Below are positions 1-64,000 of a DNA stretch of 64,000 nucleotides, piece after piece. Source of the stretch: Klebsiella phage vB_KaeM_KaOmega; the sequence record MN013077.1. The stretch is one strand, 5' to 3'. The translations under genes were made by a program, and so were the position numbers. Numbering within the stretch: the first letter of the stretch is position 1; each line of letters starts with the position of its first letter. The notes beneath the pieces were generated by a model, which worked only from the letters and a program-made list of their open reading frames with translations, did not search any database and was not told the origin of the DNA.

Positions 1-656
1 GATGCCTCTATCTCCGCATTGGCACGGGCCATGACCGTCTCTGAGTGCTCAGTGAAGGTCTGTAAAGCATAGGCTGTCACTTCTGGCAGCTTGGCATGGA
101 TGGTCTGGAACTTCTCCATCGCCGCCTGCAACTCACCCTTGTTGGCCTTTCCCTTGGCAATCAGCGCCGACAGGGCTTCAAGACCCTCTGCGTGGCGTTT
201 CATCATGATCTTGAGAGATGCCTCAATCTCACGGTTAGCCTGCTCGGTACTGGTGTTCTGTCCATCAATAAGTGGAAGATTACCCTGTCCATGTGGGGTA
301 ATGTAACGCAAAGTGCATGGTACACCATTACCACTGTGGGATGCAACCAGGCCAGCCCATTGGTATGCCGTCAGTTCCAGTTCCAGCACACGGCCTCCAC
401 GGCTCTGCGGCTGGCTGCGGTAGTTAGGGATACCGTAGGCCGTCTCTTCATACGCCAGGTCGATACGGAGCGCTATGCGCTCGTTATGGATGATGTCTGA
501 ACCAAACATCTCGGTATTGCCACCTGACGGGTGGGTCAGTGTGATTCGACCATACGCCGGGTGCTCTTGAATAATACGATCACAACCCGAACCTGTCATT
601 TCTGAACGGATCGTTGGTCGCTCCTTCGGATAAGGTTTGCTTTGTTCTTTACTCAT
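1..656 (-). CDS. hypothetical protein (C-terminus beyond window start)
   Basis: Open minus frame from ATG at 656..654 (MSKEQSKPYPKER...), GAAGGTGG SD upstream, ATGA overlap with upstream stop. Absent from ORF track because it has no stop inside the window. Confidence 0.5.
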   Translation of the reverse strand, partial: MSKEQSKPYPKERPTIRSEMTGSGCDRIIQEHPAYGRITLTHPSGGNTEMFGSDIIHNERIALRIDLAYEETAYGIPNYRSQPQSRGGRVLELELTAYQWAGLVASHSGNGVPCTLRYITPHGQGNLPLIDGQNTSTEQANREIEASLKIMMKRHAEGLEALSALIAKGKANKGELQAAMEKFQTIHAKLPEVTAYALQTFTEHSETVMARANAEIEA

Positions 657-877
657 TTCACCACCTTCACCACGTACCCCGAAGTTTTCTTTGTCTTGCG
701 AACAGAACCACCATCGGTGATGTACTCAATGCTCGCCATATTCAAAGCCTTCGAGAAGCCGATAATCTTGCCACGAGACATCCCGTGACGGTTATACTCA
801 GTAAACACCACTTCATCACCGATTGCAAGTGGGTTTCCGACAAAATCATTCATTTCCATTCGCTCGCTGCTCCTCAA
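653..877 (-). CDS. hypothetical protein
   Basis: 74-aa track ORF in a co-directional minus gene string; start may be an internal Met. Confidence 0.4.
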   Translation of the reverse strand: MRSSERMEMNDFVGNPLAIGDEVVFTEYNRHGMSRGKIIGFSKALNMASIEYITDGGSVRKTKKTSGYVVKVVK

Positions 878-1082
878 AAAACAGTTCGTCTGCCATGTCG
901 TTTAAGACTTGGGCCAGTTCCCGGGCCTTCTCACGGGTGAGGAACATATACTCCTCTCCAAGACAACATGGACCACCTGTCCGGCGGACAGACAATACAA
1001 TCTGGCGATACCCGCGAGGCTCGACCACCGCTGTGGTGGAAGAGTATTTGTCTTCACGTTCACCATCAATAAACTTTTTCAT
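846..1082 (-). CDS. hypothetical protein
   Basis: 78-aa track ORF (MKKFIDGERED...); start overlaps stop of the upstream 327-aa gene. Confidence 0.4.
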   Translation of the reverse strand: MKKFIDGEREDKYSSTTAVVEPRGYRQIVLSVRRTGGPCCLGEEYMFLTREKARELAQVLNDMADELFFEEQRANGNE

Positions 1083-2062
1083 TTCTTCCCCTTACGCTTA
1101 AATTTGTTGTGGCCTTTACCACGGCGCAGTTTGCCCTGCTCCCAGTCACGTGCTGGCTTGTCCAGCTTGGCAATGGCAGCGAAGTCTTTGAAGTTCCATG
1201 TGTCGAAAGAGTCAAGACAAACTGTCTCTTCGCTGTAGTGTTCAGCCAAGAGCTTTGCCATCTTTCCAAAGCCCAACCCTCCACCACCAATAATAGCGAC
1301 TTTCCGGAGCTTGCTTTCGTACATCTCGATTGCCTTTTCCACAGAGATCTCGTCAAGCTGCGACATGTCCAAGTCTTTCTTCTTTCCGCCGTACATTAAG
1401 GTGTACAATGCAGTCTTCAATGCGGGTTTGGTGCCAAAGTAGATCTCCACCTTATATTCTTTTGCCAAGGCTGTCAACTGTGACATCAAGTCTGTACAGG
1501 CACGGGCCACAATGTTGGCATCCGGGATGGCCTCGATGAACATCGGTGGCGCGGGCCAACCCAGAGATTTTTCAGTCTCTCGGTTACGTTCCAAGGTAGC
1601 CTTCAGGCGAGATAACTCCCCCTCGTCATCCACCAGGTCCGTGACCTTGAAGATCATCGGGTGCTTACGGATCTTCAGTGCCGGGTCCTCGCCAGAGATA
1701 TTCAGATCTGGACGGTGAACATCGGCTTTGCAGAGTGTCTCCAAGCGAGACCAATCAATATCGCTTTCCATACGGATGAAGACATCGCCATCTTTTGGCG
1801 GCACATATGTCTTGTTGAGGCGCGGCAGGTGGTCCATATCCAGAATTACTCGGCGGACATCGCTTGGTGAGTCGCTCCCAAAATCACAGGCCCAACCGAC
1901 AATTTCCTTCACCTTATCCATATCAAATTCCAAGTCCAACTCACGCTGCTTACGGATATTCTCCAAGTGTTGCTTGAAGAAAGGGTCCTCGACAAAGACA
2001 CCTTCATCCATGTTTGCACGGGCTTCTTCGAAAGTCTGACCTTGGGATTTGAAATTGTTCAT
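1079..2062 (-). CDS. hypothetical protein with C-terminal Gly-rich GGGGLGFGK motif
   Basis: 327-aa ORF with AGGAAG SD before ATG at 2062. Motif VAIIGGGGLGFGKMAKLL followed by acidic CLDSFD resembles a dinucleotide-binding turn. No confident family. Confidence 0.65.
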   Translation of the reverse strand: MNNFKSQGQTFEEARANMDEGVFVEDPFFKQHLENIRKQRELDLEFDMDKVKEIVGWACDFGSDSPSDVRRVILDMDHLPRLNKTYVPPKDGDVFIRMESDIDWSRLETLCKADVHRPDLNISGEDPALKIRKHPMIFKVTDLVDDEGELSRLKATLERNRETEKSLGWPAPPMFIEAIPDANIVARACTDLMSQLTALAKEYKVEIYFGTKPALKTALYTLMYGGKKKDLDMSQLDEISVEKAIEMYESKLRKVAIIGGGGLGFGKMAKLLAEHYSEETVCLDSFDTWNFKDFAAIAKLDKPARDWEQGKLRRGKGHNKFKRKGKK

Positions 2063-2119
2063 GTTTACTTCCTCATTTGTGTTGGTATGGGGCCATATTA
2101 CAGGCCCCGATCTCTACTG

Positions 2120-2383
2120 TCAACTGAATTTTAATACTTCAGTGAAAAACTGGAAGAGAACCTGTGGAAGGATGATGATGACGAACAGGCGCACAGGCAT
2201 CCAGACCGCAGTGTGCCAAGTGAACAACCCACGGGTAGCCGGGCTGAACAGATAGCGAATACGACGGGCGGTCGCAAACACTTCGTTAACCCAACCATAG
2301 ATGATCCAGAACACACCAAAGAACAGCACAAAAATCAGAGCTTCCGGTGGGGTTACGGTGAAGAAATTAATTAGCGCTTGCAT
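2120..2383 (-). CDS. small membrane protein
   Basis: 87-aa ORF with two hydrophobic stretches (IFVLFFGVFWIIYGW; VWMPVRLFVIIILP). Confidence 0.4.
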   Translation of the reverse strand: MQALINFFTVTPPEALIFVLFFGVFWIIYGWVNEVFATARRIRYLFSPATRGLFTWHTAVWMPVRLFVIIILPQVLFQFFTEVLKFS

Positions 2384-2696
2384 AAGTCTCCCTTAAATCA
2401 GATTCACATTGATAGAAATTATATGTCGGAACATAGTACACCCAAGAGTGCAATAAATCCGACCAGAACATCCCTTGCACTACAAACTCATGACCCTCTG
2501 TTGAAGAGTCCCCGCCACAGATAGCCACTGGCGTACCGCAACGGTATTTCGGCATCCCGAAATTCTTTATCGCCCAACGGTCATGCTGGCACAAATCTTT
2601 ACCGAAGTAAAGCCCCAATGTGTCCAGTTCGACTTCATTAGTACCCATAGTCTTTACCCTCGTCGATTGTGGTAACGGTATCCCGGTGTTTACCAT
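2367..2696 (-). CDS. hypothetical protein (start uncertain)
   Basis: 109-aa track ORF. Internal Met MGTNEVELD near 2648 is more likely because it avoids overlap with the lipoprotein gene. Confidence 0.3.
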   Translation of the reverse strand: MVNTGIPLPQSTRVKTMGTNEVELDTLGLYFGKDLCQHDRWAIKNFGMPKYRCGTPVAICGGDSSTEGHEFVVQGMFWSDLLHSWVYYVPTYNFYQCESDLRETYASAN

Positions 2697-2907
2697 GAGG
2701 GTATTCTGTTGTTACTTGGGCATTAGGACAATAGACAACCTTCAAGTTGCTAACCCCAGAACCCTTGACCTTGAAGATCTCACAGTCCATCTCCTTCAGT
2801 TTTTGAGGGAGGATGTACTCTTCAGTCATATTCTGCGGCGTGTTGTCACAGCCTGCCAAGGCAAACCCCATCAATGCCGCCATTAATATTAGCCGTGTAC
2901 GCTTCAT
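2638..2907 (-). CDS. putative lipoprotein
   Basis: N-terminal signal peptide MKRTRLILMAALMGFALAG followed by Cys (lipobox LAGC); 89 aa. Confidence 0.6.
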   Translation of the reverse strand: MKRTRLILMAALMGFALAGCDNTPQNMTEEYILPQKLKEMDCEIFKVKGSGVSNLKVVYCPNAQVTTEYPHGKHRDTVTTIDEGKDYGY

Positions 2908-3092
2908 TCTTTCTCCTTCTTAACGGTATATCCACGACCTTGTAAGAACAGGACGCAGTATTTTTCAAGAACATGAGAGAATATTCCCATGTCATGTAAC
3001 TCATTTTTGTCAATAACAAAGCCCACGAGGCGTTTGTCATCCTCATTCATTTTTGGTGTGTTGCACAACCGCAGATTAAGACTATCCATCAT
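2904..3092 (-). CDS. hypothetical protein
   Basis: 62-aa ORF abutting neighbours in the same strand. Confidence 0.3.
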   Translation of the reverse strand: MMDSLNLRLCNTPKMNEDDKRLVGFVIDKNELHDMGIFSHVLEKYCVLFLQGRGYTVKKEKE

Positions 3093-3415
3093 ACCTCCGA
3101 GTATGAATAAAAGGCCCTTATAATCACGATCTCCAGTTTAAGGCCGGGATTATCTCTTGTCAACGAATTTTTCTTTCTCTGTGCATTCTCCAAATCACAA
3201 AAGACTTGAAATTTTTTATTAATATCGGGAAGGGTATCGCACCCTTTTATTTTTACAGCATAGTAAACGTCACCGCCCTTCAGTTGCTGCCCCAGCTTAT
3301 GCTGGAACCAAGCGTTAAAGTGGTCGGGTGTTGTGTCAATTGGTTCCGGGAACAGCCTCAGCCACCAACCTTTTAGCATCTTTTTCATCCGTGGCACTCC
3401 ACGCGATAGTGCCAT
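3089..3415 (-). CDS. hypothetical protein
   Basis: 108-aa track ORF with gene-packing overlaps. Confidence 0.45.
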   Translation of the reverse strand: MALSRGVPRMKKMLKGWWLRLFPEPIDTTPDHFNAWFQHKLGQQLKGGDVYYAVKIKGCDTLPDINKKFQVFCDLENAQRKKNSLTRDNPGLKLEIVIIRAFYSYSEV

Positions 3416-3615
3416 TCTTCAGACCAATGGCGTGTCTCATCGGAAGAGTACACATACAAAACCGAATTTTTGCTCGTCGAAAAGAATTTCTGGATCGATT
3501 TTTCATTTACCGGGGTCCCATCTTCAAGAAAGAAACCATCCAGAAGAATTGCCAAGCCTTTTCTGGTCTTGGATACAGAAACGTTGTAACCTTCATCAAC
3601 GGTGGTGTAGATCAT
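3385..3615 (-). CDS. hypothetical protein
   Basis: 76-aa ORF; overlaps the 3089..3415 start by 31 nt, so its start or the neighbour's start may be internal. Confidence 0.35.
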   Translation of the reverse strand: MIYTTVDEGYNVSVSKTRKGLAILLDGFFLEDGTPVNEKSIQKFFSTSKNSVLYVYSSDETRHWSEEWHYRVECHG

Positions 3616-4142
3616 TAGTCGTCATCCTCATTTTTGTATCGGCTACCCTTGACATTAAAACCAACATCAGCCAAGGCATGAGCAGGCAGTCTGCCATCAT
3701 CTGTCCAAAAACTCAAGGACTTTTTCTTCTCTTCCAATTCCTTATCCATCAGGGCCAATAAGACTGCCGGATTAGTCTTCGGCATAGCCTGCTGGCATTT
3801 GGAAAGCGCGGCATTGAACTGGCGGGTAATGATATCGATCTGGTCCACCATGTCAAGTTCATCCATCGCTTCTTTACACACACAGCAGTGACCAATGTTT
3901 TTGTATTCATCCTGCCCGGTGCGGTGGCTGTACTGCTTCTTCTGGATAGGGAGCGCCCGGCGACCACAGTAAGCACACGCCCGCATTCGATCACCCTTGC
4001 CGAGGGTGGCTGTTGGGCGGAGACCTTCTTTGGTGCTGTCCCAACCTTTATGGTTTCCATTACGCCCGTACATCCAAGAGAAGAACTTTTGTGCTCTCTC
4101 ATCGACATGATCTTCGCCTGCGTGTTCTGTGTGTTCAAACAT
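3615..4142 (-). CDS. zinc-ribbon-like hypothetical protein
   Basis: 175-aa ORF with CxxC...CCxC cluster (CAYCGRR...GHCCVCKE). Confidence 0.55.
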   Translation of the reverse strand: MFEHTEHAGEDHVDERAQKFFSWMYGRNGNHKGWDSTKEGLRPTATLGKGDRMRACAYCGRRALPIQKKQYSHRTGQDEYKNIGHCCVCKEAMDELDMVDQIDIITRQFNAALSKCQQAMPKTNPAVLLALMDKELEEKKKSLSFWTDDGRLPAHALADVGFNVKGSRYKNEDDD

Positions 4143-4341
4143 TCCCCTCTCCTTTCATAAATTGAGCGAATGCCAACAAGTCCGCCGGAGACATGTGCTT
4201 TACATACGCCCCGTACTCACCATACAAGTTCTCCAAGACTTCCGGGCATTTGCCGGGGTGGAAGCCGAGGTTCTGGAGATTCTCGATAGTGGTGGCGATC
4301 AGCAGTAATTTTTTGAAGTCTTCTTCTTTCATTCTTAACAT
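4135..4341 (-). CDS. hypothetical protein
   Basis: 68-aa ORF; first gene of the leftward block next to the divergent promoter region 4342-4464. Confidence 0.4.
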   Translation of the reverse strand: MLRMKEEDFKKLLLIATTIENLQNLGFHPGKCPEVLENLYGEYGAYVKHMSPADLLAFAQFMKGEGNV

Positions 4342-4380
4342 TTATCGTTCCTCGTCTGTGTTTGATGAGAGTAATATACA

Positions 4381-4426
4381 GGGTCTCGATCGAGAAATCA
4401 ATACTTGAATCGTATTTTTGTTCATG
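4381..4426 (+). repeat. bipartite repeat element GGGTCTCGATCG-N16-AATCGTATTTTT (copy 1 of 4)
   Basis: Exact 12-mer GGGTCTCGATCG at 4381 with ATCGTATT exactly 28 nt downstream. Same architecture as the three copies at 15713-15905. Lies in the divergent intergenic region just upstream of the HD-hydrolase gene. Confidence 0.6.
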
Positions 4427-4464
4427 CTACCTTATTGTTCACTAAACATGAACAGGAGAGCACC

Positions 4465-5028
4465 ATGAACAAAGTCTTATCCCCGGCAGAGCAGCTTGCC
4501 ATGATGATCAAGCTGGCAGCAACCCACCATATGAAGCAATTCGATAAGGGTGGTCGCCCTTACGTCCTGCACGTCCTGAAGGTGATGCATTACCTTAAAG
4601 ACAAGGATGATGACGAACTCAACTGTATCGCGGTTGGTCACGATCTGATTGAAGACACCCCGGTTCAACAGTGCGATCTGGAACGCTTAGGTATCTCAGA
4701 TCGTGTTATCGACGGGATCACTCGATTGACCAAAATTCCGTTCCAGTCACATGATGAATACCTGAAGGACATTCTGAAGAGCCATGACGCCTGCCGTGTT
4801 AAACTCGCAGACCTGCGCCACAACACAGATATCCGCCGTCTGAAAGGTTTGCGTCAAAAAGACTTGCAGAGAATCCAAAAGTACCATAAAATGCACATGC
4901 AGATTAAGGACATGATTGCATGGTACGAAGACAACCATTTGAGCATGTTCTCTTTCCCGGGTGATTACTTTGATGCCCGCAACGAGCAGGTAAAATCAAT
5001 CATGGAGAAAGAATACGATGCGAATTAA
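4465..5028 (+). CDS. HD-domain (p)ppGpp hydrolase, small alarmone hydrolase (Mesh1/SpoT-HD-like)
   Basis: ATG at 4465 with AGGAGAG SD (track ORF starts 4405). Motifs HHMKQFDKGGRPYVLHVLKV and IAVGHDLIEDTP...IDGITRLTK match the RelA/SpoT HD hydrolase signature (HD...HDxxED...GxTKL). Confidence 0.8.
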   Translation: MNKVLSPAEQLAMMIKLAATHHMKQFDKGGRPYVLHVLKVMHYLKDKDDDELNCIAVGHDLIEDTPVQQCDLERLGISDRVIDGITRLTKIPFQSHDEYLKDILKSHDACRVKLADLRHNTDIRRLKGLRQKDLQRIQKYHKMHMQIKDMIAWYEDNHLSMFSFPGDYFDARNEQVKSIMEKEYDAN

Positions 5029-5185
5029 AGTTTTAGATGCCCCGCTGGGGCATAAGTTTGACCCGGACACTCACTATCGGGTGTTCCGTCCGACAGAACC
5101 AGGCAAGGCTTTCGTTGTTGATGATGACTGCGAGGCTTGCTTCTTGAACGATATGGAATGGGAGGAGGTGACAAGTGAAAGTTGA
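5018..5185 (+). CDS. hypothetical small protein
   Basis: 55-aa ORF (MRIKVLDAPLGHKFDPD...); overlaps the previous stop; below the track length cutoff. Confidence 0.3.
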   Translation: MRIKVLDAPLGHKFDPDTHYRVFRPTEPGKAFVVDDDCEACFLNDMEWEEVTSES

Positions 5186-5378
5186 AATCATTGAGCGCGG
5201 TACGGATGTATTGTTAGCCAGTCGTGATACTTGCATGGGTGGGTTTGTTTGTCCACGTAAGAATGAGCTGATCTACGCAGGCGGTGGTACGTATGTTGTC
5301 CGAGAAGTAAAGTTCTTTTATTATGACGCCATTGGCGGCAATGATGACTTCGTAGAAGTCTTGGTGGATGCAGAATGA
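5175..5378 (+). CDS. hypothetical protein
   Basis: GTG start preceded by GGAGGAGG SD; 67 aa. Confidence 0.45.
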   Translation: MKVEIIERGTDVLLASRDTCMGGFVCPRKNELIYAGGGTYVVREVKFFYYDAIGGNDDFVEVLVDAE

Positions 5379-5905
5379 AAAAGACCCTGAGCATTGAACC
5401 AGTTGTTTCTACGTACCTCGGTCGCCCCTATGGTATGGGTGACGATTCTGTACTTGACGATGGTGACTGGCTGGATCTGGAAGATGACAAGCAGTATACG
5501 ATCACACGCCTTGGGTGCCGGATCAACGGCAAAGAGCCGGAGGAAGTGTACTGTCTCTATTACTTCCTTCACGCCATGAAGCCGGGTTGGAAGGGTGATT
5601 ACCAAAAAGGTTGGACGTGGGATTCTTTCTTCACCTGTTCCTGTGGACACGGCGGCTGTGCCGGGTATCACGAGAACGTTCGTATCCACCGTAAGAAGGC
5701 CACAGTCCGGGTGATGGGTAAGGTGTCAGACGGATACAAAGACGGGGTTGTGGGGACCGGACAGGACGTTGTATACTTCGACAAGAAGCAATGGGACGGT
5801 GTACGGGAATATTATCTCGACCTGTTCCGCAATAACCCGGAAGGTATCTTCCAAGATAACGAAATGTTCTTCACCGGGCGATTTGGCCTGGCAACATGGG
5901 GTTGA
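5375..5905 (+). CDS. hypothetical protein
   Basis: 176-aa ORF; ATGA overlap with previous gene. Confidence 0.55.
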   Translation: MKKTLSIEPVVSTYLGRPYGMGDDSVLDDGDWLDLEDDKQYTITRLGCRINGKEPEEVYCLYYFLHAMKPGWKGDYQKGWTWDSFFTCSCGHGGCAGYHENVRIHRKKATVRVMGKVSDGYKDGVVGTGQDVVYFDKKQWDGVREYYLDLFRNNPEGIFQDNEMFFTGRFGLATWG

Positions 5906-5907
5906 GA

Positions 5908-6522
5908 ATGAAGCGTACCAAAGTAATGAACAAAGCGCGATTCCGCAAATCCTTTTTGGGCTTTGCTGTCGCGGCTGTTGTAACCTTCACCCTGTCCGGC
6001 TGTGAGCAGGCTGACGAAACGGTGAAGCTGTACATGAACTCTGAGCAGTGTGCCAAAGAAAGTGGCAATACTCTCGAACAGTGCCAAACTGCGGAGAAAG
6101 AAGCCCAAAAGGTTGCCGCAGAAACGGCACCGAAGTTTGGGACGTATGCGGAGTGCTACGAAGAGTTTGGCAGTATGTGTCAGCACAACACAGCGGCTGC
6201 TGCCAGCACGGGCGGAGAATCGCCGTGGATGCCTCTGATGATGGGTTACATGCTGGGCAATATGATGGGGTCAAGTAACTCTTATCACGCAGCCCCGATG
6301 TACCAGAGCCGTTCTGGTAAGTGGGTTGACAACAAGGCCCGATCTTACGACATCAAACCTGGAAAGTCGTTCAAGGTTACGAAGTCTGCGATCAAACCAA
6401 AGGTTGAGGCTCCGCGATCCACTTGGTCAGGTTCCAAATCCGGCTTTTCTTCGTCCAAGACAACCACCCGTGGCGGGTTCGGTTCCTCTGTGGGGCGTAG
6501 CAGCAGTTCTTTTGGTGGATAA
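5908..6522 (+). CDS. YgiB-like (DUF1190/UPF0441) outer-membrane lipoprotein homolog
   Basis: MKRTKVMNKARFRKSFLGFAVAAVVTFTLSGCEQADETVKLY... has a signal peptide and lipobox LSGC. From memory it resembles E. coli YgiB (MKRTK..FRK..LAGCE.DETV.LY...TAPK...WMPLM.GYM.G); the Ser/Gly-rich C-terminus also fits. Confidence 0.65.
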   Translation: MKRTKVMNKARFRKSFLGFAVAAVVTFTLSGCEQADETVKLYMNSEQCAKESGNTLEQCQTAEKEAQKVAAETAPKFGTYAECYEEFGSMCQHNTAAAASTGGESPWMPLMMGYMLGNMMGSSNSYHAAPMYQSRSGKWVDNKARSYDIKPGKSFKVTKSAIKPKVEAPRSTWSGSKSGFSSSKTTTRGGFGSSVGRSSSSFGG

Positions 6523-6527
6523 AAGTA

Positions 6528-6555
6528 TTGACTTATCAGATGGCCCATATATAAT
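6528..6555 (+). promoter_or_regulatory. sigma70-like promoter (TTGACT-N16-TATAAT) for MoxR gene
   Basis: TTGACT at ~6528 and TATAAT at ~6550 upstream of SD AAAGAGGAG and ATG 6588. Confidence 0.55.
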
Positions 6556-6587
6556 GGGCCTCATTGACAACAAAGAGGAGAAATTCA

Positions 6588-7826
6588 ATGCAGCAGACTT
6601 ACAAACGTACTGACCAGACCATGTTTAAGAAACGAATCAGTATCCGACAGATGGAAGATCTGATCCGCCTTGGTGCCCGTATCGGTAAAACCACCTTCTT
6701 CTTCGGTGGAGCAGGTCTCGGTAAGTCCCAAAAAGTGTTGCAGGTAGCCAACAACATGTTCCCCCACCGCATCGGGGACAACCTGTGTGACGTTCGTCTG
6801 TCTGACAAAGAACCGCAGGATATCGCAGGCATCCCGGTTCCGGTGACCTATTTCGACCAAGTTCAGGGTAAAGAAGTAACCCGTACCGTGTACGCATGTC
6901 CGAGTTTCTGGCCCACCGACCCAAACTGGGAAGGTATTGTATTCTTGGATGAACTGCCGAACGCAATGCTGGGCACTCAGCACTCTGCGTATCAGGTTAT
7001 TCTCGACCACGTTGCAGGTGACCACCGCTTCCCAAAAGGTTGTGTGTTCGTTGGGGCAGGTAACCGTGATACCGACAACGCTGGCACTACCGAAATGCCG
7101 GGTCCGCTGGTTAACCGTATGATCATGGCGGAAGTTGAATACAACCTGGATGTGTGGATCGAGGACTTTGCAGTCCCATTCAAACTGCACCCGCACGTAA
7201 TCGGCTTCCTGAAGCAGTTCCCGGAACATTTCTACACTGGTGACGTAGAGAAGCGCTCTACTCCTGTGTTTGCATCACCTCGTCAGTGGAAAACTGTATC
7301 TGACATCCTGTACGATTACGAGGTGCAGAAGGACGAATACATCACCGAGATCGCGATCGCAGGTTCTGTCGGAGAGGGTCTGGAAACTGCTGTTCTGGCA
7401 TACCATTTACGTGCCGCCGAACTTCCAAAGGTAGAAGACATCTTCTCTGGAAAGACTAAGAAACACGAACTGTCTCGTGAGAAGAATGACCTGGTTTACG
7501 TACTGGCGCAGACCTGCTTACGTCAACTGGAAAAAGAAGTGATGGACAACAGCATGAATGATGACGAGTTTATCGAACGTGCGAGCAACTTCCTGAACTT
7601 CATGTTTAATAACTACTACAAGGCGAATAAAGATACACTCATCGCACTGATGATCGGTATCTTCCGTGCATCTAATACGGAGCAACAGGCTGTCTTGAGC
7701 CTGAACCCGAAACGTACCAAGATGATCCCGGCGCTACGTAAGAACTGCGAAGCTGTTATGACGATCGTGATGGAATACCAGACCCGTTACGGTAAAATCA
7801 TGGAAGATTTCAACGTTAAGGCTTGA
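6588..7826 (+). CDS. MoxR/CbbQ-like AAA+ ATPase
   Basis: ATG at 6588 after AAAGAGGAG SD. Walker A FGGAGLGKSQ, Walker B IVFLDELPNA, sensor-like GAGNRDTD. Classic partner of a downstream VWA protein. Confidence 0.8.
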   Translation: MQQTYKRTDQTMFKKRISIRQMEDLIRLGARIGKTTFFFGGAGLGKSQKVLQVANNMFPHRIGDNLCDVRLSDKEPQDIAGIPVPVTYFDQVQGKEVTRTVYACPSFWPTDPNWEGIVFLDELPNAMLGTQHSAYQVILDHVAGDHRFPKGCVFVGAGNRDTDNAGTTEMPGPLVNRMIMAEVEYNLDVWIEDFAVPFKLHPHVIGFLKQFPEHFYTGDVEKRSTPVFASPRQWKTVSDILYDYEVQKDEYITEIAIAGSVGEGLETAVLAYHLRAAELPKVEDIFSGKTKKHELSREKNDLVYVLAQTCLRQLEKEVMDNSMNDDEFIERASNFLNFMFNNYYKANKDTLIALMIGIFRASNTEQQAVLSLNPKRTKMIPALRKNCEAVMTIVMEYQTRYGKIMEDFNVKA

Positions 7827-7850
7827 CATCACAATGTGAACTGATAAAAT
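7823..7850 (+). promoter_or_regulatory. sigma70-like promoter (TTGACA-N16-TAAAAT)
   Basis: TTGACA at ~7823, TAAAAT at ~7845, then GGAGGAAATATG (start 7893). Confidence 0.5.
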
Positions 7851-7892
7851 TGGGTCATCTTTCGAGATGGCCCTTTTTCTTTTGGAGGAAAT

Positions 7893-9449
7893 ATGTTCGA
7901 TAATATCATGAGTGCCGAGGAGCTTGAGCTTGCCAACGCAAATACAGAAGAGGCAGAGAAACTCCTTGAGGCTGCAAGTCTTCAACTGATGCGCTACAAG
8001 CCCTTCTACGGGGTAATGTTGGCATCAATGCCGATCACCCGTGCCACGGAGACCATCAACACGATGGCTACCAACGGGCGTGACTTGTTTTATTCCCCAG
8101 AGTTCGTTGCGGGGATGTGTGACAAGCGTAAGGCGCTGGTAAAACAGCGTATTGACCAGCAGGTCAAGGACAAGAAAAAGAACGCAGAGATGAAGTTAAT
8201 GATCGATGTGTTTTATCGTCGCAAGACTGCCCGTGAGGTGGCCTTGGTTCTGGAGCACGAATGCGATCACGTGGTTTCTGAGCACATGTACCGTGGGAAA
8301 GGATACAACTTCGCGCTGTTCAACATCGCAGCCGACCATCGTATCAACACGAACGCTGTTCTGAACCACACAACGAATAATGAAATGGGTACAGCCTGGT
8401 TCCCTCTGGGTGCCAAAACGGTGTTCGACCCAGACAAAGAGTTTGGCTTCATGAAGTGGGCATACTGTGATTTCCAGTACGCAGATATGTATGCCGAGCA
8501 GATCTATGAACTTCTCGTTAAGCAGACTCCTCCCCCTCCACCGAGCGGTGGTGGCAGCGGTGCATCGGGTAGCGGGGAAGAGGGCAAAGGTGATTCCGGT
8601 GATCAGGGGAATGGCCCGATGGGTACTGATCAACACCCAAATGCAGACGGGACCTTCAGCGAACAAGATGGGGAGGACGACCTGTCCAAAGCAATGGGTA
8701 CTGATCCGGGGGCGATGAAGCCACTCACTCAGGAACAGAAGAATTATAACGATACGGTAATGCGCCGGGCAATCGAAAACGCTGTTCAGGCAGCAGGCAA
8801 GGGAGCGCCAGCAGATGCTCGTAAGTTTGTGGAAGAAGCCGGAAAACCGAAGGTTAACTACCTGCGACTGTTACGTCGGACAATTGAGCGATTGTTCAAA
8901 GACAACGTTTCATACCGTCGTTTAAACCGCCGTAGTTACTCCCTGACGCGATCTTTGCGTCAAGCAGGGTATCTTACTTCCCGGCAGACGATCGGCCTTC
9001 CTTCGTACACTAAGGCCAAGACAATCCGTGCCCACGTGTTCTTCGACGTGTCTGGATCGTTCACCGATGATCTTTTGGGGCCAACTAAACGTGAGATCAA
9101 GGGATTGTGCAATCAATATGAGGACTTTGAGGTCACAATGGCGGCTTGGTCCACAAAGGTTGGTAACATTTGCACGTACACGAAGAAGAACCTGAAGGAG
9201 ATTGATAACTATAAGATCCAAACGACTTACGGGACGGACGTGAAGTGCGTGTTCGAATGTCTTGATGAGCTTGACAAAGAGCCGGACCAGATTGTAATCT
9301 ATACAGATGGTTACTTCTCTGATGTATCTCAGACCAAAAACTGGGCGGAGAAGTATGGCAAGAAGACTCTGTGGATCATTTTGGGCCGTCATGGGCCTGA
9401 ATGGACTCCACCGTTTGGAACTGCAATTGACTTTGACAAATACCTGTAA
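7893..9449 (+). CDS. VWA-domain protein with N-terminal putative metallopeptidase (HExxH) module (DUF2201-type partner of AAA+ ATPase)
   Basis: 518 aa. HECDH (HExxH) in LVLEHECDHVVSEH. Pro/Gly/Ser-rich linker. C-terminal VWA with MIDAS-like DVSGSFTDD. Gene pair with upstream MoxR ATPase. Confidence 0.7.
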   Translation: MFDNIMSAEELELANANTEEAEKLLEAASLQLMRYKPFYGVMLASMPITRATETINTMATNGRDLFYSPEFVAGMCDKRKALVKQRIDQQVKDKKKNAEMKLMIDVFYRRKTAREVALVLEHECDHVVSEHMYRGKGYNFALFNIAADHRINTNAVLNHTTNNEMGTAWFPLGAKTVFDPDKEFGFMKWAYCDFQYADMYAEQIYELLVKQTPPPPPSGGGSGASGSGEEGKGDSGDQGNGPMGTDQHPNADGTFSEQDGEDDLSKAMGTDPGAMKPLTQEQKNYNDTVMRRAIENAVQAAGKGAPADARKFVEEAGKPKVNYLRLLRRTIERLFKDNVSYRRLNRRSYSLTRSLRQAGYLTSRQTIGLPSYTKAKTIRAHVFFDVSGSFTDDLLGPTKREIKGLCNQYEDFEVTMAAWSTKVGNICTYTKKNLKEIDNYKIQTTYGTDVKCVFECLDELDKEPDQIVIYTDGYFSDVSQTKNWAEKYGKKTLWIILGRHGPEWTPPFGTAIDFDKYL

Positions 9450-9457
9450 GGAGAATT

Positions 9458-9835
9458 ATGTCACAGTACGGTTATCAATTGGAGTGTGGTCGCCGGGGGG
9501 CGACCCTCTCTGTCTTCCGCTTGGATGCATCCGGCGGCGTGGAGTACACCTGGAGAGCGATTTTCAACAGCCGGGGTATGGAAGTGGTAAGGTCTACAGG
9601 GGAGGGTATTGAAACTCAACTGGCGCACTTTGAGACATTCCTGTACCCAGACTGTGTTGAAGAGGATGAACTGGCATTCGTGGATCTTCTTTCGATGTCT
9701 CCTGTGGAGGAGGACCATGATTTTATCCGGTTGTGTTCCTTCTTGGTTGCCAAGTGGGCAGCGGGCCACAATGAAGAAATGTTGCACGATGTAATTCGTC
9801 CCACACTCAAAAAGTGGTCGGAAGTGACAACATGA
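9458..9835 (+). CDS. hypothetical protein (possible third gene of MoxR-VWA operon)
   Basis: 125-aa ORF with TAAGGAGAATTATG SD; immediately follows the VWA gene. Confidence 0.55.
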   Translation: MSQYGYQLECGRRGATLSVFRLDASGGVEYTWRAIFNSRGMEVVRSTGEGIETQLAHFETFLYPDCVEEDELAFVDLLSMSPVEEDHDFIRLCSFLVAKWAAGHNEEMLHDVIRPTLKKWSEVTT

Positions 9836-10075
9836 CCATGTAGCCCTACGGGACACACGAAGTAATAATAGATCTAACACCTTCGCTACGCTCACCCATC
9901 CGGGCCTACGGGGTGTTGATCTGATCTTATAATAAAACTTCCCCACTCACATTCGTTCGGGGTCAGTTTTATTAAATTTCTTCGAAATTGTCATTGACAA
10001 CAACATTCCCTTCATGTATCTTTGTGTTCAAGGGAGATGACTCCCACACAACAAATAACATGAAGGAGAGACAAT

Positions 10076-10318
10076 ATGAGAGTACGTCAGCATCGTGGTT
10101 CACTGGTGGAAAGCCTGAAGACAGTTAAGCAGATCCCTGCCACCAAAGAAGCGTTGGCAGATCACATCAACATGGTGATGGATTTCCCTGTTAAGTTTGG
10201 ACCTGGCTCCATCAGCCTGATCCATCAGGGTATGGATGATCGAATCGGTTGGGATACTTATCTCATCACGGTTTCAGGTTTGGGTGTGTTTGGTTATTGT
10301 GATGAGGAGGTCAAATGA
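10076..10318 (+). CDS. hypothetical protein
   Basis: 80-aa ORF with GAAGGAGAG SD. Confidence 0.5.
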   Translation: MRVRQHRGSLVESLKTVKQIPATKEALADHINMVMDFPVKFGPGSISLIHQGMDDRIGWDTYLITVSGLGVFGYCDEEVK

Positions 10319-10407
10319 ACGTCCTGTTCGCAGGTATTGTATTGATCCTCGTTGTGGATTTCTTCTATTCAAAATATCGAAGGAATCCATATGGAACTTG
10401 GGGATAA
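10315..10407 (+). CDS. putative 30-aa membrane peptide
   Basis: ATGA overlap with previous stop; MNVLFAGIVLILVVDFFYSKY is hydrophobic. Very short, so low confidence. Confidence 0.25.
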   Translation: MNVLFAGIVLILVVDFFYSKYRRNPYGTWG

Positions 10408-10513
10408 GATCTCAATAGGTCTTGTGCTCCTTGGTGGATCTATGCTACTGTTTGGACTGATCGGAAAGATCATTATGTTCTTCATAACACTCTGTGGAGG
10501 TTTCAGTGGGTAA
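10391..10513 (+). CDS. putative 40-aa membrane peptide
   Basis: AAGGA SD; MELGDKISIGLVLLGGSMLLFGLIGKIIMFFITLCGG forms a single TM. Confidence 0.3.
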   Translation: MELGDKISIGLVLLGGSMLLFGLIGKIIMFFITLCGGFSG

Positions 10514-10627
10514 TATTAAATGGTGGGCACTAATGCCTGCGGCAAATGAGGACGAAGGTGGCGACGGGAAACGTGCGGCTGCACAGCAGTATTTTTGGTG
10601 GCCTTCTAACGTACAACCGGGGGCGTA

Positions 10628-10978
10628 ATGGAAAACATCGTATTTTATTCCCTTTGGGCACTGGCTTCAGTTGTCGGGGTATGGCGTATGATCAACCTGA
10701 TGTCCATGTCCGGTCGCGTGGGTAACGACGATCGTGTGATGGTCCTCTTCATCCTCACGCCAGCCAGTCTCCTGATGACTCCGGTCATACTGGTTGTGGA
10801 ACTTCTGTTCTGGGTAGGGAAGAAGATTGACAACTTCCGGGAATCTCCCCGCTACGTGACTTGGAAGATCCAACGTCAGATTCGTAAACGTCGCCGGGGG
10901 CCTCTGGTTCGTGTTGTTGAGCATCTGTACAATAAGCGTAAGGAGAAGGCACGTGAAAAAGGCGTATCTGAAGTATAA
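10628..10978 (+). CDS. membrane protein with basic C-terminal tail
   Basis: 116 aa with two TM segments then RKRRRGPLVR...KRKEKAREKG. Confidence 0.5.
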   Translation: MENIVFYSLWALASVVGVWRMINLMSMSGRVGNDDRVMVLFILTPASLLMTPVILVVELLFWVGKKIDNFRESPRYVTWKIQRQIRKRRRGPLVRVVEHLYNKRKEKAREKGVSEV

Positions 10979-11111
10979 ATGGCGCTTCTGGGAGCATACT
11001 TTGGTTTTTACTGGGTGGCTCTTCGGATACGGTCATGATGTGTACTACGGTGTGAAGGATAGCCGCAACAAGGCATACTTCGCCTATACTTTCCACAAGG
11101 GGCGAGCATGA
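10953..11111 (+). CDS. hypothetical small protein
   Basis: GTG at 10953 after AAGGAGAAGG SD (track ORF 10911..11111); 52 aa. Confidence 0.35.
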   Translation: MKKAYLKYKWRFWEHTLVFTGWLFGYGHDVYYGVKDSRNKAYFAYTFHKGRA

Positions 11112-11350
11112 ACCTCGGGAAAAACCAAATCGGGGTATTGAAGTGTCTCGGAGATGGGCGTTACGGGTATATCGCTTTTCCTTGGGGCTGCGGGTGGGTG
11201 TGGAACACCCGACAAGGGACGATCAAGATCCTTGAAACTCTGGTCAAAAAGGGCCTGGTTGATAAGGGTACATATACAACCGAAGAGGGTAAGTCTTACC
11301 CTCAATATACCATCTCTCACGCCGGGGAAGTGTACCTCCTCGGAAGATAA
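11108..11350 (+). CDS. hypothetical protein, winged-helix-like
   Basis: 80 aa. GTIKILETLVKKGLV resembles a recognition helix/wing. Likely paralog of the next gene. Confidence 0.45.
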   Translation: MNLGKNQIGVLKCLGDGRYGYIAFPWGCGWVWNTRQGTIKILETLVKKGLVDKGTYTTEEGKSYPQYTISHAGEVYLLGR

Positions 11351-11381
11351 CAGCACAATCCTATTGATAAAGGAACAGATA

Positions 11382-11579
11382 ATGGCTAAACTAACTAAAC
11401 CCCAGCAAAAATTCCTGCTGGCTGCGCTCGGCGGTGACCACAATCGTGACCTGAAGGGAAAGGTCCAAGATAACTTGGCTTCCCAAGGACTGATCCGTTA
11501 TCTTCCGCCGTTTGGCTGGGTTCTCACCGCAGAGGGCGGGGAAATTGCCCGTGAACTGGAGGCCCGTCGTGCAGATTAA
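11382..11579 (+). CDS. hypothetical protein, winged-helix-like (paralog of 11108..11350)
   Basis: ATG at 11382 after AAGGAACAGAT. 65 aa; QQKFLLAALGGD...LASQGLIRYL...GWVLTAEGGEIA parallels the previous protein. Confidence 0.45.
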   Translation: MAKLTKPQQKFLLAALGGDHNRDLKGKVQDNLASQGLIRYLPPFGWVLTAEGGEIARELEARRAD

Positions 11580-12108
11580 GCGTTCCACAATCGAGAAGAT
11601 CCGTATCGAAGACATTCAGGATTCACATCGCCTTGACCCAGTTGAGGTTATTGTGGAGAATTTTGAACCGGGTGCTGGCAAGATTACTATCTCTTGCTAC
11701 GGTCAGGTCTGGACAGGCTTTTGGGGAAGCATGGGCGGCACAGTGGAGGAGTTCTTCCAACGTGTCTCCAATGACTATCTGATCGATAAGATGTCTGACT
11801 ACCGGGCAACAGAGCCGGACCCGGATAAAGACCCAGAGTATCTGAAGTCTTTGATCCTGAAACACCGACGTTCCCGAGACATCACCAAAGACCAGGCGAA
11901 GCAGGCGTGGTACTACGTTGATAGCTACGGGCCGGATCGTAACTCTCTTTGTTACGGCTACGTTCCGGAGGAGTTGCAGGTTATCGAGGGTATGTGTGAA
12001 CCTTGGTACTTTGACTGGCCTCAAATCCCAAGCACTAACTACGCATACCTGGGGCGTATTCTTGATCTCGTTCGTGAAGTTATAAAACCCGGAGGAAACA
12101 ATGAATAA
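11569..12108 (+). CDS. hypothetical protein
   Basis: Track ORF 11512..12108. GTG at 11569 preceded by GGAGG avoids a long overlap with the previous gene. About 179 aa. Confidence 0.5.
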   Translation: MQIKRSTIEKIRIEDIQDSHRLDPVEVIVENFEPGAGKITISCYGQVWTGFWGSMGGTVEEFFQRVSNDYLIDKMSDYRATEPDPDKDPEYLKSLILKHRRSRDITKDQAKQAWYYVDSYGPDRNSLCYGYVPEELQVIEGMCEPWYFDWPQIPSTNYAYLGRILDLVREVIKPGGNNE

Positions 12109-12310
12109 GGTACGCTGTACGTATGTCGAAGAGGATATGGAATGCCACTTCACCGTCGGTAAAGAATATACCTGTAAGGTTGACGAGTCGGCAGCAGATC
12201 CTGACTCAATGATTGTCATTGGCGAGGATAAGGAGACGTGGTACGCCGAACGCTTAGATGACAATAACGTATCTCTGTTGGGCATTTTCGTAAAATTTGA
12301 GTTTATTTAA
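12101..12310 (+). CDS. hypothetical protein
   Basis: 69-aa ORF followed directly by an intrinsic terminator. Confidence 0.45.
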   Translation: MNKVRCTYVEEDMECHFTVGKEYTCKVDESAADPDSMIVIGEDKETWYAERLDDNNVSLLGIFVKFEFI

Positions 12311-12313
12311 TGA

Positions 12314-12345
12314 AAAGGGGTTGACTTCGGTCAGCCCCTTTTGTT
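12314..12345 (+). terminator. rho-independent terminator
   Basis: AAAAGGGGTTGAC-TTCG-GTCAGCCCC stem-loop followed by TTTTGTTATT. Confidence 0.65.
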
Positions 12346-12388
12346 ATTCTTACTTCATCGAAACGAAACAGACAAAAGGAACGACAAA

Positions 12389-12613
12389 ATGAGCATGAAG
12401 AAAAAAGCAAATGACCTGGCGCGTATCGCCAAACAGAAAGGCCACATCGAGGCAGTACGTCGCCTGCAACTGGCTCTTGAACTGGAAATGCGTGACGCTG
12501 GCATCAAAGGTGTTGACGCTGAACTGGCAAAGCTGAACGCGACAATCGGGTTCTACGAGGACTCAATCGGTGGTCAGTACGACAATGCCCTATTCGAACT
12601 GGAGGATATGTAA
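12389..12613 (+). CDS. hypothetical coiled-coil protein
   Basis: ATG at 12389 after AAAGGAACGAC (track ORF begins with TTG at 12341); 74 aa. Confidence 0.45.
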   Translation: MSMKKKANDLARIAKQKGHIEAVRRLQLALELEMRDAGIKGVDAELAKLNATIGFYEDSIGGQYDNALFELEDM

Positions 12614-12801
12614 TGGCTAAGATTGTCCTGTCAGAAGGTGCAAGCTGGGTAGTTGAGCGCCTGCCCAATTCTGTGTACGATAAGGTTAAAAAAGAGATCG
12701 AGGACTTTCTCGAACTGAAGATGTTACAGGTTGGATATGACCAAGGCATTCGTATGTCATTCAACGAAGAAAAACCTGCACGTTTGGAGCGTAAACCATG
12801 A
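12613..12801 (+). CDS. hypothetical protein
   Basis: 62 aa; ATGG/TAATGG junction with previous gene. Confidence 0.4.
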   Translation: MAKIVLSEGASWVVERLPNSVYDKVKKEIEDFLELKMLQVGYDQGIRMSFNEEKPARLERKP

Positions 12802-13160
12802 ACATTAAGACAATCGTCCCGCAGTACATGGTTCGTCAAGGTCTGGGTGACTGTGAGTGCCACATTAACGACTCCTGTGACTGTATGCCGGAGTTGATTC
12901 TGACCAAGAACGGCCTGTCCGGGTTTGGTGTTGGGTACTGGACCTACACCGATGAAACCTGCCCGAAGTCGATTGACTCGTGGGGCAAGGCGTACTGGTG
13001 CGAGTTCCTCGGACTGCCGGGCTTCTGGGCAATGGGTGAAGATGACGCAGCAGAAACTTTGCTCAAACAGCTTGACCTGATGGGTCAGTGTGCTACAATC
13101 AATTTCAGAAACACGAAGGCGGCATCCGCCGCTATCAATGAACTGGAGAAAAATAAATGA
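12798..13160 (+). CDS. hypothetical Cys-rich protein
   Basis: 120 aa; ATGA overlap; 8 Cys including CECHINDSCDC. Confidence 0.5.
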   Translation: MNIKTIVPQYMVRQGLGDCECHINDSCDCMPELILTKNGLSGFGVGYWTYTDETCPKSIDSWGKAYWCEFLGLPGFWAMGEDDAAETLLKQLDLMGQCATINFRNTKAASAAINELEKNK

Positions 13161-13501
13161 ACCACATCTTCGATAACATCAAGAACTTAGAGGCCCTGGC
13201 AGATCTTTGCCAGAAAGATATTCGCCAATACCAAGCTATGCGTACTGGCGGTGCCGAGCGATGGGAGATGGATGCATTCATTCCCCAAATGGATGACAAC
13301 AACTACGCATTCACCGAAGCCGTGCGTAAGCTGAACCTGGACAACCAAGACGAGATGATTAAATTCATCAAGGCCATCAAGGCGCTCGGCGCGGTTGAGA
13401 CACTGGAGCGTATGCAGGAGAGCGAGGAGTTTTCCACATTCGTAAACATCCGCCTTGAAGGCTGGGTAAACCGTATCACTTCGGAGGTTACTGATGACTA
13501 A
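13157..13501 (+). CDS. hypothetical acidic protein
   Basis: 114 aa; ATGA overlap. Confidence 0.5.
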   Translation: MNHIFDNIKNLEALADLCQKDIRQYQAMRTGGAERWEMDAFIPQMDDNNYAFTEAVRKLNLDNQDEMIKFIKAIKALGAVETLERMQESEEFSTFVNIRLEGWVNRITSEVTDD

Positions 13502-13721
13502 GTTGATCCCGCAGAAAGAAGCTGCTAAACTTATCAACCGGGCCTATGAGTTGACCAAGGCACACCCTCAGTTACGTGTGGGCCAGAACCTCTGGAACTA
13601 CGTCAACGAGGACTACCCGGACGTGGCAGCACTGTTTCATGGTGGGGAGCATGATTTCTTCTACCAACCGAATGCGGCAGTATCCGTGGAAACATTCCTT
13701 ATCTATTATGTGGAGAAATAA
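13494..13721 (+). CDS. hypothetical protein
   Basis: 75 aa; overlapping start with previous gene. Confidence 0.45.
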   Translation: MTKLIPQKEAAKLINRAYELTKAHPQLRVGQNLWNYVNEDYPDVAALFHGGEHDFFYQPNAAVSVETFLIYYVEK

Positions 13722-13722
13722 T

Positions 13723-13995
13723 ATGAAAGACCTGAAAATCACACGCACCATCAGCACCGGGGTTATGTTCTTCGTCCCTCATGATGAAGACCGTTATGAC
13801 GAAATTGAAACCACGATCCTGAATGAGTTCATCGACCTCGATTGTGGATCTGTCGCGCTCCATGCTGACGATGCCGAGTTCTGCCAGTATTACCTGACTG
13901 CCGACATCGAGGATGAAGAAGAGTTCCACAAAGTGTGCCAGTGGCTTCTGAAGCGCATGGAAGAACTGGGGACCACACTGGATTTCGTATCATGA
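13723..13995 (+). CDS. hypothetical protein
   Basis: ATG at 13723 (MKDLKITRT...) immediately after previous stop; track ORF 13576 is an over-extended frame. Confidence 0.45.
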   Translation: MKDLKITRTISTGVMFFVPHDEDRYDEIETTILNEFIDLDCGSVALHADDAEFCQYYLTADIEDEEEFHKVCQWLLKRMEELGTTLDFVS

Positions 13996-14219
13996 CAAAG
14001 TACGTTTTCTTGTCCAACATCATGTACAACAGCATGGCTATCCGCCGGGTTCGTTGGTGGCATAAGCTGTTCGGTCATGCAGGGGAAGTTGTCCTTGATT
14101 ACGTATATGTAAATCAGGTTGACAATGAGGACGGGTTCCGCAAGGCGGTTATCTACTTCCGTAATCGGGGCCTGGAGGCCCAGGTTATGGGTATGAAAAT
14201 GCACAAGGGTATCGTATGA
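13992..14219 (+). CDS. hypothetical protein
   Basis: ATG 13992 (MTKYVFLSN...); ATGA overlap. Confidence 0.45.
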   Translation: MTKYVFLSNIMYNSMAIRRVRWWHKLFGHAGEVVLDYVYVNQVDNEDGFRKAVIYFRNRGLEAQVMGMKMHKGIV

Positions 14220-14488
14220 TCTGCTACGACAAATATGGTAAGATGACACCCGAGTTTCAGGCTTACCAACAAGAGGCTTGGGACAAGCTGCGGGCCATTG
14301 CCGGACAACTGACGAAGCAAGCTATTGCCAGTGGCGTTTGTCCCAATGCGATGCGGGATACAATGACCAAGGCCATCGAGTGCGGGTGTGTTGTTGCCAG
14401 TGCGGAGGTCTTCGTTGAAGATAACAAGAAGGATGTGCCCAAGAAAGGCTCTCCTGACTGGCACATGGGGTTCGTGAACGGACTTTGA
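14216..14488 (+). CDS. hypothetical protein
   Basis: 90 aa; ATGA overlap. Confidence 0.45.
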   Translation: MICYDKYGKMTPEFQAYQQEAWDKLRAIAGQLTKQAIASGVCPNAMRDTMTKAIECGCVVASAEVFVEDNKKDVPKKGSPDWHMGFVNGL

Positions 14489-14546
14489 TAAATCATACCG
14501 GGAGAGGCTTGCGCCTCTCCTGATGCGTTACAGGAGCAAATAGAGC

Positions 14547-15407
14547 ATGTCCTCATTTGATGCGGTTTTCTTACACGGTGTTGCTGACTATTCCAAGGGC
14601 ACCAGCCCAACACCCGAGATCCCGGACTGGAAAAATTTACAGCGCCGCCTAGCCGATGTGGAAAAGACTGCCAAGACTGAATGGCAGAACAACGATGCAA
14701 TAGCGTCAGACATTAGCGACATTGCCAGTGACTTTGATTTCGACTCTTCCCTTGAGGATTTCGTAATCAGGGCAAATGATAAGATAGACCATCTGCACCA
14801 AGGTATCCGCGATGCCAGCTATGATCTCAATACCAACTGGGACCCAGATGGGATGACACGTGATCAGATGGTGACTTTTGTCGAGAACCTTAAAGATCAC
14901 CTCCAAGAATACCTTCCAAACTCCCAGAAAATGAGGGAGGTTGCTATCGGTTGGTACGGCTACGAGGTGGCCCGATTTGTTCAGGAGTATCATCCACTGG
15001 GCCAAGCATGGCTCTGCTACACACATGACGACACATATATGGGTGATTTGCACGACTCCAAGCTGGGTGACCTTGCTATCAAGGCTTGTGCCAATGGAAT
15101 CCTGAGATTCACAACCCAATGGGTTCCTGGTTACCTGCACTTTACCAGTGACAATAGGATTGTCATGGGTGACAGGGAAGGTCAGGGCGGTCTCGTGATG
15201 AAGGTGGATGAGTTCAGGACATACTTCGAAGACTGGAGGCGACCAACAGAAGAGGAGATTGGCCTGTTTGATGTTCTCCACCCGGGGGCAAACTGGTCGG
15301 TATTCCGATACCTGCGTGACTACGAAGGGAAGAACTATATATCGAACAAAAAGATCATTACCACCATCCCAACAAACAGTTTGATTTCTGTGAGCACAGC
15401 CCTGTGA
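14547..15407 (+). CDS. hypothetical protein
   Basis: 286-aa ORF; last gene before the 15.4-16.3 kb noncoding repeat region. Confidence 0.55.
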   Translation: MSSFDAVFLHGVADYSKGTSPTPEIPDWKNLQRRLADVEKTAKTEWQNNDAIASDISDIASDFDFDSSLEDFVIRANDKIDHLHQGIRDASYDLNTNWDPDGMTRDQMVTFVENLKDHLQEYLPNSQKMREVAIGWYGYEVARFVQEYHPLGQAWLCYTHDDTYMGDLHDSKLGDLAIKACANGILRFTTQWVPGYLHFTSDNRIVMGDREGQGGLVMKVDEFRTYFEDWRRPTEEEIGLFDVLHPGANWSVFRYLRDYEGKNYISNKKIITTIPTNSLISVSTAL

Positions 15408-15712
15408 TATTTGTGAGCCAAGGACGGCTCAGATTTCAGATCGGTTTTCGATTTGATATTTGTACCTGATATTTGTGTAGATATTTGAAATCAGATTTCA
15501 ACTCGAAATTCAATTTGAGATTTTATTTGGTATGGCCCGGCGGGCCGGAACCCAGATCTGATTTCTTTTTCAGATTTACTGACCAATGTACCAAACTGAC
15601 TGACCTTTGGTCAATACCTATTGCATCATAAATGTTACATTAAGGGGCTTATGACTCGTTAATGACACATAAACGTTACATAGTGAGAGTTATCCTCTGT
15701 CAGAAAATTTGA

Positions 15713-15758
15713 GGGTCTCGATCGACTTTTCATTTTGCCGATCGTATTTTCTGTACAG
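15713..15758 (+). repeat. bipartite repeat element GGGTCTCGATCG-N16-GATCGTATTTTC (copy 2)
   Basis: Exact 12-mer at 15713; ATCGTATT starts 28 nt downstream (15741). Confidence 0.6.
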
Positions 15759-15770
15759 CCCGGCTGTCCG

Positions 15771-15782
15771 GGGTCTCGATAG
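15771..15782 (+). repeat. degenerate half-copy GGGTCTCGATAG
   Basis: 11/12 match to the 12-mer; no downstream ATCGTATT partner. Confidence 0.4.
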
Positions 15783-15790
15783 AAAAATCG

Positions 15791-15836
15791 GGGTCTCGAT
15801 CGGTTTTTCGATTTCCAGATCGTATTCTCGATACAG
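15791..15836 (+). repeat. bipartite repeat element (copy 3)
   Basis: GGGTCTCGATCG at 15791; ATCGTATT at 15819 (offset 28). Confidence 0.6.
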
Positions 15837-15853
15837 GTACAGGTCTCACGCCG

Positions 15854-15905
15854 GGGTCTCGATCGAAAGTTCAAAACCCAAAACGTATTCTCAAAATCTA
15901 TACAG
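15854..15905 (+). repeat. bipartite repeat element (copy 4, second half AACGTATTCTC)
   Basis: GGGTCTCGATCG at 15854; AACGTATT at 15882 (offset 28). Confidence 0.55.
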
Positions 15906-15957
15906 AGGTGAAAATCGAAATGCAAATCGTTATCATTATCACGTCGCCCGGGTCGGA

Positions 15958-15974
15958 ATGAGAATCGTTCTCAT
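15958..15974. promoter_or_regulatory. operator-like palindrome ATGAGAA-TCG-TTCTCAT
   Basis: 7-bp perfect inverted arms with 3-nt centre. A sister site lies 58 bp downstream. Confidence 0.5.
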
Positions 15975-16015
15975 TTGCAAATGTAACTGATAATCATTCG
16001 CATTTAGGTTGTTGA

Positions 16016-16032
16016 ATGAGAATCATTCTCAT
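16016..16032. promoter_or_regulatory. operator-like perfect palindrome ATGAGAAT-C-ATTCTCAT
   Basis: 8+1+8 perfect palindrome. The half-site ATTCTCAT recurs 4 times at 29158-29241. Confidence 0.55.
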
Positions 16033-16308
16033 CTCCAGAATAGCGGGCAGGTCCGGTGATTGTCTCCGGGTCAATTCTCCCCGCTATGTGTATAATATAA
16101 CCCAGGCCCGGCCCGGTGGCAAGCGTCTTTACAGTTCTTTACAAAACTATTTTAGGCGAACTACCGGCGATCCACCTTCCGACCTGGCCCCGGTGCCCGG
16201 TACGTTAGCCCCGCCTTTTCGCCGTGGGGTGGCGTCTCCTCTCCTGTATGTGTACATTATGCACCAGGCCAGCCGGGCCGTCAATACCAAAATCAAAATA
16301 AATTTTTC

Positions 16309-16337
16309 TTGACCCACCAGGCCAGCCGGGCCACAAT
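16309..16337 (+). promoter_or_regulatory. sigma70-like promoter TTGACC-N17-CACAAT with GC-rich spacer (GGCCAGCCGGGCC)
   Basis: Precedes SD AAAAGGAGA and ATG 16368; the spacer motif CACCAGGCCAGCCGGGCC also occurs at 16262. Confidence 0.45.
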
Positions 16338-16367
16338 GCAGGCACACCAACAAAAGGAGATCGACCC

Positions 16368-16700
16368 ATGCAACAGACGAAATATTTTATTGAAGGAACA
16401 GCCGCCGCCCACGCCGGGCAGATCCGCGCCTGCCGCTACAATAAAGAAGAGAACCGCCGGGAATGGTTCGCCGGGTTCGATAGTGTGGATCGTGGCTATG
16501 CCGTGTTTAAGATCCTCCCTGGTCCCGGCGCTGTTAAGCTGGCTGACCTGGACCCCGTTTATATTGGTGGCGTTAAACAATGCCAAGATCGCGCCGTTAC
16601 CCTGCAACAGGCAGACCGCGCCGGGCGCTATGTCATTTATGATATGGCAACGGGCAAGCCGTACCAGGAAAGCACAAAATTAAATTACAAAAATATTTAA
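16368..16700 (+). CDS. cassette ORF, hypothetical protein
   Basis: 110 aa; strong SD; first ORF of the plus-strand array. Confidence 0.55.
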   Translation: MQQTKYFIEGTAAAHAGQIRACRYNKEENRREWFAGFDSVDRGYAVFKILPGPGAVKLADLDPVYIGGVKQCQDRAVTLQQADRAGRYVIYDMATGKPYQESTKLNYKNI

Positions 16701-16708
16701 AATAATGC

Positions 16709-16737
16709 TTGACGGGGCCGACGATAGGCCCCATAAT
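16709..16737 (+). promoter_or_regulatory. hairpin-spacer sigma70 promoter (TTGACG-GGGGCC gacgat GGCCCC-ATAAT)
   Basis: -35 TTGACG and -10 CATAAT 17 nt apart; spacer folds as a 6-bp GC hairpin. Archetype of about 20 copies. Confidence 0.65.
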
Positions 16738-16789
16738 TAACCACATAGCGACGCACACCGCGCCGCACTAACAAAGAGAGACCGTCATC

Positions 16790-17227
16790 ATGTTACATTC
16801 AATCAATAAAGAGCAAAAACTGTACGTCCTGAAGTGTGGCAACGGCTTTACCTGCTATGGGTTCGAAGTGCTGGACACAAACGCCCGCAAGGTTAAACAG
16901 TGGTTAGAATCTGAAGGTGCAACAGTCGAGGATCTCCCATATCGCAAGGGCACAAAGAAGCATTATAAAGCCTGTCAAGATATGATCGCCGCTGGTTGTG
17001 CTTATCATGCCAGAACGGGCAAACGCTGCCTTGCTGGACTCACCAAACAATTAAAGGGCCTGGAGGGTCGCCGGGTAGAGGTTGTCACCATGTACGGCGA
17101 AAAACGCCGCTTTATTGTGGGCCGTTCTACTGGCTGGATGCCTGCCCACTTAGAGATCGCCCGCGTCAACAGTAGCGGCGGCATGAGTGCAGAGCAGGAA
17201 TATAAATCTGTAACTATCGTAAAATAA
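16790..17227 (+). CDS. cassette ORF, hypothetical protein
   Basis: 145 aa; conserved TIR AAAGAGAGACCGTCATCATG. Confidence 0.55.
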   Translation: MLHSINKEQKLYVLKCGNGFTCYGFEVLDTNARKVKQWLESEGATVEDLPYRKGTKKHYKACQDMIAAGCAYHARTGKRCLAGLTKQLKGLEGRRVEVVTMYGEKRRFIVGRSTGWMPAHLEIARVNSSGGMSAEQEYKSVTIVK

Positions 17228-17230
17228 ACG

Positions 17231-17259
17231 TTGACACCGGGGCCACCTAGCCCCATAAT
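17231..17259 (+). promoter_or_regulatory. hairpin-spacer sigma70 promoter
   Basis: TTGACA-CCGGGGCC acctag CCCC-ATAAT. Confidence 0.6.
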
Positions 17260-17309
17260 ACAAACAAGCCCGGCAAATGGTGCCCGGCAAAATCAGAGAG
17301 TAAAAGAAA

Positions 17310-17531
17310 ATGGCTAAAGTAACCTATAAAAAATCACGTGGCGTTTCCTCTGTTAACCTGGCGGCGGTTGTAACCCTGCCCGCATACCGTACCCGTGACG
17401 AGGCGCGCGCCGTTGCCAGTAAGATCCGCGCCGCTGGCGTGACCCCGACAACGCCAACCAAAACGGCGGACGGCTGGCGAGTTACCGCAAAGCATAACGG
17501 CGGCACACTTTCCCGCAACACTCACCGCTAA
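17310..17531 (+). CDS. cassette ORF, hypothetical protein
   Basis: 73 aa; Ala/Thr-rich. Confidence 0.5.
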   Translation: MAKVTYKKSRGVSSVNLAAVVTLPAYRTRDEARAVASKIRAAGVTPTTPTKTADGWRVTAKHNGGTLSRNTHR

Positions 17532-17540
17532 CCAATTGCA

Positions 17541-17560
17541 GGCCCCCGGCGGGGGCCTTT
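17541..17560 (+). terminator. GC hairpin terminator (weak U-tract)
   Basis: GGCCCCC-GGC-GGGGGCC followed by TTTC. Confidence 0.45.
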
Positions 17561-17577
17561 CGTGTGGAGTCAGTAAC

Positions 17578-17922
17578 ATGACCAAACAGATCTACCATGT
17601 ACCGATCACGCCGCTTTTCCGTTGTCATATCTTTTATGACTGTAATGATCTTGCGGGGCAATGGATCGGCGATACCGATCAACAATATGATTTCCCGGAA
17701 TGGGACGAACTAAACCGCCGTGTAAGCAACGCCGCACACAATGCCGATCCTGATAGCCTGGCGGACGTGGAACACTTCCCCGGCGGGGCCGCTTGTTTTC
17801 CTTATATTGAGATCACCGCGCCAACGTGGGCGCTATGTAAAGCGATGGGCGACGCCGTGATCCGTTGCATCCTGGACAATGGCGGGATCGTCGAACCAAA
17901 AGACAACGGAATAAATATTTAA
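17578..17922 (+). CDS. cassette ORF, hypothetical protein
   Basis: ATG 17578 after GGAG (track ORF starts with TTG at 17536); 114 aa. Confidence 0.5.
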   Translation: MTKQIYHVPITPLFRCHIFYDCNDLAGQWIGDTDQQYDFPEWDELNRRVSNAAHNADPDSLADVEHFPGGAACFPYIEITAPTWALCKAMGDAVIRCILDNGGIVEPKDNGINI

Positions 17923-17941
17923 ATTATTTTCGTTTTAGGGG

Positions 17942-17970
17942 TTGACGCCCGGCGGCGTTACCCTCATAAT
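17942..17970 (+). promoter_or_regulatory. hairpin-spacer sigma70 promoter
   Basis: TTGACG-CCCGGCGGCG ttaccct-CATAAT. Confidence 0.55.
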
Positions 17971-18022
17971 GTATCACATAGGGCGACGGAATAACCCGCC
18001 GCCAAAACCAAAAGGTAACAGT

Positions 18023-18262
18023 ATGCAAACCGTAATGATTAGCCACCCGGATCACGCTTCAGACTTCTACGCCCCGATTTACGCGCCGCTTGAATGGCAA
18101 CGCGCCGGACTGCAAAAAACCGCCACGGGCTACGGCACAAAGATCCCGACGTCCTACATGTTGGACTATCAAGGCAAGCGCCGCCGGATCTACGTTGACC
18201 AGTACAGCAACAGCGGCCACACTTACATAATGATCAAAGGCGAAAAAATTACGGTCTGCTAA
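18023..18262 (+). CDS. cassette ORF, hypothetical protein
   Basis: ATG 18023 after AAAAGGTAACAGT (track ORF 17942 runs through the promoter); 79 aa. Confidence 0.5.
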   Translation: MQTVMISHPDHASDFYAPIYAPLEWQRAGLQKTATGYGTKIPTSYMLDYQGKRRRIYVDQYSNSGHTYIMIKGEKITVC

Positions 18263-18271
18263 AAATAATTG

Positions 18272-18301
18272 TTGACCAGGGGCCGGGTTAGGCCCCATAA
18301 T
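18272..18301 (+). promoter_or_regulatory. hairpin-spacer sigma70 promoter
   Basis: TTGACC-AGGGGCC gggtta GGCCCC-ATAAT. Confidence 0.6.
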
Positions 18302-18333
18302 ACCAGACATACCAAACAAACGAGGCTTTAAAA

Positions 18334-18564
18334 ATGAATCTGACTACTATCGGCGCTAACCAAACTATGATCACCCTGGCAAATGGCGCACAGGTTTTCT
18401 TTTCCTACAATACCCCGGTTGCGGCATACCTGCCCGGCGAGGGCTACTTGGTGACCGCCACAAAGCACAGCGCCACCACCTCAAAGCATGTTAACGCTTG
18501 GGCTGGCAAAGGTTGCGAGACCCGCCCACAGGAATTTTTTGATAATCTGATTAAATCCGCTTGA
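18334..18564 (+). CDS. cassette ORF, hypothetical protein
   Basis: 76 aa. Confidence 0.5.
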   Translation: MNLTTIGANQTMITLANGAQVFFSYNTPVAAYLPGEGYLVTATKHSATTSKHVNAWAGKGCETRPQEFFDNLIKSA

Positions 18565-18590
18565 CGTTGGTTTATGCTGGGGTATATAAT
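18561..18590 (+). promoter_or_regulatory. sigma70 promoter TTGACG-N18-TATAAT
   Basis: TTGACGTTGGTTTATGCTGGGGTATATAAT. Confidence 0.55.
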
Positions 18591-18642
18591 CCCCGGCATA
18601 GGCAAGCGAAAGCAAACAACCAAACCGAAAGGATAGTAAACG

Positions 18643-19023
18643 ATGAACATTATCAACACTGTAAACGCTAACGAAATCAAAGAAATTTCCGTAACTGGTA
18701 AACGTTGGTTCCAACGTAGCGCCGGGAACACTTACCACAGTGTAAGCCTGGCGGCGCTGGTATCCGTAGAAGTGGCGGACCGTTTAGGCGCTAACCAATA
18801 CGGAAACAAGTCCGGCGACGTGTGGATCGACCTGGCTTATGTTGGTTTCGCTTATGGGTATGAGCGCGGATTTGAACAAACCGCATTAAGTGCAATGATC
18901 GAGGCGGTGAAGGATTCCCCGGCGGCGTGGCGTAAAATGGTTTACGCTTGCCAGGCGGCGGCGGATCTGGGGGTTGTTTACACTGATAACGTTTACGACG
19001 TAAGCCGCAAAAAAGATTTATAA
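18643..19023 (+). CDS. cassette ORF, hypothetical protein
   Basis: 126 aa; SD AAAGGATAG. Confidence 0.55.
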   Translation: MNIINTVNANEIKEISVTGKRWFQRSAGNTYHSVSLAALVSVEVADRLGANQYGNKSGDVWIDLAYVGFAYGYERGFEQTALSAMIEAVKDSPAAWRKMVYACQAAADLGVVYTDNVYDVSRKKDL

Positions 19024-19029
19024 TTGTGG

Positions 19030-19059
19030 TTGACACGGGGCCGGGTTAGGCCCCATAAT
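19030..19059 (+). promoter_or_regulatory. hairpin-spacer sigma70 promoter
   Basis: TTGACA-CGGGGCC gggtta GGCCCC-ATAAT. Confidence 0.6.
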
Positions 19060-19091
19060 ACCCGCACACCAACAGAAAAGAGATTCACACC

Positions 19092-19301
19092 ATGATCAAC
19101 GAACAGCAAGTAAACGACGTTAAACATGAGGCTTACCAGGTGGCGATCCGTAGCGGTTCCCGCGCCGCCTTTAATCTGGTTGTTGAGTTGTACCCAGAGC
19201 AGGCGCAAAATATCTTGATGCAGGTATCCGTTTTACTGGAGGCGACAAAGCACACCAAATTAAGCGCCGGGATCGACCGCCTCGCAAATAGTTTAAAATA
19301 G
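19092..19301 (+). CDS. cassette ORF, hypothetical protein
   Basis: 69 aa. Confidence 0.5.
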   Translation: MINEQQVNDVKHEAYQVAIRSGSRAAFNLVVELYPEQAQNILMQVSVLLEATKHTKLSAGIDRLANSLK

Positions 19302-19304
19302 TTG

Positions 19305-19333
19305 TTGACATCGGGGCCACCCGGCCCCATAAT
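19305..19333 (+). promoter_or_regulatory. hairpin-spacer sigma70 promoter
   Basis: TTGACA-TCGGGGCC accc GGCCCC-ATAAT. Confidence 0.6.
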
Positions 19334-19383
19334 CTGATACATAGCGACGCACAACGCGCCGCACAAAATAGAGAGACCGTAAA

Positions 19384-19749
19384 ATGACTACTTCCACCAA
19401 AAACACCGCCGCTACTGCCGCCGTTCGCGCTTACGTTGTATCTGTTATCGACTTTGAAGGCACCGACGCCGAAAAGCTGAAATTTTTCTTTGATACCCTG
19501 CAATCTGAATACGGGCACGAGGTTAGCCGCTTGGGTCCACAACGCGCCATCACGGAATATCTTCGCGGCCTGCCGTCGTCAATCAATCATGCTTTTATGA
19601 ATCATGAGATCCTTGATCTTTTGTCTGAATGGGGTTACATTCATTTCCACACCACAGCAGCCCAGGAAGAATGGGAGTTAGATCAGTATTGGACACGTTT
19701 GGCGGGTTCTCTGATTATTCAGGCACGTAAGCACGGGGTGATTGAATGA
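19384..19749 (+). CDS. cassette ORF, hypothetical protein
   Basis: 121 aa; TIR AGAGAGACCGTAAAATG. Confidence 0.55.
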   Translation: MTTSTKNTAATAAVRAYVVSVIDFEGTDAEKLKFFFDTLQSEYGHEVSRLGPQRAITEYLRGLPSSINHAFMNHEILDLLSEWGYIHFHTTAAQEEWELDQYWTRLAGSLIIQARKHGVIE

Positions 19750-20060
19750 TTACAGTTCTAACCTTGATCGGGTTAGCGGCGGCGGCGCTGTACTGCGTCG
19801 CCACTTACAAGGCGTCAGTTTGGCGGAAGGGTCAAAAAATGTACGGCTATTTTGAATATGAGTACAAAGGGGAGAAGGGATCAAGCCGGGACTATGGCGC
19901 GATGTTAGAGATCGATATGGTTGGCGCTATGAATTATCGCCAGGAGTTAGGCGCGGCGATCACTTATGAAGTTTATGATCCCTCAGAAGAGAAGATCGGG
20001 GAGATAATTGATCAACGTTACTATATGGAACAGCAACAAAACAAACGCCGGAGAAAATGA
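19746..20060 (+). CDS. hypothetical protein with N-terminal TM helix
   Basis: 104 aa; ATGA overlap; MITVLTLIGLAAAALYCVATY is hydrophobic. Confidence 0.5.
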   Translation: MITVLTLIGLAAAALYCVATYKASVWRKGQKMYGYFEYEYKGEKGSSRDYGAMLEIDMVGAMNYRQELGAAITYEVYDPSEEKIGEIIDQRYYMEQQQNKRRRK

Positions 20061-20197
20061 GAATGATTCACACTAATATTAACCGCGATAAACAACCGCG
20101 CCGCGCCCGTCTCTCATATGCTGAAGCAGGCGAGCGCCTGCAACGTGAGAAGGCCAACAAACAACAGCGCCGTAAAACGCGCTATAACTGGGAGTAA
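20057..20197 (+). CDS. putative 46-aa basic peptide
   Basis: ATGA overlap; Arg/Lys-rich (QPRRARLSYAEAGERLQREKANKQQRRKTRYNWE); precedes a terminator. Confidence 0.3.
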   Translation: MRMIHTNINRDKQPRRARLSYAEAGERLQREKANKQQRRKTRYNWE

Positions 20198-20243
20198 CCG
20201 CCCCCGGCATGGAAACACCAGGCCAAACCGTTTAAACCGCACA

Positions 20244-20269
20244 GGGGGCCGCTTAGGCCCCTTATTTTT
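20244..20269 (+). terminator. rho-independent terminator
   Basis: GGGGCC-gctta-GGCCCC followed by TTATTTTTG. Confidence 0.65.
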
Positions 20270-20286
20270 GATCTACGGGGTACACA

Positions 20287-20514
20287 ATGCAAAACCTTTA
20301 CAGCATGACCGAATTTATCCGATTGTTAGCAGGTCGCCCGATGGGGTTTACCTGCCTTTACCTGGTAACCGACGGCAAAGGCTATCGTATAACGTCCAAA
20401 TCATTAGCCGCCATTGCAGCGCGGGAAGGGGTGAAGATCTCCACCTCCCAGGCGCTGATTGTGGACCCGGCGACCGTGGCGACGATTGAGGCGATCCGGG
20501 TTACCGTAAAATAA
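20287..20514 (+). CDS. hypothetical protein
   Basis: 75 aa; no cassette promoter directly upstream. Confidence 0.4.
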   Translation: MQNLYSMTEFIRLLAGRPMGFTCLYLVTDGKGYRITSKSLAAIAAREGVKISTSQALIVDPATVATIEAIRVTVK

Positions 20515-20538
20515 TTTAAAATATTTTCATCCTGGGGC

Positions 20539-20567
20539 TTGACGTCCGGCCCCGGTTCCCCCATAAT
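20539..20567 (+). promoter_or_regulatory. hairpin-spacer sigma70 promoter
   Basis: TTGACG-TCCGGCCCCGGTTCCCC-CATAAT. Confidence 0.55.
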
Positions 20568-20617
20568 CTAACCCATAGCGACGCACACCGCGCCGCACAA
20601 ACAAAAGAGAGACCGTT

Positions 20618-21034
20618 ATGACTTCCCCAATTTTCCGTATCAAATCAGGCTTATCGGCTTACGCATTATCTTGCGGTTACTTCCAGCGTATCGAGTCAGA
20701 GATCACCGGGGAAGATATCCGGGTTGACCTTTGGCATGAGTCGGGCCACTTCCACGCCCGCGCCCACAATTTTACAACCTCCACTCGGATCGAATGGGTA
20801 ACAGAAAGTAACCTTGACGACGCCCGCACACAATGGGCCGCGCTTGTCAAACAAATTTTTGGCGACGTGATCCGCACCATTAAAAAGGATAAGCGCTACA
20901 CCGTAAACCGTGAGTTTGCCGGAGAGTCATCACCCGCTTATGTGACCCGCTTTTGTGGCGAATGGGTATCAAACAGCGATACCGCGCCCGGCGCATGGGT
21001 AAAAGCCGCCGAACACAACGCCGAAAGAATTTAA
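20618..21034 (+). CDS. cassette ORF, hypothetical protein
   Basis: 138 aa; TIR AAAAGAGAGACCGTTATG. Confidence 0.55.
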   Translation: MTSPIFRIKSGLSAYALSCGYFQRIESEITGEDIRVDLWHESGHFHARAHNFTTSTRIEWVTESNLDDARTQWAALVKQIFGDVIRTIKKDKRYTVNREFAGESSPAYVTRFCGEWVSNSDTAPGAWVKAAEHNAERI

Positions 21035-21043
21035 AAATAATTG

Positions 21044-21072
21044 TTGACGGGGCCGACGATAGGCCCCATAAT
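21044..21072 (+). promoter_or_regulatory. hairpin-spacer sigma70 promoter (identical core to 16709)
   Basis: TTGACG-GGGCC gacgat AGGCCCC-ATAAT. Confidence 0.65.
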
Positions 21073-21103
21073 ACCCACAGATAAGCAAACCGGAGTTAGA
21101 CCA

Positions 21104-21256
21104 ATGAAACATTATCTTGTAAACATTCCTGGCGTGGCTGGCCCGCTTAAAGTTTTCGGCTATGATGAACAGGACGCAAGAAAGCGCCTACGTGATCGGG
21201 AAGGTTTCGGATCACGCCTCCCACGGGGCACAAAATTTTATTTGCAAAACGCTTGA
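21104..21256 (+). CDS. cassette ORF, 50-aa hypothetical protein
   Basis: ATG 21104 (MKHYLVNIPG...) after GGAG; track ORF 21041 starts inside the promoter. Confidence 0.45.
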   Translation: MKHYLVNIPGVAGPLKVFGYDEQDARKRLRDREGFGSRLPRGTKFYLQNA

Positions 21257-21282
21257 CGTGTGGTTATGCCGTCCCTTACAAT
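21253..21282 (+). promoter_or_regulatory. sigma70 promoter TTGACG-N18-TACAAT with hairpin GCCGTC..GACGGC
   Basis: TTGACGTGTGGTTATGCCGTCCCTTACAATGACGGCAT. Confidence 0.5.
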
Positions 21283-21334
21283 GACGGCATAGACAAACGA
21301 AAGCAAACCAGACAACCAAACGAGGGTTACAATT

Positions 21335-21586
21335 ATGTTTGAAGTATTCGCCGGAATGTGTTTTTATGCTGCCGCCGCTTTAAAACAGTGTGATGATTAC
21401 ACCGTTGAAGCATACGATGATCAATTAACGTGTGAGATCGTCGCCAATGGCTACCGTCAGGACCCGCGCTGGATTAACCCGGCTTGCATACCGGGGCCGG
21501 AAGTGGAAGCAATGCCGGAGGGTGATCCGTGGCTTGAACCTGTACCGCCTGCCGATCATTTCAATGTTAACCCGGCACAAAAATAA
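21335..21586 (+). CDS. cassette ORF, hypothetical protein
   Basis: 83 aa. Confidence 0.5.
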   Translation: MFEVFAGMCFYAAAALKQCDDYTVEAYDDQLTCEIVANGYRQDPRWINPACIPGPEVEAMPEGDPWLEPVPPADHFNVNPAQK

Positions 21587-21589
21587 TTG

Positions 21590-21617
21590 TTGACGTGTGG
21601 TTATAGGTCTGTATAAT
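21590..21617 (+). promoter_or_regulatory. sigma70 promoter TTGACG-N16-TATAAT
   Basis: TTGACGTGTGGTTATAGGTCTGTATAAT. Confidence 0.55.
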
Positions 21618-21660
21618 GCGGACCTATAGACAAACGAAACGCCACCAAACGAGGCACAAA

Positions 21661-22020
21661 ATGAAATCATACGCTGAAGCTATCGCCACCCGTCCCGATC
21701 TCCTGGTAAAGGGTGATCTATTCCTTACGCTGGAGACTTTCGATTTTTCCCGTGATATCAACGGCAATACGATCAACAAATATCGCGCCGCGCTTGTCTC
21801 AGGCGACGAACAAAGCGTTTTAAACTGGTACGCCGCCGCCAATGAGCTGGAGATCCTCAAATCACCTTATCGCCGTGAACAGTCCCATAATGACGGCGCA
21901 AGCGCCGCCCTTTATCGCTTGGGCTTGCTGGGGTACGAACTGGAATACATTACCACACAATACGGCCCCGGCAAGCGCCGCGCCTATCGAATTTTCTACC
22001 GTGTAAAGAATGCAAAATAA
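21661..22020 (+). CDS. cassette ORF, hypothetical protein
   Basis: ATG 21661 after AACGAGGCACAAA (track ORF 21616 over-extended); 119 aa. Confidence 0.5.
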   Translation: MKSYAEAIATRPDLLVKGDLFLTLETFDFSRDINGNTINKYRAALVSGDEQSVLNWYAAANELEILKSPYRREQSHNDGASAALYRLGLLGYELEYITTQYGPGKRRAYRIFYRVKNAK

Positions 22021-22023
22021 GTA

Positions 22024-22052
22024 TTGACCAGGGGCCGGAAAGGCCCCATAAT
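22024..22052 (+). promoter_or_regulatory. hairpin-spacer sigma70 promoter
   Basis: TTGACC-AGGGGCC ggaa AGGCCCC-ATAAT. Confidence 0.6.
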
Positions 22053-22088
22053 ACCAGACATACCCAAACAGGCATAAGAGGCCACAAA

Positions 22089-22268
22089 ATGAAATCATCT
22101 TTACTTTTCGCCCTGGTTGACATCGTGATCGGCAACGGTTGCGGGCAACATACTTTCATAGCTAACCGCCCCTATCCGCTGAAGTCATTGCAGGCCGACG
22201 CCCGCCTAACCGCCGGGCAGATCCGCCGCTACTTTCGTGAACCACACCCGGCAAAAAGTGCAAAATAA
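22089..22268 (+). CDS. cassette ORF, 59-aa hypothetical protein
   Basis: ATG 22089 after TAAGAGGCCACAAA; below the track cutoff. Confidence 0.4.
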   Translation: MKSSLLFALVDIVIGNGCGQHTFIANRPYPLKSLQADARLTAGQIRRYFREPHPAKSAK

Positions 22269-22271
22269 TTG

Positions 22272-22301
22272 TTGACGCCGGGCACCGTCCCGGCTTACAA
22301 T
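22272..22301 (+). promoter_or_regulatory. hairpin-spacer sigma70 promoter (TACAAT -10)
   Basis: TTGACG-CCGGGCACCGTCCCGGCT-TACAAT. Confidence 0.55.
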
Positions 22302-22330
22302 GACCTCACACAAACAAACGAGGCTATAAC

Positions 22331-22627
22331 ATGCAACAGGCTAACACTCTTTTCATTCTGGCAAACGTAGCGGATCACGTCGTGGCTTCATTGTCTAACG
22401 TGGCGGGCACCGTCCAGATCATTTGCCGCCATATGGATGACAAAGCGCCGAACCGCTTACAAATCAACGTAGACCGCGCCGGGAAAGAATTTGTGATCTC
22501 TTATGACGCTATCTACAACGGCAAGCGGATCACGCAAGCAAAAAGCCAGCCTATCCCCGGCGATTTTGTCCAGGACGTGATCGCCGATATCGTAAACGAC
22601 ACGATCCCAGCGGGGGCCGCTGTATGA
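22331..22627 (+). CDS. cassette ORF, hypothetical protein
   Basis: 98 aa. Confidence 0.5.
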   Translation: MQQANTLFILANVADHVVASLSNVAGTVQIICRHMDDKAPNRLQINVDRAGKEFVISYDAIYNGKRITQAKSQPIPGDFVQDVIADIVNDTIPAGAAV

Positions 22628-22779
22628 ATCCGCATAAACTTTTAATCACCAGCTACACCAGCAAGGCGGATCGCCGTGAAACTTTGGACCGCTTAACCCG
22701 CTATTATCAGGAGGCCGGGCACAATAAGACAACCGCCCGCGCCCTGGCTAAAAAACGTTTACGTTTTGGTAAAAATTAG
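22624..22779 (+). CDS. putative 51-aa basic protein
   Basis: ATGA overlap; MNPHKLLITSYTSKADRRETLDRLTRYY... Confidence 0.3.
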   Translation: MNPHKLLITSYTSKADRRETLDRLTRYYQEAGHNKTTARALAKKRLRFGKN

Positions 22780-22780
22780 C

Positions 22781-22809
22781 TTGACGCCCGGCCCGAAAGG
22801 GCCGATAAT
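22781..22809 (+). promoter_or_regulatory. hairpin-spacer sigma70 promoter (GATAAT -10)
   Basis: TTGACG-CCCGGCCC gaaa GGGCC-GATAAT. Confidence 0.6.
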
Positions 22810-22861
22810 CTCTCACATAGGGCGGGGAATGGTTCCCCGCATTATCTAAGAGGTTATGAAC

Positions 22862-23014
22862 ATGTTTACTTTGATGACTTGGGAACACGAATCAAGCGCC
22901 CCGATCCGCCGGACCTTTGAAAACTTATGCGCTGCTTATCGCCTGGCGCAAGGCGGTTACTATAAAGCCCAAATCATCGACGAAAACAATATTGTAATGT
23001 ACGAATTTAAATGA
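22862..23014 (+). CDS. cassette ORF, 50-aa hypothetical protein
   Basis: ATG 22862 with TAAGAGG SD 8 nt upstream; the leader holds the CATAGGGCGGGGAATGGTTCCCCGC hairpin. Confidence 0.4.
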   Translation: MFTLMTWEHESSAPIRRTFENLCAAYRLAQGGYYKAQIIDENNIVMYEFK

Positions 23015-23043
23015 TTGACATCCGGCCCGAAAGGGCCGATAAT
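23015..23043 (+). promoter_or_regulatory. hairpin-spacer sigma70 promoter (GATAAT -10)
   Basis: TTGACA-TCCGGCCC gaaa GGGCC-GATAAT. Confidence 0.6.
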
Positions 23044-23076
23044 GACCCCCACACCAAACAAAAGAGAGACCGTAAA

Positions 23077-23283
23077 ATGATTACTATGATTCTGCAAAAG
23101 TCCCGCCTGATTGATGTTACCGTCACCCTGTCCGCTTGCGGTGAATCATCCCGCCGGGCCGATCATTACCAGGTTACCGCTGTAAGCGACAACGGCGCGA
23201 TCCTGCTGTCTGAGGCGACCCCCGCGCTACATGAGGCATTTTTGACTTATTCGAAGTGGAAAGGGCCGGAAGAAATAAAATAA
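23077..23283 (+). CDS. cassette ORF, hypothetical protein
   Basis: ATG 23077 after AAAAGAGAGACCGTAAA; 68 aa. Confidence 0.5.
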   Translation: MITMILQKSRLIDVTVTLSACGESSRRADHYQVTAVSDNGAILLSEATPALHEAFLTYSKWKGPEEIK

Positions 23284-23290
23284 AAAGTAG

Positions 23291-23319
23291 TTGACGGCGG
23301 GGCCGATAGGCCCCATAAT
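23291..23319 (+). promoter_or_regulatory. hairpin-spacer sigma70 promoter
   Basis: TTGACG-GCGGGGCC gat AGGCCCC-ATAAT. Confidence 0.6.
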
Positions 23320-23353
23320 ACCACCACACCAAACGAATAAAGAGAATCACAAA

Positions 23354-23608
23354 ATGTTAAAATTCATCAAATCACTTTTCACCCGTACCGCCCCGGCTTG
23401 CAAGTTGCCACCCCTGGAGGCGAAAGGTGTGATCGCTCGCAAAGTCTCAGAATTGTTTATCATTTCATTGGTTCACAATGGCGGCGACTGTTACGAAATC
23501 ATCGAAATGGGCCGCTACACTAAAACAGGATCAAGCCGTGTCCGCTACGGTGAACACCGCGCCCGGAATCATTTTGATTCTGTATGCTGTATGGTCGGTG
23601 CAAAATAA
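23354..23608 (+). CDS. cassette ORF, hypothetical protein
   Basis: ATG 23354 (MLKFIKSLF...); 84 aa. Confidence 0.5.
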   Translation: MLKFIKSLFTRTAPACKLPPLEAKGVIARKVSELFIISLVHNGGDCYEIIEMGRYTKTGSSRVRYGEHRARNHFDSVCCMVGAK

Positions 23609-23611
23609 ACC

Positions 23612-23640
23612 TTGACGGGGCCAACGTTAGGCCCCATAAT
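23612..23640 (+). promoter_or_regulatory. hairpin-spacer sigma70 promoter
   Basis: TTGACG-GGGCC aacgtt AGGCCCC-ATAAT. Confidence 0.6.
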
Positions 23641-23690
23641 GTATCACACAGGGCGACACAACGCCGCCCACAAACAAAAGGCAGACCGTT

Positions 23691-24053
23691 ATGATCTTCA
23701 ATATCACCGAACTGAAAAAGAAAATGTCAGAGATGCTCTTCAATATTAGTGAATACGGGCACCCGTCCTACACTATCTTTGAGGCTGTTTTGTCAAAGTG
23801 CCAAAAGTTCGAATTAGTGATCGAGGTTGTACCGGGTCGCCTCCTGAAGTTGGGATCTGGCAAGTGGGGTTATAAACTTGATGCCTACGTCCAACAGTTA
23901 GCCGCCGGGGCCGATCCTATGGCAGATGATTATTGCGATGATGCCGACACTATCGCAAGCGTGGACGGTGAATATTGCCGGACAAAGGCGGCGCTTTTTG
24001 AAGCGATCAGCGAAGTTATCAACGAAGCAAAAGAAAACGTAATAACACGATAA
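23691..24053 (+). CDS. cassette ORF, hypothetical acidic protein
   Basis: 120 aa; TIR AAAAGGCAGACCGTTATG. Confidence 0.55.
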   Translation: MIFNITELKKKMSEMLFNISEYGHPSYTIFEAVLSKCQKFELVIEVVPGRLLKLGSGKWGYKLDAYVQQLAAGADPMADDYCDDADTIASVDGEYCRTKAALFEAISEVINEAKENVITR

Positions 24054-24067
24054 GCTAAAAAGAATTG

Positions 24068-24097
24068 TTGACGCCGGGAAGCGTTACGGGTTATACT
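24068..24097 (+). promoter_or_regulatory. sigma70 promoter TTGACG-N18-TATACT
   Basis: TTGACGCCGGGAAGCGTTACGGGTTATACT. Confidence 0.45.
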
Positions 24098-24145
24098 CTT
24101 TTCATCGGGTCACAACAGACCACAACAAACAAAGAGAGAAACAAA

Positions 24146-24223
24146 ATGAGCGTAATCTTCCTAGTATCTGTTTTCGTAGCTATTGCATCTTCTACCGCAA
24201 TTTGTATCAAACTGGGATACTAA
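24146..24223 (+). CDS. putative 25-aa hydrophobic peptide
   Basis: Own promoter and AAAGAGAGAAACAAA SD; MSVIFLVSVFVAIASSTAICIKLGY. Confidence 0.3.
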   Translation: MSVIFLVSVFVAIASSTAICIKLGY

Positions 24224-24227
24224 TTAA

Positions 24228-24620
24228 ATGACTACTTTCAACGTTTTACACTTAAACGCTTTTATCGCGGGTTACATTGAGGCAATGTTTTTTGCAGAGT
24301 CCGCCACCGATAGCGACGGCGAAGAGATCGAAAGTTTAGCCGGGTATGAGTTAAGCGCTGAAGCCCTGGACGCTGCCCGCATGGATTGTGCCCGCTTTAT
24401 GGACGTTGCGCCTCTGTTACTCAAAGGGGCAATGCTGGCAGGGGTTGACTATGACCACACCCAGGCGGGCCGGGATCTATGGTTTAGCCGTCAAGGGCAC
24501 GGCGTAGGATTCTGGGATCGCGGACTTGGGGCGATCGGTGATAAACTCCACGACGTGGCGAAGACTTTCGGATCAAAAAATCTGTTTATCAATGATGCCG
24601 GATTTATTGAGGTAGAATAA
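24228..24620 (+). CDS. hypothetical protein
   Basis: 130 aa. Confidence 0.5.
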   Translation: MTTFNVLHLNAFIAGYIEAMFFAESATDSDGEEIESLAGYELSAEALDAARMDCARFMDVAPLLLKGAMLAGVDYDHTQAGRDLWFSRQGHGVGFWDRGLGAIGDKLHDVAKTFGSKNLFINDAGFIEVE

Positions 24621-25081
24621 TGAACCTTACAGATCTGAAGTATTACGACGAATTGACCCCAGCGGCGCAAGCTGAAGCCCGGCGCAACGTTGCCGCTAGT
24701 GTGCAGACTCACCACGGGCGGGAAATCGGAAAGGCGTTTTTTAAATTCCAGCGGGACCCAAACAAGGCGATCAATGACCCGCTGCACATCCGCCGGATCA
24801 TCAATGGCGGCGAAGCGTGGCGCAAGATCCGCCAGGAGGGCGACGCCTATCTAATCCGCTTTATCCGGTCCAATAAAGTGATCTTTACTGATTGCGGGGC
24901 GTATGTAGCGTATGTGGACGCCTTCACAATGTTTATTGATGGGTTGGAATACATACCCACAGCCGAACAGCAAAAGACTCTTAGAACGCCTTACATCGAC
25001 GTTAACGGGCGGGGGCCTGCGTTTCATGATTGGCTATACCGTATGCACCACAAAATAAAGTTTTTCATGATCCGGGGTTGA
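24620..25081 (+). CDS. hypothetical protein
   Basis: 153 aa; TAATG junction. Confidence 0.5.
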   Translation: MNLTDLKYYDELTPAAQAEARRNVAASVQTHHGREIGKAFFKFQRDPNKAINDPLHIRRIINGGEAWRKIRQEGDAYLIRFIRSNKVIFTDCGAYVAYVDAFTMFIDGLEYIPTAEQQKTLRTPYIDVNGRGPAFHDWLYRMHHKIKFFMIRG

Positions 25082-25106
25082 CACCCGGCGGAATAGGGCC
25101 GATAAT
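25078..25106 (+). promoter_or_regulatory. hairpin-spacer sigma70 promoter (GATAAT -10)
   Basis: TTGACA-CCCGGCGGAATAGGGCC-GATAAT, followed by leader CATAGGGCGGGGAATGGTCCCCG. Confidence 0.55.
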
Positions 25107-25159
25107 GTCTCTCATAGGGCGGGGAATGGTCCCCGGCCCAATGAACTGGAGTCAGTACA

Positions 25160-25411
25160 ATGGAAATCAAACACGTAATTTCTGCAAACGTCGCCGTTTT
25201 AGGTTCTGTAAGTGAAACCCGTGTGAGTCTGGCGAAATGGTGCGCCGCTCAAACTTTCGGGAGTTACGGCGAAAAGGTAACAGAGGTTAAGCGCTTGCTT
25301 TCCTTTGGCAACGTGGGCCGCAAGTTGTTAACAGAGGATATCGCCCGCCGGGTTGAGATCCATTATTCACTTGCTCAAATCATCGTAAAAGAGATCGAAA
25401 GCGCAATTTAA
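25160..25411 (+). CDS. cassette ORF, hypothetical protein
   Basis: 83 aa; SD GGAG. Confidence 0.5.
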   Translation: MEIKHVISANVAVLGSVSETRVSLAKWCAAQTFGSYGEKVTEVKRLLSFGNVGRKLLTEDIARRVEIHYSLAQIIVKEIESAI

Positions 25412-25449
25412 CCCGGCCCGGCCCCGAAAGGGGCCAAAAGGAAAATAAA

Positions 25450-25629
25450 ATGACTTATTTCAGAAACTTAGAAAACGGGCATTATTACACCATATCCGCC
25501 GGGCGGGTTCGTTGGTGGCTGGATCATTCTGCCGTGTGGGTCCGTAGTGAACATCTAAAGCCGTGTGACCTTGCCCACTATCCGTATATTGGAACCACCA
25601 CCGGACCAGGGGCCGAAAATGGGCGCTAA
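25450..25629 (+). CDS. putative 59-aa protein
   Basis: AAAAGGAAAATAAA SD; follows the GGCCCCGAAAGGGGCC hairpin. Confidence 0.35.
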   Translation: MTYFRNLENGHYYTISAGRVRWWLDHSAVWVRSEHLKPCDLAHYPYIGTTTGPGAENGR

Positions 25630-25843
25630 TACCCGCAACCGCTACGGCATAACGCGCCGTTTCGGGGTCTGCTATATGCTGGCAGATGATCCACAATACA
25701 GGGCATTGCTGGAGGCTTACCAGGTCACCAAACTGGACGCCCAAAAGGGCCGGGCCGAACATGCCGCCCACGTAGCGAACATCAAAGCGTTACACGAATT
25801 TTTAGCCGTCGCTGAAAAGCGCCACGACATCCGCCACCGTTGA
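25619..25843 (+). CDS. hypothetical protein
   Basis: ATG 25619 (MGANTRNRYG...); track ORF 25565 over-extended. Confidence 0.45.
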   Translation: MGANTRNRYGITRRFGVCYMLADDPQYRALLEAYQVTKLDAQKGRAEHAAHVANIKALHEFLAVAEKRHDIRHR

Positions 25844-25854
25844 GAGTGCAAACC

Positions 25855-26049
25855 ATGATCACAGAATCCGAGATCCGCCAAACGTTAGCCGCCTTGCGTT
25901 ACCTCCACGCCTTGCGCCGGGCAAGTGATCCGACTTATGCCGGGTCATGCCTGGCTAACGATGCCGAAAACGGGATCGCCACACTGAAAGAATTAAACGA
26001 CCGCATGAGCGACAGCGACCGATCCGACTTCATAGGGGGCGAAATATGA
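25855..26049 (+). CDS. hypothetical protein
   Basis: ATG 25855 after GAGAG; 64 aa. Confidence 0.45.
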   Translation: MITESEIRQTLAALRYLHALRRASDPTYAGSCLANDAENGIATLKELNDRMSDSDRSDFIGGEI

Positions 26050-26246
26050 TCGACTTATCCGGCGTGAAGCCTGGCGATCTGGTCTGGGCCTTTGACTATC
26101 CGACCGATCCACCGTATGACGTTTGCAACGCTTGCAAACTGGAGTATTTGAACACCGGGAAAAATGAGTACCAGTTACGCCGCCCGGATAACGGCGTGAT
26201 CGTTTACTTTCGCTACATCGCACCAATTGAAGGGGCCAAACCATGA
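26046..26246 (+). CDS. hypothetical protein
   Basis: 66 aa; ATGA overlap. Confidence 0.45.
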   Translation: MIDLSGVKPGDLVWAFDYPTDPPYDVCNACKLEYLNTGKNEYQLRRPDNGVIVYFRYIAPIEGAKP

Positions 26247-26557
26247 TCGCCATTACGCCAACCGTTTTAGATTGGTATCGCCAACAGATCGCGCCGCCGC
26301 TGGCTATCTTCAAACAGGCAGAAAGCAAACAGCGCCGGATCTCCATTCATGAGATCATCACCCTTAACGCCGGGGCGGTCCCGTTCAATCCTGGGGCGGG
26401 TCGCAACATGGGCAACACGTTAGCGCTTTTGAGTTTACGCCGGAAACGGTCCGCCCTTACCTTGGATTCACTCCGCATGATGGGAGATCCGCACCGGGTA
26501 ACAGGTCGCCGGATCGCCAGGGCCTGGGAACGGGCAAACGGTCGAAAGGTTGTATAA
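26243..26557 (+). CDS. hypothetical protein
   Basis: 104 aa; ATGA overlap; followed by a terminator. Confidence 0.5.
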   Translation: MIAITPTVLDWYRQQIAPPLAIFKQAESKQRRISIHEIITLNAGAVPFNPGAGRNMGNTLALLSLRRKRSALTLDSLRMMGDPHRVTGRRIARAWERANGRKVV

Positions 26558-26572
26558 AATAACAGTGTTTAC

Positions 26573-26606
26573 AGGGGTTGAATTGTTCGCCCCTTTTTGT
26601 TATCCT
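26573..26606 (+). terminator. rho-independent terminator (imperfect stem, strong U-tract)
   Basis: GGGGTTGAA-ttg-TTCGCCCC followed by TTTTTGTTATCCTTTTTT. Confidence 0.55.
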
Positions 26607-26699
26607 TTTTTCATGCGATGGCACCTGATGCAGGGGGAGACAAACACCGGACCTGCCCGCTATTCAGGAAGGCGGACCGGACCTGGGTCTCTCCGGATA

Positions 26700-26722
26700 G
26701 ATGAGAATGGTTATCATTCCCA
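26700..26722. promoter_or_regulatory. operator-like site GATGAGAATGGTTATCATTCCC
   Basis: Contains the ATGAGAAT half-site plus ATCATTCCC; related to the sites at 15958, 16016 and 29276. Confidence 0.35.
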
Positions 26723-26975
26723 ATCAAATCAAATACATACTTTCAAACCGTTGTCAAATTTATTTCGTACTCCTGTATAAATGTACATGGTTCTAAAACG
26801 TCCTGAATCGCGTTTTAAGCCGTTTTCCCCTTACCCGGTATCCTACATCATAAAAATATAGATCTCTCGAAATCGGACTTTCGCACTTTTTGCCCTTGCA
26901 AACGTAAAAATTTTATGTTAGACCTGAAGGGCTGAAAGCCGGGTTTACGTTGACAAAACTTTACAATTCTCCCTA

Positions 26976-27003
26976 TTGCATCGATCCGCCATTGTGCTAT
27001 TAT
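26976..27003 (+). promoter_or_regulatory. sigma70-like promoter TTGCAT-N16-TATTAT
   Basis: Upstream of leader CACGTAGGGCGGC...AGAGGAGACAGTAAAAATG (start 27057). Confidence 0.4.
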
Positions 27004-27056
27004 TTATCACGTAGGGCGGCAATGACGCGACGGCCCGCAGAGAGGAGACAGTAAAA

Positions 27057-27428
27057 ATGAACCTGACCAACTTCAACCGCTACTACATCCGCGACGAACA
27101 GGCAAACGCTTTTGGGTACGATCGTTCGTTCGAAATGCAACAGCACGTAGGCGGCGCAAAGTTACACGTTGAAACTGTTACCTTTGAAAACTATTTTATG
27201 GCGACCTTTGACAATGGTTTACAGATCTCCATTGAGTACAAAGGCGGCGTGATGACTCTCGCCACTGAGGATAAATTCCGCAAAAAAGATCTTTTGAATC
27301 ATCCAGGTTTTGCCAGCAACAAAGAATTATTGATTAAAATTTATATCCGCTGGGTAGTGGGCCGCATCGCAACAGAAGAGCAGATCGCCGCCCTGGTGGA
27401 TCTGGCTCTGAATCTGGATTTAAATTAA
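27057..27428 (+). CDS. cassette ORF, hypothetical protein
   Basis: 123 aa; SD AGAGGAGA. Confidence 0.55.
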   Translation: MNLTNFNRYYIRDEQANAFGYDRSFEMQQHVGGAKLHVETVTFENYFMATFDNGLQISIEYKGGVMTLATEDKFRKKDLLNHPGFASNKELLIKIYIRWVVGRIATEEQIAALVDLALNLDLN

Positions 27429-27431
27429 TAG

Positions 27432-27460
27432 TTGACAAGGGGCCGGAAAGGCCCCATAAT
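27432..27460 (+). promoter_or_regulatory. hairpin-spacer sigma70 promoter
   Basis: TTGACA-AGGGGCC ggaa AGGCCCC-ATAAT (identical to the core at 22024). Confidence 0.6.
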
Positions 27461-27505
27461 ACCCACTCAAGCAACAAACCACTAAGAACACTGGAGACCG
27501 TAAAA

Positions 27506-27820
27506 ATGACCAAATCTAAATTTTTCGAAATGCTGGATCGCTACCTGTCAAGCCATAACGAGTGGGCCAAACTTGGCAACGGTTACGACTCATACAAGGC
27601 CGAACAGTTAAAACCTTATGTTTTCCATGAGGACCCGGCGAACCTGGAGAAATGGAAAGCTAAAGATCCGTCCTATCCTTGGACCGCTCACGCTTCAGGT
27701 TTTACCCTGGCTGATTGTTGGCATGTTGAGGTAATGCAACATAAAACCGCTGAAGCGGCAGAAAAGCAAAACAAAATTTTCACCCGCTGGATCGCAGACT
27801 ATCAAAAGGCCCGCGCTTAA
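27506..27820 (+). CDS. cassette ORF, hypothetical protein
   Basis: 104 aa; TIR CTGGAGACCGTAAAAATG. Confidence 0.55.
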   Translation: MTKSKFFEMLDRYLSSHNEWAKLGNGYDSYKAEQLKPYVFHEDPANLEKWKAKDPSYPWTAHASGFTLADCWHVEVMQHKTAEAAEKQNKIFTRWIADYQKARA

Positions 27821-28065
27821 TGTCCCGGCTTTTTAAAATCAATCTTCCATTGTGGGCCGCTTTAGCGGTCCTCATTGCCTTTTTTGGCGATACGGTCAAC
27901 AATTGGATTTTGTCCGCTGTACTTGGACCGGATCAACTGGTCACAACATTTTTAAACGCTTTCGGCGCTACACTGGCAACGGCCCGCCTTGCCTATCGTG
28001 GCAAATCAATAAACCGTTATGATCTGGCGCTATCACTGCCCGCCCTGGTTACCTGCCTAAACTGA
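27820..28065 (+). CDS. small membrane protein
   Basis: 81 aa; two hydrophobic helices (LPLWAALAVLIAFFG; LVTTFLNAFGATLATARLAY). Confidence 0.5.
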   Translation: MSRLFKINLPLWAALAVLIAFFGDTVNNWILSAVLGPDQLVTTFLNAFGATLATARLAYRGKSINRYDLALSLPALVTCLN

Positions 28066-28069
28066 AGAG

Positions 28070-28094
28070 GCCCGCCACCCCGGCGGGCTTTTTG
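28070..28094 (+). terminator. rho-independent terminator
   Basis: GCCCGCC-acccc-GGCGGGC followed by TTTTTG. Confidence 0.7.
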
Positions 28095-28123
28095 TTGCAT
28101 CCAGATCCGTGACCTGTTATAAT
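28095..28123 (+). promoter_or_regulatory. sigma70 promoter TTGCAT-N17-TATAAT
   Basis: TTGCATCCAGATCCGTGACCTGTTATAAT; TIR CTGGAGACCGTAAAACATG. Confidence 0.5.
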
Positions 28124-28169
28124 ACTTACTCACCCGGCAACCGGGCCAAACAACTGGAGACCGTAAAAC

Positions 28170-28370
28170 ATGACAACCGCCAACCGCCTGATCGATGTTC
28201 TGAATGATGCAAAGGCAAACCGTTTAGCCGTGGCAATCAAAGAAGAGGCAAACGGGCTGATCCTGGCAAGTGTTACCGATGGCTGTTACACTGAATCATT
28301 CCATGCTGATACACTGGAGTATCTCGCCCACAGATTAGAAATGATCGTTGACGATTGGCGGCTATTGTGA
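28170..28370 (+). CDS. cassette ORF, hypothetical protein
   Basis: 66 aa; last ORF of the plus-strand array. Confidence 0.5.
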   Translation: MTTANRLIDVLNDAKANRLAVAIKEEANGLILASVTDGCYTESFHADTLEYLAHRLEMIVDDWRLL

Positions 28371-28386
28371 TCCGACCAAACCAAAC

Positions 28387-28412
28387 AGGCCCGGCATAGT
28401 CCGGGCTTTTTA
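28387..28412 (+). terminator. rho-independent terminator
   Basis: GCCCGG-catagt-CCGGGC followed by TTTTT. Confidence 0.7.
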
Positions 28413-28762
28413 GTGCCTGCAATCCGGCCCGGTATTGGTCCGACTCCCCCAGCCTATAAGCCCTTATCATTTAACATTGTGGAAATCAACATCTAATTTT
28501 ATTCATAAAAACATGCATAATTGAATACAGGAGGCGCTAACCCACTAGCCAGGGTTGAGAGTAGCGGGCCGCATAGGGCCTTACAGCGCGTTTTAGCCCC
28601 TATTGACTTCTATCTGCAAACGTGTATCAGGCCACAACTGACTAAATCACCTTTTCTTTACATAACTTGACACTATTTATTCATTTATCTGCATAATGCG
28701 AGAATGATTATCATTTACAATCAATAACTTAACTTTTTATTGACTTCTGACAAAACACGGTT

Positions 28763-28785
28763 TTACGTTCCCACGGATCAAGGGA
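28763..28785 (+). repeat. direct repeat TTACGTTCCCACGG(A)TCAAGGGA, copy 1
   Basis: 14-nt exact core repeated at 28861; both copies preceded by ACGGTTT. Confidence 0.55.
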
Positions 28786-28802
28786 GGGCGCGCCGGAGGC
28801 GC

Positions 28803-28820
28803 GACCAATAGAAAACAGGT
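28803..28820. repeat. left arm of 18-bp perfect inverted repeat GACCAATAGAAAACAGGT
   Basis: Exact reverse complement at 28894-28911. The 73-nt interval contains hairpin CCGTTGC-tagctc-GCAACGG and direct-repeat copy 2. Flanked by GC hairpin GCGCGCC-gga-GGCGCGA. Confidence 0.6.
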
Positions 28821-28860
28821 AACGAACCCTCCCCCGTTGCTAGCTCGCAACGGTTTAGGC

Positions 28861-28883
28861 TTACGTTCCCACGGTCAAGGGAT
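28861..28883 (+). repeat. direct repeat TTACGTTCCCACGGTCAAGGGAT, copy 2
   Basis: See copy 1. Confidence 0.55.
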
Positions 28884-28893
28884 GACCGCTATC

Positions 28894-28911
28894 ACCTGTT
28901 TTCTATTGGTC
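28894..28911. repeat. right arm of 18-bp perfect inverted repeat ACCTGTTTTCTATTGGTC
   Basis: Perfect complement of 28803-28820. Confidence 0.6.
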
Positions 28912-28963
28912 ATTTGTGATTGAAAATCACGTAAAGTCAAGTTTTATTTTACAAATGAGAGTT

Positions 28964-29001
28964 ATTCTTATCTGCATAAAGATTGGTTTTATCTGCATAA
29001 A
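28964..29001 (+). repeat. iteron-like direct repeats TTATCTGCATAAA x2 (21-bp spacing), with further copies at 28688 and 28608
   Basis: CTTATCTGCATAAAGATTGGTTTTATCTGCATAAATACG; related TTTATCTGCATAATG at ~28688 and TTCTATCTGCAAACG at ~28608. The region is AT-rich. Confidence 0.45.
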
Positions 29002-29157
29002 TACGTAAACAGGCGGACCCGGTACGGGCCGGAGGGCCTGAGAGGAGAGGGCCTTTATTGCTCACAAAACAGCCGAAAGCGTAGCTTTTGCCTGGCAAAA
29101 TTCACTCTTCGTGTCAAGCGAAAAATAATTTTTTTTCTTTTTTCGTAAACGATAATG

Positions 29158-29241
29158 ATTCTCATCCGAGAACCATTCTCAAAGGGCGAATGCGAGTCAT
29201 TCTCATTGGCATTCCACAACGTGAGTGAGACTCATTCTCAT
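29158..29241 (+). promoter_or_regulatory. cluster of four ATTCTCA(T) half-sites with GAGAA/TGAGA partners (operator-like array)
   Basis: ATTCTCAT at 29158, 29175 (within palindrome GAGAA-CCA-TTCTC), 29199 and 29234 (within TGAGA-CTCAT-TCTCA). Same half-site as the 16016 palindrome. Confidence 0.5.
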
Positions 29242-29275
29242 CTAGGCCACGGCTGGCGGGCCTCTCCACGTGTTG

Positions 29276-29296
29276 GGAATGATTATCATTATCCCG
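29276..29296. promoter_or_regulatory. near-palindrome GGGAATGATTATCATTATCCC
   Basis: Inner ATGAT-T-ATCAT is perfect; resembles the site at 26700. Confidence 0.35.
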
Positions 29297-29899
29297 AGTG
29301 CGTATAAGGTGTATTATGTTAAATGGGGAAATGTTGGGGGAGGCACACCACAGCCCGGCTGTCAATAAGAGAAGTGTAAAGATGGGCAAGATGGTAGACA
29401 TTTTGTGACTTTGATCGCGTAAAGTTAGGGGCTACCGATCGGGATTCAAGATTGGGAGGGAGAGGCTAAGTAATTGATTATTAAGGATATTTGGGAAAAA
29501 TAACAGGTGCCCCTCCCCACCCCTGTTCGCCATGCCTGGCAGCTATATCCATACGCTGAGATATTTTTCTGGTTTCTGGGCAAGAAGGGCCACCCCTGAT
29601 CGCGTTCTAAAAATTTTGGCGGGAGGGTATTTTGACATAAAAAGAGGGTACACCCAACGGGAGCGCCTCTTCAGGCGTCCCTTGATATTTGGGCAATGTG
29701 GGAATACAGACGGGTACGTCTCTGTGGGAACAGGTATACCCGGCGGGAGAGGGCCTCCCGGACGGGGTATGGCGCTCGCAGAGTTATCAACAGGACAGAA
29801 CACACGTTCGCCTCTTCAGGCAGTGGGTTAGACTCAAGTGGGACTCTTTAGGCCCTGTCAGGTCTACCAGTGTGGGAAACAAAATCCCGGAGGGAAGAT

Positions 29900-29923
29900 A
29901 CAAAAAAGGCCCGCAAAGGGCCT
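29900..29923 (-). terminator. rho-independent terminator ending the leftward gene block
   Basis: Plus strand AAAAAA-GGCCC-gcaaa-GGGCC, so the minus-strand transcript ends GGCCC..GGGCC-UUUUUU just downstream of the stop of gene 29931..30260. Confidence 0.7.
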
Positions 29924-29930
29924 ATGTGGA

Positions 29931-30260
29931 TCACCGGATAGGGAAGTGGGCTTCCTTCAGGTTGCAATTGACGTGTCTGCGGATAGCCATCCACCCGATG
30001 TGACCAAATCCGTTCAGTTCTTCCTCGAACTGCTTCAGCTTCGCCCGGAGGACTGGGTACTCAACCCCAACCTGACCGGAAGATGTTCTGGTCATACATA
30101 TAGTGTGGCACAGATCCATTAGGGCCTCGGACCTGCGCTTATTGTTCCGGGTAACCTGACGAATGGCGTTGGCCTTCCTCAGTTCTTTGATATCTTTGTT
30201 CCAACGGTGGGCAATGGCAGGTCTACAAGGGCAGGTTTGACTCTTCAGGTGTGGTTTCAT
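29931..30260 (-). CDS. basic Cys/His-containing small protein (possible zinc-binding/HNH-like)
   Basis: 109 aa; CPCRP..AHRWNKD...LCHTIC pattern. Weak HNH resemblance only. Confidence 0.45.
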   Translation of the reverse strand: MKPHLKSQTCPCRPAIAHRWNKDIKELRKANAIRQVTRNNKRRSEALMDLCHTICMTRTSSGQVGVEYPVLRAKLKQFEEELNGFGHIGWMAIRRHVNCNLKEAHFPIR

Positions 30261-30324
30261 AGGTGTTCCTCTTTGGCATGTTTGGAATATGTGGGAAGTA
30301 TACTGGTGTTTTGGGAAGGAGTCA

Positions 30325-30345
30325 AGGGCCTTTCGGCCCTTTTAT
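30325..30345 (+). terminator. plus-orientation terminator-like hairpin inside the minus-strand block
   Basis: AGGGCC-tttc-GGCCCT followed by TTTTATA. No plus-strand gene nearby, so it may block convergent readthrough from the cassette array. Confidence 0.4.
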
Positions 30346-30632
30346 ACGATTTCGAAGGATTTGCGAAACAGGTTCATGTGGTCATTGAGGAAGACCCATG
30401 TGGCACTGTCTCCCTGCTCATAATCGTCGTTGTACACAACCACGATATCATATGGTGGGAATTTGTCAGCATATGTGGTGGTCCGGAACCTGTAGGCCTG
30501 CCCAACCTGGAATCCATGCCCGTTGTGCTCAAGGCACCGGGCAACCCCGAACTCCGGAACAGGGAAGTATAACTGCGTCCATGTGGGTCGTGGCGGGCGC
30601 GTAGGGACGTTCCAACGATATGCCTTAGACAT
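30342..30632 (-). CDS. hypothetical protein
   Basis: 96-aa track ORF. Confidence 0.45.
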   Translation of the reverse strand: MSKAYRWNVPTRPPRPTWTQLYFPVPEFGVARCLEHNGHGFQVGQAYRFRTTTYADKFPPYDIVVVYNDDYEQGDSATWVFLNDHMNLFRKSFEIV

Positions 30633-30837
30633 TCACTTTCTCCAGCCAAAAGCCGCTCAGATCGGGCCGCAGGGGGTTAATCGGACCATCATCACGGATG
30701 ATGTATTCCGGATTTCCATCGTTGTCGTAGAGCATACGTGCGCCCTCGTCAACGTAGATGTACCGAAGCTCTTTCTGGGTATACCCATACTGCGGGTACT
30801 GTTCCACAACCTTGACTTCCCGTGATGCATTAGTCAT
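30625..30837 (-). CDS. hypothetical protein
   Basis: 70 aa. Confidence 0.45.
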   Translation of the reverse strand: MTNASREVKVVEQYPQYGYTQKELRYIYVDEGARMLYDNDGNPEYIIRDDGPINPLRPDLSGFWLEKVNV

Positions 30838-30846
30838 GCTACCTCC

Positions 30847-31062
30847 TCAGTAAATGGTCTTTGCCGCTTCCATTCCGGCGTCAGTGATCTTCCAGAATGT
30901 CCCCTGAATATCTTTACAATACCCCAGCTTTTCAAGGCCCCGCATAGTTCTTGTCGGGGGCTTATCATACACAACCGTCAAATATCCCGGTCCGTACTGA
31001 TGTGCAGTCCACAACCTCAGTAACCAATCTTTCTGTGATGGTGTCATGACGAAGCCTTCCAC
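30847..31062 (-). CDS. hypothetical protein
   Basis: 71-aa track ORF; probable start at internal MTPSQKDW. Confidence 0.4.
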   Translation of the reverse strand: MEGFVMTPSQKDWLLRLWTAHQYGPGYLTVVYDKPPTRTMRGLEKLGYCKDIQGTFWKITDAGMEAAKTIY

Positions 31063-31382
31063 CCGGCGTTCCAGCCGAAGTCATAGTCAGTGACGGGTTT
31101 TGCGTTCGGTCCTTTATATCCGCCCGGCGGGCAGTCGCCCTCGAAGTGCTTCAAAGCATCAACGTAGCCAACATACCAGTCTCGTGGCTTATCGTTTGTC
31201 GGATACCATGCCTCACGCAAGACGAATTGACGCCACAGTTCCTGGATAGTGGCTACGTGTTCACGGTGGTAATATCCCGAGTTGTAGAGGTTATGCTCTC
31301 CATTATACAGCGCGTCGAAGACGCGCTTCTCCAGCACTACCTCTTCGTCGCTGTCGGGGAGAATTGGCTCGATATTATCCAC
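31044..31382 (-). CDS. hypothetical protein
   Basis: 112 aa. Confidence 0.5.
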   Translation of the reverse strand: MDNIEPILPDSDEEVVLEKRVFDALYNGEHNLYNSGYYHREHVATIQELWRQFVLREAWYPTNDKPRDWYVGYVDALKHFEGDCPPGGYKGPNAKPVTDYDFGWNAGWKASS

Positions 31383-31391
31383 AGAAACTCC

Positions 31392-31667
31392 TTAGTTATC
31401 AACAGGTTCGCCACTATGGCGGGTTGTTGGAATCAGCACCGCTTGTTGACCTACGCCTACCACAATTTGGAAACGTGGATCACGCCGTGGGTCTGGTTTC
31501 GCCAACATTTCCCGCAACTCGTCCGGGTTAGCTTCCCGGTACGTGTAGTTCAAGTCGGTTATGATGCAGAACGTTTCGGCAATCTCTCTTGCTATTTCCT
31601 TGTCCGGGCAAACTGCAAGCAGCTTTCCTGACGGGTCCAGTATGCTGTGTGCTGCGAGATCCATCAC
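31392..31667 (-). CDS. hypothetical protein
   Basis: 91 aa. Confidence 0.5.
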   Translation of the reverse strand: MMDLAAHSILDPSGKLLAVCPDKEIAREIAETFCIITDLNYTYREANPDELREMLAKPDPRRDPRFQIVVGVGQQAVLIPTTRHSGEPVDN

Positions 31668-31855
31668 AAAACCTCCGGGGGTGTGTAGTCACACTCCAGC
31701 AGGGCCAGAAGCTGATTCAGCTTCAGGTGCCCGGTGATCACGTGCTTCTCTTCCGACAGGTCTTCTTTTGAAGTCAGGAAGACGACGGTAATCGGCAGCG
31801 AACGCTCACAAGACTGATAGAAGTGAGTCAGAACTTTGTCATTTCTCATCAGCAA
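31664..31855 (-). CDS. hypothetical protein
   Basis: 63 aa; ATGA overlap. Confidence 0.4.
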   Translation of the reverse strand: MLMRNDKVLTHFYQSCERSLPITVVFLTSKEDLSEEKHVITGHLKLNQLLALLECDYTPPEVL

Positions 31856-32049
31856 TCTCCCAGACGCCGCATGAAGCTGGCTACGTCATCTTCGTTCGCC
31901 GGGCGGATAATGACCACGAGATGACCACGATACTTCCGGGCCACGAACTCTGCCTGACCCCAGTTGTACGTCATGGCACGGATGTTCCCGTTGATGTCCT
32001 CGATAACGTGAGGGACGTTCAGTGTTTCTTCAGTTGGTGTATAACTCAT
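31849..32049 (-). CDS. hypothetical protein
   Basis: 66 aa. Confidence 0.4.
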   Translation of the reverse strand: MSYTPTEETLNVPHVIEDINGNIRAMTYNWGQAEFVARKYRGHLVVIIRPANEDDVASFMRRLGDC

Positions 32050-32258
32050 TGTTTATCCTCCAATTCCGCCAATCGGGCGGTGTCTCGTGCGATACGTTCT
32101 TTGAGCAGGGCAATCTCCCGATCGCGGTGCTCTTCGTCTGTTGCCAGGGGGTACTCCACAACCAGTCCGGTAGACAGGATCTTCAGTTCGGTACGGTGCC
32201 CGTTGGCATAGTGAATGATACGGGTCCCGGCCTTGTACATCTTCTCCAAATCCTTCAT
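32046..32258 (-). CDS. hypothetical protein
   Basis: ATG at 32258 (MKDLEKMYKAG...) after GGAGGG; track ORF 32046..32369 over-extended. Confidence 0.45.
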   Translation of the reverse strand: MKDLEKMYKAGTRIIHYANGHRTELKILSTGLVVEYPLATDEEHRDREIALLKERIARDTARLAELEDKQ

Positions 32259-32392
32259 AGTCCCTCCACAATCGTGCAGTACCCGGCGAAGGCGAAGATC
32301 GCCGCCAGTAGGCCCCAAGACAGCCATGCGTACCACGCAGGCCATAGTAGATAGTCGCAGTTCTCCCATGCGGCGTTAGGGTTGTCATTCAT
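32255..32392 (-). CDS. putative 45-aa membrane peptide
   Basis: GAGGAAG SD; MNDNPNAAWENCDYLLWPAWYAWLSWGLLAAIFAFAGYCTIVEGL; ATGA coupling on both sides. Confidence 0.35.
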   Translation of the reverse strand: MNDNPNAAWENCDYLLWPAWYAWLSWGLLAAIFAFAGYCTIVEGL

Positions 32393-32568
32393 ACCAGCTT
32401 CCTCTTCTTCGCCTGATCCTGGAGGGTTTCAAACAGGTACATGACCTTCTCATCACGCTCCCAAGCCTCGCCCCGGCGAGCGCTGAGATGGTTCAAGGTC
32501 TCCATCAGGTGTGCGTCGCCCATGCGATCTACGCGACCTGAGATACCCTTCTTATAGTCTTCTGTCAT
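32389..32568 (-). CDS. putative 59-aa protein
   Basis: MTEDYKKGISGRVDRMGDAH...; ATGA overlaps with both neighbours. Confidence 0.35.
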   Translation of the reverse strand: MTEDYKKGISGRVDRMGDAHLMETLNHLSARRGEAWERDEKVMYLFETLQDQAKKRKLV

Positions 32569-32780
32569 TCCACGAGTCCCCTTTTCCCAGCTTCACGCAG
32601 AAGCTCTGCCAGTACCCCCTCCGGCTTACCGTCGGAGTCTTTCCGTTGCCAAGTAACGCTCACCTTGGCAAGCTGAACGTACAGGCTAAGTTTTTCGTCA
32701 GACAGGGCCTTGATTCTGACCTTTAGTAGTTCCAGTTCTTCCTCTGTCACAATCTTCTCCTCTTCAGTTGATATGCCCAA
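32565..32780 (-). CDS. hypothetical coiled-coil protein
   Basis: 71 aa. Confidence 0.45.
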   Translation of the reverse strand: MGISTEEEKIVTEEELELLKVRIKALSDEKLSLYVQLAKVSVTWQRKDSDGKPEGVLAELLREAGKRGLVE

Positions 32781-32852
32781 TATACACCCATATGTTTACG
32801 CTGTAAACATGTTTCGAAGTATTTGTCGAAAAAAGTGTATTTCTTAAACATG

Positions 32853-32876
32853 AAAACCGCCCGGAAGGGGCGGTTG
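32853..32876. terminator. bidirectional rho-independent terminator
   Basis: AAAA-CCGCCC-ggaa-GGGCGG-TTGCGGTTTATTT; immediately downstream of the stop of minus gene 32881..33084. Confidence 0.65.
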
Positions 32877-32880
32877 CGGT

Positions 32881-33084
32881 TTATTTGCGGAAGATTTCCA
32901 CCTGTACCGGGTCGTATGCCCCTTCAGGATTGAACGGGTGTCTCCAGCACGAGAACAGGTTTTGGTCATCCTTGCTGTCCTTGATGCGTTTCCGAACCTC
33001 TTTGAGACTGGTGAAGTACCCGATGTGGACGATGTAGTCTTCTTCCAGGATAAGATACTCAAGCTCATACAGATATGCTTTCAT
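32881..33084 (-). CDS. hypothetical protein
   Basis: 67 aa. Confidence 0.45.
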   Translation of the reverse strand: MKAYLYELEYLILEEDYIVHIGYFTSLKEVRKRIKDSKDDQNLFSCWRHPFNPEGAYDPVQVEIFRK

Positions 33085-33085
33085 G

Positions 33086-33577
33086 TCATTCTCCGTATTT
33101 TGCTTTCAGGCGGGCCAACTGGGCGCGTTCCTCGATCTCCCGACGTTCAGCCGCCTGCTGTTCTGCCTTTTCTGCACGGAGGCGCTGTGCCTCCCGATGG
33201 TCCACCAAACGAGCATCGTACTTGCGCTTGGCGATGATCTCTGCATCCTCCAGCATCAACTGCCGCTCGGCAGAATATTTCTCATAATCTTCGTCAGAGA
33301 TTTCATCAACCGCATAAGAAGATCCGAAGTAGCCGTTAATTCCCAGAGTGATGTCCGCCCCGGCGGTAAACTCGTAGTCCTTGTTCAGGCTACGATCCTG
33401 GGCCACAGTGTCCAGATAGATGGCATGAGCCAGTAACTCAATTGCCTGTTCCCGAGACTGAGTTGACTGAAGGGTCATATCGCTGTCAGTGCGACCTTCG
33501 CAGTAGCCTCCACGGTAAACGGCATCATTCTCACGATAAGAAATAATTGTGTACATTAGAACCCCTGTTTTGTCCAA
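33086..33577 (-). CDS. hypothetical protein with Glu/Arg-rich C-terminal coiled coil
   Basis: 163-aa track ORF; likely start at MYTIISYREN. Confidence 0.5.
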   Translation of the reverse strand: MDKTGVLMYTIISYRENDAVYRGGYCEGRTDSDMTLQSTQSREQAIELLAHAIYLDTVAQDRSLNKDYEFTAGADITLGINGYFGSSYAVDEISDEDYEKYSAERQLMLEDAEIIAKRKYDARLVDHREAQRLRAEKAEQQAAERREIEERAQLARLKAKYGE

Positions 33578-33804
33578 GGCAGTATCATATGGAACTGCCT
33601 GATTGTAAATTCTACGCCGGGGTTAGCCTTAGCCAAGGCCCCGAGGTTATGTGCTGCCACGTGCATGGAGGTGTAGACACAAAACTGCCCATCGATCTGG
33701 ACAACTGCATCATGACCTTTTCGAGTTATGGCAAAAGATTCATGGTAACCGCCCATCGGCAACCTCCACATAATCGGCATCAGGGGCGGCAAGCACATCT
33801 GCAA
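33556..33804 (-). CDS. hypothetical protein (start uncertain)
   Basis: 82-aa ORF overlapping its upstream neighbour by 65 nt. Confidence 0.3.
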   Translation of the reverse strand: MQMCLPPLMPIMWRLPMGGYHESFAITRKGHDAVVQIDGQFCVYTSMHVAAHNLGALAKANPGVEFTIRQFHMILPWTKQGF

Positions 33805-34024
33805 GTTCTTGATTTCTCAGGTCAAGCTCTCTCTGACACTCATCGCCCCAGCGGCGAACATAACTTTTCCCACGGACTGCCGCAGGCTCAGGGTTACGAC
33901 GCAGGTAACCTTTCACAAAGTCAACCTCTTCTTTCAGTCGCTCATCGGTGAGCGCCTTAACGTCCTTACGGATACCGAAACCTGCCATATCACCCTCCGC
34001 AGTATTTGTTGACTGGTTCACCAT
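33740..34024 (-). CDS. hypothetical protein
   Basis: 94-aa track ORF. Confidence 0.4.
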   Translation of the reverse strand: MVNQSTNTAEGDMAGFGIRKDVKALTDERLKEEVDFVKGYLRRNPEPAAVRGKSYVRRWGDECQRELDLRNQELADVLAAPDADYVEVADGRLP

Positions 34025-34265
34025 TGATGTCTAAATCGGTGATTACGTGTTGAGGGCCAGTATAGTCCTCCGCCAGTTTCTTTGCAACCCTTTTCGCTTC
34101 GTCCAAGGTTTCAAAATCCTTGATGTCGGGGTCGCCGTGGGAGTAATGCTGCTGGACATACTGCCAGAAGGGCCACCAGAAGCCTCTGTTATACTTCACC
34201 CGGTAATACTCGACCACCCGCCCGTTGGCGAAGGTCTTTACGTTCTTCTCAATCAGAATTTTCAT
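33990..34265 (-). CDS. hypothetical protein
   Basis: 91 aa. Confidence 0.5.
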   Translation of the reverse strand: MKILIEKNVKTFANGRVVEYYRVKYNRGFWWPFWQYVQQHYSHGDPDIKDFETLDEAKRVAKKLAEDYTGPQHVITDLDINGEPVNKYCGG

Positions 34266-34268
34266 TTG

Positions 34269-34586
34269 TCACCACGATATTTTCACGTTATGCCCCAGAT
34301 TTCCTACTTGGACGTCATAACCCGCATCGAAAAACCTCTTCGACACGTACCTCATTTCTTCCAAACTCTCCGCAGAGTGCATGATCGATCTTTTGGCGTC
34401 CCGATCTCCACACTTGGCGTTCTCAACGAGAGAATTTATCATAATGACCGTCCCGAAAATCTTCTCCTCCCACTTGGAGGGTACGCCCGTAGGATACTTT
34501 TTCCGGATATCCTTTGCAGGAGGTATGTTAACTTGAATGTTATCCGGGTTCAATCCCTCGTCCTTTGCTGTTTTCCACCACGCCAT
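34269..34586 (-). CDS. hypothetical protein
   Basis: 105 aa; SD GGAGGAAAAA before ATG. Confidence 0.5.
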   Translation of the reverse strand: MAWWKTAKDEGLNPDNIQVNIPPAKDIRKKYPTGVPSKWEEKIFGTVIMINSLVENAKCGDRDAKRSIMHSAESLEEMRYVSKRFFDAGYDVQVGNLGHNVKISW

Positions 34587-34599
34587 TTTTTCCTCCGAG

Positions 34600-34676
34600 T
34601 GCCATTATTTTGAAGTTTTCTGTAGAAAAGTGCCAGAATTTTGACTTTTACGTGCAAAAATGGCACCTTTTTACAT
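34600..34676. repeat. three copies of GTGCCA-N-AATTTT (two plus, one minus)
   Basis: AGTGCCATTATTTT, AGTGCCAGAATTTT, and (rc) GGTGCCATTTTTGC in the intergenic region upstream of 34269..34586. Confidence 0.35.
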
Positions 34677-34710
34677 GATTTGTGCAGGATACCTGAAAAT
34701 AAGCCCAAAA

Positions 34711-34938
34711 TCAACGATTTTTGATAAATTGATAGCCCGGAACCTTCAAAAAGGCAATTTGCTTTTCCACCTGCTCCATGACGAACTTTGCCCACTCCGG
34801 ATAGACTGTTTCGAAGAAAGCCATCTCTTCCTTGTCGTACAGGAAGCTGTCACTCAGTTGGTGGACAAAATCTATCACCTCTTCAGGGCAAAATATTGCC
34901 ACAGTCCCCTCTTTTACCTCCAATTCAAGTATTTTCAT
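34711..34938 (-). CDS. hypothetical protein
   Basis: 75 aa. Confidence 0.45.
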   Translation of the reverse strand: MKILELEVKEGTVAIFCPEEVIDFVHQLSDSFLYDKEEMAFFETVYPEWAKFVMEQVEKQIAFLKVPGYQFIKNR

Positions 34939-35216
34939 ACGGCTACGAATCCATCCTCGTTCATGAGTACGTGGTTCGGTGCCCAGAAATTGTGCCGGGA
35001 CTCAAGCCACAGGTAGAATCGACGCTTGCGGGACAACGGGTGTGGCTCTGTCTCGTAGGAAACGAGGGCCGTTCGGCCCTTATTCTTCCCACGCAGGATA
35101 CGCACACGCTGATCCTTTTTCCACTGGCACGGCACCCGTGGAGAGTCGTAGCATTTAGGCAGACATTCCATGATATGGCCCCTTTCCGCAGAACCTTTCC
35201 CAGAGCGCAGAGTCAA
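34935..35216 (-). CDS. hypothetical protein
   Basis: 93-aa track ORF; start may be internal. Confidence 0.4.
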   Translation of the reverse strand: MTLRSGKGSAERGHIMECLPKCYDSPRVPCQWKKDQRVRILRGKNKGRTALVSYETEPHPLSRKRRFYLWLESRHNFWAPNHVLMNEDGFVAV

Positions 35217-35703
35217 TACCGTGTAGCCCCGGCAGCAGTTCTGTGAGTTGTGGTGTTATGCCGGGATACAGAAACTCCAGCATCTCCAGTTCTTCGTTCT
35301 GAATGTCTCGACAATCCAAGAAGAACTCTGTCATCTTTATCGGCGGTTGCCACACCTTTCCGATCCTGCGTTTCAGGAACACATCCCCGCCGGGCATAGC
35401 CATCCAGGCTATCCTGTCCAGCTTCCCCGTTGTGGAAATACTGAAATGTGTTGGCACCGATGTGACTGTACCACCCAAGTATGGGCCGATATCGAAACGG
35501 AACTTAATGGCGGGTTTGCCGACGTTCTGCACGACACGGTTATCCTTGCGGTAGCCTCCGTTTCCTGTGAAGATCAAGTTCCCGACGTATTTACGCCGGG
35601 TCAGATCGCGCCATGTCCACTCCTTGAACAGCTTGTGCAGAGTGGTTTTAGTCATCCGTGGAATCATTACTTTCCTCCGGTAGGATCTCAAATTTGGCAA
35701 CAC
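35155..35703 (-). CDS. hypothetical protein, distant member of the EL-x-FE-x-Y C-terminal-module paralog family
   Basis: 182-aa track ORF (probable start MIPRMTKTT or MTKTT). C-terminus TEFFLDCRDIQNEELEMLEFLYPG matches the family motif. Confidence 0.5.
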   Translation of the reverse strand: MLPNLRSYRRKVMIPRMTKTTLHKLFKEWTWRDLTRRKYVGNLIFTGNGGYRKDNRVVQNVGKPAIKFRFDIGPYLGGTVTSVPTHFSISTTGKLDRIAWMAMPGGDVFLKRRIGKVWQPPIKMTEFFLDCRDIQNEELEMLEFLYPGITPQLTELLPGLHGIDSALWERFCGKGPYHGMSA

Positions 35704-35878
35704 CCAGCACCACTACGTGGCCCAAAGACAGGACTCCTGTCCAAGGTGTACCGTTACGTTTGGGTCGGGTCCCTTCAACGTCACAGAAGCCGTTTTTAAG
35801 CTCCGTGGATGTGAAAATCTGACCCTTTGGAAACACCTTGTTGAAATCCGTAATTACGTTCGTACATCTCAGCTTCAC
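35648..35878 (-). CDS. hypothetical protein
   Basis: 76-aa ORF; overlaps its downstream neighbour by 83 nt. Confidence 0.3.
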   Translation of the reverse strand: MKLRCTNVITDFNKVFPKGQIFTSTELKNGFCDVEGTRPKRNGTPWTGVLSLGHVVVLGVAKFEILPEESNDSTDD

Positions 35879-36128
35879 GATTCATCTCCTCGTACTCAAT
35901 AGCCACGGCTTTCTGCCACTCTTTCACGTGCGGGCTAATAGCATCTACCACGAGGCAGGCCCGCTGCCGAAGGGTTTCAGAGAAGCGCCCGGAGTTCTGG
36001 GTTTCCTGCGTGATCGCTGACACCTCAATATCCAAATCTTTGCCGACAAACCCCTTACGGTACATGTCGTGGGCCTCCACGGCAATGGCTTCCCACAGGT
36101 GCCAGTGCATATCTTCTACTTGCATCAA
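35796..36128 (-). CDS. hypothetical protein
   Basis: 110 aa. Confidence 0.45.
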   Translation of the reverse strand: MMQVEDMHWHLWEAIAVEAHDMYRKGFVGKDLDIEVSAITQETQNSGRFSETLRQRACLVVDAISPHVKEWQKAVAIEYEEMNREAEMYERNYGFQQGVSKGSDFHIHGA

Positions 36129-36391
36129 TAAACCCTCCTTCCGGTTTCCAAAGACATTTCAATCGCCTCGATATCATGAGACGCCGCTGTGATATTTGCC
36201 GAATGTTCAACACGTTGCCAAGGTGTGTACTCATCCGTGTAAACGTCAGTTCTGTTCAGCTTGTCCAGCCAATCCTTCAGGAGCGAAAGCTCCACCTTCA
36301 ATTGTTGCCGCTCATAACTATCAAGCACCTTCCCCGCAGGGATATTACTGTTCGACATAACCCTCCCGTATCCCCTCCAGAGGATAATCAA
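36125..36391 (-). CDS. hypothetical protein
   Basis: 88-aa track ORF; alternative start MSNSNIPAG at 36358. Confidence 0.45.
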   Translation of the reverse strand: MIILWRGYGRVMSNSNIPAGKVLDSYERQQLKVELSLLKDWLDKLNRTDVYTDEYTPWQRVEHSANITAASHDIEAIEMSLETGRRVY

Positions 36392-36458
36392 TTACTTATC
36401 CCGTAAAAGGGATAACCGACATGACTAGTATACACGACTGAATCTGGATTGCAAGCAA

Positions 36459-36480
36459 TAAAAAACCGCCCGAAGGCGGT
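36459..36480 (-). terminator. rho-independent terminator
   Basis: Plus strand AAAAAA-CCGCC-cgaa-GGCGG-TTT, directly downstream of the stop of 36481..37668. Confidence 0.7.
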
Positions 36481-37668
36481 TTAAAGAAGGGAGGAAGTGT
36501 CCAGCAGAGTCCAGTCTCTAACGATGCCGCTCTCAATCCCCGGCAAGAGTCCGTTTGTGGCGTTCCCTGCACCGTAGAGGTTGCCGTTTTCCAAATAATA
36601 GCTCTGGTAAACGTTAGCTCTCGACATATACCAATTTCTGGACGGGTTCATGGTCGCCGATGGCATTTCTACAAAGGTCCCCTTGTAAGCGCCGTTTGTC
36701 CAAGTTGGGTCTCCGGAACTACCTACAGCATTCGATGGCGGGTTGTTCCCTGTACACCACCACTTACCATCGGCATTTAGGAACTTAGCCATGTAAGATC
36801 CAACAGCGAAAGTGGAGTCCTCTATCGAGATATTTGGGGCTGCAACAATCGCCGGGGTCGGATAGTTTGCGTTTGCCCCTATCCCCCTCCCGATGGAACC
36901 GGACGATTGGAAACCGTTTGACCAAATTTGGTGGTAATTCGGCATCGTCGCGTGCGCTCTCAATGTGAACAACGCCTGGTTTCCGCCAACAATTTTCTTG
37001 TTAAGGTTGTTCGTCAAAGAGGGTATAAAGGTCAGAGCCGTGTTGGCATTTGTTGATCCACCAAGCTGACCACCCGCACCGAATCCCCATCCACCAACCC
37101 TACCGTCACTCAACAAGACCCATGTTGTGTCTGAAACATCGAATGGAAACGCAACCTGGAGTATTTCAACGCCAACTGTTGGAGATCCCACATTTACCCA
37201 TGCGTTTTTCTGACTCAATGTGTTTCCTGAGCCACAAGCCCCGTACTGATTTGTCCCTCTCAGCTTCAGTAGTGTGCCACCATTATGCAGGAGAGCAAAC
37301 GTGAAGTTAGAAATTTGCCAGTCTTTAAGTCCGGCAGCAGAAATATCAATCTGGCTAGTGATATCTGTTGCTGTGATAAGTTGTGCGGCAAGAGATCCAA
37401 AGTAATTGTTTACTCCGACCATCTTCCACCGTTCAGTATTAGTCCTCCAGACAACCGTCCTGTAGGCGCATCTGAACTCTTTCACATCGGACCCAAGAAG
37501 GGTCCAAGTAGTGACCGCAGCACCAGTTCCGCTCGTATAGGCATCTGTTATTACGTATAAGTTACCGGATGATGTTAGCGCGGCAATTCCGTTGCCGATC
37601 ATCCCCATTTCTACAATCTTCCCGGCGGGAGGTGGGACTTTACCTCCGGACATCATCAATTCAAGCAT
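36481..37668 (-). CDS. RCC1-repeat (beta-propeller) protein
   Basis: 395 aa; CAGGAGGA SD. Repeated motifs GTNQYGACGSGNT, GGWGFGAGGQLGGST and WKMVGVNNYFGSLAAQ match the RCC1/ATS1 blade signature (G.N..GQLG). Confidence 0.5.
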   Translation of the reverse strand: MLELMMSGGKVPPPAGKIVEMGMIGNGIAALTSSGNLYVITDAYTSGTGAAVTTWTLLGSDVKEFRCAYRTVVWRTNTERWKMVGVNNYFGSLAAQLITATDITSQIDISAAGLKDWQISNFTFALLHNGGTLLKLRGTNQYGACGSGNTLSQKNAWVNVGSPTVGVEILQVAFPFDVSDTTWVLLSDGRVGGWGFGAGGQLGGSTNANTALTFIPSLTNNLNKKIVGGNQALFTLRAHATMPNYHQIWSNGFQSSGSIGRGIGANANYPTPAIVAAPNISIEDSTFAVGSYMAKFLNADGKWWCTGNNPPSNAVGSSGDPTWTNGAYKGTFVEMPSATMNPSRNWYMSRANVYQSYYLENGNLYGAGNATNGLLPGIESGIVRDWTLLDTSSLL

Positions 37669-37832
37669 AAATCCTCCTGTGAAAAGGTAATTTTATCACA
37701 CATCCCTGTGAAATTCACCTTACAGGGGTGCGATATCCGCTCCCGGGACTTCCTGAACTACCGGGCGTCCGCCGATATTGACTTCAACGTACCAGTTCTC
37801 TGTATCAACAACCGGAGAAAGAGTCTTCCCGG

Positions 37833-38342
37833 TCAGACCTTCAAATGGGCCGGAGATGAATCGGATTTGTTGATATTCACTAAGTGGCATTTATCTTCCT
37901 CGTTAATAAACAAAGACATATCTGTCTTAAAGTCGTATTCTCTACGCCAAAAGACAGCCATAGTTTCGATGATTTGCGTCCCGTACATCGTACTGATGAA
38001 CGAAATATCACCGTAGGTTAATTCCTTGCCGACAGGCAAGGCATCATAGAAGTGCCTCGGGACCGGAGACCAGAACTCAATACCCTTCCAGAAGAACTGG
38101 GCCTTTCGGTGCGTTCGCTCGTCGAAGGCATATTTATCCCAAGCATCCCTCCCAGCCATCCCGTCTCGTCCAGTCATGCCCATAGGACCAGTCGGGCCGG
38201 GGTTCTTCTGGGTTGCCCGATAGGCCGACATGTCAGAGATCTCTTCGATGCATCTATACACATCACCAAGGGAGCACTCAACCCCCCGATCTTCAAGAAC
38301 CTTATGGAGGGCCTCAAGGATATTTGGTCTCTCAACTGCCAA
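37833..38342 (-). CDS. hypothetical protein with short collagen-like G-x-y tract
   Basis: 169 aa; NPGPTGPMGMTGRDGMAGRD. Confidence 0.5.
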   Translation of the reverse strand: MAVERPNILEALHKVLEDRGVECSLGDVYRCIEEISDMSAYRATQKNPGPTGPMGMTGRDGMAGRDAWDKYAFDERTHRKAQFFWKGIEFWSPVPRHFYDALPVGKELTYGDISFISTMYGTQIIETMAVFWRREYDFKTDMSLFINEEDKCHLVNINKSDSSPAHLKV

Positions 38343-38354
38343 GGGATACCTCCA

Positions 38355-38741
38355 TCATTTGATGCCCTTAACACCATCGAGGCGGTCGATCTCCTCGCGG
38401 ATCGCATCGGCGTAGTCCTTGTCAACAGTGACTACGATCACCTCAGTGGTTTGGGTCTTCTTCCATCGGCGGAAGAACGTTACCAAGGACAGGTCATGGC
38501 GGCTTGACGGGAAGTCGTCATCGGTCTTGTACACATAACCAGACTCAACCTTCACCTCTGCATCATCTGCCGGGTCATCGTAGTCTTCTTGCTCAACGCC
38601 GTCGAACGTGATCAGGACATCATCGTGATAATGACCTTTCCAGTATTCTTCGTCGTTATAAAACTGCTTCCAGAGGGCACCTTGTACTTTCATTTGAGTT
38701 CTCCGATAAAGTTTGCGACGGGAATGCCCGTCAGGATTCAC
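38355..38741 (-). CDS. hypothetical acidic protein
   Basis: 128-aa track ORF; probable start MKVQGALW. Confidence 0.45.
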   Translation of the reverse strand: MNPDGHSRRKLYRRTQMKVQGALWKQFYNDEEYWKGHYHDDVLITFDGVEQEDYDDPADDAEVKVESGYVYKTDDDFPSSRHDLSLVTFFRRWKKTQTTEVIVVTVDKDYADAIREEIDRLDGVKGIK

Positions 38742-38828
38742 CAGTGCGATTCTGAGAGATTTTCTGGGAGAAGATGATAAATCACCTTGCCTCGGTGCAA
38801 AACCTCTTAGAATGCGTTACAGAGCGTT

Positions 38829-39035
38829 TTACGGAACCTGTGTGCAACTGGCATTGGGACTGCCTTGCATCAATCGGCAGATCATTGTCTTTTCAGATGT
38901 CTTCGTGACGATGTAATCCGGACAGGCAATGATCGTTGCACCACCACCGTGGTCATGTATGGTACACTTATTCAGGTCTTCTTCCGCATTGACCCCGAAG
39001 GCCAGAACTGCCAACAAAATAATCAACTTTTTCAT
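38829..39035 (-). CDS. secreted small Cys-containing protein
   Basis: Signal peptide MKKLIILLAVLAFGVNA|EEDL; 4 Cys in the mature part. Confidence 0.5.
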   Translation of the reverse strand: MKKLIILLAVLAFGVNAEEDLNKCTIHDHGGGATIIACPDYIVTKTSEKTMICRLMQGSPNASCTQVP

Positions 39036-39084
39036 AGCTTTTTACCCAACATGCATCCGATCCAAAAACAACACCCGATCCAAA

Positions 39085-39387
39085 CTACTGAGAAGATTGC
39101 TGCTGCGATGTACGGTCCAACCATTCATCATACTCCTTCTGCAAACCCTCAAGGGTTGAGTTCATGATGAGAGGATTGCCCTCCACCGGCTCAATAACAT
39201 ACAGGGCACCCGACACGTTGTCAACCTCTGACATCATCTTTTTGATGTCTTCTCGGTCAAAAACTTCCCGAGGCATCCCCGGAAAGGCTGTCAGAATCAT
39301 GCTCTTGCAGTTTCTGGCAAAGCCGCAGTTGGAGGGTTGCCCACCGACAACCGCCATGTATGCAACACTTCCGAAACGTGAACGCAT
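39085..39387 (-). CDS. hypothetical protein
   Basis: 100 aa. Confidence 0.45.
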   Translation of the reverse strand: MRSRFGSVAYMAVVGGQPSNCGFARNCKSMILTAFPGMPREVFDREDIKKMMSEVDNVSGALYVIEPVEGNPLIMNSTLEGLQKEYDEWLDRTSQQQSSQ

Positions 39388-39647
39388 CAGTTTAAACTCC
39401 CAAATGAGCCTTCTGCAACTACGGAAAGGCTTTTGTAGTCAACAACTTGGTAGTCGCCATAGGTGATCCCGGAGTTGTGGATCATTTCCTTAGCGCTATC
39501 CACAGACAGAGCCACACCCAAGAAGTCTTTCCATCCGCCAACGGCGTGGTGGTGACTGTTTGCGAATACCAGAAGCATCCGGCCCGGGGTGTATCCCGCT
39601 GCGGCAGTCAGTGCTTCAATTGTAGGTTCTTTGTTCATTTCCAGCAT
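39387..39647 (-). CDS. hypothetical protein
   Basis: 86 aa. Confidence 0.45.
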   Translation of the reverse strand: MLEMNKEPTIEALTAAAGYTPGRMLLVFANSHHHAVGGWKDFLGVALSVDSAKEMIHNSGITYGDYQVVDYKSLSVVAEGSFGSLN

Positions 39648-39649
39648 GG

Positions 39650-39949
39650 TTAATCCTCATCCCAATTGATTTTACTGGCCCGGTGGCAAATCATTAACCG
39701 GGTCGCCTCTGTTTGTTTACCCTGTCCGAGGAGTGTATTGTAATCCCGGCGGAACTGCAACTCTTTTATTGTGTCATCCAGCATCGGCTGGAGAACCTCC
39801 ATCAGCATCTCTGCCTTTTCCGGATGCAAGGTCTCAAAAAGATCCCACCCACCGTCGGTATCCTCCTCCTCATCACCGAAGAACTCTTCACGGAGTTCTG
39901 GAGACATCACATGAACGAGGAGATTAGAGTATCTGGTGTATTTCCCCAT
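39650..39949 (-). CDS. hypothetical acidic protein
   Basis: 99 aa. Confidence 0.45.
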   Translation of the reverse strand: MGKYTRYSNLLVHVMSPELREEFFGDEEEDTDGGWDLFETLHPEKAEMLMEVLQPMLDDTIKELQFRRDYNTLLGQGKQTEATRLMICHRASKINWDED

Positions 39950-40122
39950 CAGCTACGCACCTTGTGCAAGACGCCAATGATAAAAGCGCCAACAAGGCCA
40001 AAGAACAGGCCGTTAACTGCTGCCTGCGGCGTAGTCATTTGGCCCAAATACGCACCAAGCCCGCCAATCAAGGACACTACACCAATGATGAATGCTTTCT
40101 CTGCGGTGGATACCTTTTTCAT
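39949..40122 (-). CDS. putative 57-aa two-TM membrane protein
   Basis: CAGGAGA SD; MKKVSTAEKAFIIGVVSLIGGLGAYLGQMTTPQAAVNGLFFGLVGAFIIGVLHKVRS; ATGA overlap with the next gene. Coordinates +/-1. Confidence 0.4.
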   Translation of the reverse strand: MKKVSTAEKAFIIGVVSLIGGLGAYLGQMTTPQAAVNGLFFGLVGAFIIGVLHKVRS

Positions 40123-40176
40123 TTCTATCTCCTGTTTCGTTTGATAGGACCCATCATACAGGGTCCTGAGTGGATG

Positions 40177-40635
40177 TCAATCTTTTTCGAAAGCATTTAA
40201 TGCCTGAAGCTCTTTCCAGGCTGTCATCCATGCCTGCTTGACCCGGGAATACTCTTTAGGGTGTGCGACCTCCAACAGACGAAGCTCATCCCGGGTAATA
40301 TTCCGCTCATCCTCAAAGAACTCCATAGCCTCGTCAGGAAGGTAAGCCGTAAAGACGATCTCTTTGAACTTGAGCGTCCTGTTTCTCGACGTTGGTGGAT
40401 CGATTATCACCCTTTCGGTAGTGACTGCCGGGCCTGTGATAGTGTTGTTATTCATCTCCCTTATCAACCTTTCCCATTCCCGGGCCTTGATGTCAGAAGG
40501 TGTTGGAGTCCAAGGTTGATGAATATTCGGAGATGTGTACCCATCCCCAATTCTCCACGGTCCGCTAATCCCCGTTGTCTCGCTACCCATCAATGAAGAA
40601 TTGATGTGGTCCTTCAGGCTCTTATGTTCACTCAT
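40177..40635 (-). CDS. paralog-family protein (C-terminal EL-x-FE-x-Y module)
   Basis: 152 aa; FKEIVFTAYLPDEAMEFFEDERNITRDELRLLEVAHPKEY; N-terminus has GSETTGISGPWRIGDG. Confidence 0.5.
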   Translation of the reverse strand: MSEHKSLKDHINSSLMGSETTGISGPWRIGDGYTSPNIHQPWTPTPSDIKAREWERLIREMNNNTITGPAVTTERVIIDPPTSRNRTLKFKEIVFTAYLPDEAMEFFEDERNITRDELRLLEVAHPKEYSRVKQAWMTAWKELQALNAFEKD

Positions 40636-41032
40636 CTGGCATCATCTCCCCCAAGTCAAAGGCCCTATAAGCTCGGCGCTTATTCCACTCGTTCGCCCAA
40701 GCCTCCCGGATCGATTTCCACTCGTACTCATCCACCACCTTGATAAAAGAAAGTTCGTCACCGTTCAATTGGGTAGCATCCTCAATCATGGCAAAGGTTT
40801 CTGGTTTCAACCGTACCTTAAATGGAAGCCCCGCATACGATAAAACATAAAGCTCCGTGCTGATACCCATAGGCCCGGGAGTCCCGGACACCCCTATATC
40901 CCCTCTCGGTCCGGATAGCCCGTCTATCCCCATCACAACCCCTGTTGTCGCATCGTAGCGAAGGTGAGCCGCCTGTAATTCCCGACGAACTCTATCCGCT
41001 GCACTGGGACTAATATTTCGCTTTTGGCCCAT
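40628..41032 (-). CDS. paralog-family protein with collagen-like tract
   Basis: Start moved to MGQKRNIS at 41032 (GGAG SD); the track N-terminus is W/C-rich junk. GLSGPRGDIGVSGTPGPMG; C-terminus GDELSFIKVVDEYEW. Confidence 0.5.
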   Translation of the reverse strand: MGQKRNISPSAADRVRRELQAAHLRYDATTGVVMGIDGLSGPRGDIGVSGTPGPMGISTELYVLSYAGLPFKVRLKPETFAMIEDATQLNGDELSFIKVVDEYEWKSIREAWANEWNKRRAYRAFDLGEMMPDE

Positions 41033-41483
41033 TGTATTTCTCCAGTAAAAGACGATCAGCTTCATCCAAAGCCCCGGCAAACAGGGGCACCATAGGGGCA
41101 AGATCTGCGTACAGAACCTCGAACATTGCCACCTCGCCCTCGTCAACATTGTGAGTATCTAAGAAGATCTCCTCGATCGATAGTCGCTCCGTGTCGTTCC
41201 GTCCAAAGGCATGATAAACCAAACGATCTCCTTTCTCCGGGCAGGTCCGCCATTGTAGAAGACCACTCATGCTTTTGGTCCACAGACGGAGATCTCCATT
41301 CTTCATCTCGTGGCGCATGGTAAACTCACGAGTGGTGTTGGGTCCGGTAGGGACTTCCAAGGACAATCCCCGGAATTTACCTTCCAACTTGGTTACGATC
41401 TGCCGTCTGACCGGATCGCCCATGACCGCCTTCCAACTCCAGTCTCGGGCCAGCCTCTCGATTACATCTTTGATTTCACTCAT
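41010..41483 (-). CDS. paralog-family protein
   Basis: ATG at 41483 (MSEIKDV..., GAAGGA SD); the track starts at TTG 41489. C-terminus IEEIFLDTHNVDEGEVAMFEVLYADL. Confidence 0.5.
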   Translation of the reverse strand: MSEIKDVIERLARDWSWKAVMGDPVRRQIVTKLEGKFRGLSLEVPTGPNTTREFTMRHEMKNGDLRLWTKSMSGLLQWRTCPEKGDRLVYHAFGRNDTERLSIEEIFLDTHNVDEGEVAMFEVLYADLAPMVPLFAGALDEADRLLLEKYNGPKAKY

Positions 41484-41485
41484 TA

Positions 41486-42001
41486 TCAATCCTTCAGTGG
41501 GAAAAATACAGACAGGGTATTAGAACCCGCCGCCTTGTCGAGTTTCCGGATAACACCGAAAAACTCTCGGTTCATATCTATCAACATCTGCTCGTCACCA
41601 TAAAGCATCTGGAACATATCCAACTCTTCAAATGTTGGACGCCAAGGATCGTCAAACATCTCCGTCAGGTGGGTTTTCAATCCTGCACCGTTATCGTAGA
41701 TGCAGGAGTTTCCCGTCACTGTCAAACGAGATCGGGATAGCATCAGTCCGGGAATCTCCAAGCTCACCAAGTCACCCGATTCTGGGTCGATGTTCGCCTT
41801 TACCATCTTCTCGATATCCCAAGAGGAGTCGGTTTTGGTCTTCAGGTAGAACGATGCTCGGCTATCTACATCTATTCCTCGCTCCACCCGGTACTCCAAG
41901 AACTTGAAGAAGACCTGGTGCTTCAACCAGTGGTTCCAACCGATCCAACGGGCACCCTGCCCGAACACCTCACGGGTTATCTCCTCTGAAGTCTTTCTCA
42001 T
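41486..42001 (-). CDS. paralog-family protein
   Basis: Start moved to MRKTSEEI at 42001 (GGAGAG SD). C-terminus LTEMFDDPWRPTFEELDMFQMLYGDE. Confidence 0.5.
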   Translation of the reverse strand: MRKTSEEITREVFGQGARWIGWNHWLKHQVFFKFLEYRVERGIDVDSRASFYLKTKTDSSWDIEKMVKANIDPESGDLVSLEIPGLMLSRSRLTVTGNSCIYDNGAGLKTHLTEMFDDPWRPTFEELDMFQMLYGDEQMLIDMNREFFGVIRKLDKAAGSNTLSVFFPLKD

Positions 42002-42395
42002 ATTTGTCTCTCCACTCGTTAAGTTCATCTTTTGCCAGTTGTTTTGCACGAAGATCCGACCACAGTGCCTCAAAGGCTTTATACTCCTCGGGGTAAGTGG
42101 TTTCGAAGATCGCTAAGTCATCCATGTCCAAATTGTCAGGATCAAGGAACAACTCTGTTATATCATACTCTGACCACAGTGTAACCTTCACACCCTCGTA
42201 AGTCAACTCTTGTTCTGCCTTTCTGATGAAAGGTCCCTGCGGGCCTGTCATAGAACCCAATCCATTCCACTGCCGACCGTCCCATGCGTACAAATCAGAT
42301 CCCACTATGTAGGTATCTCCAGCGGTAACTTTTTGGGGCGGGCACGGCAGTTCATGAACCCCGTTCAGATAACCCTTTATGGATAAACTGTTCAT
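41970..42395 (-). CDS. paralog-family protein with collagen-like tract
   Basis: Start moved to MNSLSIKG at 42395. GLGSMTGPQGP; C-terminus ITELFLDPDNLDMDDLAIFETTYPEEY. Confidence 0.5.
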   Translation of the reverse strand: MNSLSIKGYLNGVHELPCPPQKVTAGDTYIVGSDLYAWDGRQWNGLGSMTGPQGPFIRKAEQELTYEGVKVTLWSEYDITELFLDPDNLDMDDLAIFETTYPEEYKAFEALWSDLRAKQLAKDELNEWRDKYEKDFRGDNP

Positions 42396-42441
42396 AAACC
42401 TCCAAAAGAAAAGGTCGATCGTCTTTCGACGATCGACCCGA

Positions 42442-42885
42442 TTATCCAAAGAACAGTACGATTACTGTTACGATGGCGTATACCGCCGCCCCGGCAATGA
42501 GAATCATCCCGAAGGGCTTGCGTGTGAAGCGCTTGAGGCGAGCAAACAAGGAGTTCCTTTTCTTATGCTCCGCAACAAAATTATTGCAGAGTGTCAGGAA
42601 AGCGTTGATCTCCCCAGCATGTCCCGTCATAGCGAATGGAGTGTGCTTCAACTCTCCGGGGTTCGGGACTGCAATCGGCCCGGAAGGTGTTTCTACCACC
42701 ATTCCGTGCTGATTTACCCGGTAAGTAACCCCTCGGACCTTATCTTCAAGAACATAAGCCCTGAATCCCCGAGCGTCCGCCTTGGCCCTGCGGATAGATC
42801 CGCAAGAGTATTCCAGACGATCCCCTCGGATCAGGTCGAGGTTACCCTCTACCATCGGAAGTTGACGAACGTATGCGTAAAACAT
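42442..42885 (-). CDS. tail-anchored membrane protein
   Basis: 147 aa; C-terminal TM helix FGMILIAGAAVYAIVTVIVLFFG. Confidence 0.5.
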   Translation of the reverse strand: MFYAYVRQLPMVEGNLDLIRGDRLEYSCGSIRRAKADARGFRAYVLEDKVRGVTYRVNQHGMVVETPSGPIAVPNPGELKHTPFAMTGHAGEINAFLTLCNNFVAEHKKRNSLFARLKRFTRKPFGMILIAGAAVYAIVTVIVLFFG

Positions 42886-42934
42886 AGCCTTCCTCCCGTT
42901 GTAAGATTCCGCACACCCATTTTACCATGTTATG

Positions 42935-42965
42935 CAAAAATACAACAGGAGACTCTTGACAAAGT
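42935..42965. promoter_or_regulatory. palindrome TGACA-TGT-TGTCA overlapping TTGACA-like promoter elements
   Basis: TTGACAAAGTTGACATGTTGTCATTTTACAC lies in the intergenic region upstream of minus gene 42442..42885. Confidence 0.3.
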
Positions 42966-43090
42966 TGACATGTTGTCATTTTACACAACAAATTATCCGC
43001 TTCACATTTAAATCGCTAAAATACATTTTAATACATCGAAAATGCCTATCGTCGGGATCTGGTCAATAGGCATAACCTTGCAGTGAATTT

Positions 43091-43684
43091 TTAGTCAAAA
43101 GTTCTTTCACATCTCTGTTGGAATCTCTCCAGTGCGATCGACGTCCTTGGTTCTGCCAATCCGGTGCCGTAAACATAGGAATTTCCCCTCATCGTTTTAC
43201 GAACACCATACGATCCCAACTCCAAGTCTTCGTACATAACGTCGAACCCGTCTTCGGTCTCAATCACCTCTGTTGGAAGAGCATAAAACTCCATCAGGAA
43301 CTTCTTCATCTTTCCGGCGATCCATAGCGCGTCAGTCCGGGTGTAGAAGTTTCTTTCATCACTGAGCTTTATCAGTTCCAGCTTGAGGAACACAGGAAGA
43401 TGTGTCTCATCAAGGATCGGCTCATCCCGGTAGCAAGGGGTCAAAGCCATCCAACGTCCCGGCTTGAGTTTACCTTCTTTCTCCAACTGGAGGAAAGACT
43501 GCTCCGCAGATGCCACGACGGTATCATCACCTGCGCCATACAATCGGCTGTCGTGTACGCCCGCCGGGCAGGTGTGAGACATTACGTCCGGGTCCACAAG
43601 TGCCGGGACCTTCTTGGTCTCGAACCAAAGTCCCCACCAATTGGTGGCGTCCTTGATTAATTGCAGGTTCATAGGATATTTCAT
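43091..43684 (-). CDS. hypothetical protein
   Basis: 197 aa; the C-terminal TEVIETEDGFDVMYEDLELG may be a divergent copy of the family module. Confidence 0.5.
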   Translation of the reverse strand: MKYPMNLQLIKDATNWWGLWFETKKVPALVDPDVMSHTCPAGVHDSRLYGAGDDTVVASAEQSFLQLEKEGKLKPGRWMALTPCYRDEPILDETHLPVFLKLELIKLSDERNFYTRTDALWIAGKMKKFLMEFYALPTEVIETEDGFDVMYEDLELGSYGVRKTMRGNSYVYGTGLAEPRTSIALERFQQRCERTFD

Positions 43685-43685
43685 A

Positions 43686-43946
43686 TCACCCCCGGTGACC
43701 GTTTTTGAATGCCCGTTGAGTAATACCGGAGAACTTTTTCAGATCCTCCATCTTGAACCCCGGGTAGTTTTCTTCCAAGAAGCCCTGCATGGCCCCATAT
43801 AGATCAGACATCTCGACAAGAATCATGACGTGGCTACCCTGACGGTGTGCATCCAGCAGTTCCTCGACCTCTTCTTGAATCTTGCCGAGAGATCCGAAAC
43901 GGCGTTTTTCTATTTTGTCCAAGTGATAACCTGGTTTACTTTCCAC
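43686..43946 (-). CDS. MazG-like nucleotide pyrophosphohydrolase (all-alpha NTP-PPase)
   Basis: 86 aa; LGKIQEEVEELLDA...VMILVEMSDLYGAM matches the MazG E-x-x-E...E-x-x-D metal-binding pattern. Confidence 0.55.
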   Translation of the reverse strand: MESKPGYHLDKIEKRRFGSLGKIQEEVEELLDAHRQGSHVMILVEMSDLYGAMQGFLEENYPGFKMEDLKKFSGITQRAFKNGHRG

Positions 43947-43958
43947 AATGTGCCCTCC

Positions 43959-44450
43959 TCACGGACAACAGCGGTCTGACCCGCCGCAGTAATATGACCA
44001 GTTCTTACCGTTATAGTAATTTACTGATCCGACTCTTTCACATCTCTCGCAGCGTTCCTCTCTTACGTAGTAGTCTATGCTGCACGAGTGTGGCCTGTTG
44101 AAAGCCTCGATTATGTCAAAGCATAAGGTTCTTAACCACTGCATCTGATTATGGTCACAAACCTCCAGCAAGTCAATCTCTTCTTTTCTGGGTCGGGCAG
44201 GATCTTCGAAATATGGTGTCACAACCCACCCAAGTGCGAGACTGGTTACCTCACCGTCCACCACGTTGTACACAATATCCTCTATGTGGCGGACAGTAAC
44301 TTCTTCGATTACTTCCTTGCAGGCTTTTCCACCAATGCTTACTTTCCCGTTACGGATGTTGTCCTCAATCCAACGAATCACCGGGAATTTCTCCCGGTGT
44401 GTTTTCATTGACAACAGGTAAGCCATTCGCCCGTTGTTCATTGTTACCAT
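43959..44450 (-). CDS. hypothetical Cys-rich protein
   Basis: 163 aa; C-terminal cluster CERCERVGSVNYYNGKNWSYYCGGSDRCC. Confidence 0.5.
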   Translation of the reverse strand: MVTMNNGRMAYLLSMKTHREKFPVIRWIEDNIRNGKVSIGGKACKEVIEEVTVRHIEDIVYNVVDGEVTSLALGWVVTPYFEDPARPRKEEIDLLEVCDHNQMQWLRTLCFDIIEAFNRPHSCSIDYYVREERCERCERVGSVNYYNGKNWSYYCGGSDRCCP

Positions 44451-45595
44451 ACAGAATCCTGTACATTGAGGATCAGTTCTTCAGCCAATCGCTTGTTGCT
44501 GTTCTTCGGCAACTTACTCTCGTGGTAAAGAACTTCACGGATCAGTTTGTCCTTGTCTTCTGCCCACTCAACGATATCCTCATAGCTGTGGGTTCCGTTA
44601 CGGATGCCGAGCAATTCCTCTGCGTCCGGTCGGCGAACGATAACCTGACCAGTTTCCAGGATTTCCTGTCCCATACGGAGCAGGCGCACCAAGTGCATGG
44701 CATGTTTGGTGTCGTAACCGAACTTCTCTTCCAGTTCGTGCCGGGCGGCGTTACGGTTCTTCACCCACTGCCAGTAGTTGTGGTGCTTATCTTTCGCCGT
44801 CATGTGATCCTGACGGAGATACTTCACGATGAACAGCGGCGGTTGCTTCTTCACAGATTCCGGGATCTCGTCGTACTGCAACTTACGGATCGAGCCGTCT
44901 GGGTTGAACATTGGCCCAACGTCCGCTCGGTGATCCGGCACAACGCCGTAGATGTCAGCACCGAATGGCACCAAGGTGCATAGACCTTCCATGTTGTTCA
45001 GTTTACGCATGAAGTCTTCGTGCTTCAACACCTTCACGTCAAGGTAGCTCTGCACCAAGCGGAAGAACTCCAGTTGGGTCGGCTTGGCTTCGGGCATCGG
45101 GTTGTTGATATGCTTGTTGTGACCCTTGATGCGTTTCAACTGCGCCATCGCATACCCGCCGAAGCGGTAAGCAACGTTTTTGTTCAGCAGTTCTGGCAAG
45201 AACGACTTCAAGTAGTCCCACGCCGGATGCTTGTACAGGGTCGCTTGGTCATCGGTGAATCCAAGCTCGATGATGTTGGGGTTCATGTCGCAGAACAATT
45301 CCATGAAGTTGTTCAGTTCGTAAACCTTACCATCCTCTTCGTCCTCAATCCCCATTTCACGGAGAGTGCGGAACGGTGCCCGGATGACTCCCGGGCGGGC
45401 AACGATGATGCCACGGATATCGGTATCGCTAGTCGGAGTCGCCGTACCATACGCATGAGATCCGGCGAGACATAACATCAGCACCTTCGACACGTCTTTG
45501 TGACTTTCCAGTTTCTCGACGATGCTTTTTACCCTTCCATTTGTCACAATGGTATTTTCCATTAATCCTCCAGTCGTGCAAATCACAGAGACCAA
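44444..45595 (-). CDS. Pol-beta-superfamily nucleotidyltransferase (GS-x10-DxD class; RlaP-like or CD-NTase-like)
   Basis: 383-aa track ORF (likely start MENTIVTNGR). Core motif LAGSHAYGTATPTSDTDIRGIIV; C-terminal helical domain. The family cannot be resolved by eye. Confidence 0.55.
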   Translation of the reverse strand: MVSVICTTGGLMENTIVTNGRVKSIVEKLESHKDVSKVLMLCLAGSHAYGTATPTSDTDIRGIIVARPGVIRAPFRTLREMGIEDEEDGKVYELNNFMELFCDMNPNIIELGFTDDQATLYKHPAWDYLKSFLPELLNKNVAYRFGGYAMAQLKRIKGHNKHINNPMPEAKPTQLEFFRLVQSYLDVKVLKHEDFMRKLNNMEGLCTLVPFGADIYGVVPDHRADVGPMFNPDGSIRKLQYDEIPESVKKQPPLFIVKYLRQDHMTAKDKHHNYWQWVKNRNAARHELEEKFGYDTKHAMHLVRLLRMGQEILETGQVIVRRPDAEELLGIRNGTHSYEDIVEWAEDKDKLIREVLYHESKLPKNSNKRLAEELILNVQDSVW

Positions 45596-45649
45596 CCCAC
45601 CCGGGCTTCTTCACCCGGATGAAATTGTTGCAGTTCGTACAGTCTTTGG

Positions 45650-46051
45650 TTAGAGACATTTTACCCCGTAAACAATTAGCGCGATCACCATACCACTTGT
45701 GTAGATTGCACCGAAGACATGTTGACCGTAAGTGAACGTTTTGGTCTTGCCTGCATTGGCGATGCCCAAAATGTATCCAACAATGATCGATGCCCAGTGA
45801 ACAATCAGGATGCCGAGGCTCAGTGCGCCAGGAGACCAAATGTACAGCGAGTAAGAAAGGTACGCTGCAAAGATACCCATCAAGGTCTTGAAGAGAAGAG
45901 ACCCGGCACCCAGCGTCCGCTGTTCGAACTTCAATGCTTCCGGCTTAATGCTTTCTAAGAAGAGCATCAGGCCCAAGCTGATTACATTCAGGCTCGCGCC
46001 CAAGCAGAAGATTACCATAAGAACGATGTACTGCCAAGTTGGTGCCAACAT
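45650..46051 (-). CDS. integral membrane protein (about 4 TM)
   Basis: 133 aa, highly hydrophobic. Confidence 0.5.
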   Translation of the reverse strand: MLAPTWQYIVLMVIFCLGASLNVISLGLMLFLESIKPEALKFEQRTLGAGSLLFKTLMGIFAAYLSYSLYIWSPGALSLGILIVHWASIIVGYILGIANAGKTKTFTYGQHVFGAIYTSGMVIALIVYGVKCL

Positions 46052-46452
46052 TATAATTTCTCCTCATAAATATCAGTGATGAGGTCAGAGACCTCGAAAG
46101 GTTCTAACTCTTCGACGTTGATCAGGCGCTTCAAACGCTCAATAACGAAGTCCTTCTTCACAAACACATCCGACAGGTGTGCAATGTCCTGCTTCCCACG
46201 CACCCCACTGACCAACTGCTTGTACCGGATATGCTCATAATACTCTTCCCGGGTGATGTCTGTCAACATCTTTCCATCTGCGAGTTTCAAAAAGACAGTG
46301 CCGTGGTCCCAGTCGAATCCGCTGTGGGCAGAGTCTACACTGACACGGGGTGTTCCGCCAATGGTCACGAAACCTTTGTCGATCTGTACCGCCACTTTGT
46401 CTTCCGGGTTGCATTTCTGCAACTGCTCAATCAACTCTTTAACTTTTATCAT
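46051..46452 (-). CDS. hypothetical protein
   Basis: 133 aa. Confidence 0.5.
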   Translation of the reverse strand: MIKVKELIEQLQKCNPEDKVAVQIDKGFVTIGGTPRVSVDSAHSGFDWDHGTVFLKLADGKMLTDITREEYYEHIRYKQLVSGVRGKQDIAHLSDVFVKKDFVIERLKRLINVEELEPFEVSDLITDIYEEKL

Positions 46453-46748
46453 TTGCCGACCTTACAGAAATGTGCCAGAGCCAACCCGATCAGGGACAGA
46501 ACTGCCGCCGCCAAGATGAAAGGTAAAAAGAACGGCAGTATTGTCAGCAGTACCGGGGTGATGAAGCCAAGAACAGCGCCAACCAATGATCCCAGCATCG
46601 CCCCATTTTCACGATTGTAACTCGGTTCCCCGGCAAGGGCCAAGAGTACCACCCCTAACCACACCAAGACGCCGATTATCGCCCATACCCACCCTATCAT
46701 CACGACACTTCCGATAGCGTTCGAAGCCGCAACCATTAAATCAAACAT
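46449..46748 (-). CDS. integral membrane protein (about 3 TM)
   Basis: 99 aa, hydrophobic. Confidence 0.5.
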   Translation of the reverse strand: MFDLMVAASNAIGSVVMIGWVWAIIGVLVWLGVVLLALAGEPSYNRENGAMLGSLVGAVLGFITPVLLTILPFFLPFILAAAVLSLIGLALAHFCKVGK

Positions 46749-46750
46749 GA

Positions 46751-47206
46751 TTAACCCCTTTTCAGATGGAACTTTTTGAGTTCAACTATGAAATTGCGTT
46801 CTGTTTCCGTAAAGTCTACCCACTGGCAGAAATCACCTTCCTCGAAGTACCCCGCCGGGGCCTCGCCGTCCTCGTCCAGCTTCACGTCGTAAAAGTAATC
46901 TGGCAGAACGAAGGCAATAGCCGTCAGTGCTCCGTTCAGTGCATCTTCTTCCTCGTGGAAGTAGGCATACGGGATGGAATTTGGAATCTTGTCCGCAAAT
47001 TCATACATACGCTGCTGGTATCCTCCATCGAGTACGATGAAGGTCTTGTCCTTCTTCAGCCACTGGTCGATCAGTTTTACCTTCGGATTGTCCCGAGGCT
47101 CATCGGAGTAATCCGCAATCAGTTCGCAGGCGGCGTGTCCGGCTTGGATTCCTGCCTGGATACCCATGATATACTGATTCACCAAGAAATACATGCGAGT
47201 CTTCAC
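46751..47206 (-). CDS. possible PTH2-like peptidyl-tRNA hydrolase
   Basis: 151 aa; LVNQYIMGIQAGIQAGHAA resembles the PTH2 motif (MGKGKIAAQCSHAA). Tentative. Confidence 0.3.
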   Translation of the reverse strand: MKTRMYFLVNQYIMGIQAGIQAGHAACELIADYSDEPRDNPKVKLIDQWLKKDKTFIVLDGGYQQRMYEFADKIPNSIPYAYFHEEEDALNGALTAIAFVLPDYFYDVKLDEDGEAPAGYFEEGDFCQWVDFTETERNFIVELKKFHLKRG

Positions 47207-47526
47207 TCTTTACCTCCGAAAATTTTACGGGCCAATTCCTCATTGCCGATCGTGTGGTTCCAAATCCAGCAGACGATTTCGATAATCCAAGCCACAACAT
47301 AAAACAGGACCAGCAGGCTCCAACCAAGAGGCCACAACACCGCCATCAGGAACCACCCAAGCATCAGTAGGCTCCAGTCCACATTTTTGTGGTTCAACGG
47401 ATCAAGCAGATTACCGTCAAATTTACGAGGCATCTGGATATACCACCCGCACTGGCGTAGCTTAATGCCTAAAAACCAAAGCACGGCACTAATACAGACG
47501 CCAAGTAGGTAAATTTGAATCGTCAT
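47203..47526 (-). CDS. membrane protein
   Basis: 107 aa; Trp-rich TM segments. Confidence 0.45.
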   Translation of the reverse strand: MTIQIYLLGVCISAVLWFLGIKLRQCGWYIQMPRKFDGNLLDPLNHKNVDWSLLMLGWFLMAVLWPLGWSLLVLFYVVAWIIEIVCWIWNHTIGNEELARKIFGGKE

Positions 47527-48811
47527 ATCCTTCCTCCTCTCTTAATTTTTTGATTTCTGCCTTAACCCGGGTCAGGGCACGGGCAACGTATTTTACTTTC
47601 ATCGCTCGGATCTCAGAAGAGATTAATTCACGGCGACCTGCGAGCCTTGTGGAGATCTCTTTGCTTTTCTCGGAGATTTCCAGTCGGTTCTTATGCAACT
47701 CAACAGCACAGGCCCATAATACATGAGGCTGGTCGTAGATGTCAAACATTTTCTCCGGGCCACGGCCCCGGGCATCACACAGACAAGCCTCGATGAATTT
47801 CAGTGCGAACTGATTTTCCTGCGGCTTATGAGCCTTTATGCGTTCAATCAGGTCAAACACCTTTCGAGGCTTCAGGTCCATGATCCTGTGCAGCCGAGTA
47901 TGGTCAGCACAAACACGGTGAGCCAGGTCAGCCCATTTGTTCGGTACGCCGAATCGATCACCCAGTTGTGCAACCAACCCGAGACCGAACTCTTCGTGCC
48001 CGTGCAGGTTCCCGTACTCAAAATACTGGACCTTTCCTAAGTCGTGGCACAGGACTGCCCATTTCACCTCCGGTGACGAAATGATGCGCTGGGCATAGTC
48101 CAAACACAGCAGCGTGTGAACGTATGCGTCACCCTCGGGGTGGTGAGCTTTCGGCTGCAATGCACCCCGCAGGTTAGCCACCTCTGGCATTTCTCCAAGG
48201 TTGCAGAGCATGTCGATCATTAATGATGGTCGGTTATCATTACTCTGGTCCTCGAAGCATTTGCGGATCTCTGCCATCTTACGCTCTTTCGGCAGCGCTG
48301 CCAAGGTCGCCTTTGCACTCTCACAAATGAACATCGTTGAGTGGTCCACGACGAACTTGCCGCCGAAGCGGGCTAAGAAGCGGGCCAGTCGGTAGATGCG
48401 GAGAGGGTCTTCACGCATCGCTGCCGCTGACACGTTCCGAAGTACACCCTTCTGGATATCACGGATACCGCCGTATGGGTCGATGTATTCCCCGGTATCG
48501 AGATCCTTTGCGATCGCATTAATGGTCAGGTCCCGGCGGGCCAAGTCCTCTTGGATCGTCACGTCTGGACTGAACATTACCTCAAAGTCATGGTATCCGT
48601 CACCCGTGGAACTCTCAGTACGGGCCAGGGCATACTCTTCCTTCGTTTCCGGGTGCAGGTAGACTGGGAAAGCCGCCCCGACTTGTTCAAAACCGGAGGC
48701 GATCATGTCTTCGTGGGTGGAGCCGACCACGACGTAATCACGGTCCTTACTCTCAACACCCATCAGTTCATCGCGGACCGCCCCGCCAACTAAATAAACT
48801 TTCATAGCCAT
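47489..48811 (-). CDS. cca: CCA tRNA nucleotidyltransferase with HD domain
   Basis: MKVYLVGGAVRDELMG...RDLTINA head domain plus an HD motif (AVLCHDLGK). Confidence 0.8.
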   Translation of the reverse strand: MAMKVYLVGGAVRDELMGVESKDRDYVVVGSTHEDMIASGFEQVGAAFPVYLHPETKEEYALARTESSTGDGYHDFEVMFSPDVTIQEDLARRDLTINAIAKDLDTGEYIDPYGGIRDIQKGVLRNVSAAAMREDPLRIYRLARFLARFGGKFVVDHSTMFICESAKATLAALPKERKMAEIRKCFEDQSNDNRPSLMIDMLCNLGEMPEVANLRGALQPKAHHPEGDAYVHTLLCLDYAQRIISSPEVKWAVLCHDLGKVQYFEYGNLHGHEEFGLGLVAQLGDRFGVPNKWADLAHRVCADHTRLHRIMDLKPRKVFDLIERIKAHKPQENQFALKFIEACLCDARGRGPEKMFDIYDQPHVLWACAVELHKNRLEISEKSKEISTRLAGRRELISSEIRAMKVKYVARALTRVKAEIKKLREEEGYDDSNLPTWRLY

Positions 48812-48944
48812 TCCCTCTGTTGATAGCCTTTCTTAAACCCGGTCTCCCAGTCTTCAAACTGCACAGTCCCGGGGCGATATGGATTTTTGTTCTCAAACAT
48901 TCCGTTCTTGAATCCCCAGTCGTGGCCCTCCATGTACTCTTTTG

Positions 48945-49343
48945 TCATACTCGCTCTCCTCGTAAGTTTACTGACCAGCGCTCAATATCCTTTTCCCAAT
49001 CCATCGTGCGCTTTGGCATCTCTTTCTCACCACGCAGGTATCTTAGAATATTCAGCGGGTGCTTGTCAACAAAAGAAATGTCACTGAACGGGTCGTACTC
49101 TCCACGAAGCATGTTCTCGAATCGAGTGAACTCGTTATCGGCCTTCGGTTCAATAGTCATCACGTCGAAATCATCGTGTGGGCGAGAAGGATCATGAGGG
49201 TACACGATCATTTCATACCCGGACAGGGTTCTGGCTTTCTTTGTAAACACCGGGCGGTAAAAAATGTCGTATTTCATGATTGTCTCCTCTTCAATGACTG
49301 CCATTATACACATCGCTGAACGCAATGCAACAAAAAAGGCCAC
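48945..49343 (-). CDS. hypothetical protein
   Basis: 132-aa track ORF; likely start MKYDIFYRP. Confidence 0.45.
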   Translation of the reverse strand: MAFFVALRSAMCIMAVIEEETIMKYDIFYRPVFTKKARTLSGYEMIVYPHDPSRPHDDFDVMTIEPKADNEFTRFENMLRGEYDPFSDISFVDKHPLNILRYLRGEKEMPKRTMDWEKDIERWSVNLRGERV

Positions 49344-49369
49344 CTTCGGGTGGCCTTTTTATTATTTTG
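49332..49369. terminator. bidirectional rho-independent terminator
   Basis: AAAAAA-GGCCACC-ttcg-GGTGGCC-TTTTTATTATTTT. Confidence 0.7.
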
Positions 49370-49874
49370 GGGATATCCAGTAGAAGGGTTTCGGAAGATC
49401 CAGTTTTTTCTTCGGGTCCCAAATGAAATACCCGTATCCGGCACCATCTGTTTTACCGTCTTCCGTGAAGGAAGGGCGTTTGGAAAGAGTCACCAAATGA
49501 TCAAGAGGGTACTGTTTCCAGAAATCCTCTCGACGCATACTCTCCAAGAACCCCAAGCGAAGAAGCATGATTACAACATCTGCATCCTTGTGGGCCTTCT
49601 CCACGAACTCCTGTGCCAGCGAGTAAGGCGGGTTGGTTATAATGCAATCCACACGATCGTAAGAAGTATTAAGATAATCAACACCGTCCCTGATCTCTCC
49701 CCACGCCGAACCGATCGGCAGTTCGTTGTAAAAGCGCCCGGAGGCGCGACACGGTTCCATGTAGGTCCAGCCCTTTCGGATTGGAATCAGGTCGAACAGA
49801 CATTTAACAGCCCACTCCGGGGTTTCGTACACGTCGAAAGCCTTACGTTCGCCCTTTGGCTTCAATGCCGCCAT
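49362..49874 (-). CDS. small NPPY-motif methyltransferase (N6-adenine/N4-cytosine MTase-like)
   Basis: 170 aa; motif I-like EPCRASGRF and motif IV DCIITNPPY. No room for a target-recognition domain. Confidence 0.5.
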   Translation of the reverse strand: MAALKPKGERKAFDVYETPEWAVKCLFDLIPIRKGWTYMEPCRASGRFYNELPIGSAWGEIRDGVDYLNTSYDRVDCIITNPPYSLAQEFVEKAHKDADVVIMLLRLGFLESMRREDFWKQYPLDHLVTLSKRPSFTEDGKTDGAGYGYFIWDPKKKLDLPKPFYWISPK

Positions 49875-50887
49875 TAATCTTCCTCTCCAACATAGAACTG
49901 ACTGCCTGCCAGGATTTCTTCAATCAAGCACTCCAGTGCCTGCTGACGAGTATTCTGCGAAGGATCGAGGTCAAGACCAAAGGCAACACCAATCTCCTCG
50001 ATCTCGTCCATATTGTACTCATCGAAATCTTTCGGGCACAAGGTGCTCAGGCGGAACACTTTTTTGTAACCGTCGTCCAGAGTGATGTCGAACTCGTCTC
50101 CCTGCGGGAAGTCTTCCGCTGACTTCACTTTTGTTTCTGGGAACGGCATGGATACAACCTCCGTGGTTGGCTTACCTTGCCCTTTGACCACCAAATCCCA
50201 CCACTCTTTTGGTGATAAATCACCACGTGCCTCTTCACAAGTGGTTGCGCCATATCCCACCAACCCTCCGTCGGGGGTCTTCATCAAAACCCCAGGCTTT
50301 CCATTATCATTGACAATGGCGATTTCAGGTTGATTAGGTGCAGCCTTCTCCAGCCTTTCACGCATCTCTTCTGCGGTCAGGTAGATTTCCCCTGCACGTT
50401 CGAACAACTCAGCCAGTTCAATAGGTGTCAGGACCTCAGCCATCATCCCGTAGAACTTCTCTTTGAAGAGACGTTCATAAAACTTGCTACGGGCGATCAC
50501 GTGGGCACTATCACCACCAGACCCCAACTGAACGTTGTGGAACATGAAATAACAACCGTCTTCGCAAATACGCTCGTCCCCTGCCAGGAAGATCGTGGTT
50601 GCTGCACTGGCGCATTCACCGATAGCACGAGTAATGATCTTCGCCTTGCTGTCACGGAAAGCAGCGAGGTACATGTCGGCAATGTCTACGCGCCCGCCCG
50701 GGGACGTAATCAGGATTTCAATAACATCCTCTTCCTCTGCGGTCCGAATCATGTCCAAACCCTCGAAGTGGTTTCGCGGATCGTTGTCCAGTTCGGTCAC
50801 ATAGAGACGCCAGTCACGGCGCTCTTGAGGGGTACACCACAGATTACCACGGTAAGTCTGGTCAACGGTATCAAATTGCTCTTCCAT
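49874..50887 (-). CDS. ClpP-family serine protease with ~150-aa C-terminal extension
   Basis: ILITSPGGRV, GECASAAT (Ser) and FMFHNVQLGSGG (His) match the ClpP catalytic motifs. Confidence 0.7.
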   Translation of the reverse strand: MEEQFDTVDQTYRGNLWCTPQERRDWRLYVTELDNDPRNHFEGLDMIRTAEEEDVIEILITSPGGRVDIADMYLAAFRDSKAKIITRAIGECASAATTIFLAGDERICEDGCYFMFHNVQLGSGGDSAHVIARSKFYERLFKEKFYGMMAEVLTPIELAELFERAGEIYLTAEEMRERLEKAAPNQPEIAIVNDNGKPGVLMKTPDGGLVGYGATTCEEARGDLSPKEWWDLVVKGQGKPTTEVVSMPFPETKVKSAEDFPQGDEFDITLDDGYKKVFRLSTLCPKDFDEYNMDEIEEIGVAFGLDLDPSQNTRQQALECLIEEILAGSQFYVGEED

Positions 50888-51363
50888 CAGGCCCCCTTGT
50901 TCAGTTCAGTACGGACACGAATGTGGTTCTGGAGAATCCACTCGATAACCTGCGAGCGGTCAGAGTCCACGATCACTTCATGGTGACGCTTAAACATATC
51001 GAGAATCTTCTGTGCCTCTACGGCGTATCGCGCCGCCCGGTCGATAAACAGCAAACGATCCTTTGCTTCGCTGGTCACCGGACAGAGTTCACTCGGAACC
51101 TCGATGTCCGACAGGTGGTCAACAATTTCCTGGCGTTCAGAGAACATCAGGTTCACCTCTTGGTCGATCGGCATAGAGAGGTTGAACAGTTTGTACCAAA
51201 AGCCTGTTTTAACATTCTGCTTACGGATGGCGATGATCTCTTCCTTCATGTTGAGAAAGAGGAGTTCTGCCAGATCCTCAAGGCGTTCGGCATCCACCGC
51301 GCCACAGTTTTTAAGCTCCATCAGCTTACGATGTTCAACCGTAGCGAAAATACCCTTATCCAT
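50887..51363 (-). CDS. hypothetical protein
   Basis: Start moved to MDKGIFATVEH at 51363 (AGGGAGAG SD) to avoid a 70-nt overlap. Confidence 0.45.
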   Translation of the reverse strand: MDKGIFATVEHRKLMELKNCGAVDAERLEDLAELLFLNMKEEIIAIRKQNVKTGFWYKLFNLSMPIDQEVNLMFSERQEIVDHLSDIEVPSELCPVTSEAKDRLLFIDRAARYAVEAQKILDMFKRHHEVIVDSDRSQVIEWILQNHIRVRTELNKGA

Positions 51364-51373
51364 AAACTCTCCC

Positions 51374-51721
51374 TTAGATACCGACGAGGTAGTGAAATTT
51401 TCCGTCATCTGACGTAATTTTGTCAATAACGTAGTACCACTCATTGATACCTCGCTTAACAGGAATGCTTACCCGGTCCCCCGGTGACAACTGCACGTCC
51501 GACACGTGCTCAATCGCCTCTCGGAAATAACGCCAGTGTGTCATCTCCTTGAAAGCACAGATCCGCTTGTTGGACCCATCCACGGTCCAAAGCGCTTGGT
51601 TGGCCCACTGGCCTACCGACCACTTCCCGGTCTTCTTATCCTTACCCAGTGCATAGGCGCTGTTAAGGTTATTCCGATTTAATGCCACGCTTGTTCTCCA
51701 TACTGACCAAAAACTTCTCAA
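51374..51721 (-). CDS. hypothetical protein
   Basis: 115-aa track ORF. Confidence 0.45.
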   Translation of the reverse strand: MRSFWSVWRTSVALNRNNLNSAYALGKDKKTGKWSVGQWANQALWTVDGSNKRICAFKEMTHWRYFREAIEHVSDVQLSPGDRVSIPVKRGINEWYYVIDKITSDDGKFHYLVGI

Positions 51722-52265
51722 GGACTTCGTGGTTTTTATCGTGCAGAAGGTTCAAGGTACGGATACCCTGCTTCTTCGCCAGATTTACCGCCGTCGCCGT
51801 TCCACCTTTCGGGTCTCCCTTCTTGGTTTCGAGGGCGTAATATAGCACAAATTTACTCTGGTTCAAGTACGCATTGCCAAGATCGGCACCGAACAACTGG
51901 TGTACGTTCCGTTCATGGAGCTTGCGAGCACCTTGGGATAACCTCTCCCACCCACCATGCACTTCCTTCACCCAATCCCAACGCATCTCTGCGTGTTCCG
52001 GGAACTGTCTGTCCACAGCGTCCAAAGTGATGTCCCACGTATTGACAAGGCCATCACCACCTGTGAAACCTCTCCAAGGAATGAAGATCTCACATTTTGC
52101 ACCTTCAAATCTCTGCGCTCCACGTTGGAACGCCGCATCTGCCCCGGCAGCTTTACCGGAACGCAAAACAAACCCCATGCGGGCCAGTCGGTAAGCGGCG
52201 TCCTCCATGACGCCTACGACTTCAGCCGGGGTTTCACGGGAACCAATCCCGGTGTATGCCGTCAT
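51669..52265 (-). CDS. SLOG-superfamily Rossmann protein (DprA/Smf-like, DUF2493-like)
   Basis: GIGSRETP...RSGKAAGADAAFQRGA...GGTATAVNLAKKQG matches the DprA/SLOG nucleotide-binding pattern. Confidence 0.55.
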   Translation of the reverse strand: MTAYTGIGSRETPAEVVGVMEDAAYRLARMGFVLRSGKAAGADAAFQRGAQRFEGAKCEIFIPWRGFTGGDGLVNTWDITLDAVDRQFPEHAEMRWDWVKEVHGGWERLSQGARKLHERNVHQLFGADLGNAYLNQSKFVLYYALETKKGDPKGGTATAVNLAKKQGIRTLNLLHDKNHEVLEKFLVSMENKRGIKSE

Positions 52266-52267
52266 TA

Positions 52268-53014
52268 TTACTCCTGATTTAAGTCACGCTCCCGCGCCTT
52301 AACCACTGCCTTACAGAACGGGCTACGGACGATATCGTCACTGGAACCTTCAACAAACTCTGCCAGATGGAAGAGATTGTGACGATCGATAAACTCAATC
52401 GCCCAGTCCAGCCCGGATTCACGGCCCTTCATGTCGTTCTGAGTGACATCCCCCAGGCAGAACATTTTGGAACCCTCACCCAGTCGTGTCATGATCGTGT
52501 ATGCAGTCTCTTCGTCCGTGTTCTGGAACTCGTCGATGATAACCACAGAATCCTCAAAGGATCGACCACGCACGTACTCCAGAGGAACGAACTCAATGTT
52601 CTTGTTGTTCAACTGGGTCTCGTAGTAGTTCGCTCCGTAGCGATCCTTGACCACCTGAACCAGCGCCGCGAGGTACGGTTCAAATTTCTCTCGGATATCG
52701 CCCGGCAGCAGGCCCAAACTGTTACCCATGCCCACGGTTGGGCGGGACAGGACGATCTTTTTAATCTTCCCAGATTTGAGCCAGTCAATGACGGTACTCA
52801 TCACAACGAAAGTCTTACCAGTGCCAGCGGGGCCGTTGACAAACACGGCATCCTTCTGGTTTACCGCGCTCAAAAGGCTTTTCTGGAAGTGGGTACGGGT
52901 TTGGATAGCCTTAGCCAGTTCCACCTCTTCCTTGGCACGTGGTGTTACCACACGCTCACGGCTTGCCTTCTTCTCACGGCGAGATTGACGCTCTTGACGA
53001 TTGTTATGACGCAT
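52268..53014 (-). CDS. phoH: PhoH-like ATPase
   Basis: Walker A VNGPAGTGKTFV; conserved PhoH C-terminal region. Confidence 0.8.
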   Translation of the reverse strand: MRHNNRQERQSRREKKASRERVVTPRAKEEVELAKAIQTRTHFQKSLLSAVNQKDAVFVNGPAGTGKTFVVMSTVIDWLKSGKIKKIVLSRPTVGMGNSLGLLPGDIREKFEPYLAALVQVVKDRYGANYYETQLNNKNIEFVPLEYVRGRSFEDSVVIIDEFQNTDEETAYTIMTRLGEGSKMFCLGDVTQNDMKGRESGLDWAIEFIDRHNLFHLAEFVEGSSDDIVRSPFCKAVVKARERDLNQE

Positions 53015-53029
53015 AGTACCTCCTAACGA

Positions 53030-53413
53030 TTAGGGATATTGCTTAAATGGAAGCTGGAAGTGTGGACCATCCTTAAAGGTGGTCCAGTCACCGCCCCATT
53101 CAAGCGGTACGCCGAGTTCCTTCGCTGCTGCCTTCATAGCATCCGCCAGAGGATAGTAATACTTCCAATCCCAACTGACTTTGCCATCAACCAGAGGCCA
53201 AAGATCCACTGCGTGGCCTGTCAAGTGACGACTATTCATCGTCTTGCTCTTGCCCTCGGCAACGTACTTACGCTGGGTTTCGATGGTCCGAAGACCCTCC
53301 CCAACGGTGAAGTCCCGGTCTACCTTAGTCAGTGCAAGTTTGACAACCTTAACGAGGTCCGGATGGACCCCTTTCAGGCGCTCAAGGCTACGTTTGCCCA
53401 GTACAAATGCCAT
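53030..53413 (-). CDS. endolysin, L-alanyl-D-glutamate peptidase (peptidase M15)
   Basis: SRHLTGHAVDL and the overall sequence resemble T5 Lys (SKHITGDAIDF). Confidence 0.8.
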   Translation of the reverse strand: MAFVLGKRSLERLKGVHPDLVKVVKLALTKVDRDFTVGEGLRTIETQRKYVAEGKSKTMNSRHLTGHAVDLWPLVDGKVSWDWKYYYPLADAMKAAAKELGVPLEWGGDWTTFKDGPHFQLPFKQYP

Positions 53414-53421
53414 ATTACTCC

Positions 53422-53835
53422 TTATTGCAGGGTTGGCTTACTTACGACGCCATAAAGAAGCTCCTGCTGCACTTCCTCAAGCGCCGGGATGATCTGGAGA
53501 TTCATCTCCGAGATCGCATCCTGATACAGAAGATCAGAATGATATTGCTTCAGATAAACCGGATTCAGCGCCGCCAAATGCTCGGTGAAGATGTTCCGCA
53601 GTTTATTGTGATAATCTTCCCCGGCAAGAAGATTGACCAGCTTTTCTTGGTCACGAATGCGGCGAACATCATCTGCCGTCTTGTCTTCGATATCCTGAAG
53701 AAACTCCAGAGTCTCCTCAGCCACCTCAAGCTGCGGGTCGATATTCATTGCCGCCAGTCGGTCCGCCACGATGTGTACCAGATCCAGATGCGCTGCGTCC
53801 GGAGAAACTACGGTATTCTCAGCCAGTTCACTCAT
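53422..53835 (-). CDS. hypothetical acidic protein (no TM, so not an obvious holin)
   Basis: Start moved to MSELAENTVV at 53835 (AAGGAGA SD). Confidence 0.45.
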   Translation of the reverse strand: MSELAENTVVSPDAAHLDLVHIVADRLAAMNIDPQLEVAEETLEFLQDIEDKTADDVRRIRDQEKLVNLLAGEDYHNKLRNIFTEHLAALNPVYLKQYHSDLLYQDAISEMNLQIIPALEEVQQELLYGVVSKPTLQ

Positions 53836-53845
53836 TCCCTTCTCC

Positions 53846-54136
53846 TTACAGTTCGCCAATGTCGAAATCGCCAGCTTTGACGACTTCTTTTTCAGACTCA
53901 AAGTGAGCCACTAACTCAGTGTACCCGCCGATGTAACGATCGTCAAGGAAAATCTGCGGCACTGTGGCAGCAGGTCGCCCCGTCGCATCTTTCACCCAAG
54001 CGTTCATTTGCATGAAGAACACTTCGTCCTCCAGAACATCCTTGTACGTGAACTCCAACAGTTTGGACTGAAGCAGTTCCTTGGCCCGCACACAGTACGG
54101 GCAGTTTTCCTTACCGAACACTGTAAAGTACATCAA
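53846..54136 (-). CDS. glutaredoxin
   Basis: CPYC active site (GKENCPYCVRAKELL); 96 aa. Confidence 0.75.
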   Translation of the reverse strand: MMYFTVFGKENCPYCVRAKELLQSKLLEFTYKDVLEDEVFFMQMNAWVKDATGRPAATVPQIFLDDRYIGGYTELVAHFESEKEVVKAGDFDIGEL

Positions 54137-54357
54137 ACCTCCACGAACATAGCCAATACGGGCGACTTGGCATCGAAGTAATCTACGTGCGCCTCCAGCG
54201 GACCGTGGTTCTCAAAAGTCCCCAACGTGTGAGGGATGCCGTCAGCGTCATAGACCAAGTTCAGGTCTTTGCTGTATTTGTACACAGAACCCGGCTTAAA
54301 CGGGTTATCCATACTCTTTGCTGCCACTTTGCAATAGACATCCTGCAAATCTTCCAT
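54133..54357 (-). CDS. hypothetical protein
   Basis: 74 aa. Confidence 0.45.
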   Translation of the reverse strand: MEDLQDVYCKVAAKSMDNPFKPGSVYKYSKDLNLVYDADGIPHTLGTFENHGPLEAHVDYFDAKSPVLAMFVEV

Positions 54358-54578
54358 TATTCCTCCACGATTTCAAAAGTTGCCACAATCGCGCTGTCTT
54401 CATCGCAACAAGCGGCACGAACCGTAACCCCATCAGGTTCTAATTCCCAGTTGTGATCAGTTTCGTCGATGGAATCGTTGTCAGCAACGCCATACTCCAA
54501 GTCTGCCCCGTACACCTTTCCGATGGTGAAGAATTTTCCATACCCATTACCAACGGTCTTACATTTCAGCTTTGCCAT
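54357..54578 (-). CDS. hypothetical protein
   Basis: Start moved to MAKLKCK at 54578 (AAGGAGG SD). Confidence 0.45.
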   Translation of the reverse strand: MAKLKCKTVGNGYGKFFTIGKVYGADLEYGVADNDSIDETDHNWELEPDGVTVRAACCDEDSAIVATFEIVEE

Positions 54579-54588
54579 AAAAACCTCC

Positions 54589-55686
54589 TTACAGGTCCAT
54601 ATTGAAGTCGGACGCACTCATTGAAGAATCAACCTGACCGGACAGATACTGACCGTTCTCGGTTTCCTGTGGTGTTACTTGGACGTTCCCGGTGTTCAGG
54701 TGGCTGTTGATCCACGGGATGGGGTTCTTGGTCGGCTTGCCGATCAGTTCACCCAGGCCAACTGCTCGCATACGCTGGTCGGTGATGTAGTCGATATAAC
54801 CGTCCAGCATACCTTTGTTCAGACCGATCATAGAACCGTCTTTGAACAGGAAGCTGCCCCAGTCTTTCTCCTGCACCGATGCGTCGATAAAGCCCTGTCG
54901 TGCCTCTTCGTAGCAATCTTCTGCCACACGTGCAAACAGGTCACCTTCGTTACCGTTCTGCATTTCTTTCAGCATATACTGAGTTCCAGACAAATGCAAG
55001 GCTTCATCACGTGCAATCAGTTCGATAATGTTGGTATTGCCCAGCATCACTCCGCGCTCACCAAAAGCAAACGAGCAGGCAAAGCTCACGTAGAAGCGGA
55101 TCGCTTCCAGTGCGTTGATATTGTGCAGGCACAGGTACAGCGCACGGGCATGGGTGTACGGATCAACCGGAAGGTTCAGGGCCTTGCGGCAGTTCAGTTC
55201 GTACAGATCATCATACATCTTCGTCACCGCTTCAGCGCGGGCGATAATCTCCGGAGACTTCATGATATCGTCAAAGACGATCGATGGGTCAGCCAAGATG
55301 TTGCGGATGATGTGGGTGTATGAGCGAGAGTGGATTGTCTCACTAAACGCCCAAGTCTCAACCCAAGTTTCCAGGGTGGTGTCGGATACGATCGGCAGAA
55401 GGACTGCGTTCGGCCCACGGCCCTGTACAGAATCCAGAAGGATCTGGTACTTCAGGTTACTGATGAAGATGTGCTTCTCGTGATCCGGCAGGTTCATGTA
55501 GTCGATTCGGTCACGAGTGACGTTCACCTCTTCAGGACGCCAGAAGAACGCCAGTTGCTTCTCAATCAGCTTCTCGAACTTGGCATGTTTCTGCTGGTCA
55601 TAACGAGAAACGTTCGGTGTCTCGCCGAGGAACATCGGCTGAGTCAGGAAGTCGAATTTGTTCTGGTTGAAAGTGCTGTAAGACAT
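54589..55686 (-). CDS. nrdB: ribonucleotide reductase class Ia beta subunit
   Basis: [22 protein letters not shown]...[26 protein letters not shown] is near-collinear with E. coli NrdB; ATG at 55686 with AAAGGAGA SD. Confidence 0.85.
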
Positions 55687-55717
55687 TGTTTTCTCCTTTT
55701 CTCTAAACTTGTGGTCC

Positions 55718-55745
55718 ATTATACAGATGCCGGACCAAGTGTCAA
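55718..55745 (-). promoter_or_regulatory. sigma70 promoter TTGACA-N16-TATAAT for nrdB
   Basis: The minus strand reads GTGTTGACACTTGGTCCGGCATCTGTATAATGG upstream of the nrdB SD. Confidence 0.6.
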
Positions 55746-55757
55746 CACCCTAAGACA

Positions 55758-55785
55758 GAAAAACCGCCCCGAAGGGCGGTTTACT
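55758..55785. terminator. bidirectional terminator between nrdA and nrdB
   Basis: GAAAAA-CCGCCC-cgaa-GGGCGG-TTTACTATTT. Confidence 0.6.
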
Positions 55786-55954
55786 ATTTCAGGATTCTCT
55801 GCATATCCCGGTATATCGCCCGGTGATCCCTACAGGAGCACAAGTTTACACGATACCCGTTGTTGAGGACATCCTTTTTCATCCCTGCGTCGTAATCCTT
55901 GGTCCAACTAATCATCCGCCAGCGGCGGTAGATGAACCACCATAACACAGTCAT
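55784..55954 (-). CDS. putative 56-aa protein between nrdA and nrdB
   Basis: MTVLWWFIYRRWRMISWTKDY...; AAGGGG SD; the stop abuts the terminator. Confidence 0.3.
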   Translation of the reverse strand: MTVLWWFIYRRWRMISWTKDYDAGMKKDVLNNGYRVNLCSCRDHRAIYRDMQRILK

Positions 55955-55962
55955 ACGGCCCC

Positions 55963-58221
55963 TTACAGTTTGCAAGCACCACCGCCGCAACCATCATCAT
56001 CCTGATCGTTGCCGTCTTTGGTCTCTTGGTAGTACAGAGTCTTCAGCCCATGCTTATACGCCCACATGATGTCACGCAGCACGACCTTAATCGGCAGCTT
56101 ACCGCCCGGGAAATCCCAAGGCTTGTAGAAGGTGTTCGCCGACGCAGCTTGGTCGATGAACTTCTGCATGATTGCCACGAGGCCCAAATAAGGGAGCGGA
56201 GAATCCATGTCCCACTTGTACTCGTAGACCACGCTTGGGTCTTCTACCCCCGGCACCAACACTGGCAGCATCCCTGCGGAGGATTTCTTGAAGGAAATCG
56301 CATCACGAGGAGGCTCGAACCCGTTGGTGGAGTTGGTGATTTGGCTGGAGGTCTCACAAGGCATCATCGTGGACAGCGTAGAGTTACGCAGGCCATGAAG
56401 CGCGATGTCGAGGCGCAGCTTTTCCCAATCCATCTTCAGTTCCGCAGTGTGGAGGGCATCCACTTCTTTCTTGTAACGGTCGATCGGCAGAATGCCTTGG
56501 GAGTACGTGGTCTCATGGAAGAGATCACATTTACCCAGTTCTTTCGCCAGGTCAACCGACGCTTCCAGCAGGTAATACTGGAATGCTTCAGCCAGTTCGT
56601 GAACAGCGTTTGCTGCACGAGGATCGCTGTACTTCAGCCCGCGCTTCGCCAGGTAGTACGCCAAGTTGGTCCAGCCGATACCCAGTGTACGGCGCAGTTT
56701 AGTCTTCTCCGCAGCCAGTACCGGATAGTTCTGGTAGTCCAGCAGACGATCCAGAGCACGAACCAGTGTACGGACAGGCTCACGCATGTCTTCCAGGTTC
56801 TCAATCTTACCAAGGTTAATGGCAGACAGAGTACACAGGGCCACTTCACCCGGGTCTTTCGGGTCGTTAATGTCATTGATCGGGTGCGTCGGCAGCGCGA
56901 TCTCCATGCACAGGTTGGACTGTTTCACCGGGGCCTGTTTAGGGTCAAACGGGCTGTTGGTGTTGCAGTGGTCAACGTGCTGAACATAAATACGACCAGT
57001 TTGTGAACGCTCCTGCCCAAAGACAGAGAATGCGTCCGCCGCAGAGATAGACTTCTTCGCCACGGAAGGATCTGCTTCCAGTTCCTCGTAAAGCTGTTGG
57101 AATTTCTCCTGGTCAGAGAAGAAATACTCATACAGCTTACCACCTGCCACGTTAGGATGGAACAACGTGATGTTTTTGCCATGCTGAAGACGAGTGTACA
57201 GCAGCTTGTTGATCTGGAGGCCATAATCCACATGGCGAGCACGGGTGCTCTCGGTGCCACGGTTGTTCTTCAGAACGATCAGGCTCTCAAAATCCCAGTG
57301 CCACATCGGGTAGAAATAGTTAGCCGATGCCTTACGGACGCCGCCCTGAGAGGTCCACCCAAGAGACTCTTGGTACATACGGACAATCGGCACGGTGCCT
57401 GCGTGTTTAACCTCACCACCACGGATGGCTGCATCCTGACCACGAATCATACCGAAGTTCAGGCCGATCCCTGCACGTTGCGCCGCATACTTACCTTGTG
57501 CGGTGTTGGCATTAAAGATCTGGTTGATGTCGTCACCAGACTCGATCAGTACGCAAGAGCTAAACTGACGGGTCGGGGTACGAACACCTGCCATGATCGG
57601 GGTCGGTAAGGACACCTTCATCAGGGACACGTTCTCGTACAGATCAACAATTCGATCCAGACGGGTCTTTTTATCTTCCTTAGACAAGAGACCCATAGCG
57701 ATCAACATCAGCGCCATCTGAGGAGATTCGTAAATCTCCCCGGTAACACGGTTCTTGACCAGATACTTGTCTTCGTACTGGCGCATGGCGGCATAGGTGT
57801 AATCGAAGTCGCGGTCGTGAACGATCTTATCATTCAGGAAAGCAATCTCATCACGGGCGTAATCGTCCAGCAGGTGACGATCGTACTTGCCGTTGCCCAC
57901 GTTCAGATAAATCTGATGGAACAGGTCGAACGGCTGGAAATCACCATATGCCTCTTTACGGATCTTGAACAGCAGCAGTCGTGCAGCAGCGTACTGATAA
58001 TCCGGGTTCTGAACACTAATCAGGTCGGATGCCGCCTTAATCAGGGTTTCGTGAATGGCCTTTGTTGTTACGCCATCGAACATTTGGATCTGGGCTTTCA
58101 TAAGGATCTCTGATGCACAAACATCGAGACCCTCACATGCCCACTCTACCACACGGTTAGCCTTCTCGGCATCGAACTTCTCTGTCGAACCGGAATTTTT
58201 TACAACATTAATGCTGGTCAA
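55963..58221 (-). CDS. nrdA: ribonucleotide reductase class Ia alpha subunit
   Basis: 752 aa, collinear with E. coli NrdA (ATP-cone, ...GGGACKL C-terminus). TTG start at 58221 with AAGGAGA SD, and an in-frame stop 18 nt upstream. Confidence 0.85.
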   Translation of the reverse strand: MTSINVVKNSGSTEKFDAEKANRVVEWACEGLDVCASEILMKAQIQMFDGVTTKAIHETLIKAASDLISVQNPDYQYAAARLLLFKIRKEAYGDFQPFDLFHQIYLNVGNGKYDRHLLDDYARDEIAFLNDKIVHDRDFDYTYAAMRQYEDKYLVKNRVTGEIYESPQMALMLIAMGLLSKEDKKTRLDRIVDLYENVSLMKVSLPTPIMAGVRTPTRQFSSCVLIESGDDINQIFNANTAQGKYAAQRAGIGLNFGMIRGQDAAIRGGEVKHAGTVPIVRMYQESLGWTSQGGVRKASANYFYPMWHWDFESLIVLKNNRGTESTRARHVDYGLQINKLLYTRLQHGKNITLFHPNVAGGKLYEYFFSDQEKFQQLYEELEADPSVAKKSISAADAFSVFGQERSQTGRIYVQHVDHCNTNSPFDPKQAPVKQSNLCMEIALPTHPINDINDPKDPGEVALCTLSAINLGKIENLEDMREPVRTLVRALDRLLDYQNYPVLAAEKTKLRRTLGIGWTNLAYYLAKRGLKYSDPRAANAVHELAEAFQYYLLEASVDLAKELGKCDLFHETTYSQGILPIDRYKKEVDALHTAELKMDWEKLRLDIALHGLRNSTLSTMMPCETSSQITNSTNGFEPPRDAISFKKSSAGMLPVLVPGVEDPSVVYEYKWDMDSPLPYLGLVAIMQKFIDQAASANTFYKPWDFPGGKLPIKVVLRDIMWAYKHGLKTLYYQETKDGNDQDDDGCGGGACKL

Positions 58222-58239
58222 GCGGATCTCCTTATTGAA

Positions 58240-58470
58240 TTACTTAGCTTCAGGCTTTTTGACTTCGTACTGCTCAACATCTTCCTCGGAAGCCGCACCG
58301 AGGCGGATTGTTTTACCGGAGTACGGGTCGTGGTACGTGTCGTCGTAACCCATCGACTCATCACACAGGTCGTTGAACTGCAACCAGCCAATATACTCGG
58401 CTTTGCTTTGGAAGCCACGTTTGAACCACTTAGTCTGCTCATCCGGAACAGCATTGTTTTTCTTCGCCAT
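58240..58470 (-). CDS. hypothetical protein
   Basis: 76 aa; AAAGGAG SD. Confidence 0.5.
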   Translation of the reverse strand: MAKKNNAVPDEQTKWFKRGFQSKAEYIGWLQFNDLCDESMGYDDTYHDPYSGKTIRLGAASEEDVEQYEVKKPEAK

Positions 58471-58472
58471 GA

Positions 58473-58967
58473 TTATGCTCCTTTCACCAGGTTGAAAATG
58501 TCATCCATGTCATCGAACTCTGGCAAGTCCATGACGATCACGTCGCTACGATCCTCGCGTTTGGTGTACTTGCGAGTGTTGACCTTTTCCACAGACGGAA
58601 TGTCGAACGACAAGGAGTTCACCAGTGCAGCACCAACGGCACTGTTCACGTCGAGGACATCTACTTTATCATAAATTCCCACGAACGGGAAGTCACGTTC
58701 ATCACGCAGACGACCTGAGAAAATGGTTGTCGTGCGGAACATGTAAGGCTTATCAGCACATCGGACATTTACGCCGTCCATGCGGTCAATCTTGCATGGG
58801 ACGTACAGACCAGTCTCTTCATTCAGGACAGAGACCTCAAATCCGATCAGGTGCAACACTTGGCGAAGAGTTTCCTTTTTCTTCATGTCCTTTCCAAGAA
58901 ACTTTGCACACTCGACGATGAAATCCAGAGTCACAGAGCCATATTTAATATTTTTACCGAAAGCCAT
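58473..58967 (-). CDS. hypothetical protein
   Basis: Start moved to MAFGKNIKYG at 58967 (GAGGAGA SD); 164 aa. Confidence 0.5.
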   Translation of the reverse strand: MAFGKNIKYGSVTLDFIVECAKFLGKDMKKKETLRQVLHLIGFEVSVLNEETGLYVPCKIDRMDGVNVRCADKPYMFRTTTIFSGRLRDERDFPFVGIYDKVDVLDVNSAVGAALVNSLSFDIPSVEKVNTRKYTKREDRSDVIVMDLPEFDDMDDIFNLVKGA

Positions 58968-59048
58968 TCTACATCTCCTCGTACACAAATTCCGGGGCCA
59001 ATGCCCCGGTCATAACAGAATAGGGTAAGGTTACTTCTTTGTCAAACT

Positions 59049-60071
59049 TTATTTTGCAACATGGCCCGGAATTAACTGACGGTGCTGGATGAACCCCTTG
59101 AAGTTACCCGACCAGAAGTTACCGTCACGATCAACATGAGTGATCCCCTCTTCCCATGTCTCAACACACCAGAATACGTTTACTTGCTGCTGTCCATACT
59201 CGACGTCATCCCAAGTCTCTTCGATCTCTCGCGCCTGATGTTCGAAAGGAGAAGCATGGACCTTCTTCCCAGCAACCAGTCGGGTGTAGATGTCCAGAGC
59301 CTTGTCCTTGGTGCTATCCAGGCGGCGGTAGCTCACCTGACCACAACAAGAGGCAGAAATACGTAGCGCTTCTTCTTCGGTCAGCATTACCGGGCGATCA
59401 TTCTCGTCCAGAACGCAGTAACCTTCGAAGATATAGGCGTCACCCTCTGGACCGAAGCCGTACACGTGGTCAACATACGGTGTGTGCCATACACCCGCAG
59501 GAAGCAACTCCGGCTCAGAGTTCTCCAGTGCCTCCTTCATGAGGTTAGCCAGAACCTCGATCGTTGGGTCGGCGTCAGCATCGACACGAAGCCACAGGAA
59601 GTTTTCCATTTCCGTTGTGGTCATGACCGTCTTCATCATCTGGAACGGTTCGATCAGGCGATTAGCGATCTGTTTGTGATACCCCGCCTTATCCATCGCC
59701 AGTGCCACACGACCCATGACGGTTGCGGCATATTGCCAAGCCTCTCTTCCAAGTACCGGACCTGGAGCCTTAAACTCCTCTGGCATGATAACACGACCAT
59801 CATGCTCAAAACCTTTGTCCTGCATACCTGACTGATTGGCACCGAAACGAACTGGCATCGCCAAGTTGTTCTGCATCAATTCAACCATCTTTTTGATCGG
59901 CACGGCGCGGGATGACATCGCGTTGCGGCTGAACAGTCGGTGAGTCATAAACTCACTGTGGATGATACGGGGGTACGTCAGTTCAAACGTCGTGATACGC
60001 CCGCCACGCTGACCCACCGAATCCGCAATGATCTGAACTTCGATGTTTCCCTTGCTAAATACCTGACCCAT
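59049..60071 (-). CDS. thyX: flavin-dependent thymidylate synthase
   Basis: ThyX signature RHRxxSxNxxSxR present as THRLFSRNAMSSRA. Confidence 0.8.
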   Translation of the reverse strand: MGQVFSKGNIEVQIIADSVGQRGGRITTFELTYPRIIHSEFMTHRLFSRNAMSSRAVPIKKMVELMQNNLAMPVRFGANQSGMQDKGFEHDGRVIMPEEFKAPGPVLGREAWQYAATVMGRVALAMDKAGYHKQIANRLIEPFQMMKTVMTTTEMENFLWLRVDADADPTIEVLANLMKEALENSEPELLPAGVWHTPYVDHVYGFGPEGDAYIFEGYCVLDENDRPVMLTEEEALRISASCCGQVSYRRLDSTKDKALDIYTRLVAGKKVHASPFEHQAREIEETWDDVEYGQQQVNVFWCVETWEEGITHVDRDGNFWSGNFKGFIQHRQLIPGHVAK

Positions 60072-60086
60072 TAAAATCTCCTCTAA

Positions 60087-60308
60087 TTACTTCAACTTAC
60101 GCAATCGGTAAGGACCAACAATATTGTGCCGGACAGCAAGGTAGATGTCAAACATCTCCTTACACATGTCCTGAGTTACCCGGAAAGAGGTGAGGAGGTC
60201 TCCCTCCTCAGACCTCACCTCAACATGCTCGTCATAGCGAACGATGTATCGACCTTTTCCGCACCGCATTACAGGGTTTCCAGCAGCCACTCGGCAATCA
60301 CGTTCCAA
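60087..60308 (-). CDS. hypothetical protein
   Basis: 73 aa. Confidence 0.4.
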   Translation of the reverse strand: MERDCRVAAGNPVMRCGKGRYIVRYDEHVEVRSEEGDLLTSFRVTQDMCKEMFDIYLAVRHNIVGPYRLRKLK

Positions 60309-60880
60309 TCACTGGATACTAAATCGTATTGGGTACGAGGGGCCTCTTCCTGAGTGAACGGGGTGTCAAATTTTACCTTGATCACCTCGTCCGGGAACTG
60401 GTTCAGGAACTGGTGACGATCGTCGATGATTACGCCACCAGCCACGCCTGCTTTTACTTTTGTCGCATAAAACCCGCTGCCGTCAGAACCACCGTCCAGA
60501 TCCAAAAATGGGCACTGGCGCTTCAGGAAGCGTACTTTGCTGCTGAAGTGGCCCTTCTTGCAGTAAGATACGAACCTAATCGGGTGACCTGCCTCATGGA
60601 GGCGACGGACGGCATCAACTGCCCCCGGCAAAGGCTTCAATTTGTCGTAAAGATGCGGATCTTCCCAGAACTCATAAGGTTCAATGGCTTCCTTGCAGCG
60701 ATTAGGGAAATACTTGGACAGGTTGTAATTATACAATCCATTCTCGTAACGATCGCGCTGCATAGCGTCGCTATCTGGGTCACACTGATACACATCCGTC
60801 ATCCAGTCAAGCCAAGGCCAGCCGGAATCGACAAAGGTCAGGTCCACATCGATCAGGATCGGGGTCTTAGTGAATGACAT
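60269..60880 (-). CDS. HAD-family 5'(3')-deoxyribonucleotidase-like
   Basis: Start moved to MSFTKTPILIDVDLT at 60880 (AAGGGAG SD). Motif I DVDLT and motif IV VIIDDRHQ, as in NT5C/T5 Dmp-type nucleotidases. Confidence 0.55.
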   Translation of the reverse strand: MSFTKTPILIDVDLTFVDSGWPWLDWMTDVYQCDPDSDAMQRDRYENGLYNYNLSKYFPNRCKEAIEPYEFWEDPHLYDKLKPLPGAVDAVRRLHEAGHPIRFVSYCKKGHFSSKVRFLKRQCPFLDLDGGSDGSGFYATKVKAGVAGGVIIDDRHQFLNQFPDEVIKVKFDTPFTQEEAPRTQYDLVSSDWNVIAEWLLETL

Positions 60881-61526
60881 ACAGGTCGCTCCCTTTACAG
60901 TCTTGCACAAACTCACAAATCTTACGGACCGTTCCGTTAAGATCGCCTTCTTCGTTCAGAATATCAGTCTCGTACATCCGGAGATGTTCAGGAAACTCTT
61001 TCGCATAGATATATCGGCGAGAATCCCCATCGAAGTTGTACTCCGTACCATCTTTCTTGAGTCGGTGGATTCGGACAAGGAAATAATTGTCCGGGCCGAC
61101 CACATTCACAACCGGAATGGATTCCTCCAGAAACCCTCCGTCGCTAACCACAACTACCAGTTGCACACCTGCCGGGGTTTCATCCTTCAGCTTTTGCAAC
61201 TTGGCAGCGAAAGCCTTGCCAAACACATCGTTTCCGAAGGTTGGCTTCATGATATTCTCGGAGCAGTGGATCATCCAGTCACGAGGACTGACGTTCACGC
61301 CGTTGACCTGGAGATATGGGCACGGCTTCTCTTTGTACTCACGCTCGTAAAGAGCGAACCACAGCTTCCGGCTCAGGCCCGATGCCCGGATGGCGATATC
61401 GAACAGAAGCTCCTTGAACTCCATGTGGACGACCTCAAACCCCGGCGTATTGATGTAACTGTGGAGACCTTCGCACAATGCATCTTTGCCAGCGCCCGCC
61501 GGGGCGTTCAAATTAATCAGGATCAT
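60867..61526 (-). CDS. deoxynucleoside monophosphate kinase
   Basis: P-loop NLNAPAGAGKD at the N-terminus; size and architecture as T4 gp1/T5 Dnk. Confidence 0.55.
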   Translation of the reverse strand: MILINLNAPAGAGKDALCEGLHSYINTPGFEVVHMEFKELLFDIAIRASGLSRKLWFALYEREYKEKPCPYLQVNGVNVSPRDWMIHCSENIMKPTFGNDVFGKAFAAKLQKLKDETPAGVQLVVVVSDGGFLEESIPVVNVVGPDNYFLVRIHRLKKDGTEYNFDGDSRRYIYAKEFPEHLRMYETDILNEEGDLNGTVRKICEFVQDCKGSDLYVIH

Positions 61527-61831
61527 TAGTTCTCAAACTCCTCTCTGTACCAAGATGGCTTTTTAGCCAAATAACCATTAATCCGCTCAAGTTCATCAAG
61601 GACCGCACGGGCCTTACCTTCACTGGTGAATTTTCGGATTGTTTTCCAACCCTTCCTGTGAAGAGGACTACCAACATAAGGTTCACTTTCCACATACCGG
61701 AACTCCTGAACCTTATACTTAAAGAAGTAGGAAGTTGGGTCATAGAAGACACGATACTTGAACTGGTCCCCATTTTCCCTGTGCGCCTGCTTCTTGTCAA
61801 GCGCAGCTTTCATCTCTGCCGTAATAAACAT
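61526..61831 (-). CDS. hypothetical protein
   Basis: 101 aa. Confidence 0.45.
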   Translation of the reverse strand: MFITAEMKAALDKKQAHRENGDQFKYRVFYDPTSYFFKYKVQEFRYVESEPYVGSPLHRKGWKTIRKFTSEGKARAVLDELERINGYLAKKPSWYREEFEN

Positions 61832-61849
61832 GATCGTTTCTCCCTTTCC

Positions 61850-61878
61850 AAAAATAAAACCGCCCCGAAGGGCGGCTT
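61850..61878. terminator. bidirectional rho-independent terminator
   Basis: AAAATAAAA-CCGCCC-cgaa-GGGCGG-CTTT; downstream of the stop of 61882..62964. Confidence 0.65.
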
Positions 61879-61881
61879 TGA

Positions 61882-62964
61882 TTACAGAATGTTCGCCAGC
61901 GTTTTCTTCATCGCTGCCTTCTCACGAACGTTCTGTCGGTCACGGGCACAAGACCCGCATTCCTGACAACGGTACACCTTAAATTTGGACAGGAAGGTGT
62001 GGGCAGATTTGCCTTTTTCTTCCACCAAATCGTCGGAACCGCAGCGTACACATCGCATCACAGACTGATCCGGGTGGAACAGGGCAATGTTGGGGTGCTT
62101 ACGCATAAACGGACGAACGGTCAGGTACAGTTCTTCCAGTGTCGGGATATCCCCGATGTTGTACTCTTCCATTTCGTCGAATGCCGTAGGATCACCTTCC
62201 ACACAGCGACGCCACAGACCGAATCCTTCGTGAGACAACTTACGGCTGTCCAGTTCGAAGTAGTTACACGCCGCTTCCAGTGCATTGGAAGGCAGAGAAA
62301 ACGACTCCTTCAGTGCCGCCAGTGTGTCGATCGTGATGTATGGGCTTGGTGGTTGCATACCGTAATATGCGAAACGCTGGTTGGCCCAACCACGGTCGAA
62401 ACGGGCGTTGTGTGCAATGAAGATATCACACTCGTCAAGGACTTGCCAGAGATCCTGAATCAGTTTTTTATCTGATTGATGATCTCGTGCAAACTCTTCC
62501 GGGTAGTCGGTCAGTTTACGACTGAAGATGGACGGGTTGTGCAGCCACTTCCCGGCGAACGTCAGCATGTACGGCTCTTGAATAACCTGCTTCGGCGCGA
62601 TGAATTGCTTGAAGCGACCAAACGAATAGGCGATGCTCGGAGAGGTCTCGACATCACCAAGAAACACTTTGGCACCCGGGTTATTTTCCTTCACCTTTTC
62701 AATGAAGGTCTTTTGGATCTCAGCGACAGTCTTGCCGCTATTGACCTGTTGCTGCATGAAATCCGCATACTCGTCCGGAGTTGGGATGCTGTCGATCAGT
62801 TCCTGAACAGTGTCCAGATTACGTGCTTCCAGTTCACGCTTCAGCATGTTGCGTACAGTTGACTCTTGAGATTCCTTGCCCAGTTGACGGGCCACCTCAC
62901 GTTGGGACAACCCACCCTTCATCAGAGCCATAACCTGTTCAACAGTAAAAGTCACATTAGCCAA
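61882..62964 (-). CDS. DnaQ-like (DEDDh) 3'-5' exonuclease with N-terminal HTH and C-terminal zinc ribbon
   Basis: Exo motifs FLGDVETSP and IAHNARFD; N-terminal GLSQREVARQLG; C-terminal CVRCGSDD...CQECGSC. Confidence 0.55.
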   Translation of the reverse strand: MANVTFTVEQVMALMKGGLSQREVARQLGKESQESTVRNMLKRELEARNLDTVQELIDSIPTPDEYADFMQQQVNSGKTVAEIQKTFIEKVKENNPGAKVFLGDVETSPSIAYSFGRFKQFIAPKQVIQEPYMLTFAGKWLHNPSIFSRKLTDYPEEFARDHQSDKKLIQDLWQVLDECDIFIAHNARFDRGWANQRFAYYGMQPPSPYITIDTLAALKESFSLPSNALEAACNYFELDSRKLSHEGFGLWRRCVEGDPTAFDEMEEYNIGDIPTLEELYLTVRPFMRKHPNIALFHPDQSVMRCVRCGSDDLVEEKGKSAHTFLSKFKVYRCQECGSCARDRQNVREKAAMKKTLANIL

Positions 62965-62978
62965 AATTAATCTCCCGA

Positions 62979-63242
62979 TTACTTACAAAATTCGATAATG
63001 TCTACCACGGCGAAGTCACGAACATCGTCTTTATCGACATCGTGCGCCTTGATGAACCACTGAGCGCCTTTATGGTACTCACTTTCCCCGTACCAGAACA
63101 TTGGGGCACCCTTGATGGTTCGATAACCGCATTCACCTCTCCAGTTACGGTAGAAGAACCGAATGTTCGGGGCATCCAACCCCGCATACAGACTTCGATC
63201 GATCTTACTCATAAAGATAGTCTTCCTCCAATTTCCGGACAA
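62979..63242 (-). CDS. hypothetical protein
   Basis: 87 aa. Confidence 0.45.
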   Translation of the reverse strand: MSGNWRKTIFMSKIDRSLYAGLDAPNIRFFYRNWRGECGYRTIKGAPMFWYGESEYHKGAQWFIKAHDVDKDDVRDFAVVDIIEFCK

Positions 63243-63774
63243 ACTCAGTGACGTAGATGGTGATCATTACGCCCTTGTCCAGGTTCTCGTCAATAACGAT
63301 ACCGAAGTTCAGGTAGGCGTTACGGGCGATAGTTTCCTTTGTCCACCTCTTGAGTGACTTCTTCAAGTCGGCGACAATCTCTCCGTGGAACTTATGGTGG
63401 AGATAGTCCCTTTCAAGATAGTCTGCCAGTCTACGCAGAGTTTCACTCATTGTCAACCCTGTTTTTCCTTCCATGTGCTTAGACCACAACTTCTGGACTC
63501 CGCCCTCGAAAAGATTAAGAGTTGACCCAATGACCCCACGGCATTTTCCGTCGTAATGGTCATGGTCCAAACATGGGTCTGTCATCGGCTCCCGCAGGAT
63601 AGCACAAAGGCCACCCTGCTCCAAAAGGAGTTGATCCCTATAGGCCGCAATACTCTTCGACCCAGACACCCACTTATCCTTGCTCAAAGGTACACGAATC
63701 GGCGTTGTAGCCTTCACTTTAGCAGTGAAGCTGGGCTTCCTCGATCGCCTTCTTCTCCCTGTCCGTATTGCCAC
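63205..63774 (-). CDS. endonuclease VII-family Holliday junction resolvase
   Basis: GGLCAIL...PCLDHDHYDGKCRGVIGSTLN matches the EndoVII C..C...DHDH..G..RG signature. Confidence 0.7.
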   Translation of the reverse strand: MAIRTGRRRRSRKPSFTAKVKATTPIRVPLSKDKWVSGSKSIAAYRDQLLLEQGGLCAILREPMTDPCLDHDHYDGKCRGVIGSTLNLFEGGVQKLWSKHMEGKTGLTMSETLRRLADYLERDYLHHKFHGEIVADLKKSLKRWTKETIARNAYLNFGIVIDENLDKGVMITIYVTEFVRKLEEDYLYE

Positions 63775-63997
63775 TAATACCCTCCATCGTCAGAGCGAAA
63801 AGGAACTCCTCCCGGGTCGGGTTTTTGAAGTCCTCAAAATATCCCAGCATGGTCCGGCGGAACAGAGTAACAGGAAAGTCAAACTTATCCGACAGTGATC
63901 CGACATTTGTACCGACGCCTGTACTGGTCAGGGCAATATCTGAACCCAGCCCGTTCCTTATCCTCTCGTCGTTTTGCGTTAAGAGGAACATAGCCAT
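63719..63997 (-). CDS. hypothetical protein
   Basis: 92-aa track ORF starting 3 nt from the window end. Confidence 0.4.
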   Translation of the reverse strand: MAMFLLTQNDERIRNGLGSDIALTSTGVGTNVGSLSDKFDFPVTLFRRTMLGYFEDFKNPTREEFLFALTMEGISGNTDREKKAIEEAQLHC

Positions 63998-64000
63998 GCC

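Follow-up and report, generated by a model that had tools for sequence, protein, structure and literature searches.

Promoters with embedded stem-loops in the early region of Certrevirus phage KaOmega: probable PeSL-type regulatory cassettes

Promoter-early stem-loop (PeSL) cassettes have been described in the T4-like phages RB49/phi1, as well as in PST/T4 and nt-1/KVP40 (Arbiol et al. 2010, PMC2839356; Comeau et al. 2014, PMC4122927). In a reporter assay that does not distinguish termination from RNA decay, the RB49 stem-loop lowered the expression of a downstream lacZ to the same degree as rrnB T1 (PMC2839356). Promoter activity, terminator activity and mini-circles have been demonstrated by experiment for RB49/phi1. 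For the genus Certrevirus, a sigma70-like early promoter, AAAA(N3-4)TGTTGAC(N17)TATAAT, was reported at 13–21 sites per genome in CB7, CR3, CR8 and CR9 (Buttimer et al. 2020, PMC7344957), and it corresponds to the KaOmega element analysed here, which lies in the same early region in the same genus. Neither "stem-loop" nor "hairpin" occurs in PMC7344957, and N17 is left unspecified there. Known before, then, are the Certrevirus promoter array and the PeSL cassette type of T4-like phages; absent from PMC7344957 are the embedded structure, its covariation, the three geometries and the cassette-bounded indels.

The analysed window, a 64-kb stretch of KaOmega DNA, shows 92–94% identity to and synteny with Certrevirus phages across its whole length, which places the source phage, as judged by its sequence, in Certrevirus, Vequintavirinae (rV5-like subfamily); the T5-like genome assumed in the original prediction was a misassignment. 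The early array contains 36 ORFs, a number that had been estimated correctly and is borne out by the gene and promoter table. All of them are on the plus strand and encode 25–153 aa (mean, 89 aa), and these small hypothetical genes are annotated likewise in relatives. Pfam matches were obtained for just 2 of the 36, so the ORFs largely lack recognizable families, in line with what had been proposed. The gene downstream of promoter 22781 is a DUF7170 ORF, and the ORF at 27057–27428, driven by promoter 26976, belongs to the Gp30.7 family. The coding of ORF 16016–16312, located 5' of the first promoter, is not conserved.

A strict motif scan (TTGAC-N(1-12)-GGCCCC-N-TAAT) returned seven copies in the 64-kb window (0.00 expected from shuffles), all of them inside the array, on the plus strand and spread from 16709 to 27432. 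A looser scan (TTGACN, 16–18 nt, nAnAAT) found 20 plus-strand sites within 16309–27432, and only five further plus-strand and six minus-strand sites elsewhere in the 64 kb. With a consensus scanner, 39 promoter-like sites were detected at 15.5–29.5 kb versus 16.9 ± 3.7 expected. The 20 looser-scan sites, P24068 (with a TATACT -10) and the TTGCAT-type promoters 26976 and 28095 make up a set of 23 plus-strand sigma70-type promoters at 16309–28123, which serve the 36 ORFs. The predicted array of promoters with hairpins is thus real, such sites being enriched and mostly limited to the plus strand and to this interval. The features are as follows.

16309–28370, plus strand: early "hyperplastic" array with 36 small ORFs, 23 promoters and five promoter-less intergenic stem-loops
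16309–16337, plus strand: first array promoter, TTGACC-17-CACAAT, no GC stem
16709–16737, plus strand: promoter, spacer hairpin GGGGCC-gacgata-GGCCCC (16714–16732)
17231–17259, plus strand: promoter, spacer hairpin GGGGC-caccta-GCCCC (17239–17254)
17540–17558, plus strand: intergenic GC stem-loop without promoter, followed by TTTCGTG; terminator/attenuator-like
17942–17970, plus strand: promoter, -35-overlapping stem TGACGCC-cggc-GGCGTTA (17943–17960)
18272–18301, plus strand: promoter, spacer hairpin GGGGCC-gggtta-GGCCCC (18279–18296)
18561–18600, plus strand: promoter, 10-bp -10-enclosing stem TATGCTGGGG-tatataat-CCCCGGCATA (18573–18600; one T.G pair)
19030–19059, plus strand: promoter, spacer hairpin GGGGCC-gggtta-GGCCCC (19037–19054)
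19305–19333, plus strand: promoter, spacer hairpin GGGGCC-accc-GGCCCC (19313–19328)
20243–20263, plus strand: stem-loop resembling a canonical terminator, with ATTTTTG 3' of it; gap without promoter
20532–20567, plus strand: promoter (TTGACG at 20539), -35-enclosing stem CTGGGGC-ttgacgtccg-GCCCCGG (20532–20555)
21044–21072, plus strand: promoter, spacer hairpin GGGGCC-gacgata-GGCCCC (21049–21067), identical to 16709
21253–21291, plus strand: promoter, 9-bp -10-enclosing stem TATGCCGTC-ccttacaat-GACGGCATA (21265–21291)
21590–21628, plus strand: promoter, -10-enclosing stem TATAGGTC(TG)-...-(CG)GACCTATA (21602–21628)
22024–22052, plus strand: promoter, spacer hairpin GGGGCC-ggaaa-GGCCCC (22031–22047)
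22272–22301, plus strand: promoter, spacer hairpin GCCGGG-caccgt-CCCGGC (22277–22294)
22781–22809, plus strand: promoter, spacer hairpin CGGCCC-gaaa-GGGCCG (22789–22804)
23015–23043, plus strand: promoter, spacer hairpin CGGCCC-gaaa-GGGCCG (23023–23038)
23291–23319, plus strand: promoter, spacer hairpin GGGGCC-gata-GGCCCC (23299–23314)
23612–23640, plus strand: promoter, spacer hairpin GGGGCC-aacgtta-GGCCCC (23617–23635)
24068–24097, plus strand: promoter, TTGACG-18-TATACT, weak -35-overlapping stem TGACGC-cgggaa-GCGTTA (24069–24086)
25072–25106, plus strand: promoter (TTGACA at 25078), -35-enclosing stem CCGGG-gttgaca-CCCGG (25072–25088)
25420–25435, plus strand: intergenic hairpin GGCCCC-gaaa-GGGGCC, no promoter, no T-run
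26976–27003, plus strand: promoter, TTGCAT-16-TATTAT, 3' of 418 nt of non-coding DNA, no GC stem
27432–27460, plus strand: promoter, spacer hairpin GGGGCC-ggaaa-GGCCCC (27439–27455)
28065–28093, plus strand: canonical terminator (GC stem and TTTTT) ahead of P28095
28095–28123, plus strand: promoter, TTGCAT-17-TATAAT, immediately 3' of a canonical terminator, no GC stem
28387–28408, plus strand: canonical terminator at the end of the array

A GC-rich stem-loop is present in 20 of the 23 promoters. The hairpin had been placed in the spacer throughout, and this holds for 13 promoters (5–6 GC pairs), but two further geometries exist: the stem encloses the -10 in three promoters (18561, 21253 and 21590) and encloses or overlaps the -35 in four (17942, 20539, 24068 and 25078). 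Among the copies said to be identical, 16709 and 21044 indeed are, while 22024 and 27432 differ by 1 nt and 22781 and 23015 by 2 nt. The RNA minimum free energy of the promoter 16709 hairpin is -14.4 kcal/mol (z, -3.1), and the corresponding values for the stems of promoters 18561 and 21590 are -18.5 (z, -4.5) and -15.3 (z, -4.3). The cassettes are about 80–100 bp long. An A-rich UP-like tract contains the preceding gene's stop codon and is followed by a near-consensus sigma70 -35 (TTGACN) and -10 (nATAAT), with the GC-rich stem-loop inside the spacer or around either hexamer; then come a CATAG start region, in which the 3' arm of the promoter 18561 stem finishes, a 29–53 nt A/C-rich leader with a Shine–Dalgarno sequence, and the ATG.

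Among 170 sites from ten phages, 69% contain a perfect stem 6 bp or longer, compared to 4% in composition-preserving shuffles. Distinct complementary stems number at least 12 in the spacer class and at least 14 in the -10-enclosing class, and at three pairs of the spacer class G-C is swapped for C-G. In the -10-enclosing class, the outer six pairs are 97.6% paired with eight double-change cells, which was reached by 0 of 500 shuffles. Where the -12 base closes the stem, it matches the 5' stem base as a pair in every case (54 G:C, 10 C:G), and the site orthologous to promoter 21044 carries four different stem-loop alleles among eight phages, all of them paired. The stems are thus under selection as structures. 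In imperfect stems, G.T mismatches outnumber A.C ones by 5:1 (n = 6 only), a bias expected for RNA-level structure.

The comparison with relatives, which had been suggested for detecting cassette-bounded gene gain and loss, revealed chimeric junction cassettes. In CB7/PcCB7V, POP15 and phiTE, single cassettes are found where the window has two flanking extra genes, the left flank matching one window cassette and the right flank another located 0.2–1.8 kb downstream. The crossover partners of a 1.77-kb deletion in phiTE are promoters 22272 (left) and 24068 (right), the latter being also the right partner in the CB7 deletion, and promoters 22781 and 23015 flank a 50-aa ORF absent from CB7 and PcCB7V. 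A homology breakpoint at +4 of promoter 19305 is common to nine of nine relatives. Overall, 30 of 58 unique breakpoints fall inside cassettes, which constitute 21% of the sequence (p = 2 × 10−7), an enrichment confounded by the cassettes being also the sole intergenic DNA on offer. Indels occur at promoter-less gene junctions at 24.2–27.4 kb as well. By sequence comparison, the cassettes mark where genes are gained and lost. As the junctions show, the repeated cassette cores act as dispersed homology, and recombination between two of them deletes or inserts the genes in between, leaving one chimeric, presumably still functional cassette and shuffling the accessory gene set.

The GC-rich stem-loops right after stop codons, on the transcribed strand, resemble intrinsic (rho-independent) terminators, but the T-run is missing 3' of the promoter stems. 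The 8 nt following them contain two to three U (spacer stems) or none (-10-enclosing stems), none of the promoter-embedded stems was called by a terminator scan, and the true T-run terminators of the array are in promoter-less gaps only. Because they lack a T-run, the promoter hairpins are not canonical terminators, and, with neither a U-tract nor a call in the scan, their termination efficiency may be low. A GC stem is present in each of the 20 promoters lying directly against an upstream gene (gap, -4 to 24 nt) and in none of the other three (Fisher exact, 1/1771, computed from these counts); orthologs of promoter 16309 are also stemless in all Certrevirus relatives. GC stem-loops are present in promoter-less gaps of the array, too. 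Since the stem is found at three different places with respect to the two hexamers, it is not bound to one RNA polymerase contact.

The elements are probably PeSL-type composite regulatory cassettes combining firing by host sigma70, attenuation of read-through and cassette recombination. Host RNA polymerase with sigma70 would start at the array promoters directly after infection, as suggested by their sequence and published for the genus, and each small gene or gene pair would therefore be its own transcription unit. The hairpins most likely act on RNA reading through from the upstream unit, in which the stem-loop would fold and attenuate or insulate in a non-canonical way, probably also protecting the 3' end; nesting it in the next promoter would keep intergenic spacers short. 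No transcript 5' or 3' ends for Vequintavirinae phages were found in the literature searched.

It is unlikely, though worth considering, that the stem-loops are purely post-transcriptional, acting in mRNA processing or stability (3'-end protection, or RNase E guidance in the adjacent AU-rich UP/-10 sequences) without stopping RNA polymerase. Their stability as RNA (-10 to -18.5 kcal/mol), the missing U-tract and the AU-rich single-stranded sequence on either side agree with such a role, and their variable position and absence where no upstream gene abuts fit it as well as attenuation. However, the RB49 stem-loop of the lacZ assay, identical in design to the Certrevirus stems and likewise without a T-run, lowered the reporter like rrnB T1 (PMC2839356), which argues for an effect on read-through. 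An action at the DNA level is considerably less probable: supercoil-extruded hairpins or cruciforms would alter the -35/-10 spacing (spacer class) or expose the -10 in single-stranded form (-10-enclosing class), making the early promoters topology-sensitive switches, in analogy to the hairpins extruded at phage N4 early promoters. Loops of the GAAA/GNRA type closed by C-G are unusually stable in DNA mini-hairpins. Several of the short GC-rich stems carry them, and the stem always lies inside the promoter footprint, but in its three or more positions it would influence the binding of polymerase in opposite ways. Moreover, like hairpins occur in promoter-less gaps, stems are missing exactly where no transcription enters from upstream, the few imperfect ones favour G.T, a mismatch in DNA, and Certreviruses have no RNA polymerase gene of their own (PMC7344957).

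An inverted repeat over a promoter is also the classic operator layout, and a dimeric phage or host protein could turn the early promoters off. Such a protein is very improbable here, because a sequence-specific dimer needs conserved half-sites and fixed spacing, whereas the half-sites differ among copies with complementarity retained, the arms are 3 to 12 nt apart, and the position in the promoter varies. Least credible is a functionless hairpin, copied as a passenger while one promoter cassette was duplicated and spread. Identical or near-identical copies and the prevalence of the GGGGCC type (49 of 94 spacer stems) would suit it, but it is contradicted by the stem covariation: many different stems are every one complementary, compensatory changes occur inside one orthologous site, and the -12 base is driven off the consensus T so that the closing pair holds.

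Small GC-rich hairpins within early promoters are also a feature of the phage N4 virion RNA polymerase promoters, in which they have a fixed position and are recognised by the phage-encoded polymerase. The Certrevirus promoters, in contrast, are sigma70-type, no phage polymerase gene is present (PMC7344957), and the stem position is variable. Morons of lambdoid phages are similar in being single accessory genes with their own promoter and terminator, but have no conserved flanking repeats serving as recombination sites (PMC2839356). The PeSL architecture named in the original prediction is supported: the identical scan of RB49 returned the same geometries, including TTGACA-GGGGATC-ggt-GATCCCC-TATAAT and, around the -10, GGGGATAT-agcata-ATATCCCC, and the stem positions are described in PMC2839356. 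Shared features are the AT-rich upstream tract, the near-consensus sigma70 promoter, the GC-rich G-run ... C-run stem-loop located in the spacer or overlapping one of the two hexamers, a 3' end with a Shine–Dalgarno sequence and ATG, small ORFans downstream in a hyperplastic region, and indels among relatives that cross over within the cassette. The hosts of these cassettes differ, Straboviridae versus a Vequintavirinae genome (about 50% GC), and so do the stems, which are GGGGATC in RB49 versus the GGGGCC, CGGCCC and GCCGGG types here. The DUF7170 ORFan family has such a cassette upstream both in the KaOmega window and in JSE, a relative of RB49.

The best matches across the window, at 92-94% identity, all belong to Certrevirus phages of the rV5-like subfamily Vequintavirinae, and the small-ORF array together with both of its flanks (1-15000 and 36000-60000) was found to be syntenic with, and 91-94% identical to, the genomes of these phages. 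Thus, the genome of vB_KaeM_KaOmega, regarded as T5-like (Demerecviridae) in the original prediction, has to be assigned elsewhere. The closest complete genomes are those of Enterobacter phages vB_ExiM_F1M1E to F5M1E, followed by PBES 02, CR3, CR8, CR9, phiTE, CB7 and others; the G+C content is about 50%.

An exact-motif scan of the window for TTGAC-N(1-12)-GGCCCC-N-TAAT revealed seven copies, all on the plus strand (16709 to 27432), while none occurred in 100 shuffles, so the promoter motif that had been noticed originally is real and far above chance. With a looser sigma70 pattern (TTGACN, 16-18 nt, nAnAAT), 20 plus-strand sites were detected from 16309 to 27432, versus only five plus-strand and six minus-strand sites in the remaining 52 kb of the window. 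A consensus scanner placed 39 promoter-like sites in the 15.5-29.5 kb region, where 16.9 ± 3.7 were expected. Three weaker promoters, at 24068 (TATACT), 26976 and 28095 (TTGCAT), bring the total to 23 promoters for 36 ORFs, whose products measure 25-153 aa (mean 89 aa); 34 of the ORFs have no Pfam family, as anticipated from their lack of recognizable homologs. Three promoter pairs had been described as identical; one of them truly is, and the other two differ by 1-2 nt.

The 25-aa micro-ORF 24146-24223 is strongly hydrophobic (MSVIFLVSVFVAIASSTAICIKLGY) and has its own promoter, P24068 (array promoters are designated by P and their start coordinate), and ORF 27057-27428 belongs to the T4 Gp30.7 family (PF06919; E = 1.8e-43), a gene shared with T4-like phages that lies inside the array.

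Each promoter region has a regular layout. Between the stop codon of the upstream gene and the -35 element there are -4 to 24 nt, and the stop is set in an A/T-rich tract (typically AAAATAATTG); A/T predominates 10 to 4 nt ahead of the -35. Behind the -10 element comes a conserved start region, in many cases CACATAG, and 29-53 nt of A/C-rich leader with an SD separate the -10 from the ATG. The hairpin-in-spacer architecture, proposed originally for about 20 copies, holds for 13 promoters, and two further stem positions, at the -10 and at the -35, had been overlooked:

13 promoters, plus strand: spacer stems, ending at or beside position -12
18561, 21253 and 21590, plus strand: -10-enclosing stems of 7-10 bp, with the 3' arm ending in CATAG
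17942, 20539, 24068 and 25078, plus strand: stems around or overlapping the -35

The predicted RNA stability of the hairpin-bearing promoters ranges from -10 to -18.5 kcal/mol, and the mean z of RNA folding for the 20 promoters is -2.6. Outside the array, a promoter at 6528-6560 (TTGACT-16-TATAAT) carries a 7-bp stem, GGCCCAT-atata-ATGGGCC, around its -10, that is, the geometry of the -10-enclosing class. Leader families starting with CA(C/T)ATAGGGCG... possess a stem-loop of their own right where the mRNA is predicted to start:

17970-18020, plus strand: CA(C/T)ATAGGGCG leader
22810-22860, plus strand: CA(C/T)ATAGGGCG leader
23641-23690, plus strand: CA(C/T)ATAGGGCG leader
25107-25150, plus strand: CA(C/T)ATAGGGCG leader

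A leader of Phapecoctavirus phAPEC8_ev052 and anhysbys shares 87% identity with one of these over 52 nt, and the anhysbys promoter with this shared leader has no GC hairpin in its spacer.

A set of 170 promoter sites, taken from the window and from nine relatives and comprising many orthologous, hence not independent, copies, was compared. A perfect stem of 6 bp or more (hairpin thresholds being set by the analyst) was present in 69% of the sites, versus 4% when the spacer and start region were shuffled. At least 12 different complementary spacer stems were observed, including GGGGCC/GGCCCC, CGGCCC/GGGCCG, GCCGGG(A)/(T)CCCGGC, GGGGCG/CGCCCC and GGCCCC/GGGGCC, as well as at least 14 different -10-enclosing stems. 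In the latter class, the outer six pairs are 97.6% paired, and two-sided changes were found at three pairs (8 cells), a value reached by none of 500 shuffles. The fixed-geometry subset of the spacer class contains G-C to C-G swaps at three pairs; since this subset was preselected for pairing, only its swaps are informative. Where position -12 is included in the stem, it is C or G (54 and 10 cases) and always complements the 5' stem base. At the intergenic site orthologous to that of P21044, eight phages carry four stem-loop alleles, all of them paired. The covariation demonstrates that the stem is under selection as a structure. In a strand-asymmetry test, G.T exceeded A.C mismatches in imperfect stems by 5:1, but the test is underpowered, with only six usable cases.

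A GC stem of 5 bp or more is present in all of the 20 promoters that abut an upstream plus-strand gene and in none of the three without an abutting gene (Fisher exact, 1/1771, with only three negatives and a threshold picked post hoc):

16309, plus strand: first promoter of the array, no stem
26976, plus strand: promoter preceded by 418 nt of non-coding DNA, no stem
28095, plus strand: promoter preceded by a canonical terminator, no stem

The orthologs of P16309 are stemless in all of the Certrevirus relatives. ORF 16016-16312 (98 aa), annotated as a CDS in F1M1E, was considered as a gene abutting P16309, but it is probably no gene, because it contains in-frame stops in six relatives (PBES 02, phiTE, CB7, CR3, CR9 and SSBI34); in a seventh, PcCB7V, it has an internal deletion. 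Since stems are absent where no gene abuts, and since their position relative to the -35 and -10 is variable, the data point to an action of the stem on transcripts arriving from upstream, rather than on polymerase binding.

These stems are not canonical intrinsic terminators, in which a GC-rich stem-loop is followed by a T-rich run: none was called by the terminator scan, and their tails are U-poor, with two to three U in the 8 nt after spacer stems (AUAAUACC) and none in the 8 nt after -10-enclosing stems (GACAAACG). The features annotated as "terminator" in phiTE do not coincide with promoter stems either. True terminators, and one further hairpin, are located elsewhere in the array:

20243, 28065 and 28387: terminators with T-runs, in promoter-less gaps
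17540: weaker terminator, in a promoter-less gap
25420: promoter-less hairpin without a T-run

A search of the whole window against Rfam 15 gave no matches above the gathering score, and no tRNAs were found in the window. The non-coding segment 28740-28920 contains TTACGTTCCCACGG(A)TCAAGGGA twice as well as the inverted repeat CCAATAGAAAACAGGT / ACCTGTTTTCTATTGG; it may be a structured RNA and has no Rfam match.

Palindromes of 15-17 bp, ATGAGAATCATTCTCAT, form clusters at 15922-16032 and 29149-29293 and occur singly at 20057, 26701 and 28698, giving 25 strand-hits versus 1.3 expected. The clusters are non-coding, lie on both sides of the small-ORF array beside divergent promoters, and are kept at equivalent positions in all of the Certrevirus relatives, Serratia phage ChuuTotoro and Phapecoctavirus anhysbys. 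The palindrome resembles the 7-1-7 core of the Fur box (29279-29293 reads GATAATGATAATCAT), and it could serve iron/Fur control or bind a phage repressor at the outermost early promoters. The non-coding segment 15380-15900 is rich in short direct repeats (GATTTCAGAT...; GGGGTCTCGAT four times), which are iteron-like and may mark an origin or a regulatory region. The 18-bp sequence CACCAGGCCAGCCGGGCC is directly repeated: the copy at 16262-16279 makes up the spacer of a minus-strand promoter (16284 to 16256), and the copy at 16315-16332 that of P16309; thus, the same sequence is found in opposite orientation in two divergent promoters.

For gene turnover, homology breakpoints were derived from chained BLAST alignments against the nine relatives. 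Of the 58 unique breakpoints, 30 lie in the cassette zone (-30 to +90 relative to a promoter), which covers 21% of the region (p = 2e-7), an excess that is confounded with intergenic location. It is the cassette junctions, rather than this count, that establish the recombination step. In CB7 and PcCB7V, a single cassette replaces P22781, a 50-aa ORF and P23015, and this cassette is chimeric, with the left flank of P22781 and the right flank of P23015. Likewise, POP15 has one chimeric cassette in place of P16709, a 145-aa ORF and P17231, and phiTE has one in place of the 1.77 kb from P22272 through P24068, with six genes. Gene gain and loss in the relatives is therefore cassette-bounded, as had been suggested. 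One cassette also varies between the same two genes, occurring in PBES 02 and CR3 but neither here nor in F1M1E. Indels occur at the promoter-less junctions of 24.2-27.4 kb too; hence, cassettes assist in gene turnover, which can also proceed without them.

The 50-aa ORF between P22781 and P23015 (22862-23014) encodes a DUF7170 protein (Pfam). Its homologs, found in 444 phage records, extend to T1-like siphoviruses, Krischvirus (RB49-like) myoviruses and Aeromonas phages, and it is a widely travelled small early gene.

We consider it fairly probable that these are cassettes of the promoter-early stem-loop (PeSL) type, combining early sigma70 firing, attenuation or insulation of read-through, and cores used as recombination sites. 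Judging from the sequence and the published description of the genus, the host sigma70 polymerase would fire each promoter early. The nested stem-loop would form in the read-through RNA from the preceding unit, attenuating or insulating it, and would probably also protect the 3' end of that RNA; this function of the stem as attenuator or insulator is what we infer. The conserved cassette cores act as recombination sites, as shown by the junctions. A stem role that is purely post-transcriptional, in mRNA stability or processing, is unlikely. The variable geometry and the covariation of the stems weigh against three other explanations, of which a DNA-level switch extruded by supercoiling appears very unlikely, an operator for a dimeric protein highly improbable, and passenger sequence without function scarcely credible.

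It is also conceivable, if quite doubtful, that beyond attenuation the stem-loops represent a structural code that operates in the DNA itself or is recognised by a structure-specific factor. Supercoil-extruded hairpins might, for example, turn sigma70 promoters off (spacer stems) or pre-melt them (-10 in the loop); alternatively, a phage factor recognising the hairpins might time early shut-off or catalyse cassette recombination. If so, the cassettes would be an active device for targeted gene shuffling and timing, shared by unrelated large myoviruses.

The PeSL-type reading extends an idea developed for T4-like phages, that of promoter, insulator and recombination site in one short repeat, to unrelated large myoviruses (Vequintavirinae), with hints in Stephanstirmvirinae. 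It suggests a general way to pack and rapidly reshuffle dozens of host-takeover or anti-defence genes, and offers annotators of these therapeutic-candidate phages a rule for locating early transcription units and probable sites of gene exchange. The natural compensatory stem variants at three positions could be used to probe a hairpin inside a sigma70 promoter.

According to the literature, PeSLs were defined in T4-like phages as cassettes whose stem-loop, often a G-run ... C-run, sits in the -35/-10 spacer or overlaps one of these two elements, whose 3' end carries SD and ATG, and which are concentrated ahead of ORFans in hyperplastic regions, where they mediate indels (Arbiol et al. 2010; Comeau et al. 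2014). The array agrees with this description, and with the PeSL-like architecture recognized originally, in its near-consensus sigma70 -35/-10 elements and upstream AT-rich tract, in the position of the stem (13 spacer, 3 -10 and 4 -35 promoters), in the layout from the upstream stop to SD and start codon before small ORFans, and in the bounding of indels with a chimeric motif at the junction. The same scan of the RB49 hyperplastic region returned the same stem geometries, e.g., TTGACA-GGGGATC-ggt-GATCCCC-TATAAT, and GGGGATAT-agcata-ATATCCCC around the -10. In RB49, the stem-loop of PeSL211/210 reduced lacZ by as much as rrnB T1 did, and its sequence (TTGACAGGGGATCACGTATCCCCTATACT) is also devoid of a T-run. 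Experiments on RB49/phi1 had further established, as properties of PeSLs, strong promoter activity in vivo, lower expression of genes behind the stem-loop, and mini-circles that arise when neighbouring cassettes recombine. In the RB49 relative JSE, the DUF7170 gene is preceded by a bona fide PeSL.

The array also conforms, in sequence and in its clustering among small early ORFs, to the published Certrevirus early promoter AAAA(N3-4)TGTTGAC(N17)TATAAT, of which 13-21 sites were reported from CB7, CR3, CR8 and CR9, likewise in the early region, with no mention of a stem-loop (Buttimer et al. 2020). The rV5 and phiTE papers describe no hairpin promoter, the term PeSL was used in only three papers of the literature searched, all on T4-like phages, and a literature search for transcript-start mapping in Vequintavirinae gave nothing relevant. 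In IMG/VR, the GGGGCC-type motif occurs in only about eight contigs, mostly Certrevirus-like and 142-153 kb long, and the -10-enclosing pattern in three contigs, too few to strengthen the statistics; the latter class was also encountered in a Vequintavirus, two Serratia phages and Phapecoctavirus-type phages. Thus, the promoter array had already been published for Certrevirus, and its cassettes are of the PeSL kind known from T4-like phages. PeSLs had been known from T4-like myoviruses, whereas the present phage is a Certrevirus of the Vequintavirinae; this difference concerns the previous occurrence of PeSLs and not their mechanism.

Follow-up and report, generated by a model that had tools for sequence, protein, structure and literature searches.

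Using the sequence of Klebsiella phage vB_KaeM_KaOmega (MN013077.1), we identified a modular early-gene array in which a leader hairpin probably acts in cis on the 5' end of the transcript, a reading to which we give a probability of roughly 0.55. The window, meaning the whole stretch of 64,000 nucleotides that was analysed, belongs to an rV5-like/Certrevirus-like phage of the Vequintavirinae. Approximately 23 small ORFan cassettes are arrayed on its plus strand at ~16.3–28.2 kb, and all features below lie on that strand.

Architecture of the early modules

Each module begins with an AT-rich stretch that carries the stop codon of the preceding gene, followed by TTGAC, a GC stem-loop within the spacer (or around the -10 element) and ATAAT. 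The sequence CA(T/C)AG lies 6–7 nucleotides after ATAAT and leads into an optional GC hairpin, a CA-rich, U-poor spacer without structure, and a weak Shine-Dalgarno sequence or translation-initiation region (TIR) of one of a few types, which ends at the ATG. Promoters of the form TTGAC-N15-20-ATAAT occur 21 times (0.83 expected), and the 20 highest promoter consensus scores all fall on the plus strand between 16.3 and 27.5 kb. The base composition of the leaders is A 44, C 29, G 19 and T 9%, compared with 22% T for the region.

Motif searches found the leader and TIR motifs of the initial annotation at the positions given there, preceding unrelated ORFans, with the leader motifs at a fixed distance 3' of a near-consensus sigma-70 promoter; the early-cassette ORFs belong to different PHROGs or to no family. 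The promoters of the 145-aa ORF (16709–16737, TTGAC-GGGGCCGACGATAGGCCCC-ATAAT) and the 121-aa ORF (19305–19333) have a hairpin in the spacer, GC-rich in the former, and that of the 138-aa ORF (20539–20567) has a weak one. A strong spacer stem-loop and a leader hairpin occur together in the cassettes at 16709, 19305, 22781 and 23612. Transcription start sites were predicted from promoter geometry only, and hairpin positions in the mRNA are counted from them.

Leader hairpins and initiation regions

It had been proposed that transcripts start with either a class A or a class B leader. Both classes exist, but this description is too narrow, since A and B together account for only 8 of the 23 promoter-proximal genes. 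The class A core, CATAGCGACGCACACCGCGCCGCAC, is located at 16744–16768, 19340–19364 (one mismatch, in the loop) and 20574–20598, and has no match in dinucleotide shuffles. The copy at 16744 has a predicted start at A16745 and a hairpin (16748–16766) of three base pairs, an A.C mismatch and three further base pairs capped by the loop ACACC; its initiation region is AAAGAGAGACCGTCATCATG (16773–16792). The second copy forms a hairpin at 19344–19362 with the loop ACAAC and is followed by ATAGAGAGACCGTAAAATG (19368–19386, family D15). In the cassette of the 138-aa ORF the hairpin spans 20578–20596 and the initiation region is AAAGAGAGACCGTTATG (20603–20620); the orthologs in phiTE, CB7, PBES02 and CR3 have class B instead. 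Across the window and ten relatives (11 phages) we found 20 class A copies preceding nine unrelated ortholog groups, so that the similarity is spread beyond two or three recent duplicates. The core is near-invariant, including the loop and the internal A.C mismatch, and the flanks vary.

Exact copies of the class B motif, CAYAGGGCG, lie at 17977, 22816, 23647 and 25113, and a copy with one mismatch (CGTAGGGCG) lies at 27010. With one mismatch allowed this 9-mer was found 23 times against 22 expected, which is not above chance; the non-random feature is position, as the true copies lie 6–7 nucleotides 3' of a -10 hexamer and are followed by a hairpin. The promoter and leader at 17942–18003 (CATAGGGCG at 17977) carry a hairpin at 17982–18003 (GGCGACGG/CCGCCGCC, with an A.C mismatch), and those at 22781–22840 (CATAGGGCG at 22816) one at 22822–22840 (GCGGGGAA/TTCCCCGC). 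The element at 23612–23693 (CACAGGGCG at 23647) combines a hairpin at 23651–23669 (GGGCGAC/GCCGCCC) with a variant T1 TIR, AAAAGGCAGACCGTTATG; its CR3 and CR9 orthologs have class A instead. At 25078–25162 (CATAGGGCG at 25113, TIR CTGGAGTCAGTACAATG) the hairpin spans 25117–25139 and the leader reaches -20.6 kcal/mol. The degenerate leader CGTAGGGCG, with the T1-like TIR GAGAGGAGACAGTAAAAATG, precedes a T4 gp30.7 homolog (27010–27059).

In another leader class the -10 element lies inside a hairpin loop and is followed by ATAGRCAAACGAAAGC (18561, 21253 and 21590). The remaining cassettes have other 5' hairpins or CA-rich leaders without one. The hairpin at 17268–17288 (-11.1 kcal/mol; promoter and leader at 17231–17312) is conserved in 11 of 11 phages, and the promoter TTGCAT-N17-TATAAT at 28095–28172 is followed by the hairpin CCCGGCAACCGGG (28133–28145) and the T1 TIR CTGGAGACCGTAAAACATG. 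Leaders without a hairpin are found at 23015–23079 (CA-rich, T1 TIR AAAGAGAGACCGTAAAATG) and 27432–27508 (T1 TIR CTGGAGACCGTAAAAATG, family D11).

Roughly five TIR types are present; the shared initiation site, T1, which consists of AGAGAGACCGT-N(1-5)-ATG, is one, and CAAACGAGG, AAAAGGTAACAGT and TGGAGTCAGTA are among the rest. The motif GAGACCGT occurs six times in 64 kb (1.76 expected), on the plus strand only (16778, 19373, 20609, 23066, 27494 and 28157), and every copy precedes a promoter-proximal gene, 2–6 nucleotides 5' of its start codon. These are six of the copies originally listed as a common TIR; the two at 23673 (GGCAGACCGTTATG) and 27038 (GGAGACAGTAAAAATG) proved to be variants.

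The class A and B modules share CATAG, a GC hairpin of 7–10 base pairs starting at nucleotide 4–6 of the predicted mRNA, a U-poor, CA-rich spacer, and a T1 site. Structure prediction yielded the 5' hairpin in these leaders, weak only in the degenerate copy near 27010 (MFE -8.8 kcal/mol, z = -0.4, paired from nucleotide 1). In the other seven of eight the MFE is -8.4 to -20.6 kcal/mol with z from -1.3 to -3.0; outside the hairpin these leaders are unstructured. Single-sequence z-scores of the leaders are modest.

The presence of a hairpin tracks the gene family and persists in all the phages, also where the hairpin type has been swapped; leader dG is -8 to -17 in eight ortholog groups and 0 to about -4 in 14. 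One stem pair varies as GC (5), AU (3) and GU (1), and two further pairs flip from C-G to G-C. In the stem alignment 85.7% of cells are paired, versus 69% in shuffles, and about seven of the eight within-type changes fall at loop or mismatch positions. In rV5, SSBI34 and Hena1, hairpins with different stems occupy the same position. The A.C mismatch on the mRNA strand, which lowers stability, is conserved in types A, B1, B2 and B4, and A, B1 and B4 also share the mismatch-bearing motif GCGAC/GCCGC, whose distance from the loop differs among them. A single hairpin submodule underlies classes A and B, which are its alleles, and the shared TIR is an allele of the last submodule.

Exchange of modules and relation to known cassettes

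Leader class differs between orthologs of different phages in OG6, OG9 and OG18/26, with the hairpin always kept. The OG9 alignment shows two haplotypes of the entire block that runs from the -35 spacer to roughly codon 7, with conserved sequence on either side. When the window was compared with ten relatives, 28 of 46 clusters of homology breakpoints fell in modules, which make up 22% of the sequence (p = 1.4e-8); because BLAST segments naturally end at the edges of replaced ORFs, this shows cassette-wise replacement rather than a recombination mechanism. Submodules combine differently, precede unrelated genes, vary between orthologs and coincide with homology breakpoints, and these observations suggest that homologous recombination between modules reassorts genes and also relocates or homogenises the modules themselves. 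The earlier proposal of recombination-competent regulatory modules is thus supported at the level of sequence comparison, by class A in nine ortholog groups, class swaps, the haplotype block and breakpoint clustering.

The logic is that of promoter-early stem-loop (PeSL) cassettes, the mobile regulatory cassettes of the T4-type phages RB49/phi1, PST and nt-1 (Arbiol et al. 2010, PMC2839356; Comeau et al. 2014, PMC4122927). In PeSLs the stem-loop either separates -35 from -10 or overlaps -10, a Shine-Dalgarno sequence and ATG form the 3' end, and the cassettes mediate shuffling (PMC2839356, PMC4122927). The likeness extends to an intergenic motif of ~100 bp, the preceding stop codon in an AT-rich stretch, a GC stem-loop in this position within a consensus sigma-70 promoter, the 3' Shine-Dalgarno sequence and ATG, clustering among small ORFans, and motifs that bound the insertions, deletions and replacements by which related phages differ. 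However, the present phage is a Certrevirus-like member of the Vequintavirinae rather than of the Straboviridae, about one-third of its cassettes add a second conserved hairpin 3' of -10 at the transcript start, and leader hairpin, shared CA-rich spacer and TIR behave like submodules that can be exchanged separately. Our literature search found no report of PeSLs in Vequintavirinae or Certrevirus, nor a description of a leader hairpin and shared initiation site as extra submodules. The same promoters are known from the same genus: a putative sigma-70-like early promoter, AAAA(N3)TGTTGAC(N19)TATAAT, has 13–21 sites in CB7, CR3, CR8 and CR9, mostly grouped among short hypothetical ORFs (Buttimer et al. 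2020, PMC7344957). That paper seems to cover the promoter consensus only, as a search of it for stem-loop, hairpin, leader and Shine-Dalgarno gave no mention.

Function of the leader hairpin

The most likely role of the hairpin is cis-acting protection of the 5' end or tuning of expression. If host RNA polymerase initiates at the A in CATAG, the hairpin would span nucleotides 4–6 to ~22–26 of the mRNA, where it could make the transcript less accessible to RppH and RNase E and stop RNase E from scanning 5' to 3'. In combination with the U-depleted leader it may confer gene-specific higher stability or expression on about one-third of early genes, and the open, CA-rich spacer would keep the weak Shine-Dalgarno sequence accessible. 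Stabilisation of mRNA by 5'-terminal stem-loops was reportedly described by Emory, Bouvet and Belasco in 1992. In the ompA and papA 5' UTRs (PMC3997798 lists references on such stabilisers, its refs 92–95) a GC hairpin likewise lies within a few nucleotides of the 5' end and precedes an unstructured leader and the ribosome binding site, whereas here the 5' end is predicted and the A.C mismatch is conserved. RppH is blocked by a 5'-terminal stem-loop and disfavours a pyrimidine at nucleotide 2; a minimum of two unpaired 5' nucleotides is required by RppH and RNase E, which prefer three or more (PMC8833179). With 3–5 nucleotides unpaired, protection would therefore be only partial.

Class A is conserved, loop included, beyond what a generic stabiliser needs. 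The hairpins might, as the initial annotation also suggested, be sites for a phage or host factor, here a sequence-specific RNA-binding one. They would then form a putative early-mRNA regulon under post-transcriptional control, whose purpose could be timed shut-off, stabilisation or antitermination; lambda N/boxB and the targets of T4 RegA/RegB are the analogues. The 20 near-identical copies in 11 phages and nine contexts, with loop ACACC and A.C retained where flanks and third positions diverge, would fit such a site, as would the recurrent GCGAC/GCCGC with mismatch, the fixed distance from the promoter and a conserved 46-aa arginine-rich ORF (20057–20197) in the same region. We nevertheless consider this rather unlikely. 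No binder was found, RNA-binding or regulator domains occur in none of the early ORFs, and an Rfam search gave no match. Orthologous genes accept B in place of A and either B3 or A in place of B4, the unrelated stems in other Vequintavirinae fit conservation of structure better than of sequence, and inspection of the cassette lists did not link hairpin leaders to operon length. Gene conversion between cassettes can also produce sequence invariance. Lambda nut boxB, bound by the arginine-rich N, offers an analogy only: it too is a short hairpin with a 5-nucleotide loop near an early transcript start, here with a small arginine-rich ORF nearby, but the window lacks boxA and any homolog of N, its hairpins have no relation to read-through of several genes, and their loop is not GNRA-like. 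Most of the data can be accounted for by action in cis, and class A invariance is compatible with a bound factor.

Pairing is more complete on the other strand (97.1% of cells antisense, 84.3% on the mRNA strand) because every A.C reads there as G.U, and the antisense MFE of -12.6 to -17.6 kcal/mol compares with -8.4 to -12.8 for the sense strand. The element, at +4 to +22, also sits where repressors commonly bind. It could thus act as DNA or on the minus strand, as an operator-like palindrome, a cruciform or recombination hotspot, or an antisense or template-strand hairpin. We regard this as improbable: the region has no credible minus-strand promoter and no T-run after the minus-strand hairpin, the A.C mismatch represents just two or three independent lineages, and G.U pairs appear on the mRNA strand in Hena1 and the T1-like copy. 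A dimeric double-stranded DNA binder would not tolerate half-motif spacings of 5, 9 or 10 nucleotides and varying stem and loop lengths. It is also doubtful that the similarity is a by-product of recent duplication, gene conversion or module swapping, the hairpin and the ACCGT of the TIR being functionless. The modules are clearly mobile, TIR conservation at orthologous sites is no higher than at third codon positions (0.785 versus 0.818, ungapped), and SSBI34 has GAGACAGT in all copies where Certrevirus has mostly GAGACCGT, as homogenisation predicts. However, each gene family keeps its hairpin in all phages through type swaps, compensatory pair changes and differing stems at one position span four genera, and within-type changes avoid paired positions. 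Least plausible by far is an intrinsic terminator or attenuator of read-through from the upstream cassette, a relocated PeSL stem-loop. PeSL stem-loops do terminate transcription and are found 'in various positions' (PMC2839356), but here CACAAAC rather than a U tract follows the hairpin, a terminator scan did not flag it, the four cassettes named above have a strong spacer stem-loop as well, and transcripts from its own promoter would be hit too.

On the favoured reading, a hairpin acting in cis at the transcript 5' end, the leader hairpin and shared TIR would be additions to an otherwise known, PeSL-like architecture, with related phages swapping genes at the modules.

Leader hairpins of the early-gene cassettes

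Two types of leader had been described in the initial annotation downstream of the promoter -10 element, and both were recovered. Class A (CATAGCGACGCACACCGCGCCGCAC) is found at 16744, 19340, and 20574 and is absent from shuffled sequences. Class B (CAYAGGGCG) has four exact copies (17977, 22816, 23647, and 25113) and one with a single mismatch (27010); when one mismatch is allowed, the 9-mer by itself is no commoner than expected by chance, and the signal is positional. The further claim that transcripts begin with one of two leader classes proved too narrow, as classes A and B together precede only 8 of 23 promoter-proximal genes. In three other cassettes the -10 lies within a hairpin loop and ATAGRCAAACGAAAGC follows, a further two carry 5' hairpins of other kinds, and the cassettes remaining outside these groups have CA-rich leaders with no hairpin.

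The -10 hexamer is followed after 6–7 nucleotides by CA(T/C)AG. Transcription usually starts at a purine after a pyrimidine, 7–8 nucleotides past the -10, and this preference points to the A of CATAG as the probable start; a literature search found no mapped transcription start sites in Vequintavirus. When folded from this A, seven of the eight A and B leaders have a hairpin starting at nucleotides 4–6. Minimum free energies are -8.4 to -20.6 kcal/mol (z of -1.3 to -3.0) in seven of the eight, the exception being the degenerate class B copy at 27011 (-8.8 kcal/mol, z = -0.4). Both classes share a frame consisting of CATAG, a 7-bp stem enclosing a 5-nt loop, and CACAAACAAAAGAGAGAYCGTWAAATG, and they are alleles of one submodule. 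Outside the hairpin the A and B leaders are unstructured, and leaders with no hairpin have folding energies of about 0 kcal/mol. The 30 nucleotides ahead of promoter-proximal start codons comprise 44% A, 29% C, 19% G, and 9% T, compared with 22% T for the region.

The leaders are spread over otherwise unrelated cassettes, as had been proposed. Class A genes (16790, 19384, and 20618) and class B genes fall into separate BLASTP groups, and ten ORFs compared with PHROG belong to different families of unknown function, or to none. At a Pfam threshold of E ≤ 0.01, 27 of 30 tested ORFs have no family; the exceptions are a DUF7170 protein (22862–23014), a homolog of T4 gp30.7 (27057–27428; PF06919, E = 1.8e-43), and an ORF with a weak SPOR match below threshold, the first two being the only early ORFs above the curated Pfam cut-off. 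Across the window and ten relatives, class A occurs in 20 copies before 9 unrelated ortholog groups, so that the similarity extends well beyond two or three duplicates of recent origin. The flanks of the 20 copies vary, but the 23-nt core hardly changes.

Presence or absence of the hairpin is fixed per gene family in all eleven phages, even across exchanges of A for B. By family, predicted free energies are -8 to -17 kcal/mol in eight and 0 to about -4 kcal/mol in fourteen. Within hairpin types, changes fall mostly at loop or mismatch positions. Among 12 distinct 7-5-7 cores, 85.7% of cells are paired versus 69% in shuffles; two pairs are flipped from C-G to G-C between A and B, and one pair is represented by GC (five), AU (three), GU (one), and A.C (three). 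Distant members of the Vequintavirinae carry different stems in the same place (GGGCGAC/GTCGCCC in SSBI34, CCGGGGAA/TTCCCCGG in Hena1, and GGCGGGAA/TTCCCGCC in rV5). These comparisons show that particular gene families conserve the hairpin and that its place is fixed. Stem and loop lengths and the spacing of the GCGAC/GCCGC motif are variable, which argues against an operator read in double-stranded DNA.

An A.C (or C.A) mismatch persists on the mRNA strand in hairpin types A, B1, B2, and B4 and reads as G.U on the minus strand (stems at 16748–16766, 19344–19362, 20578–20596, 17982–18003, and 23651–23669). For this reason the minus strand pairs better (97.1% of cells versus 84.3% for the sense strand), and it folds 4–5 kcal/mol better. 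No minus-strand promoters or T-runs that would support an antisense role were found, and the idea of an antisense terminator, having neither, was rejected. Moreover, the mismatch represents two or three independent lineages only, and Hena1 and one T1-like copy carry G.U on the mRNA strand. We therefore do not count the asymmetry as evidence for a minus-strand function.

Most matches in pattern scans of IMG/VR and metagenomes for more diverse copies were due to chance. The true matches are Certrevirus-like contigs with the invariant class A core and a T1-like group, and thus provide little new variation. In these T1-like siphoviruses (~50 kb), a single CATAAT-N4-TCACATAGGGCGGCACGGCGTCGCCCAC leader precedes a 315-aa gene (about 1745–1820 in Escherichia phage vB_EcoS_G29-2, Drexlerviridae, L039; also IMG/VR L047, L050–L052, L055, and L056). 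This leader comes close to the class B module, with G.U in place of the Certrevirus A.C, and could reflect horizontal spread of the module or convergence.

Promoters and translation-initiation regions

The pattern TTGAC-N15-20-ATAAT has 21 exact matches versus 0.83 expected, and a consensus promoter scan finds 39 sites versus 16.4 expected, the best 20 of which (scores of 10–11 out of 12) are all on the + strand at 16.3–27.5 kb. AAAATAATTG lies upstream of the -35 in repeat families D1–D3 and D8, and an unbiased repeat search recovers three kinds of family, corresponding to promoter, promoter plus leader, and translation-initiation region (TIR). Stems in the spacer between -35 and -10 (GGGGCC/GGCCCC, GGCCC/GGGCC, and CCGGG/CCCGG) have predicted energies of -10 to -15 kcal/mol. 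In other promoters a stem encloses the -10 hexamer, which is thus placed in a hairpin loop (18561–18600, 21253–21292, and 21590–21628, with further examples at 6528–6565 on the + strand and 55745–55710 on the - strand). The arms of this hairpin covary across copies and phages (GCYGGGG/CCCCGGC, TGCCGTC/GACGGCA, and TAGGTC/GACCTA; TGTGGGG/CCCCACA in SSBI34). Its 3' arm stops at the predicted start (..CATAG), so RNA from such a promoter would not contain the hairpin.

The genome paper on phage CB7 (PMC7344957) describes a putative sigma-70-like early promoter, AAAA(N3)TGTTGAC(N19)TATAAT, with 13–21 such sites in CB7, CR3, CR8, and CR9, mostly among short hypothetical ORFs; the terms stem-loop, hairpin, leader, and Shine-Dalgarno (SD) are absent from its text. 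A likeness of CACATAGGG to T7-type promoters (CACTATAGGG) was put down to chance because phages of this group, according to the same paper, carry no phage RNA polymerase (PMC7344957).

Two back-to-back promoters on opposite strands (16284–16256 on the - strand and 16309–16337 on the + strand) share an inverted CCAGGCCAGCCGGGCC core, and this pair at 16256–16337 forms the left edge of the rightward early array. Some 450 nucleotides with no convincing ORF (26558–27000) separate a terminator-like hairpin (about 26570–26600) from the cassette of the gp30.7 homolog. Ahead of that cassette, the usual TTGAC promoter of phage F1M1E gives way to TTGACAAAACTTTACAATTCTCCCTATTGCAT...TATTAT, a stretch that occurs in SSBI34 as well (L038, about 10601).

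The TIR GAGACCGT is present as noted initially, with six copies in 64 kb, all on the + strand and 2–6 nucleotides ahead of a promoter-proximal start codon. Rather than a single shared TIR, it is one among about five types. TGGAGTCAGTA(A)CAATG (17562–17580 and 25144–25162) stands before two unrelated genes, of which one is internal and follows a terminator-like hairpin, and CAAACGAGG(C/G) precedes four cassettes (18318, 21318, 21647, and 22316). The pattern [AG]GAG-WY-CGT-N1-5-ATG is found in all relatives, where each phage has 2–8 copies and most have five or more. At orthologous sites the TIR is conserved no better than third codon positions, and we read the shared TIR as a module allele held similar by exchange. 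No evidence for a trans-acting partner of this TIR was obtained. Genome-specific variants, as a mark of co-evolution with a trans-acting factor, were considered and rejected: most genomes contain a mixture of AC, AT, and TC, and the variant is uniform only in the window (all ACCGT) and in SSBI34 (all ACAGT, with GAGACAGT in every copy). Extended pairing of ACCGT with the 3' end of 16S RNA was likewise dismissed, there being none, and pairing of SD and anti-SD is weak (-3.5 to -6.4 kcal/mol).

Exchange of modules between phages

The 11.9-kb region matches Enterobacter phage SS-2025 (96.6%), vB_ExiM_F1M1E (90.8%), and Cronobacter phage PBES02 (87.7%), as well as Pectobacterium phages phiTE and CB7 and Cronobacter phages CR3, CR8, and CR9. 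All matching phages with recorded taxonomy belong to Certrevirus, subfamily Vequintavirinae. Coverage in the relatives is patchy (30–89%), and the region is thus mosaic. A tRNA scan found no tRNA. Mosaicism is also visible gene by gene: a 126-aa protein (18643–19023) is 92.9% identical to that of CR3, CR8, PBES02, and P7_Pc and 72% identical to that of F1M1E, which is nevertheless closer overall across the region.

Orthologs differ in leader class. The gene at 20618 has an A leader in six phages and a B leader in phiTE, CB7, PBES02, and CR3; for the gene at 23691, the leader is B in most phages and A in CR3 and CR9; and the gene at 18023 has a B leader in all but CR8, which combines an A hairpin with the usual AAAAGGTAACAGT site. 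When the 20618 family is aligned, two haplotypes are seen between conserved flanks, each spanning everything from the -35 spacer through roughly codon 7. BLAST comparison of the window with the ten relatives gives segment ends that group into 46 junction clusters, and 28 of these lie in the modules, which represent 22% of the sequence (p = 1.4e-8). Recurrent junctions are located at TTGAC (17231, 19309, and 27431) and at the TIR or start codon (16803, 22085, and 27056), with another at 24050. As judged from sequence comparison, this pattern shows cassette-wise replacement bounded by modules; junctions alone do not imply the enzymology. The leader swaps, the two-haplotype block, and the junctions show that the promoter-leader-TIR modules are modular and exchangeable, in agreement with the earlier proposal of recombination-competent modules. 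The initial observation is confirmed, and the interpretation placed on it is, as a whole, partly supported.

Possible roles of the hairpin and relation to known elements

We infer that the leader hairpin acts in cis at the 5' end of the mRNA. The predicted end consists of AUA plus the stem, where the action of RppH would be limited. The low U content of the leader is consistent with avoidance of RNase E sites. RppH is blocked by a 5'-terminal stem-loop and disfavours a pyrimidine at nucleotide 2 (PMC8833179). Structured obstacles shield downstream sites from scanning RNase E (PMC11194081), and classic 5' stem-loop stabilisers are referenced in PMC3997798. The weak point of a cis role is that the first paired nucleotide, counted from the likely start, is predicted at 2–6, and three to five unpaired nucleotides are borderline (PMC8833179), so that protection would be only partial.

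We consider it unlikely that a dedicated factor from phage or host instead reads the hairpins as identity elements, marking a subset of early mRNAs as a post-transcriptional regulon, for example so that these are jointly shielded from the decay machinery, or delivered to it, during takeover. The internal A.C pair of the near-invariant hairpins (G.U on the minus strand) would then be part of what the factor reads, and the element would be a portable 'regulon tag' that spreads between genes, even to T1-like phages. Class A is nearly invariant even in its loop and mismatch, which exceeds the needs of a generic hairpin and keeps factor binding under consideration. One candidate factor is a conserved 46-aa Arg-rich peptide (MRMIHTNINRDKQPRRARLSYAEAGERLQREKANKQQRRKTRYNWE; 20057–20197, + strand), which is annotated in relatives (for example, CB7_133), has no Pfam family, and could conceivably bind RNA. 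Pfam and PHROG searches found no RegA-, RegB-, or N-like regulator among the early ORFs. Rfam 15 gave no match at gathering score in the 64 kb, and at E ≤ 1 the sole match within 16–29.5 kb is a chance Trp-leader hit outside the leaders.

An intrinsic terminator was rejected, since the leader hairpins are followed by CACAAAC with no U tract and coexist with strong spacer stem-loops; they are also absent from a terminator scan of both strands. Nor does the leader hairpin replace a missing spacer stem-loop, as the two are present together in four cassettes. Antitermination was discarded as well, there being no link between operon length and hairpin leaders, whose cassettes are mostly monocistronic. 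The lambda nut system comprises boxA, a boxB hairpin whose pentaloop is GNRA-like, a protein of the N type, and read-through of terminators downstream. In contrast, the leaders described here have no boxA, their loops are ACACC, ACAAC, or AATAAC, and no N homolog is present.

A closer likeness is to the promoter-early stem-loops (PeSLs) of T4-type phages (PMC2839356, PMC4122927). The cassettes share with these an early promoter of sigma-70 consensus preceded by AT-rich sequence, a stable stem-loop between -35 and -10 or over the -10, an intergenic location beside small ORFans where the genome is plastic (about 23 cassettes in 12 kb), a 3' end formed by an SD and start codon, a preceding stop codon within an AT-rich stretch, and indel or replacement junctions between related phages at the motif. 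The promoters with the -10 in a hairpin loop correspond to the PeSL class 'overlapping the -10 box'. However, PeSLs were originally defined in T4-type (Straboviridae) genomes, whereas the window and its relatives belong to the Vequintavirinae, and we therefore regard the modules as an element of this kind in a different lineage rather than as one family with PeSLs by descent. The searchable literature reports no PeSLs in Vequintavirinae. The leader hairpin and shared TIR are extra, separately exchangeable submodules, for which we found no description in the literature.

'Mobile regulatory cassettes' of the PeSL type thus extend from T4-like phages to the rV5-like subfamily, with promoter, transcript-leader hairpin, and ribosome site each a swappable part. 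The hairpin leaders offer a natural, compact set of strong promoter, leader, and ribosome binding site in two expression classes that is directly testable, and the modules are potential parts for synthetic biology. If the hairpin were a factor-binding tag, it would define a new early-gene regulon. The swappable parts give a concrete picture of how the ORFan regions of phages gain and lose genes while expression signals are retained.
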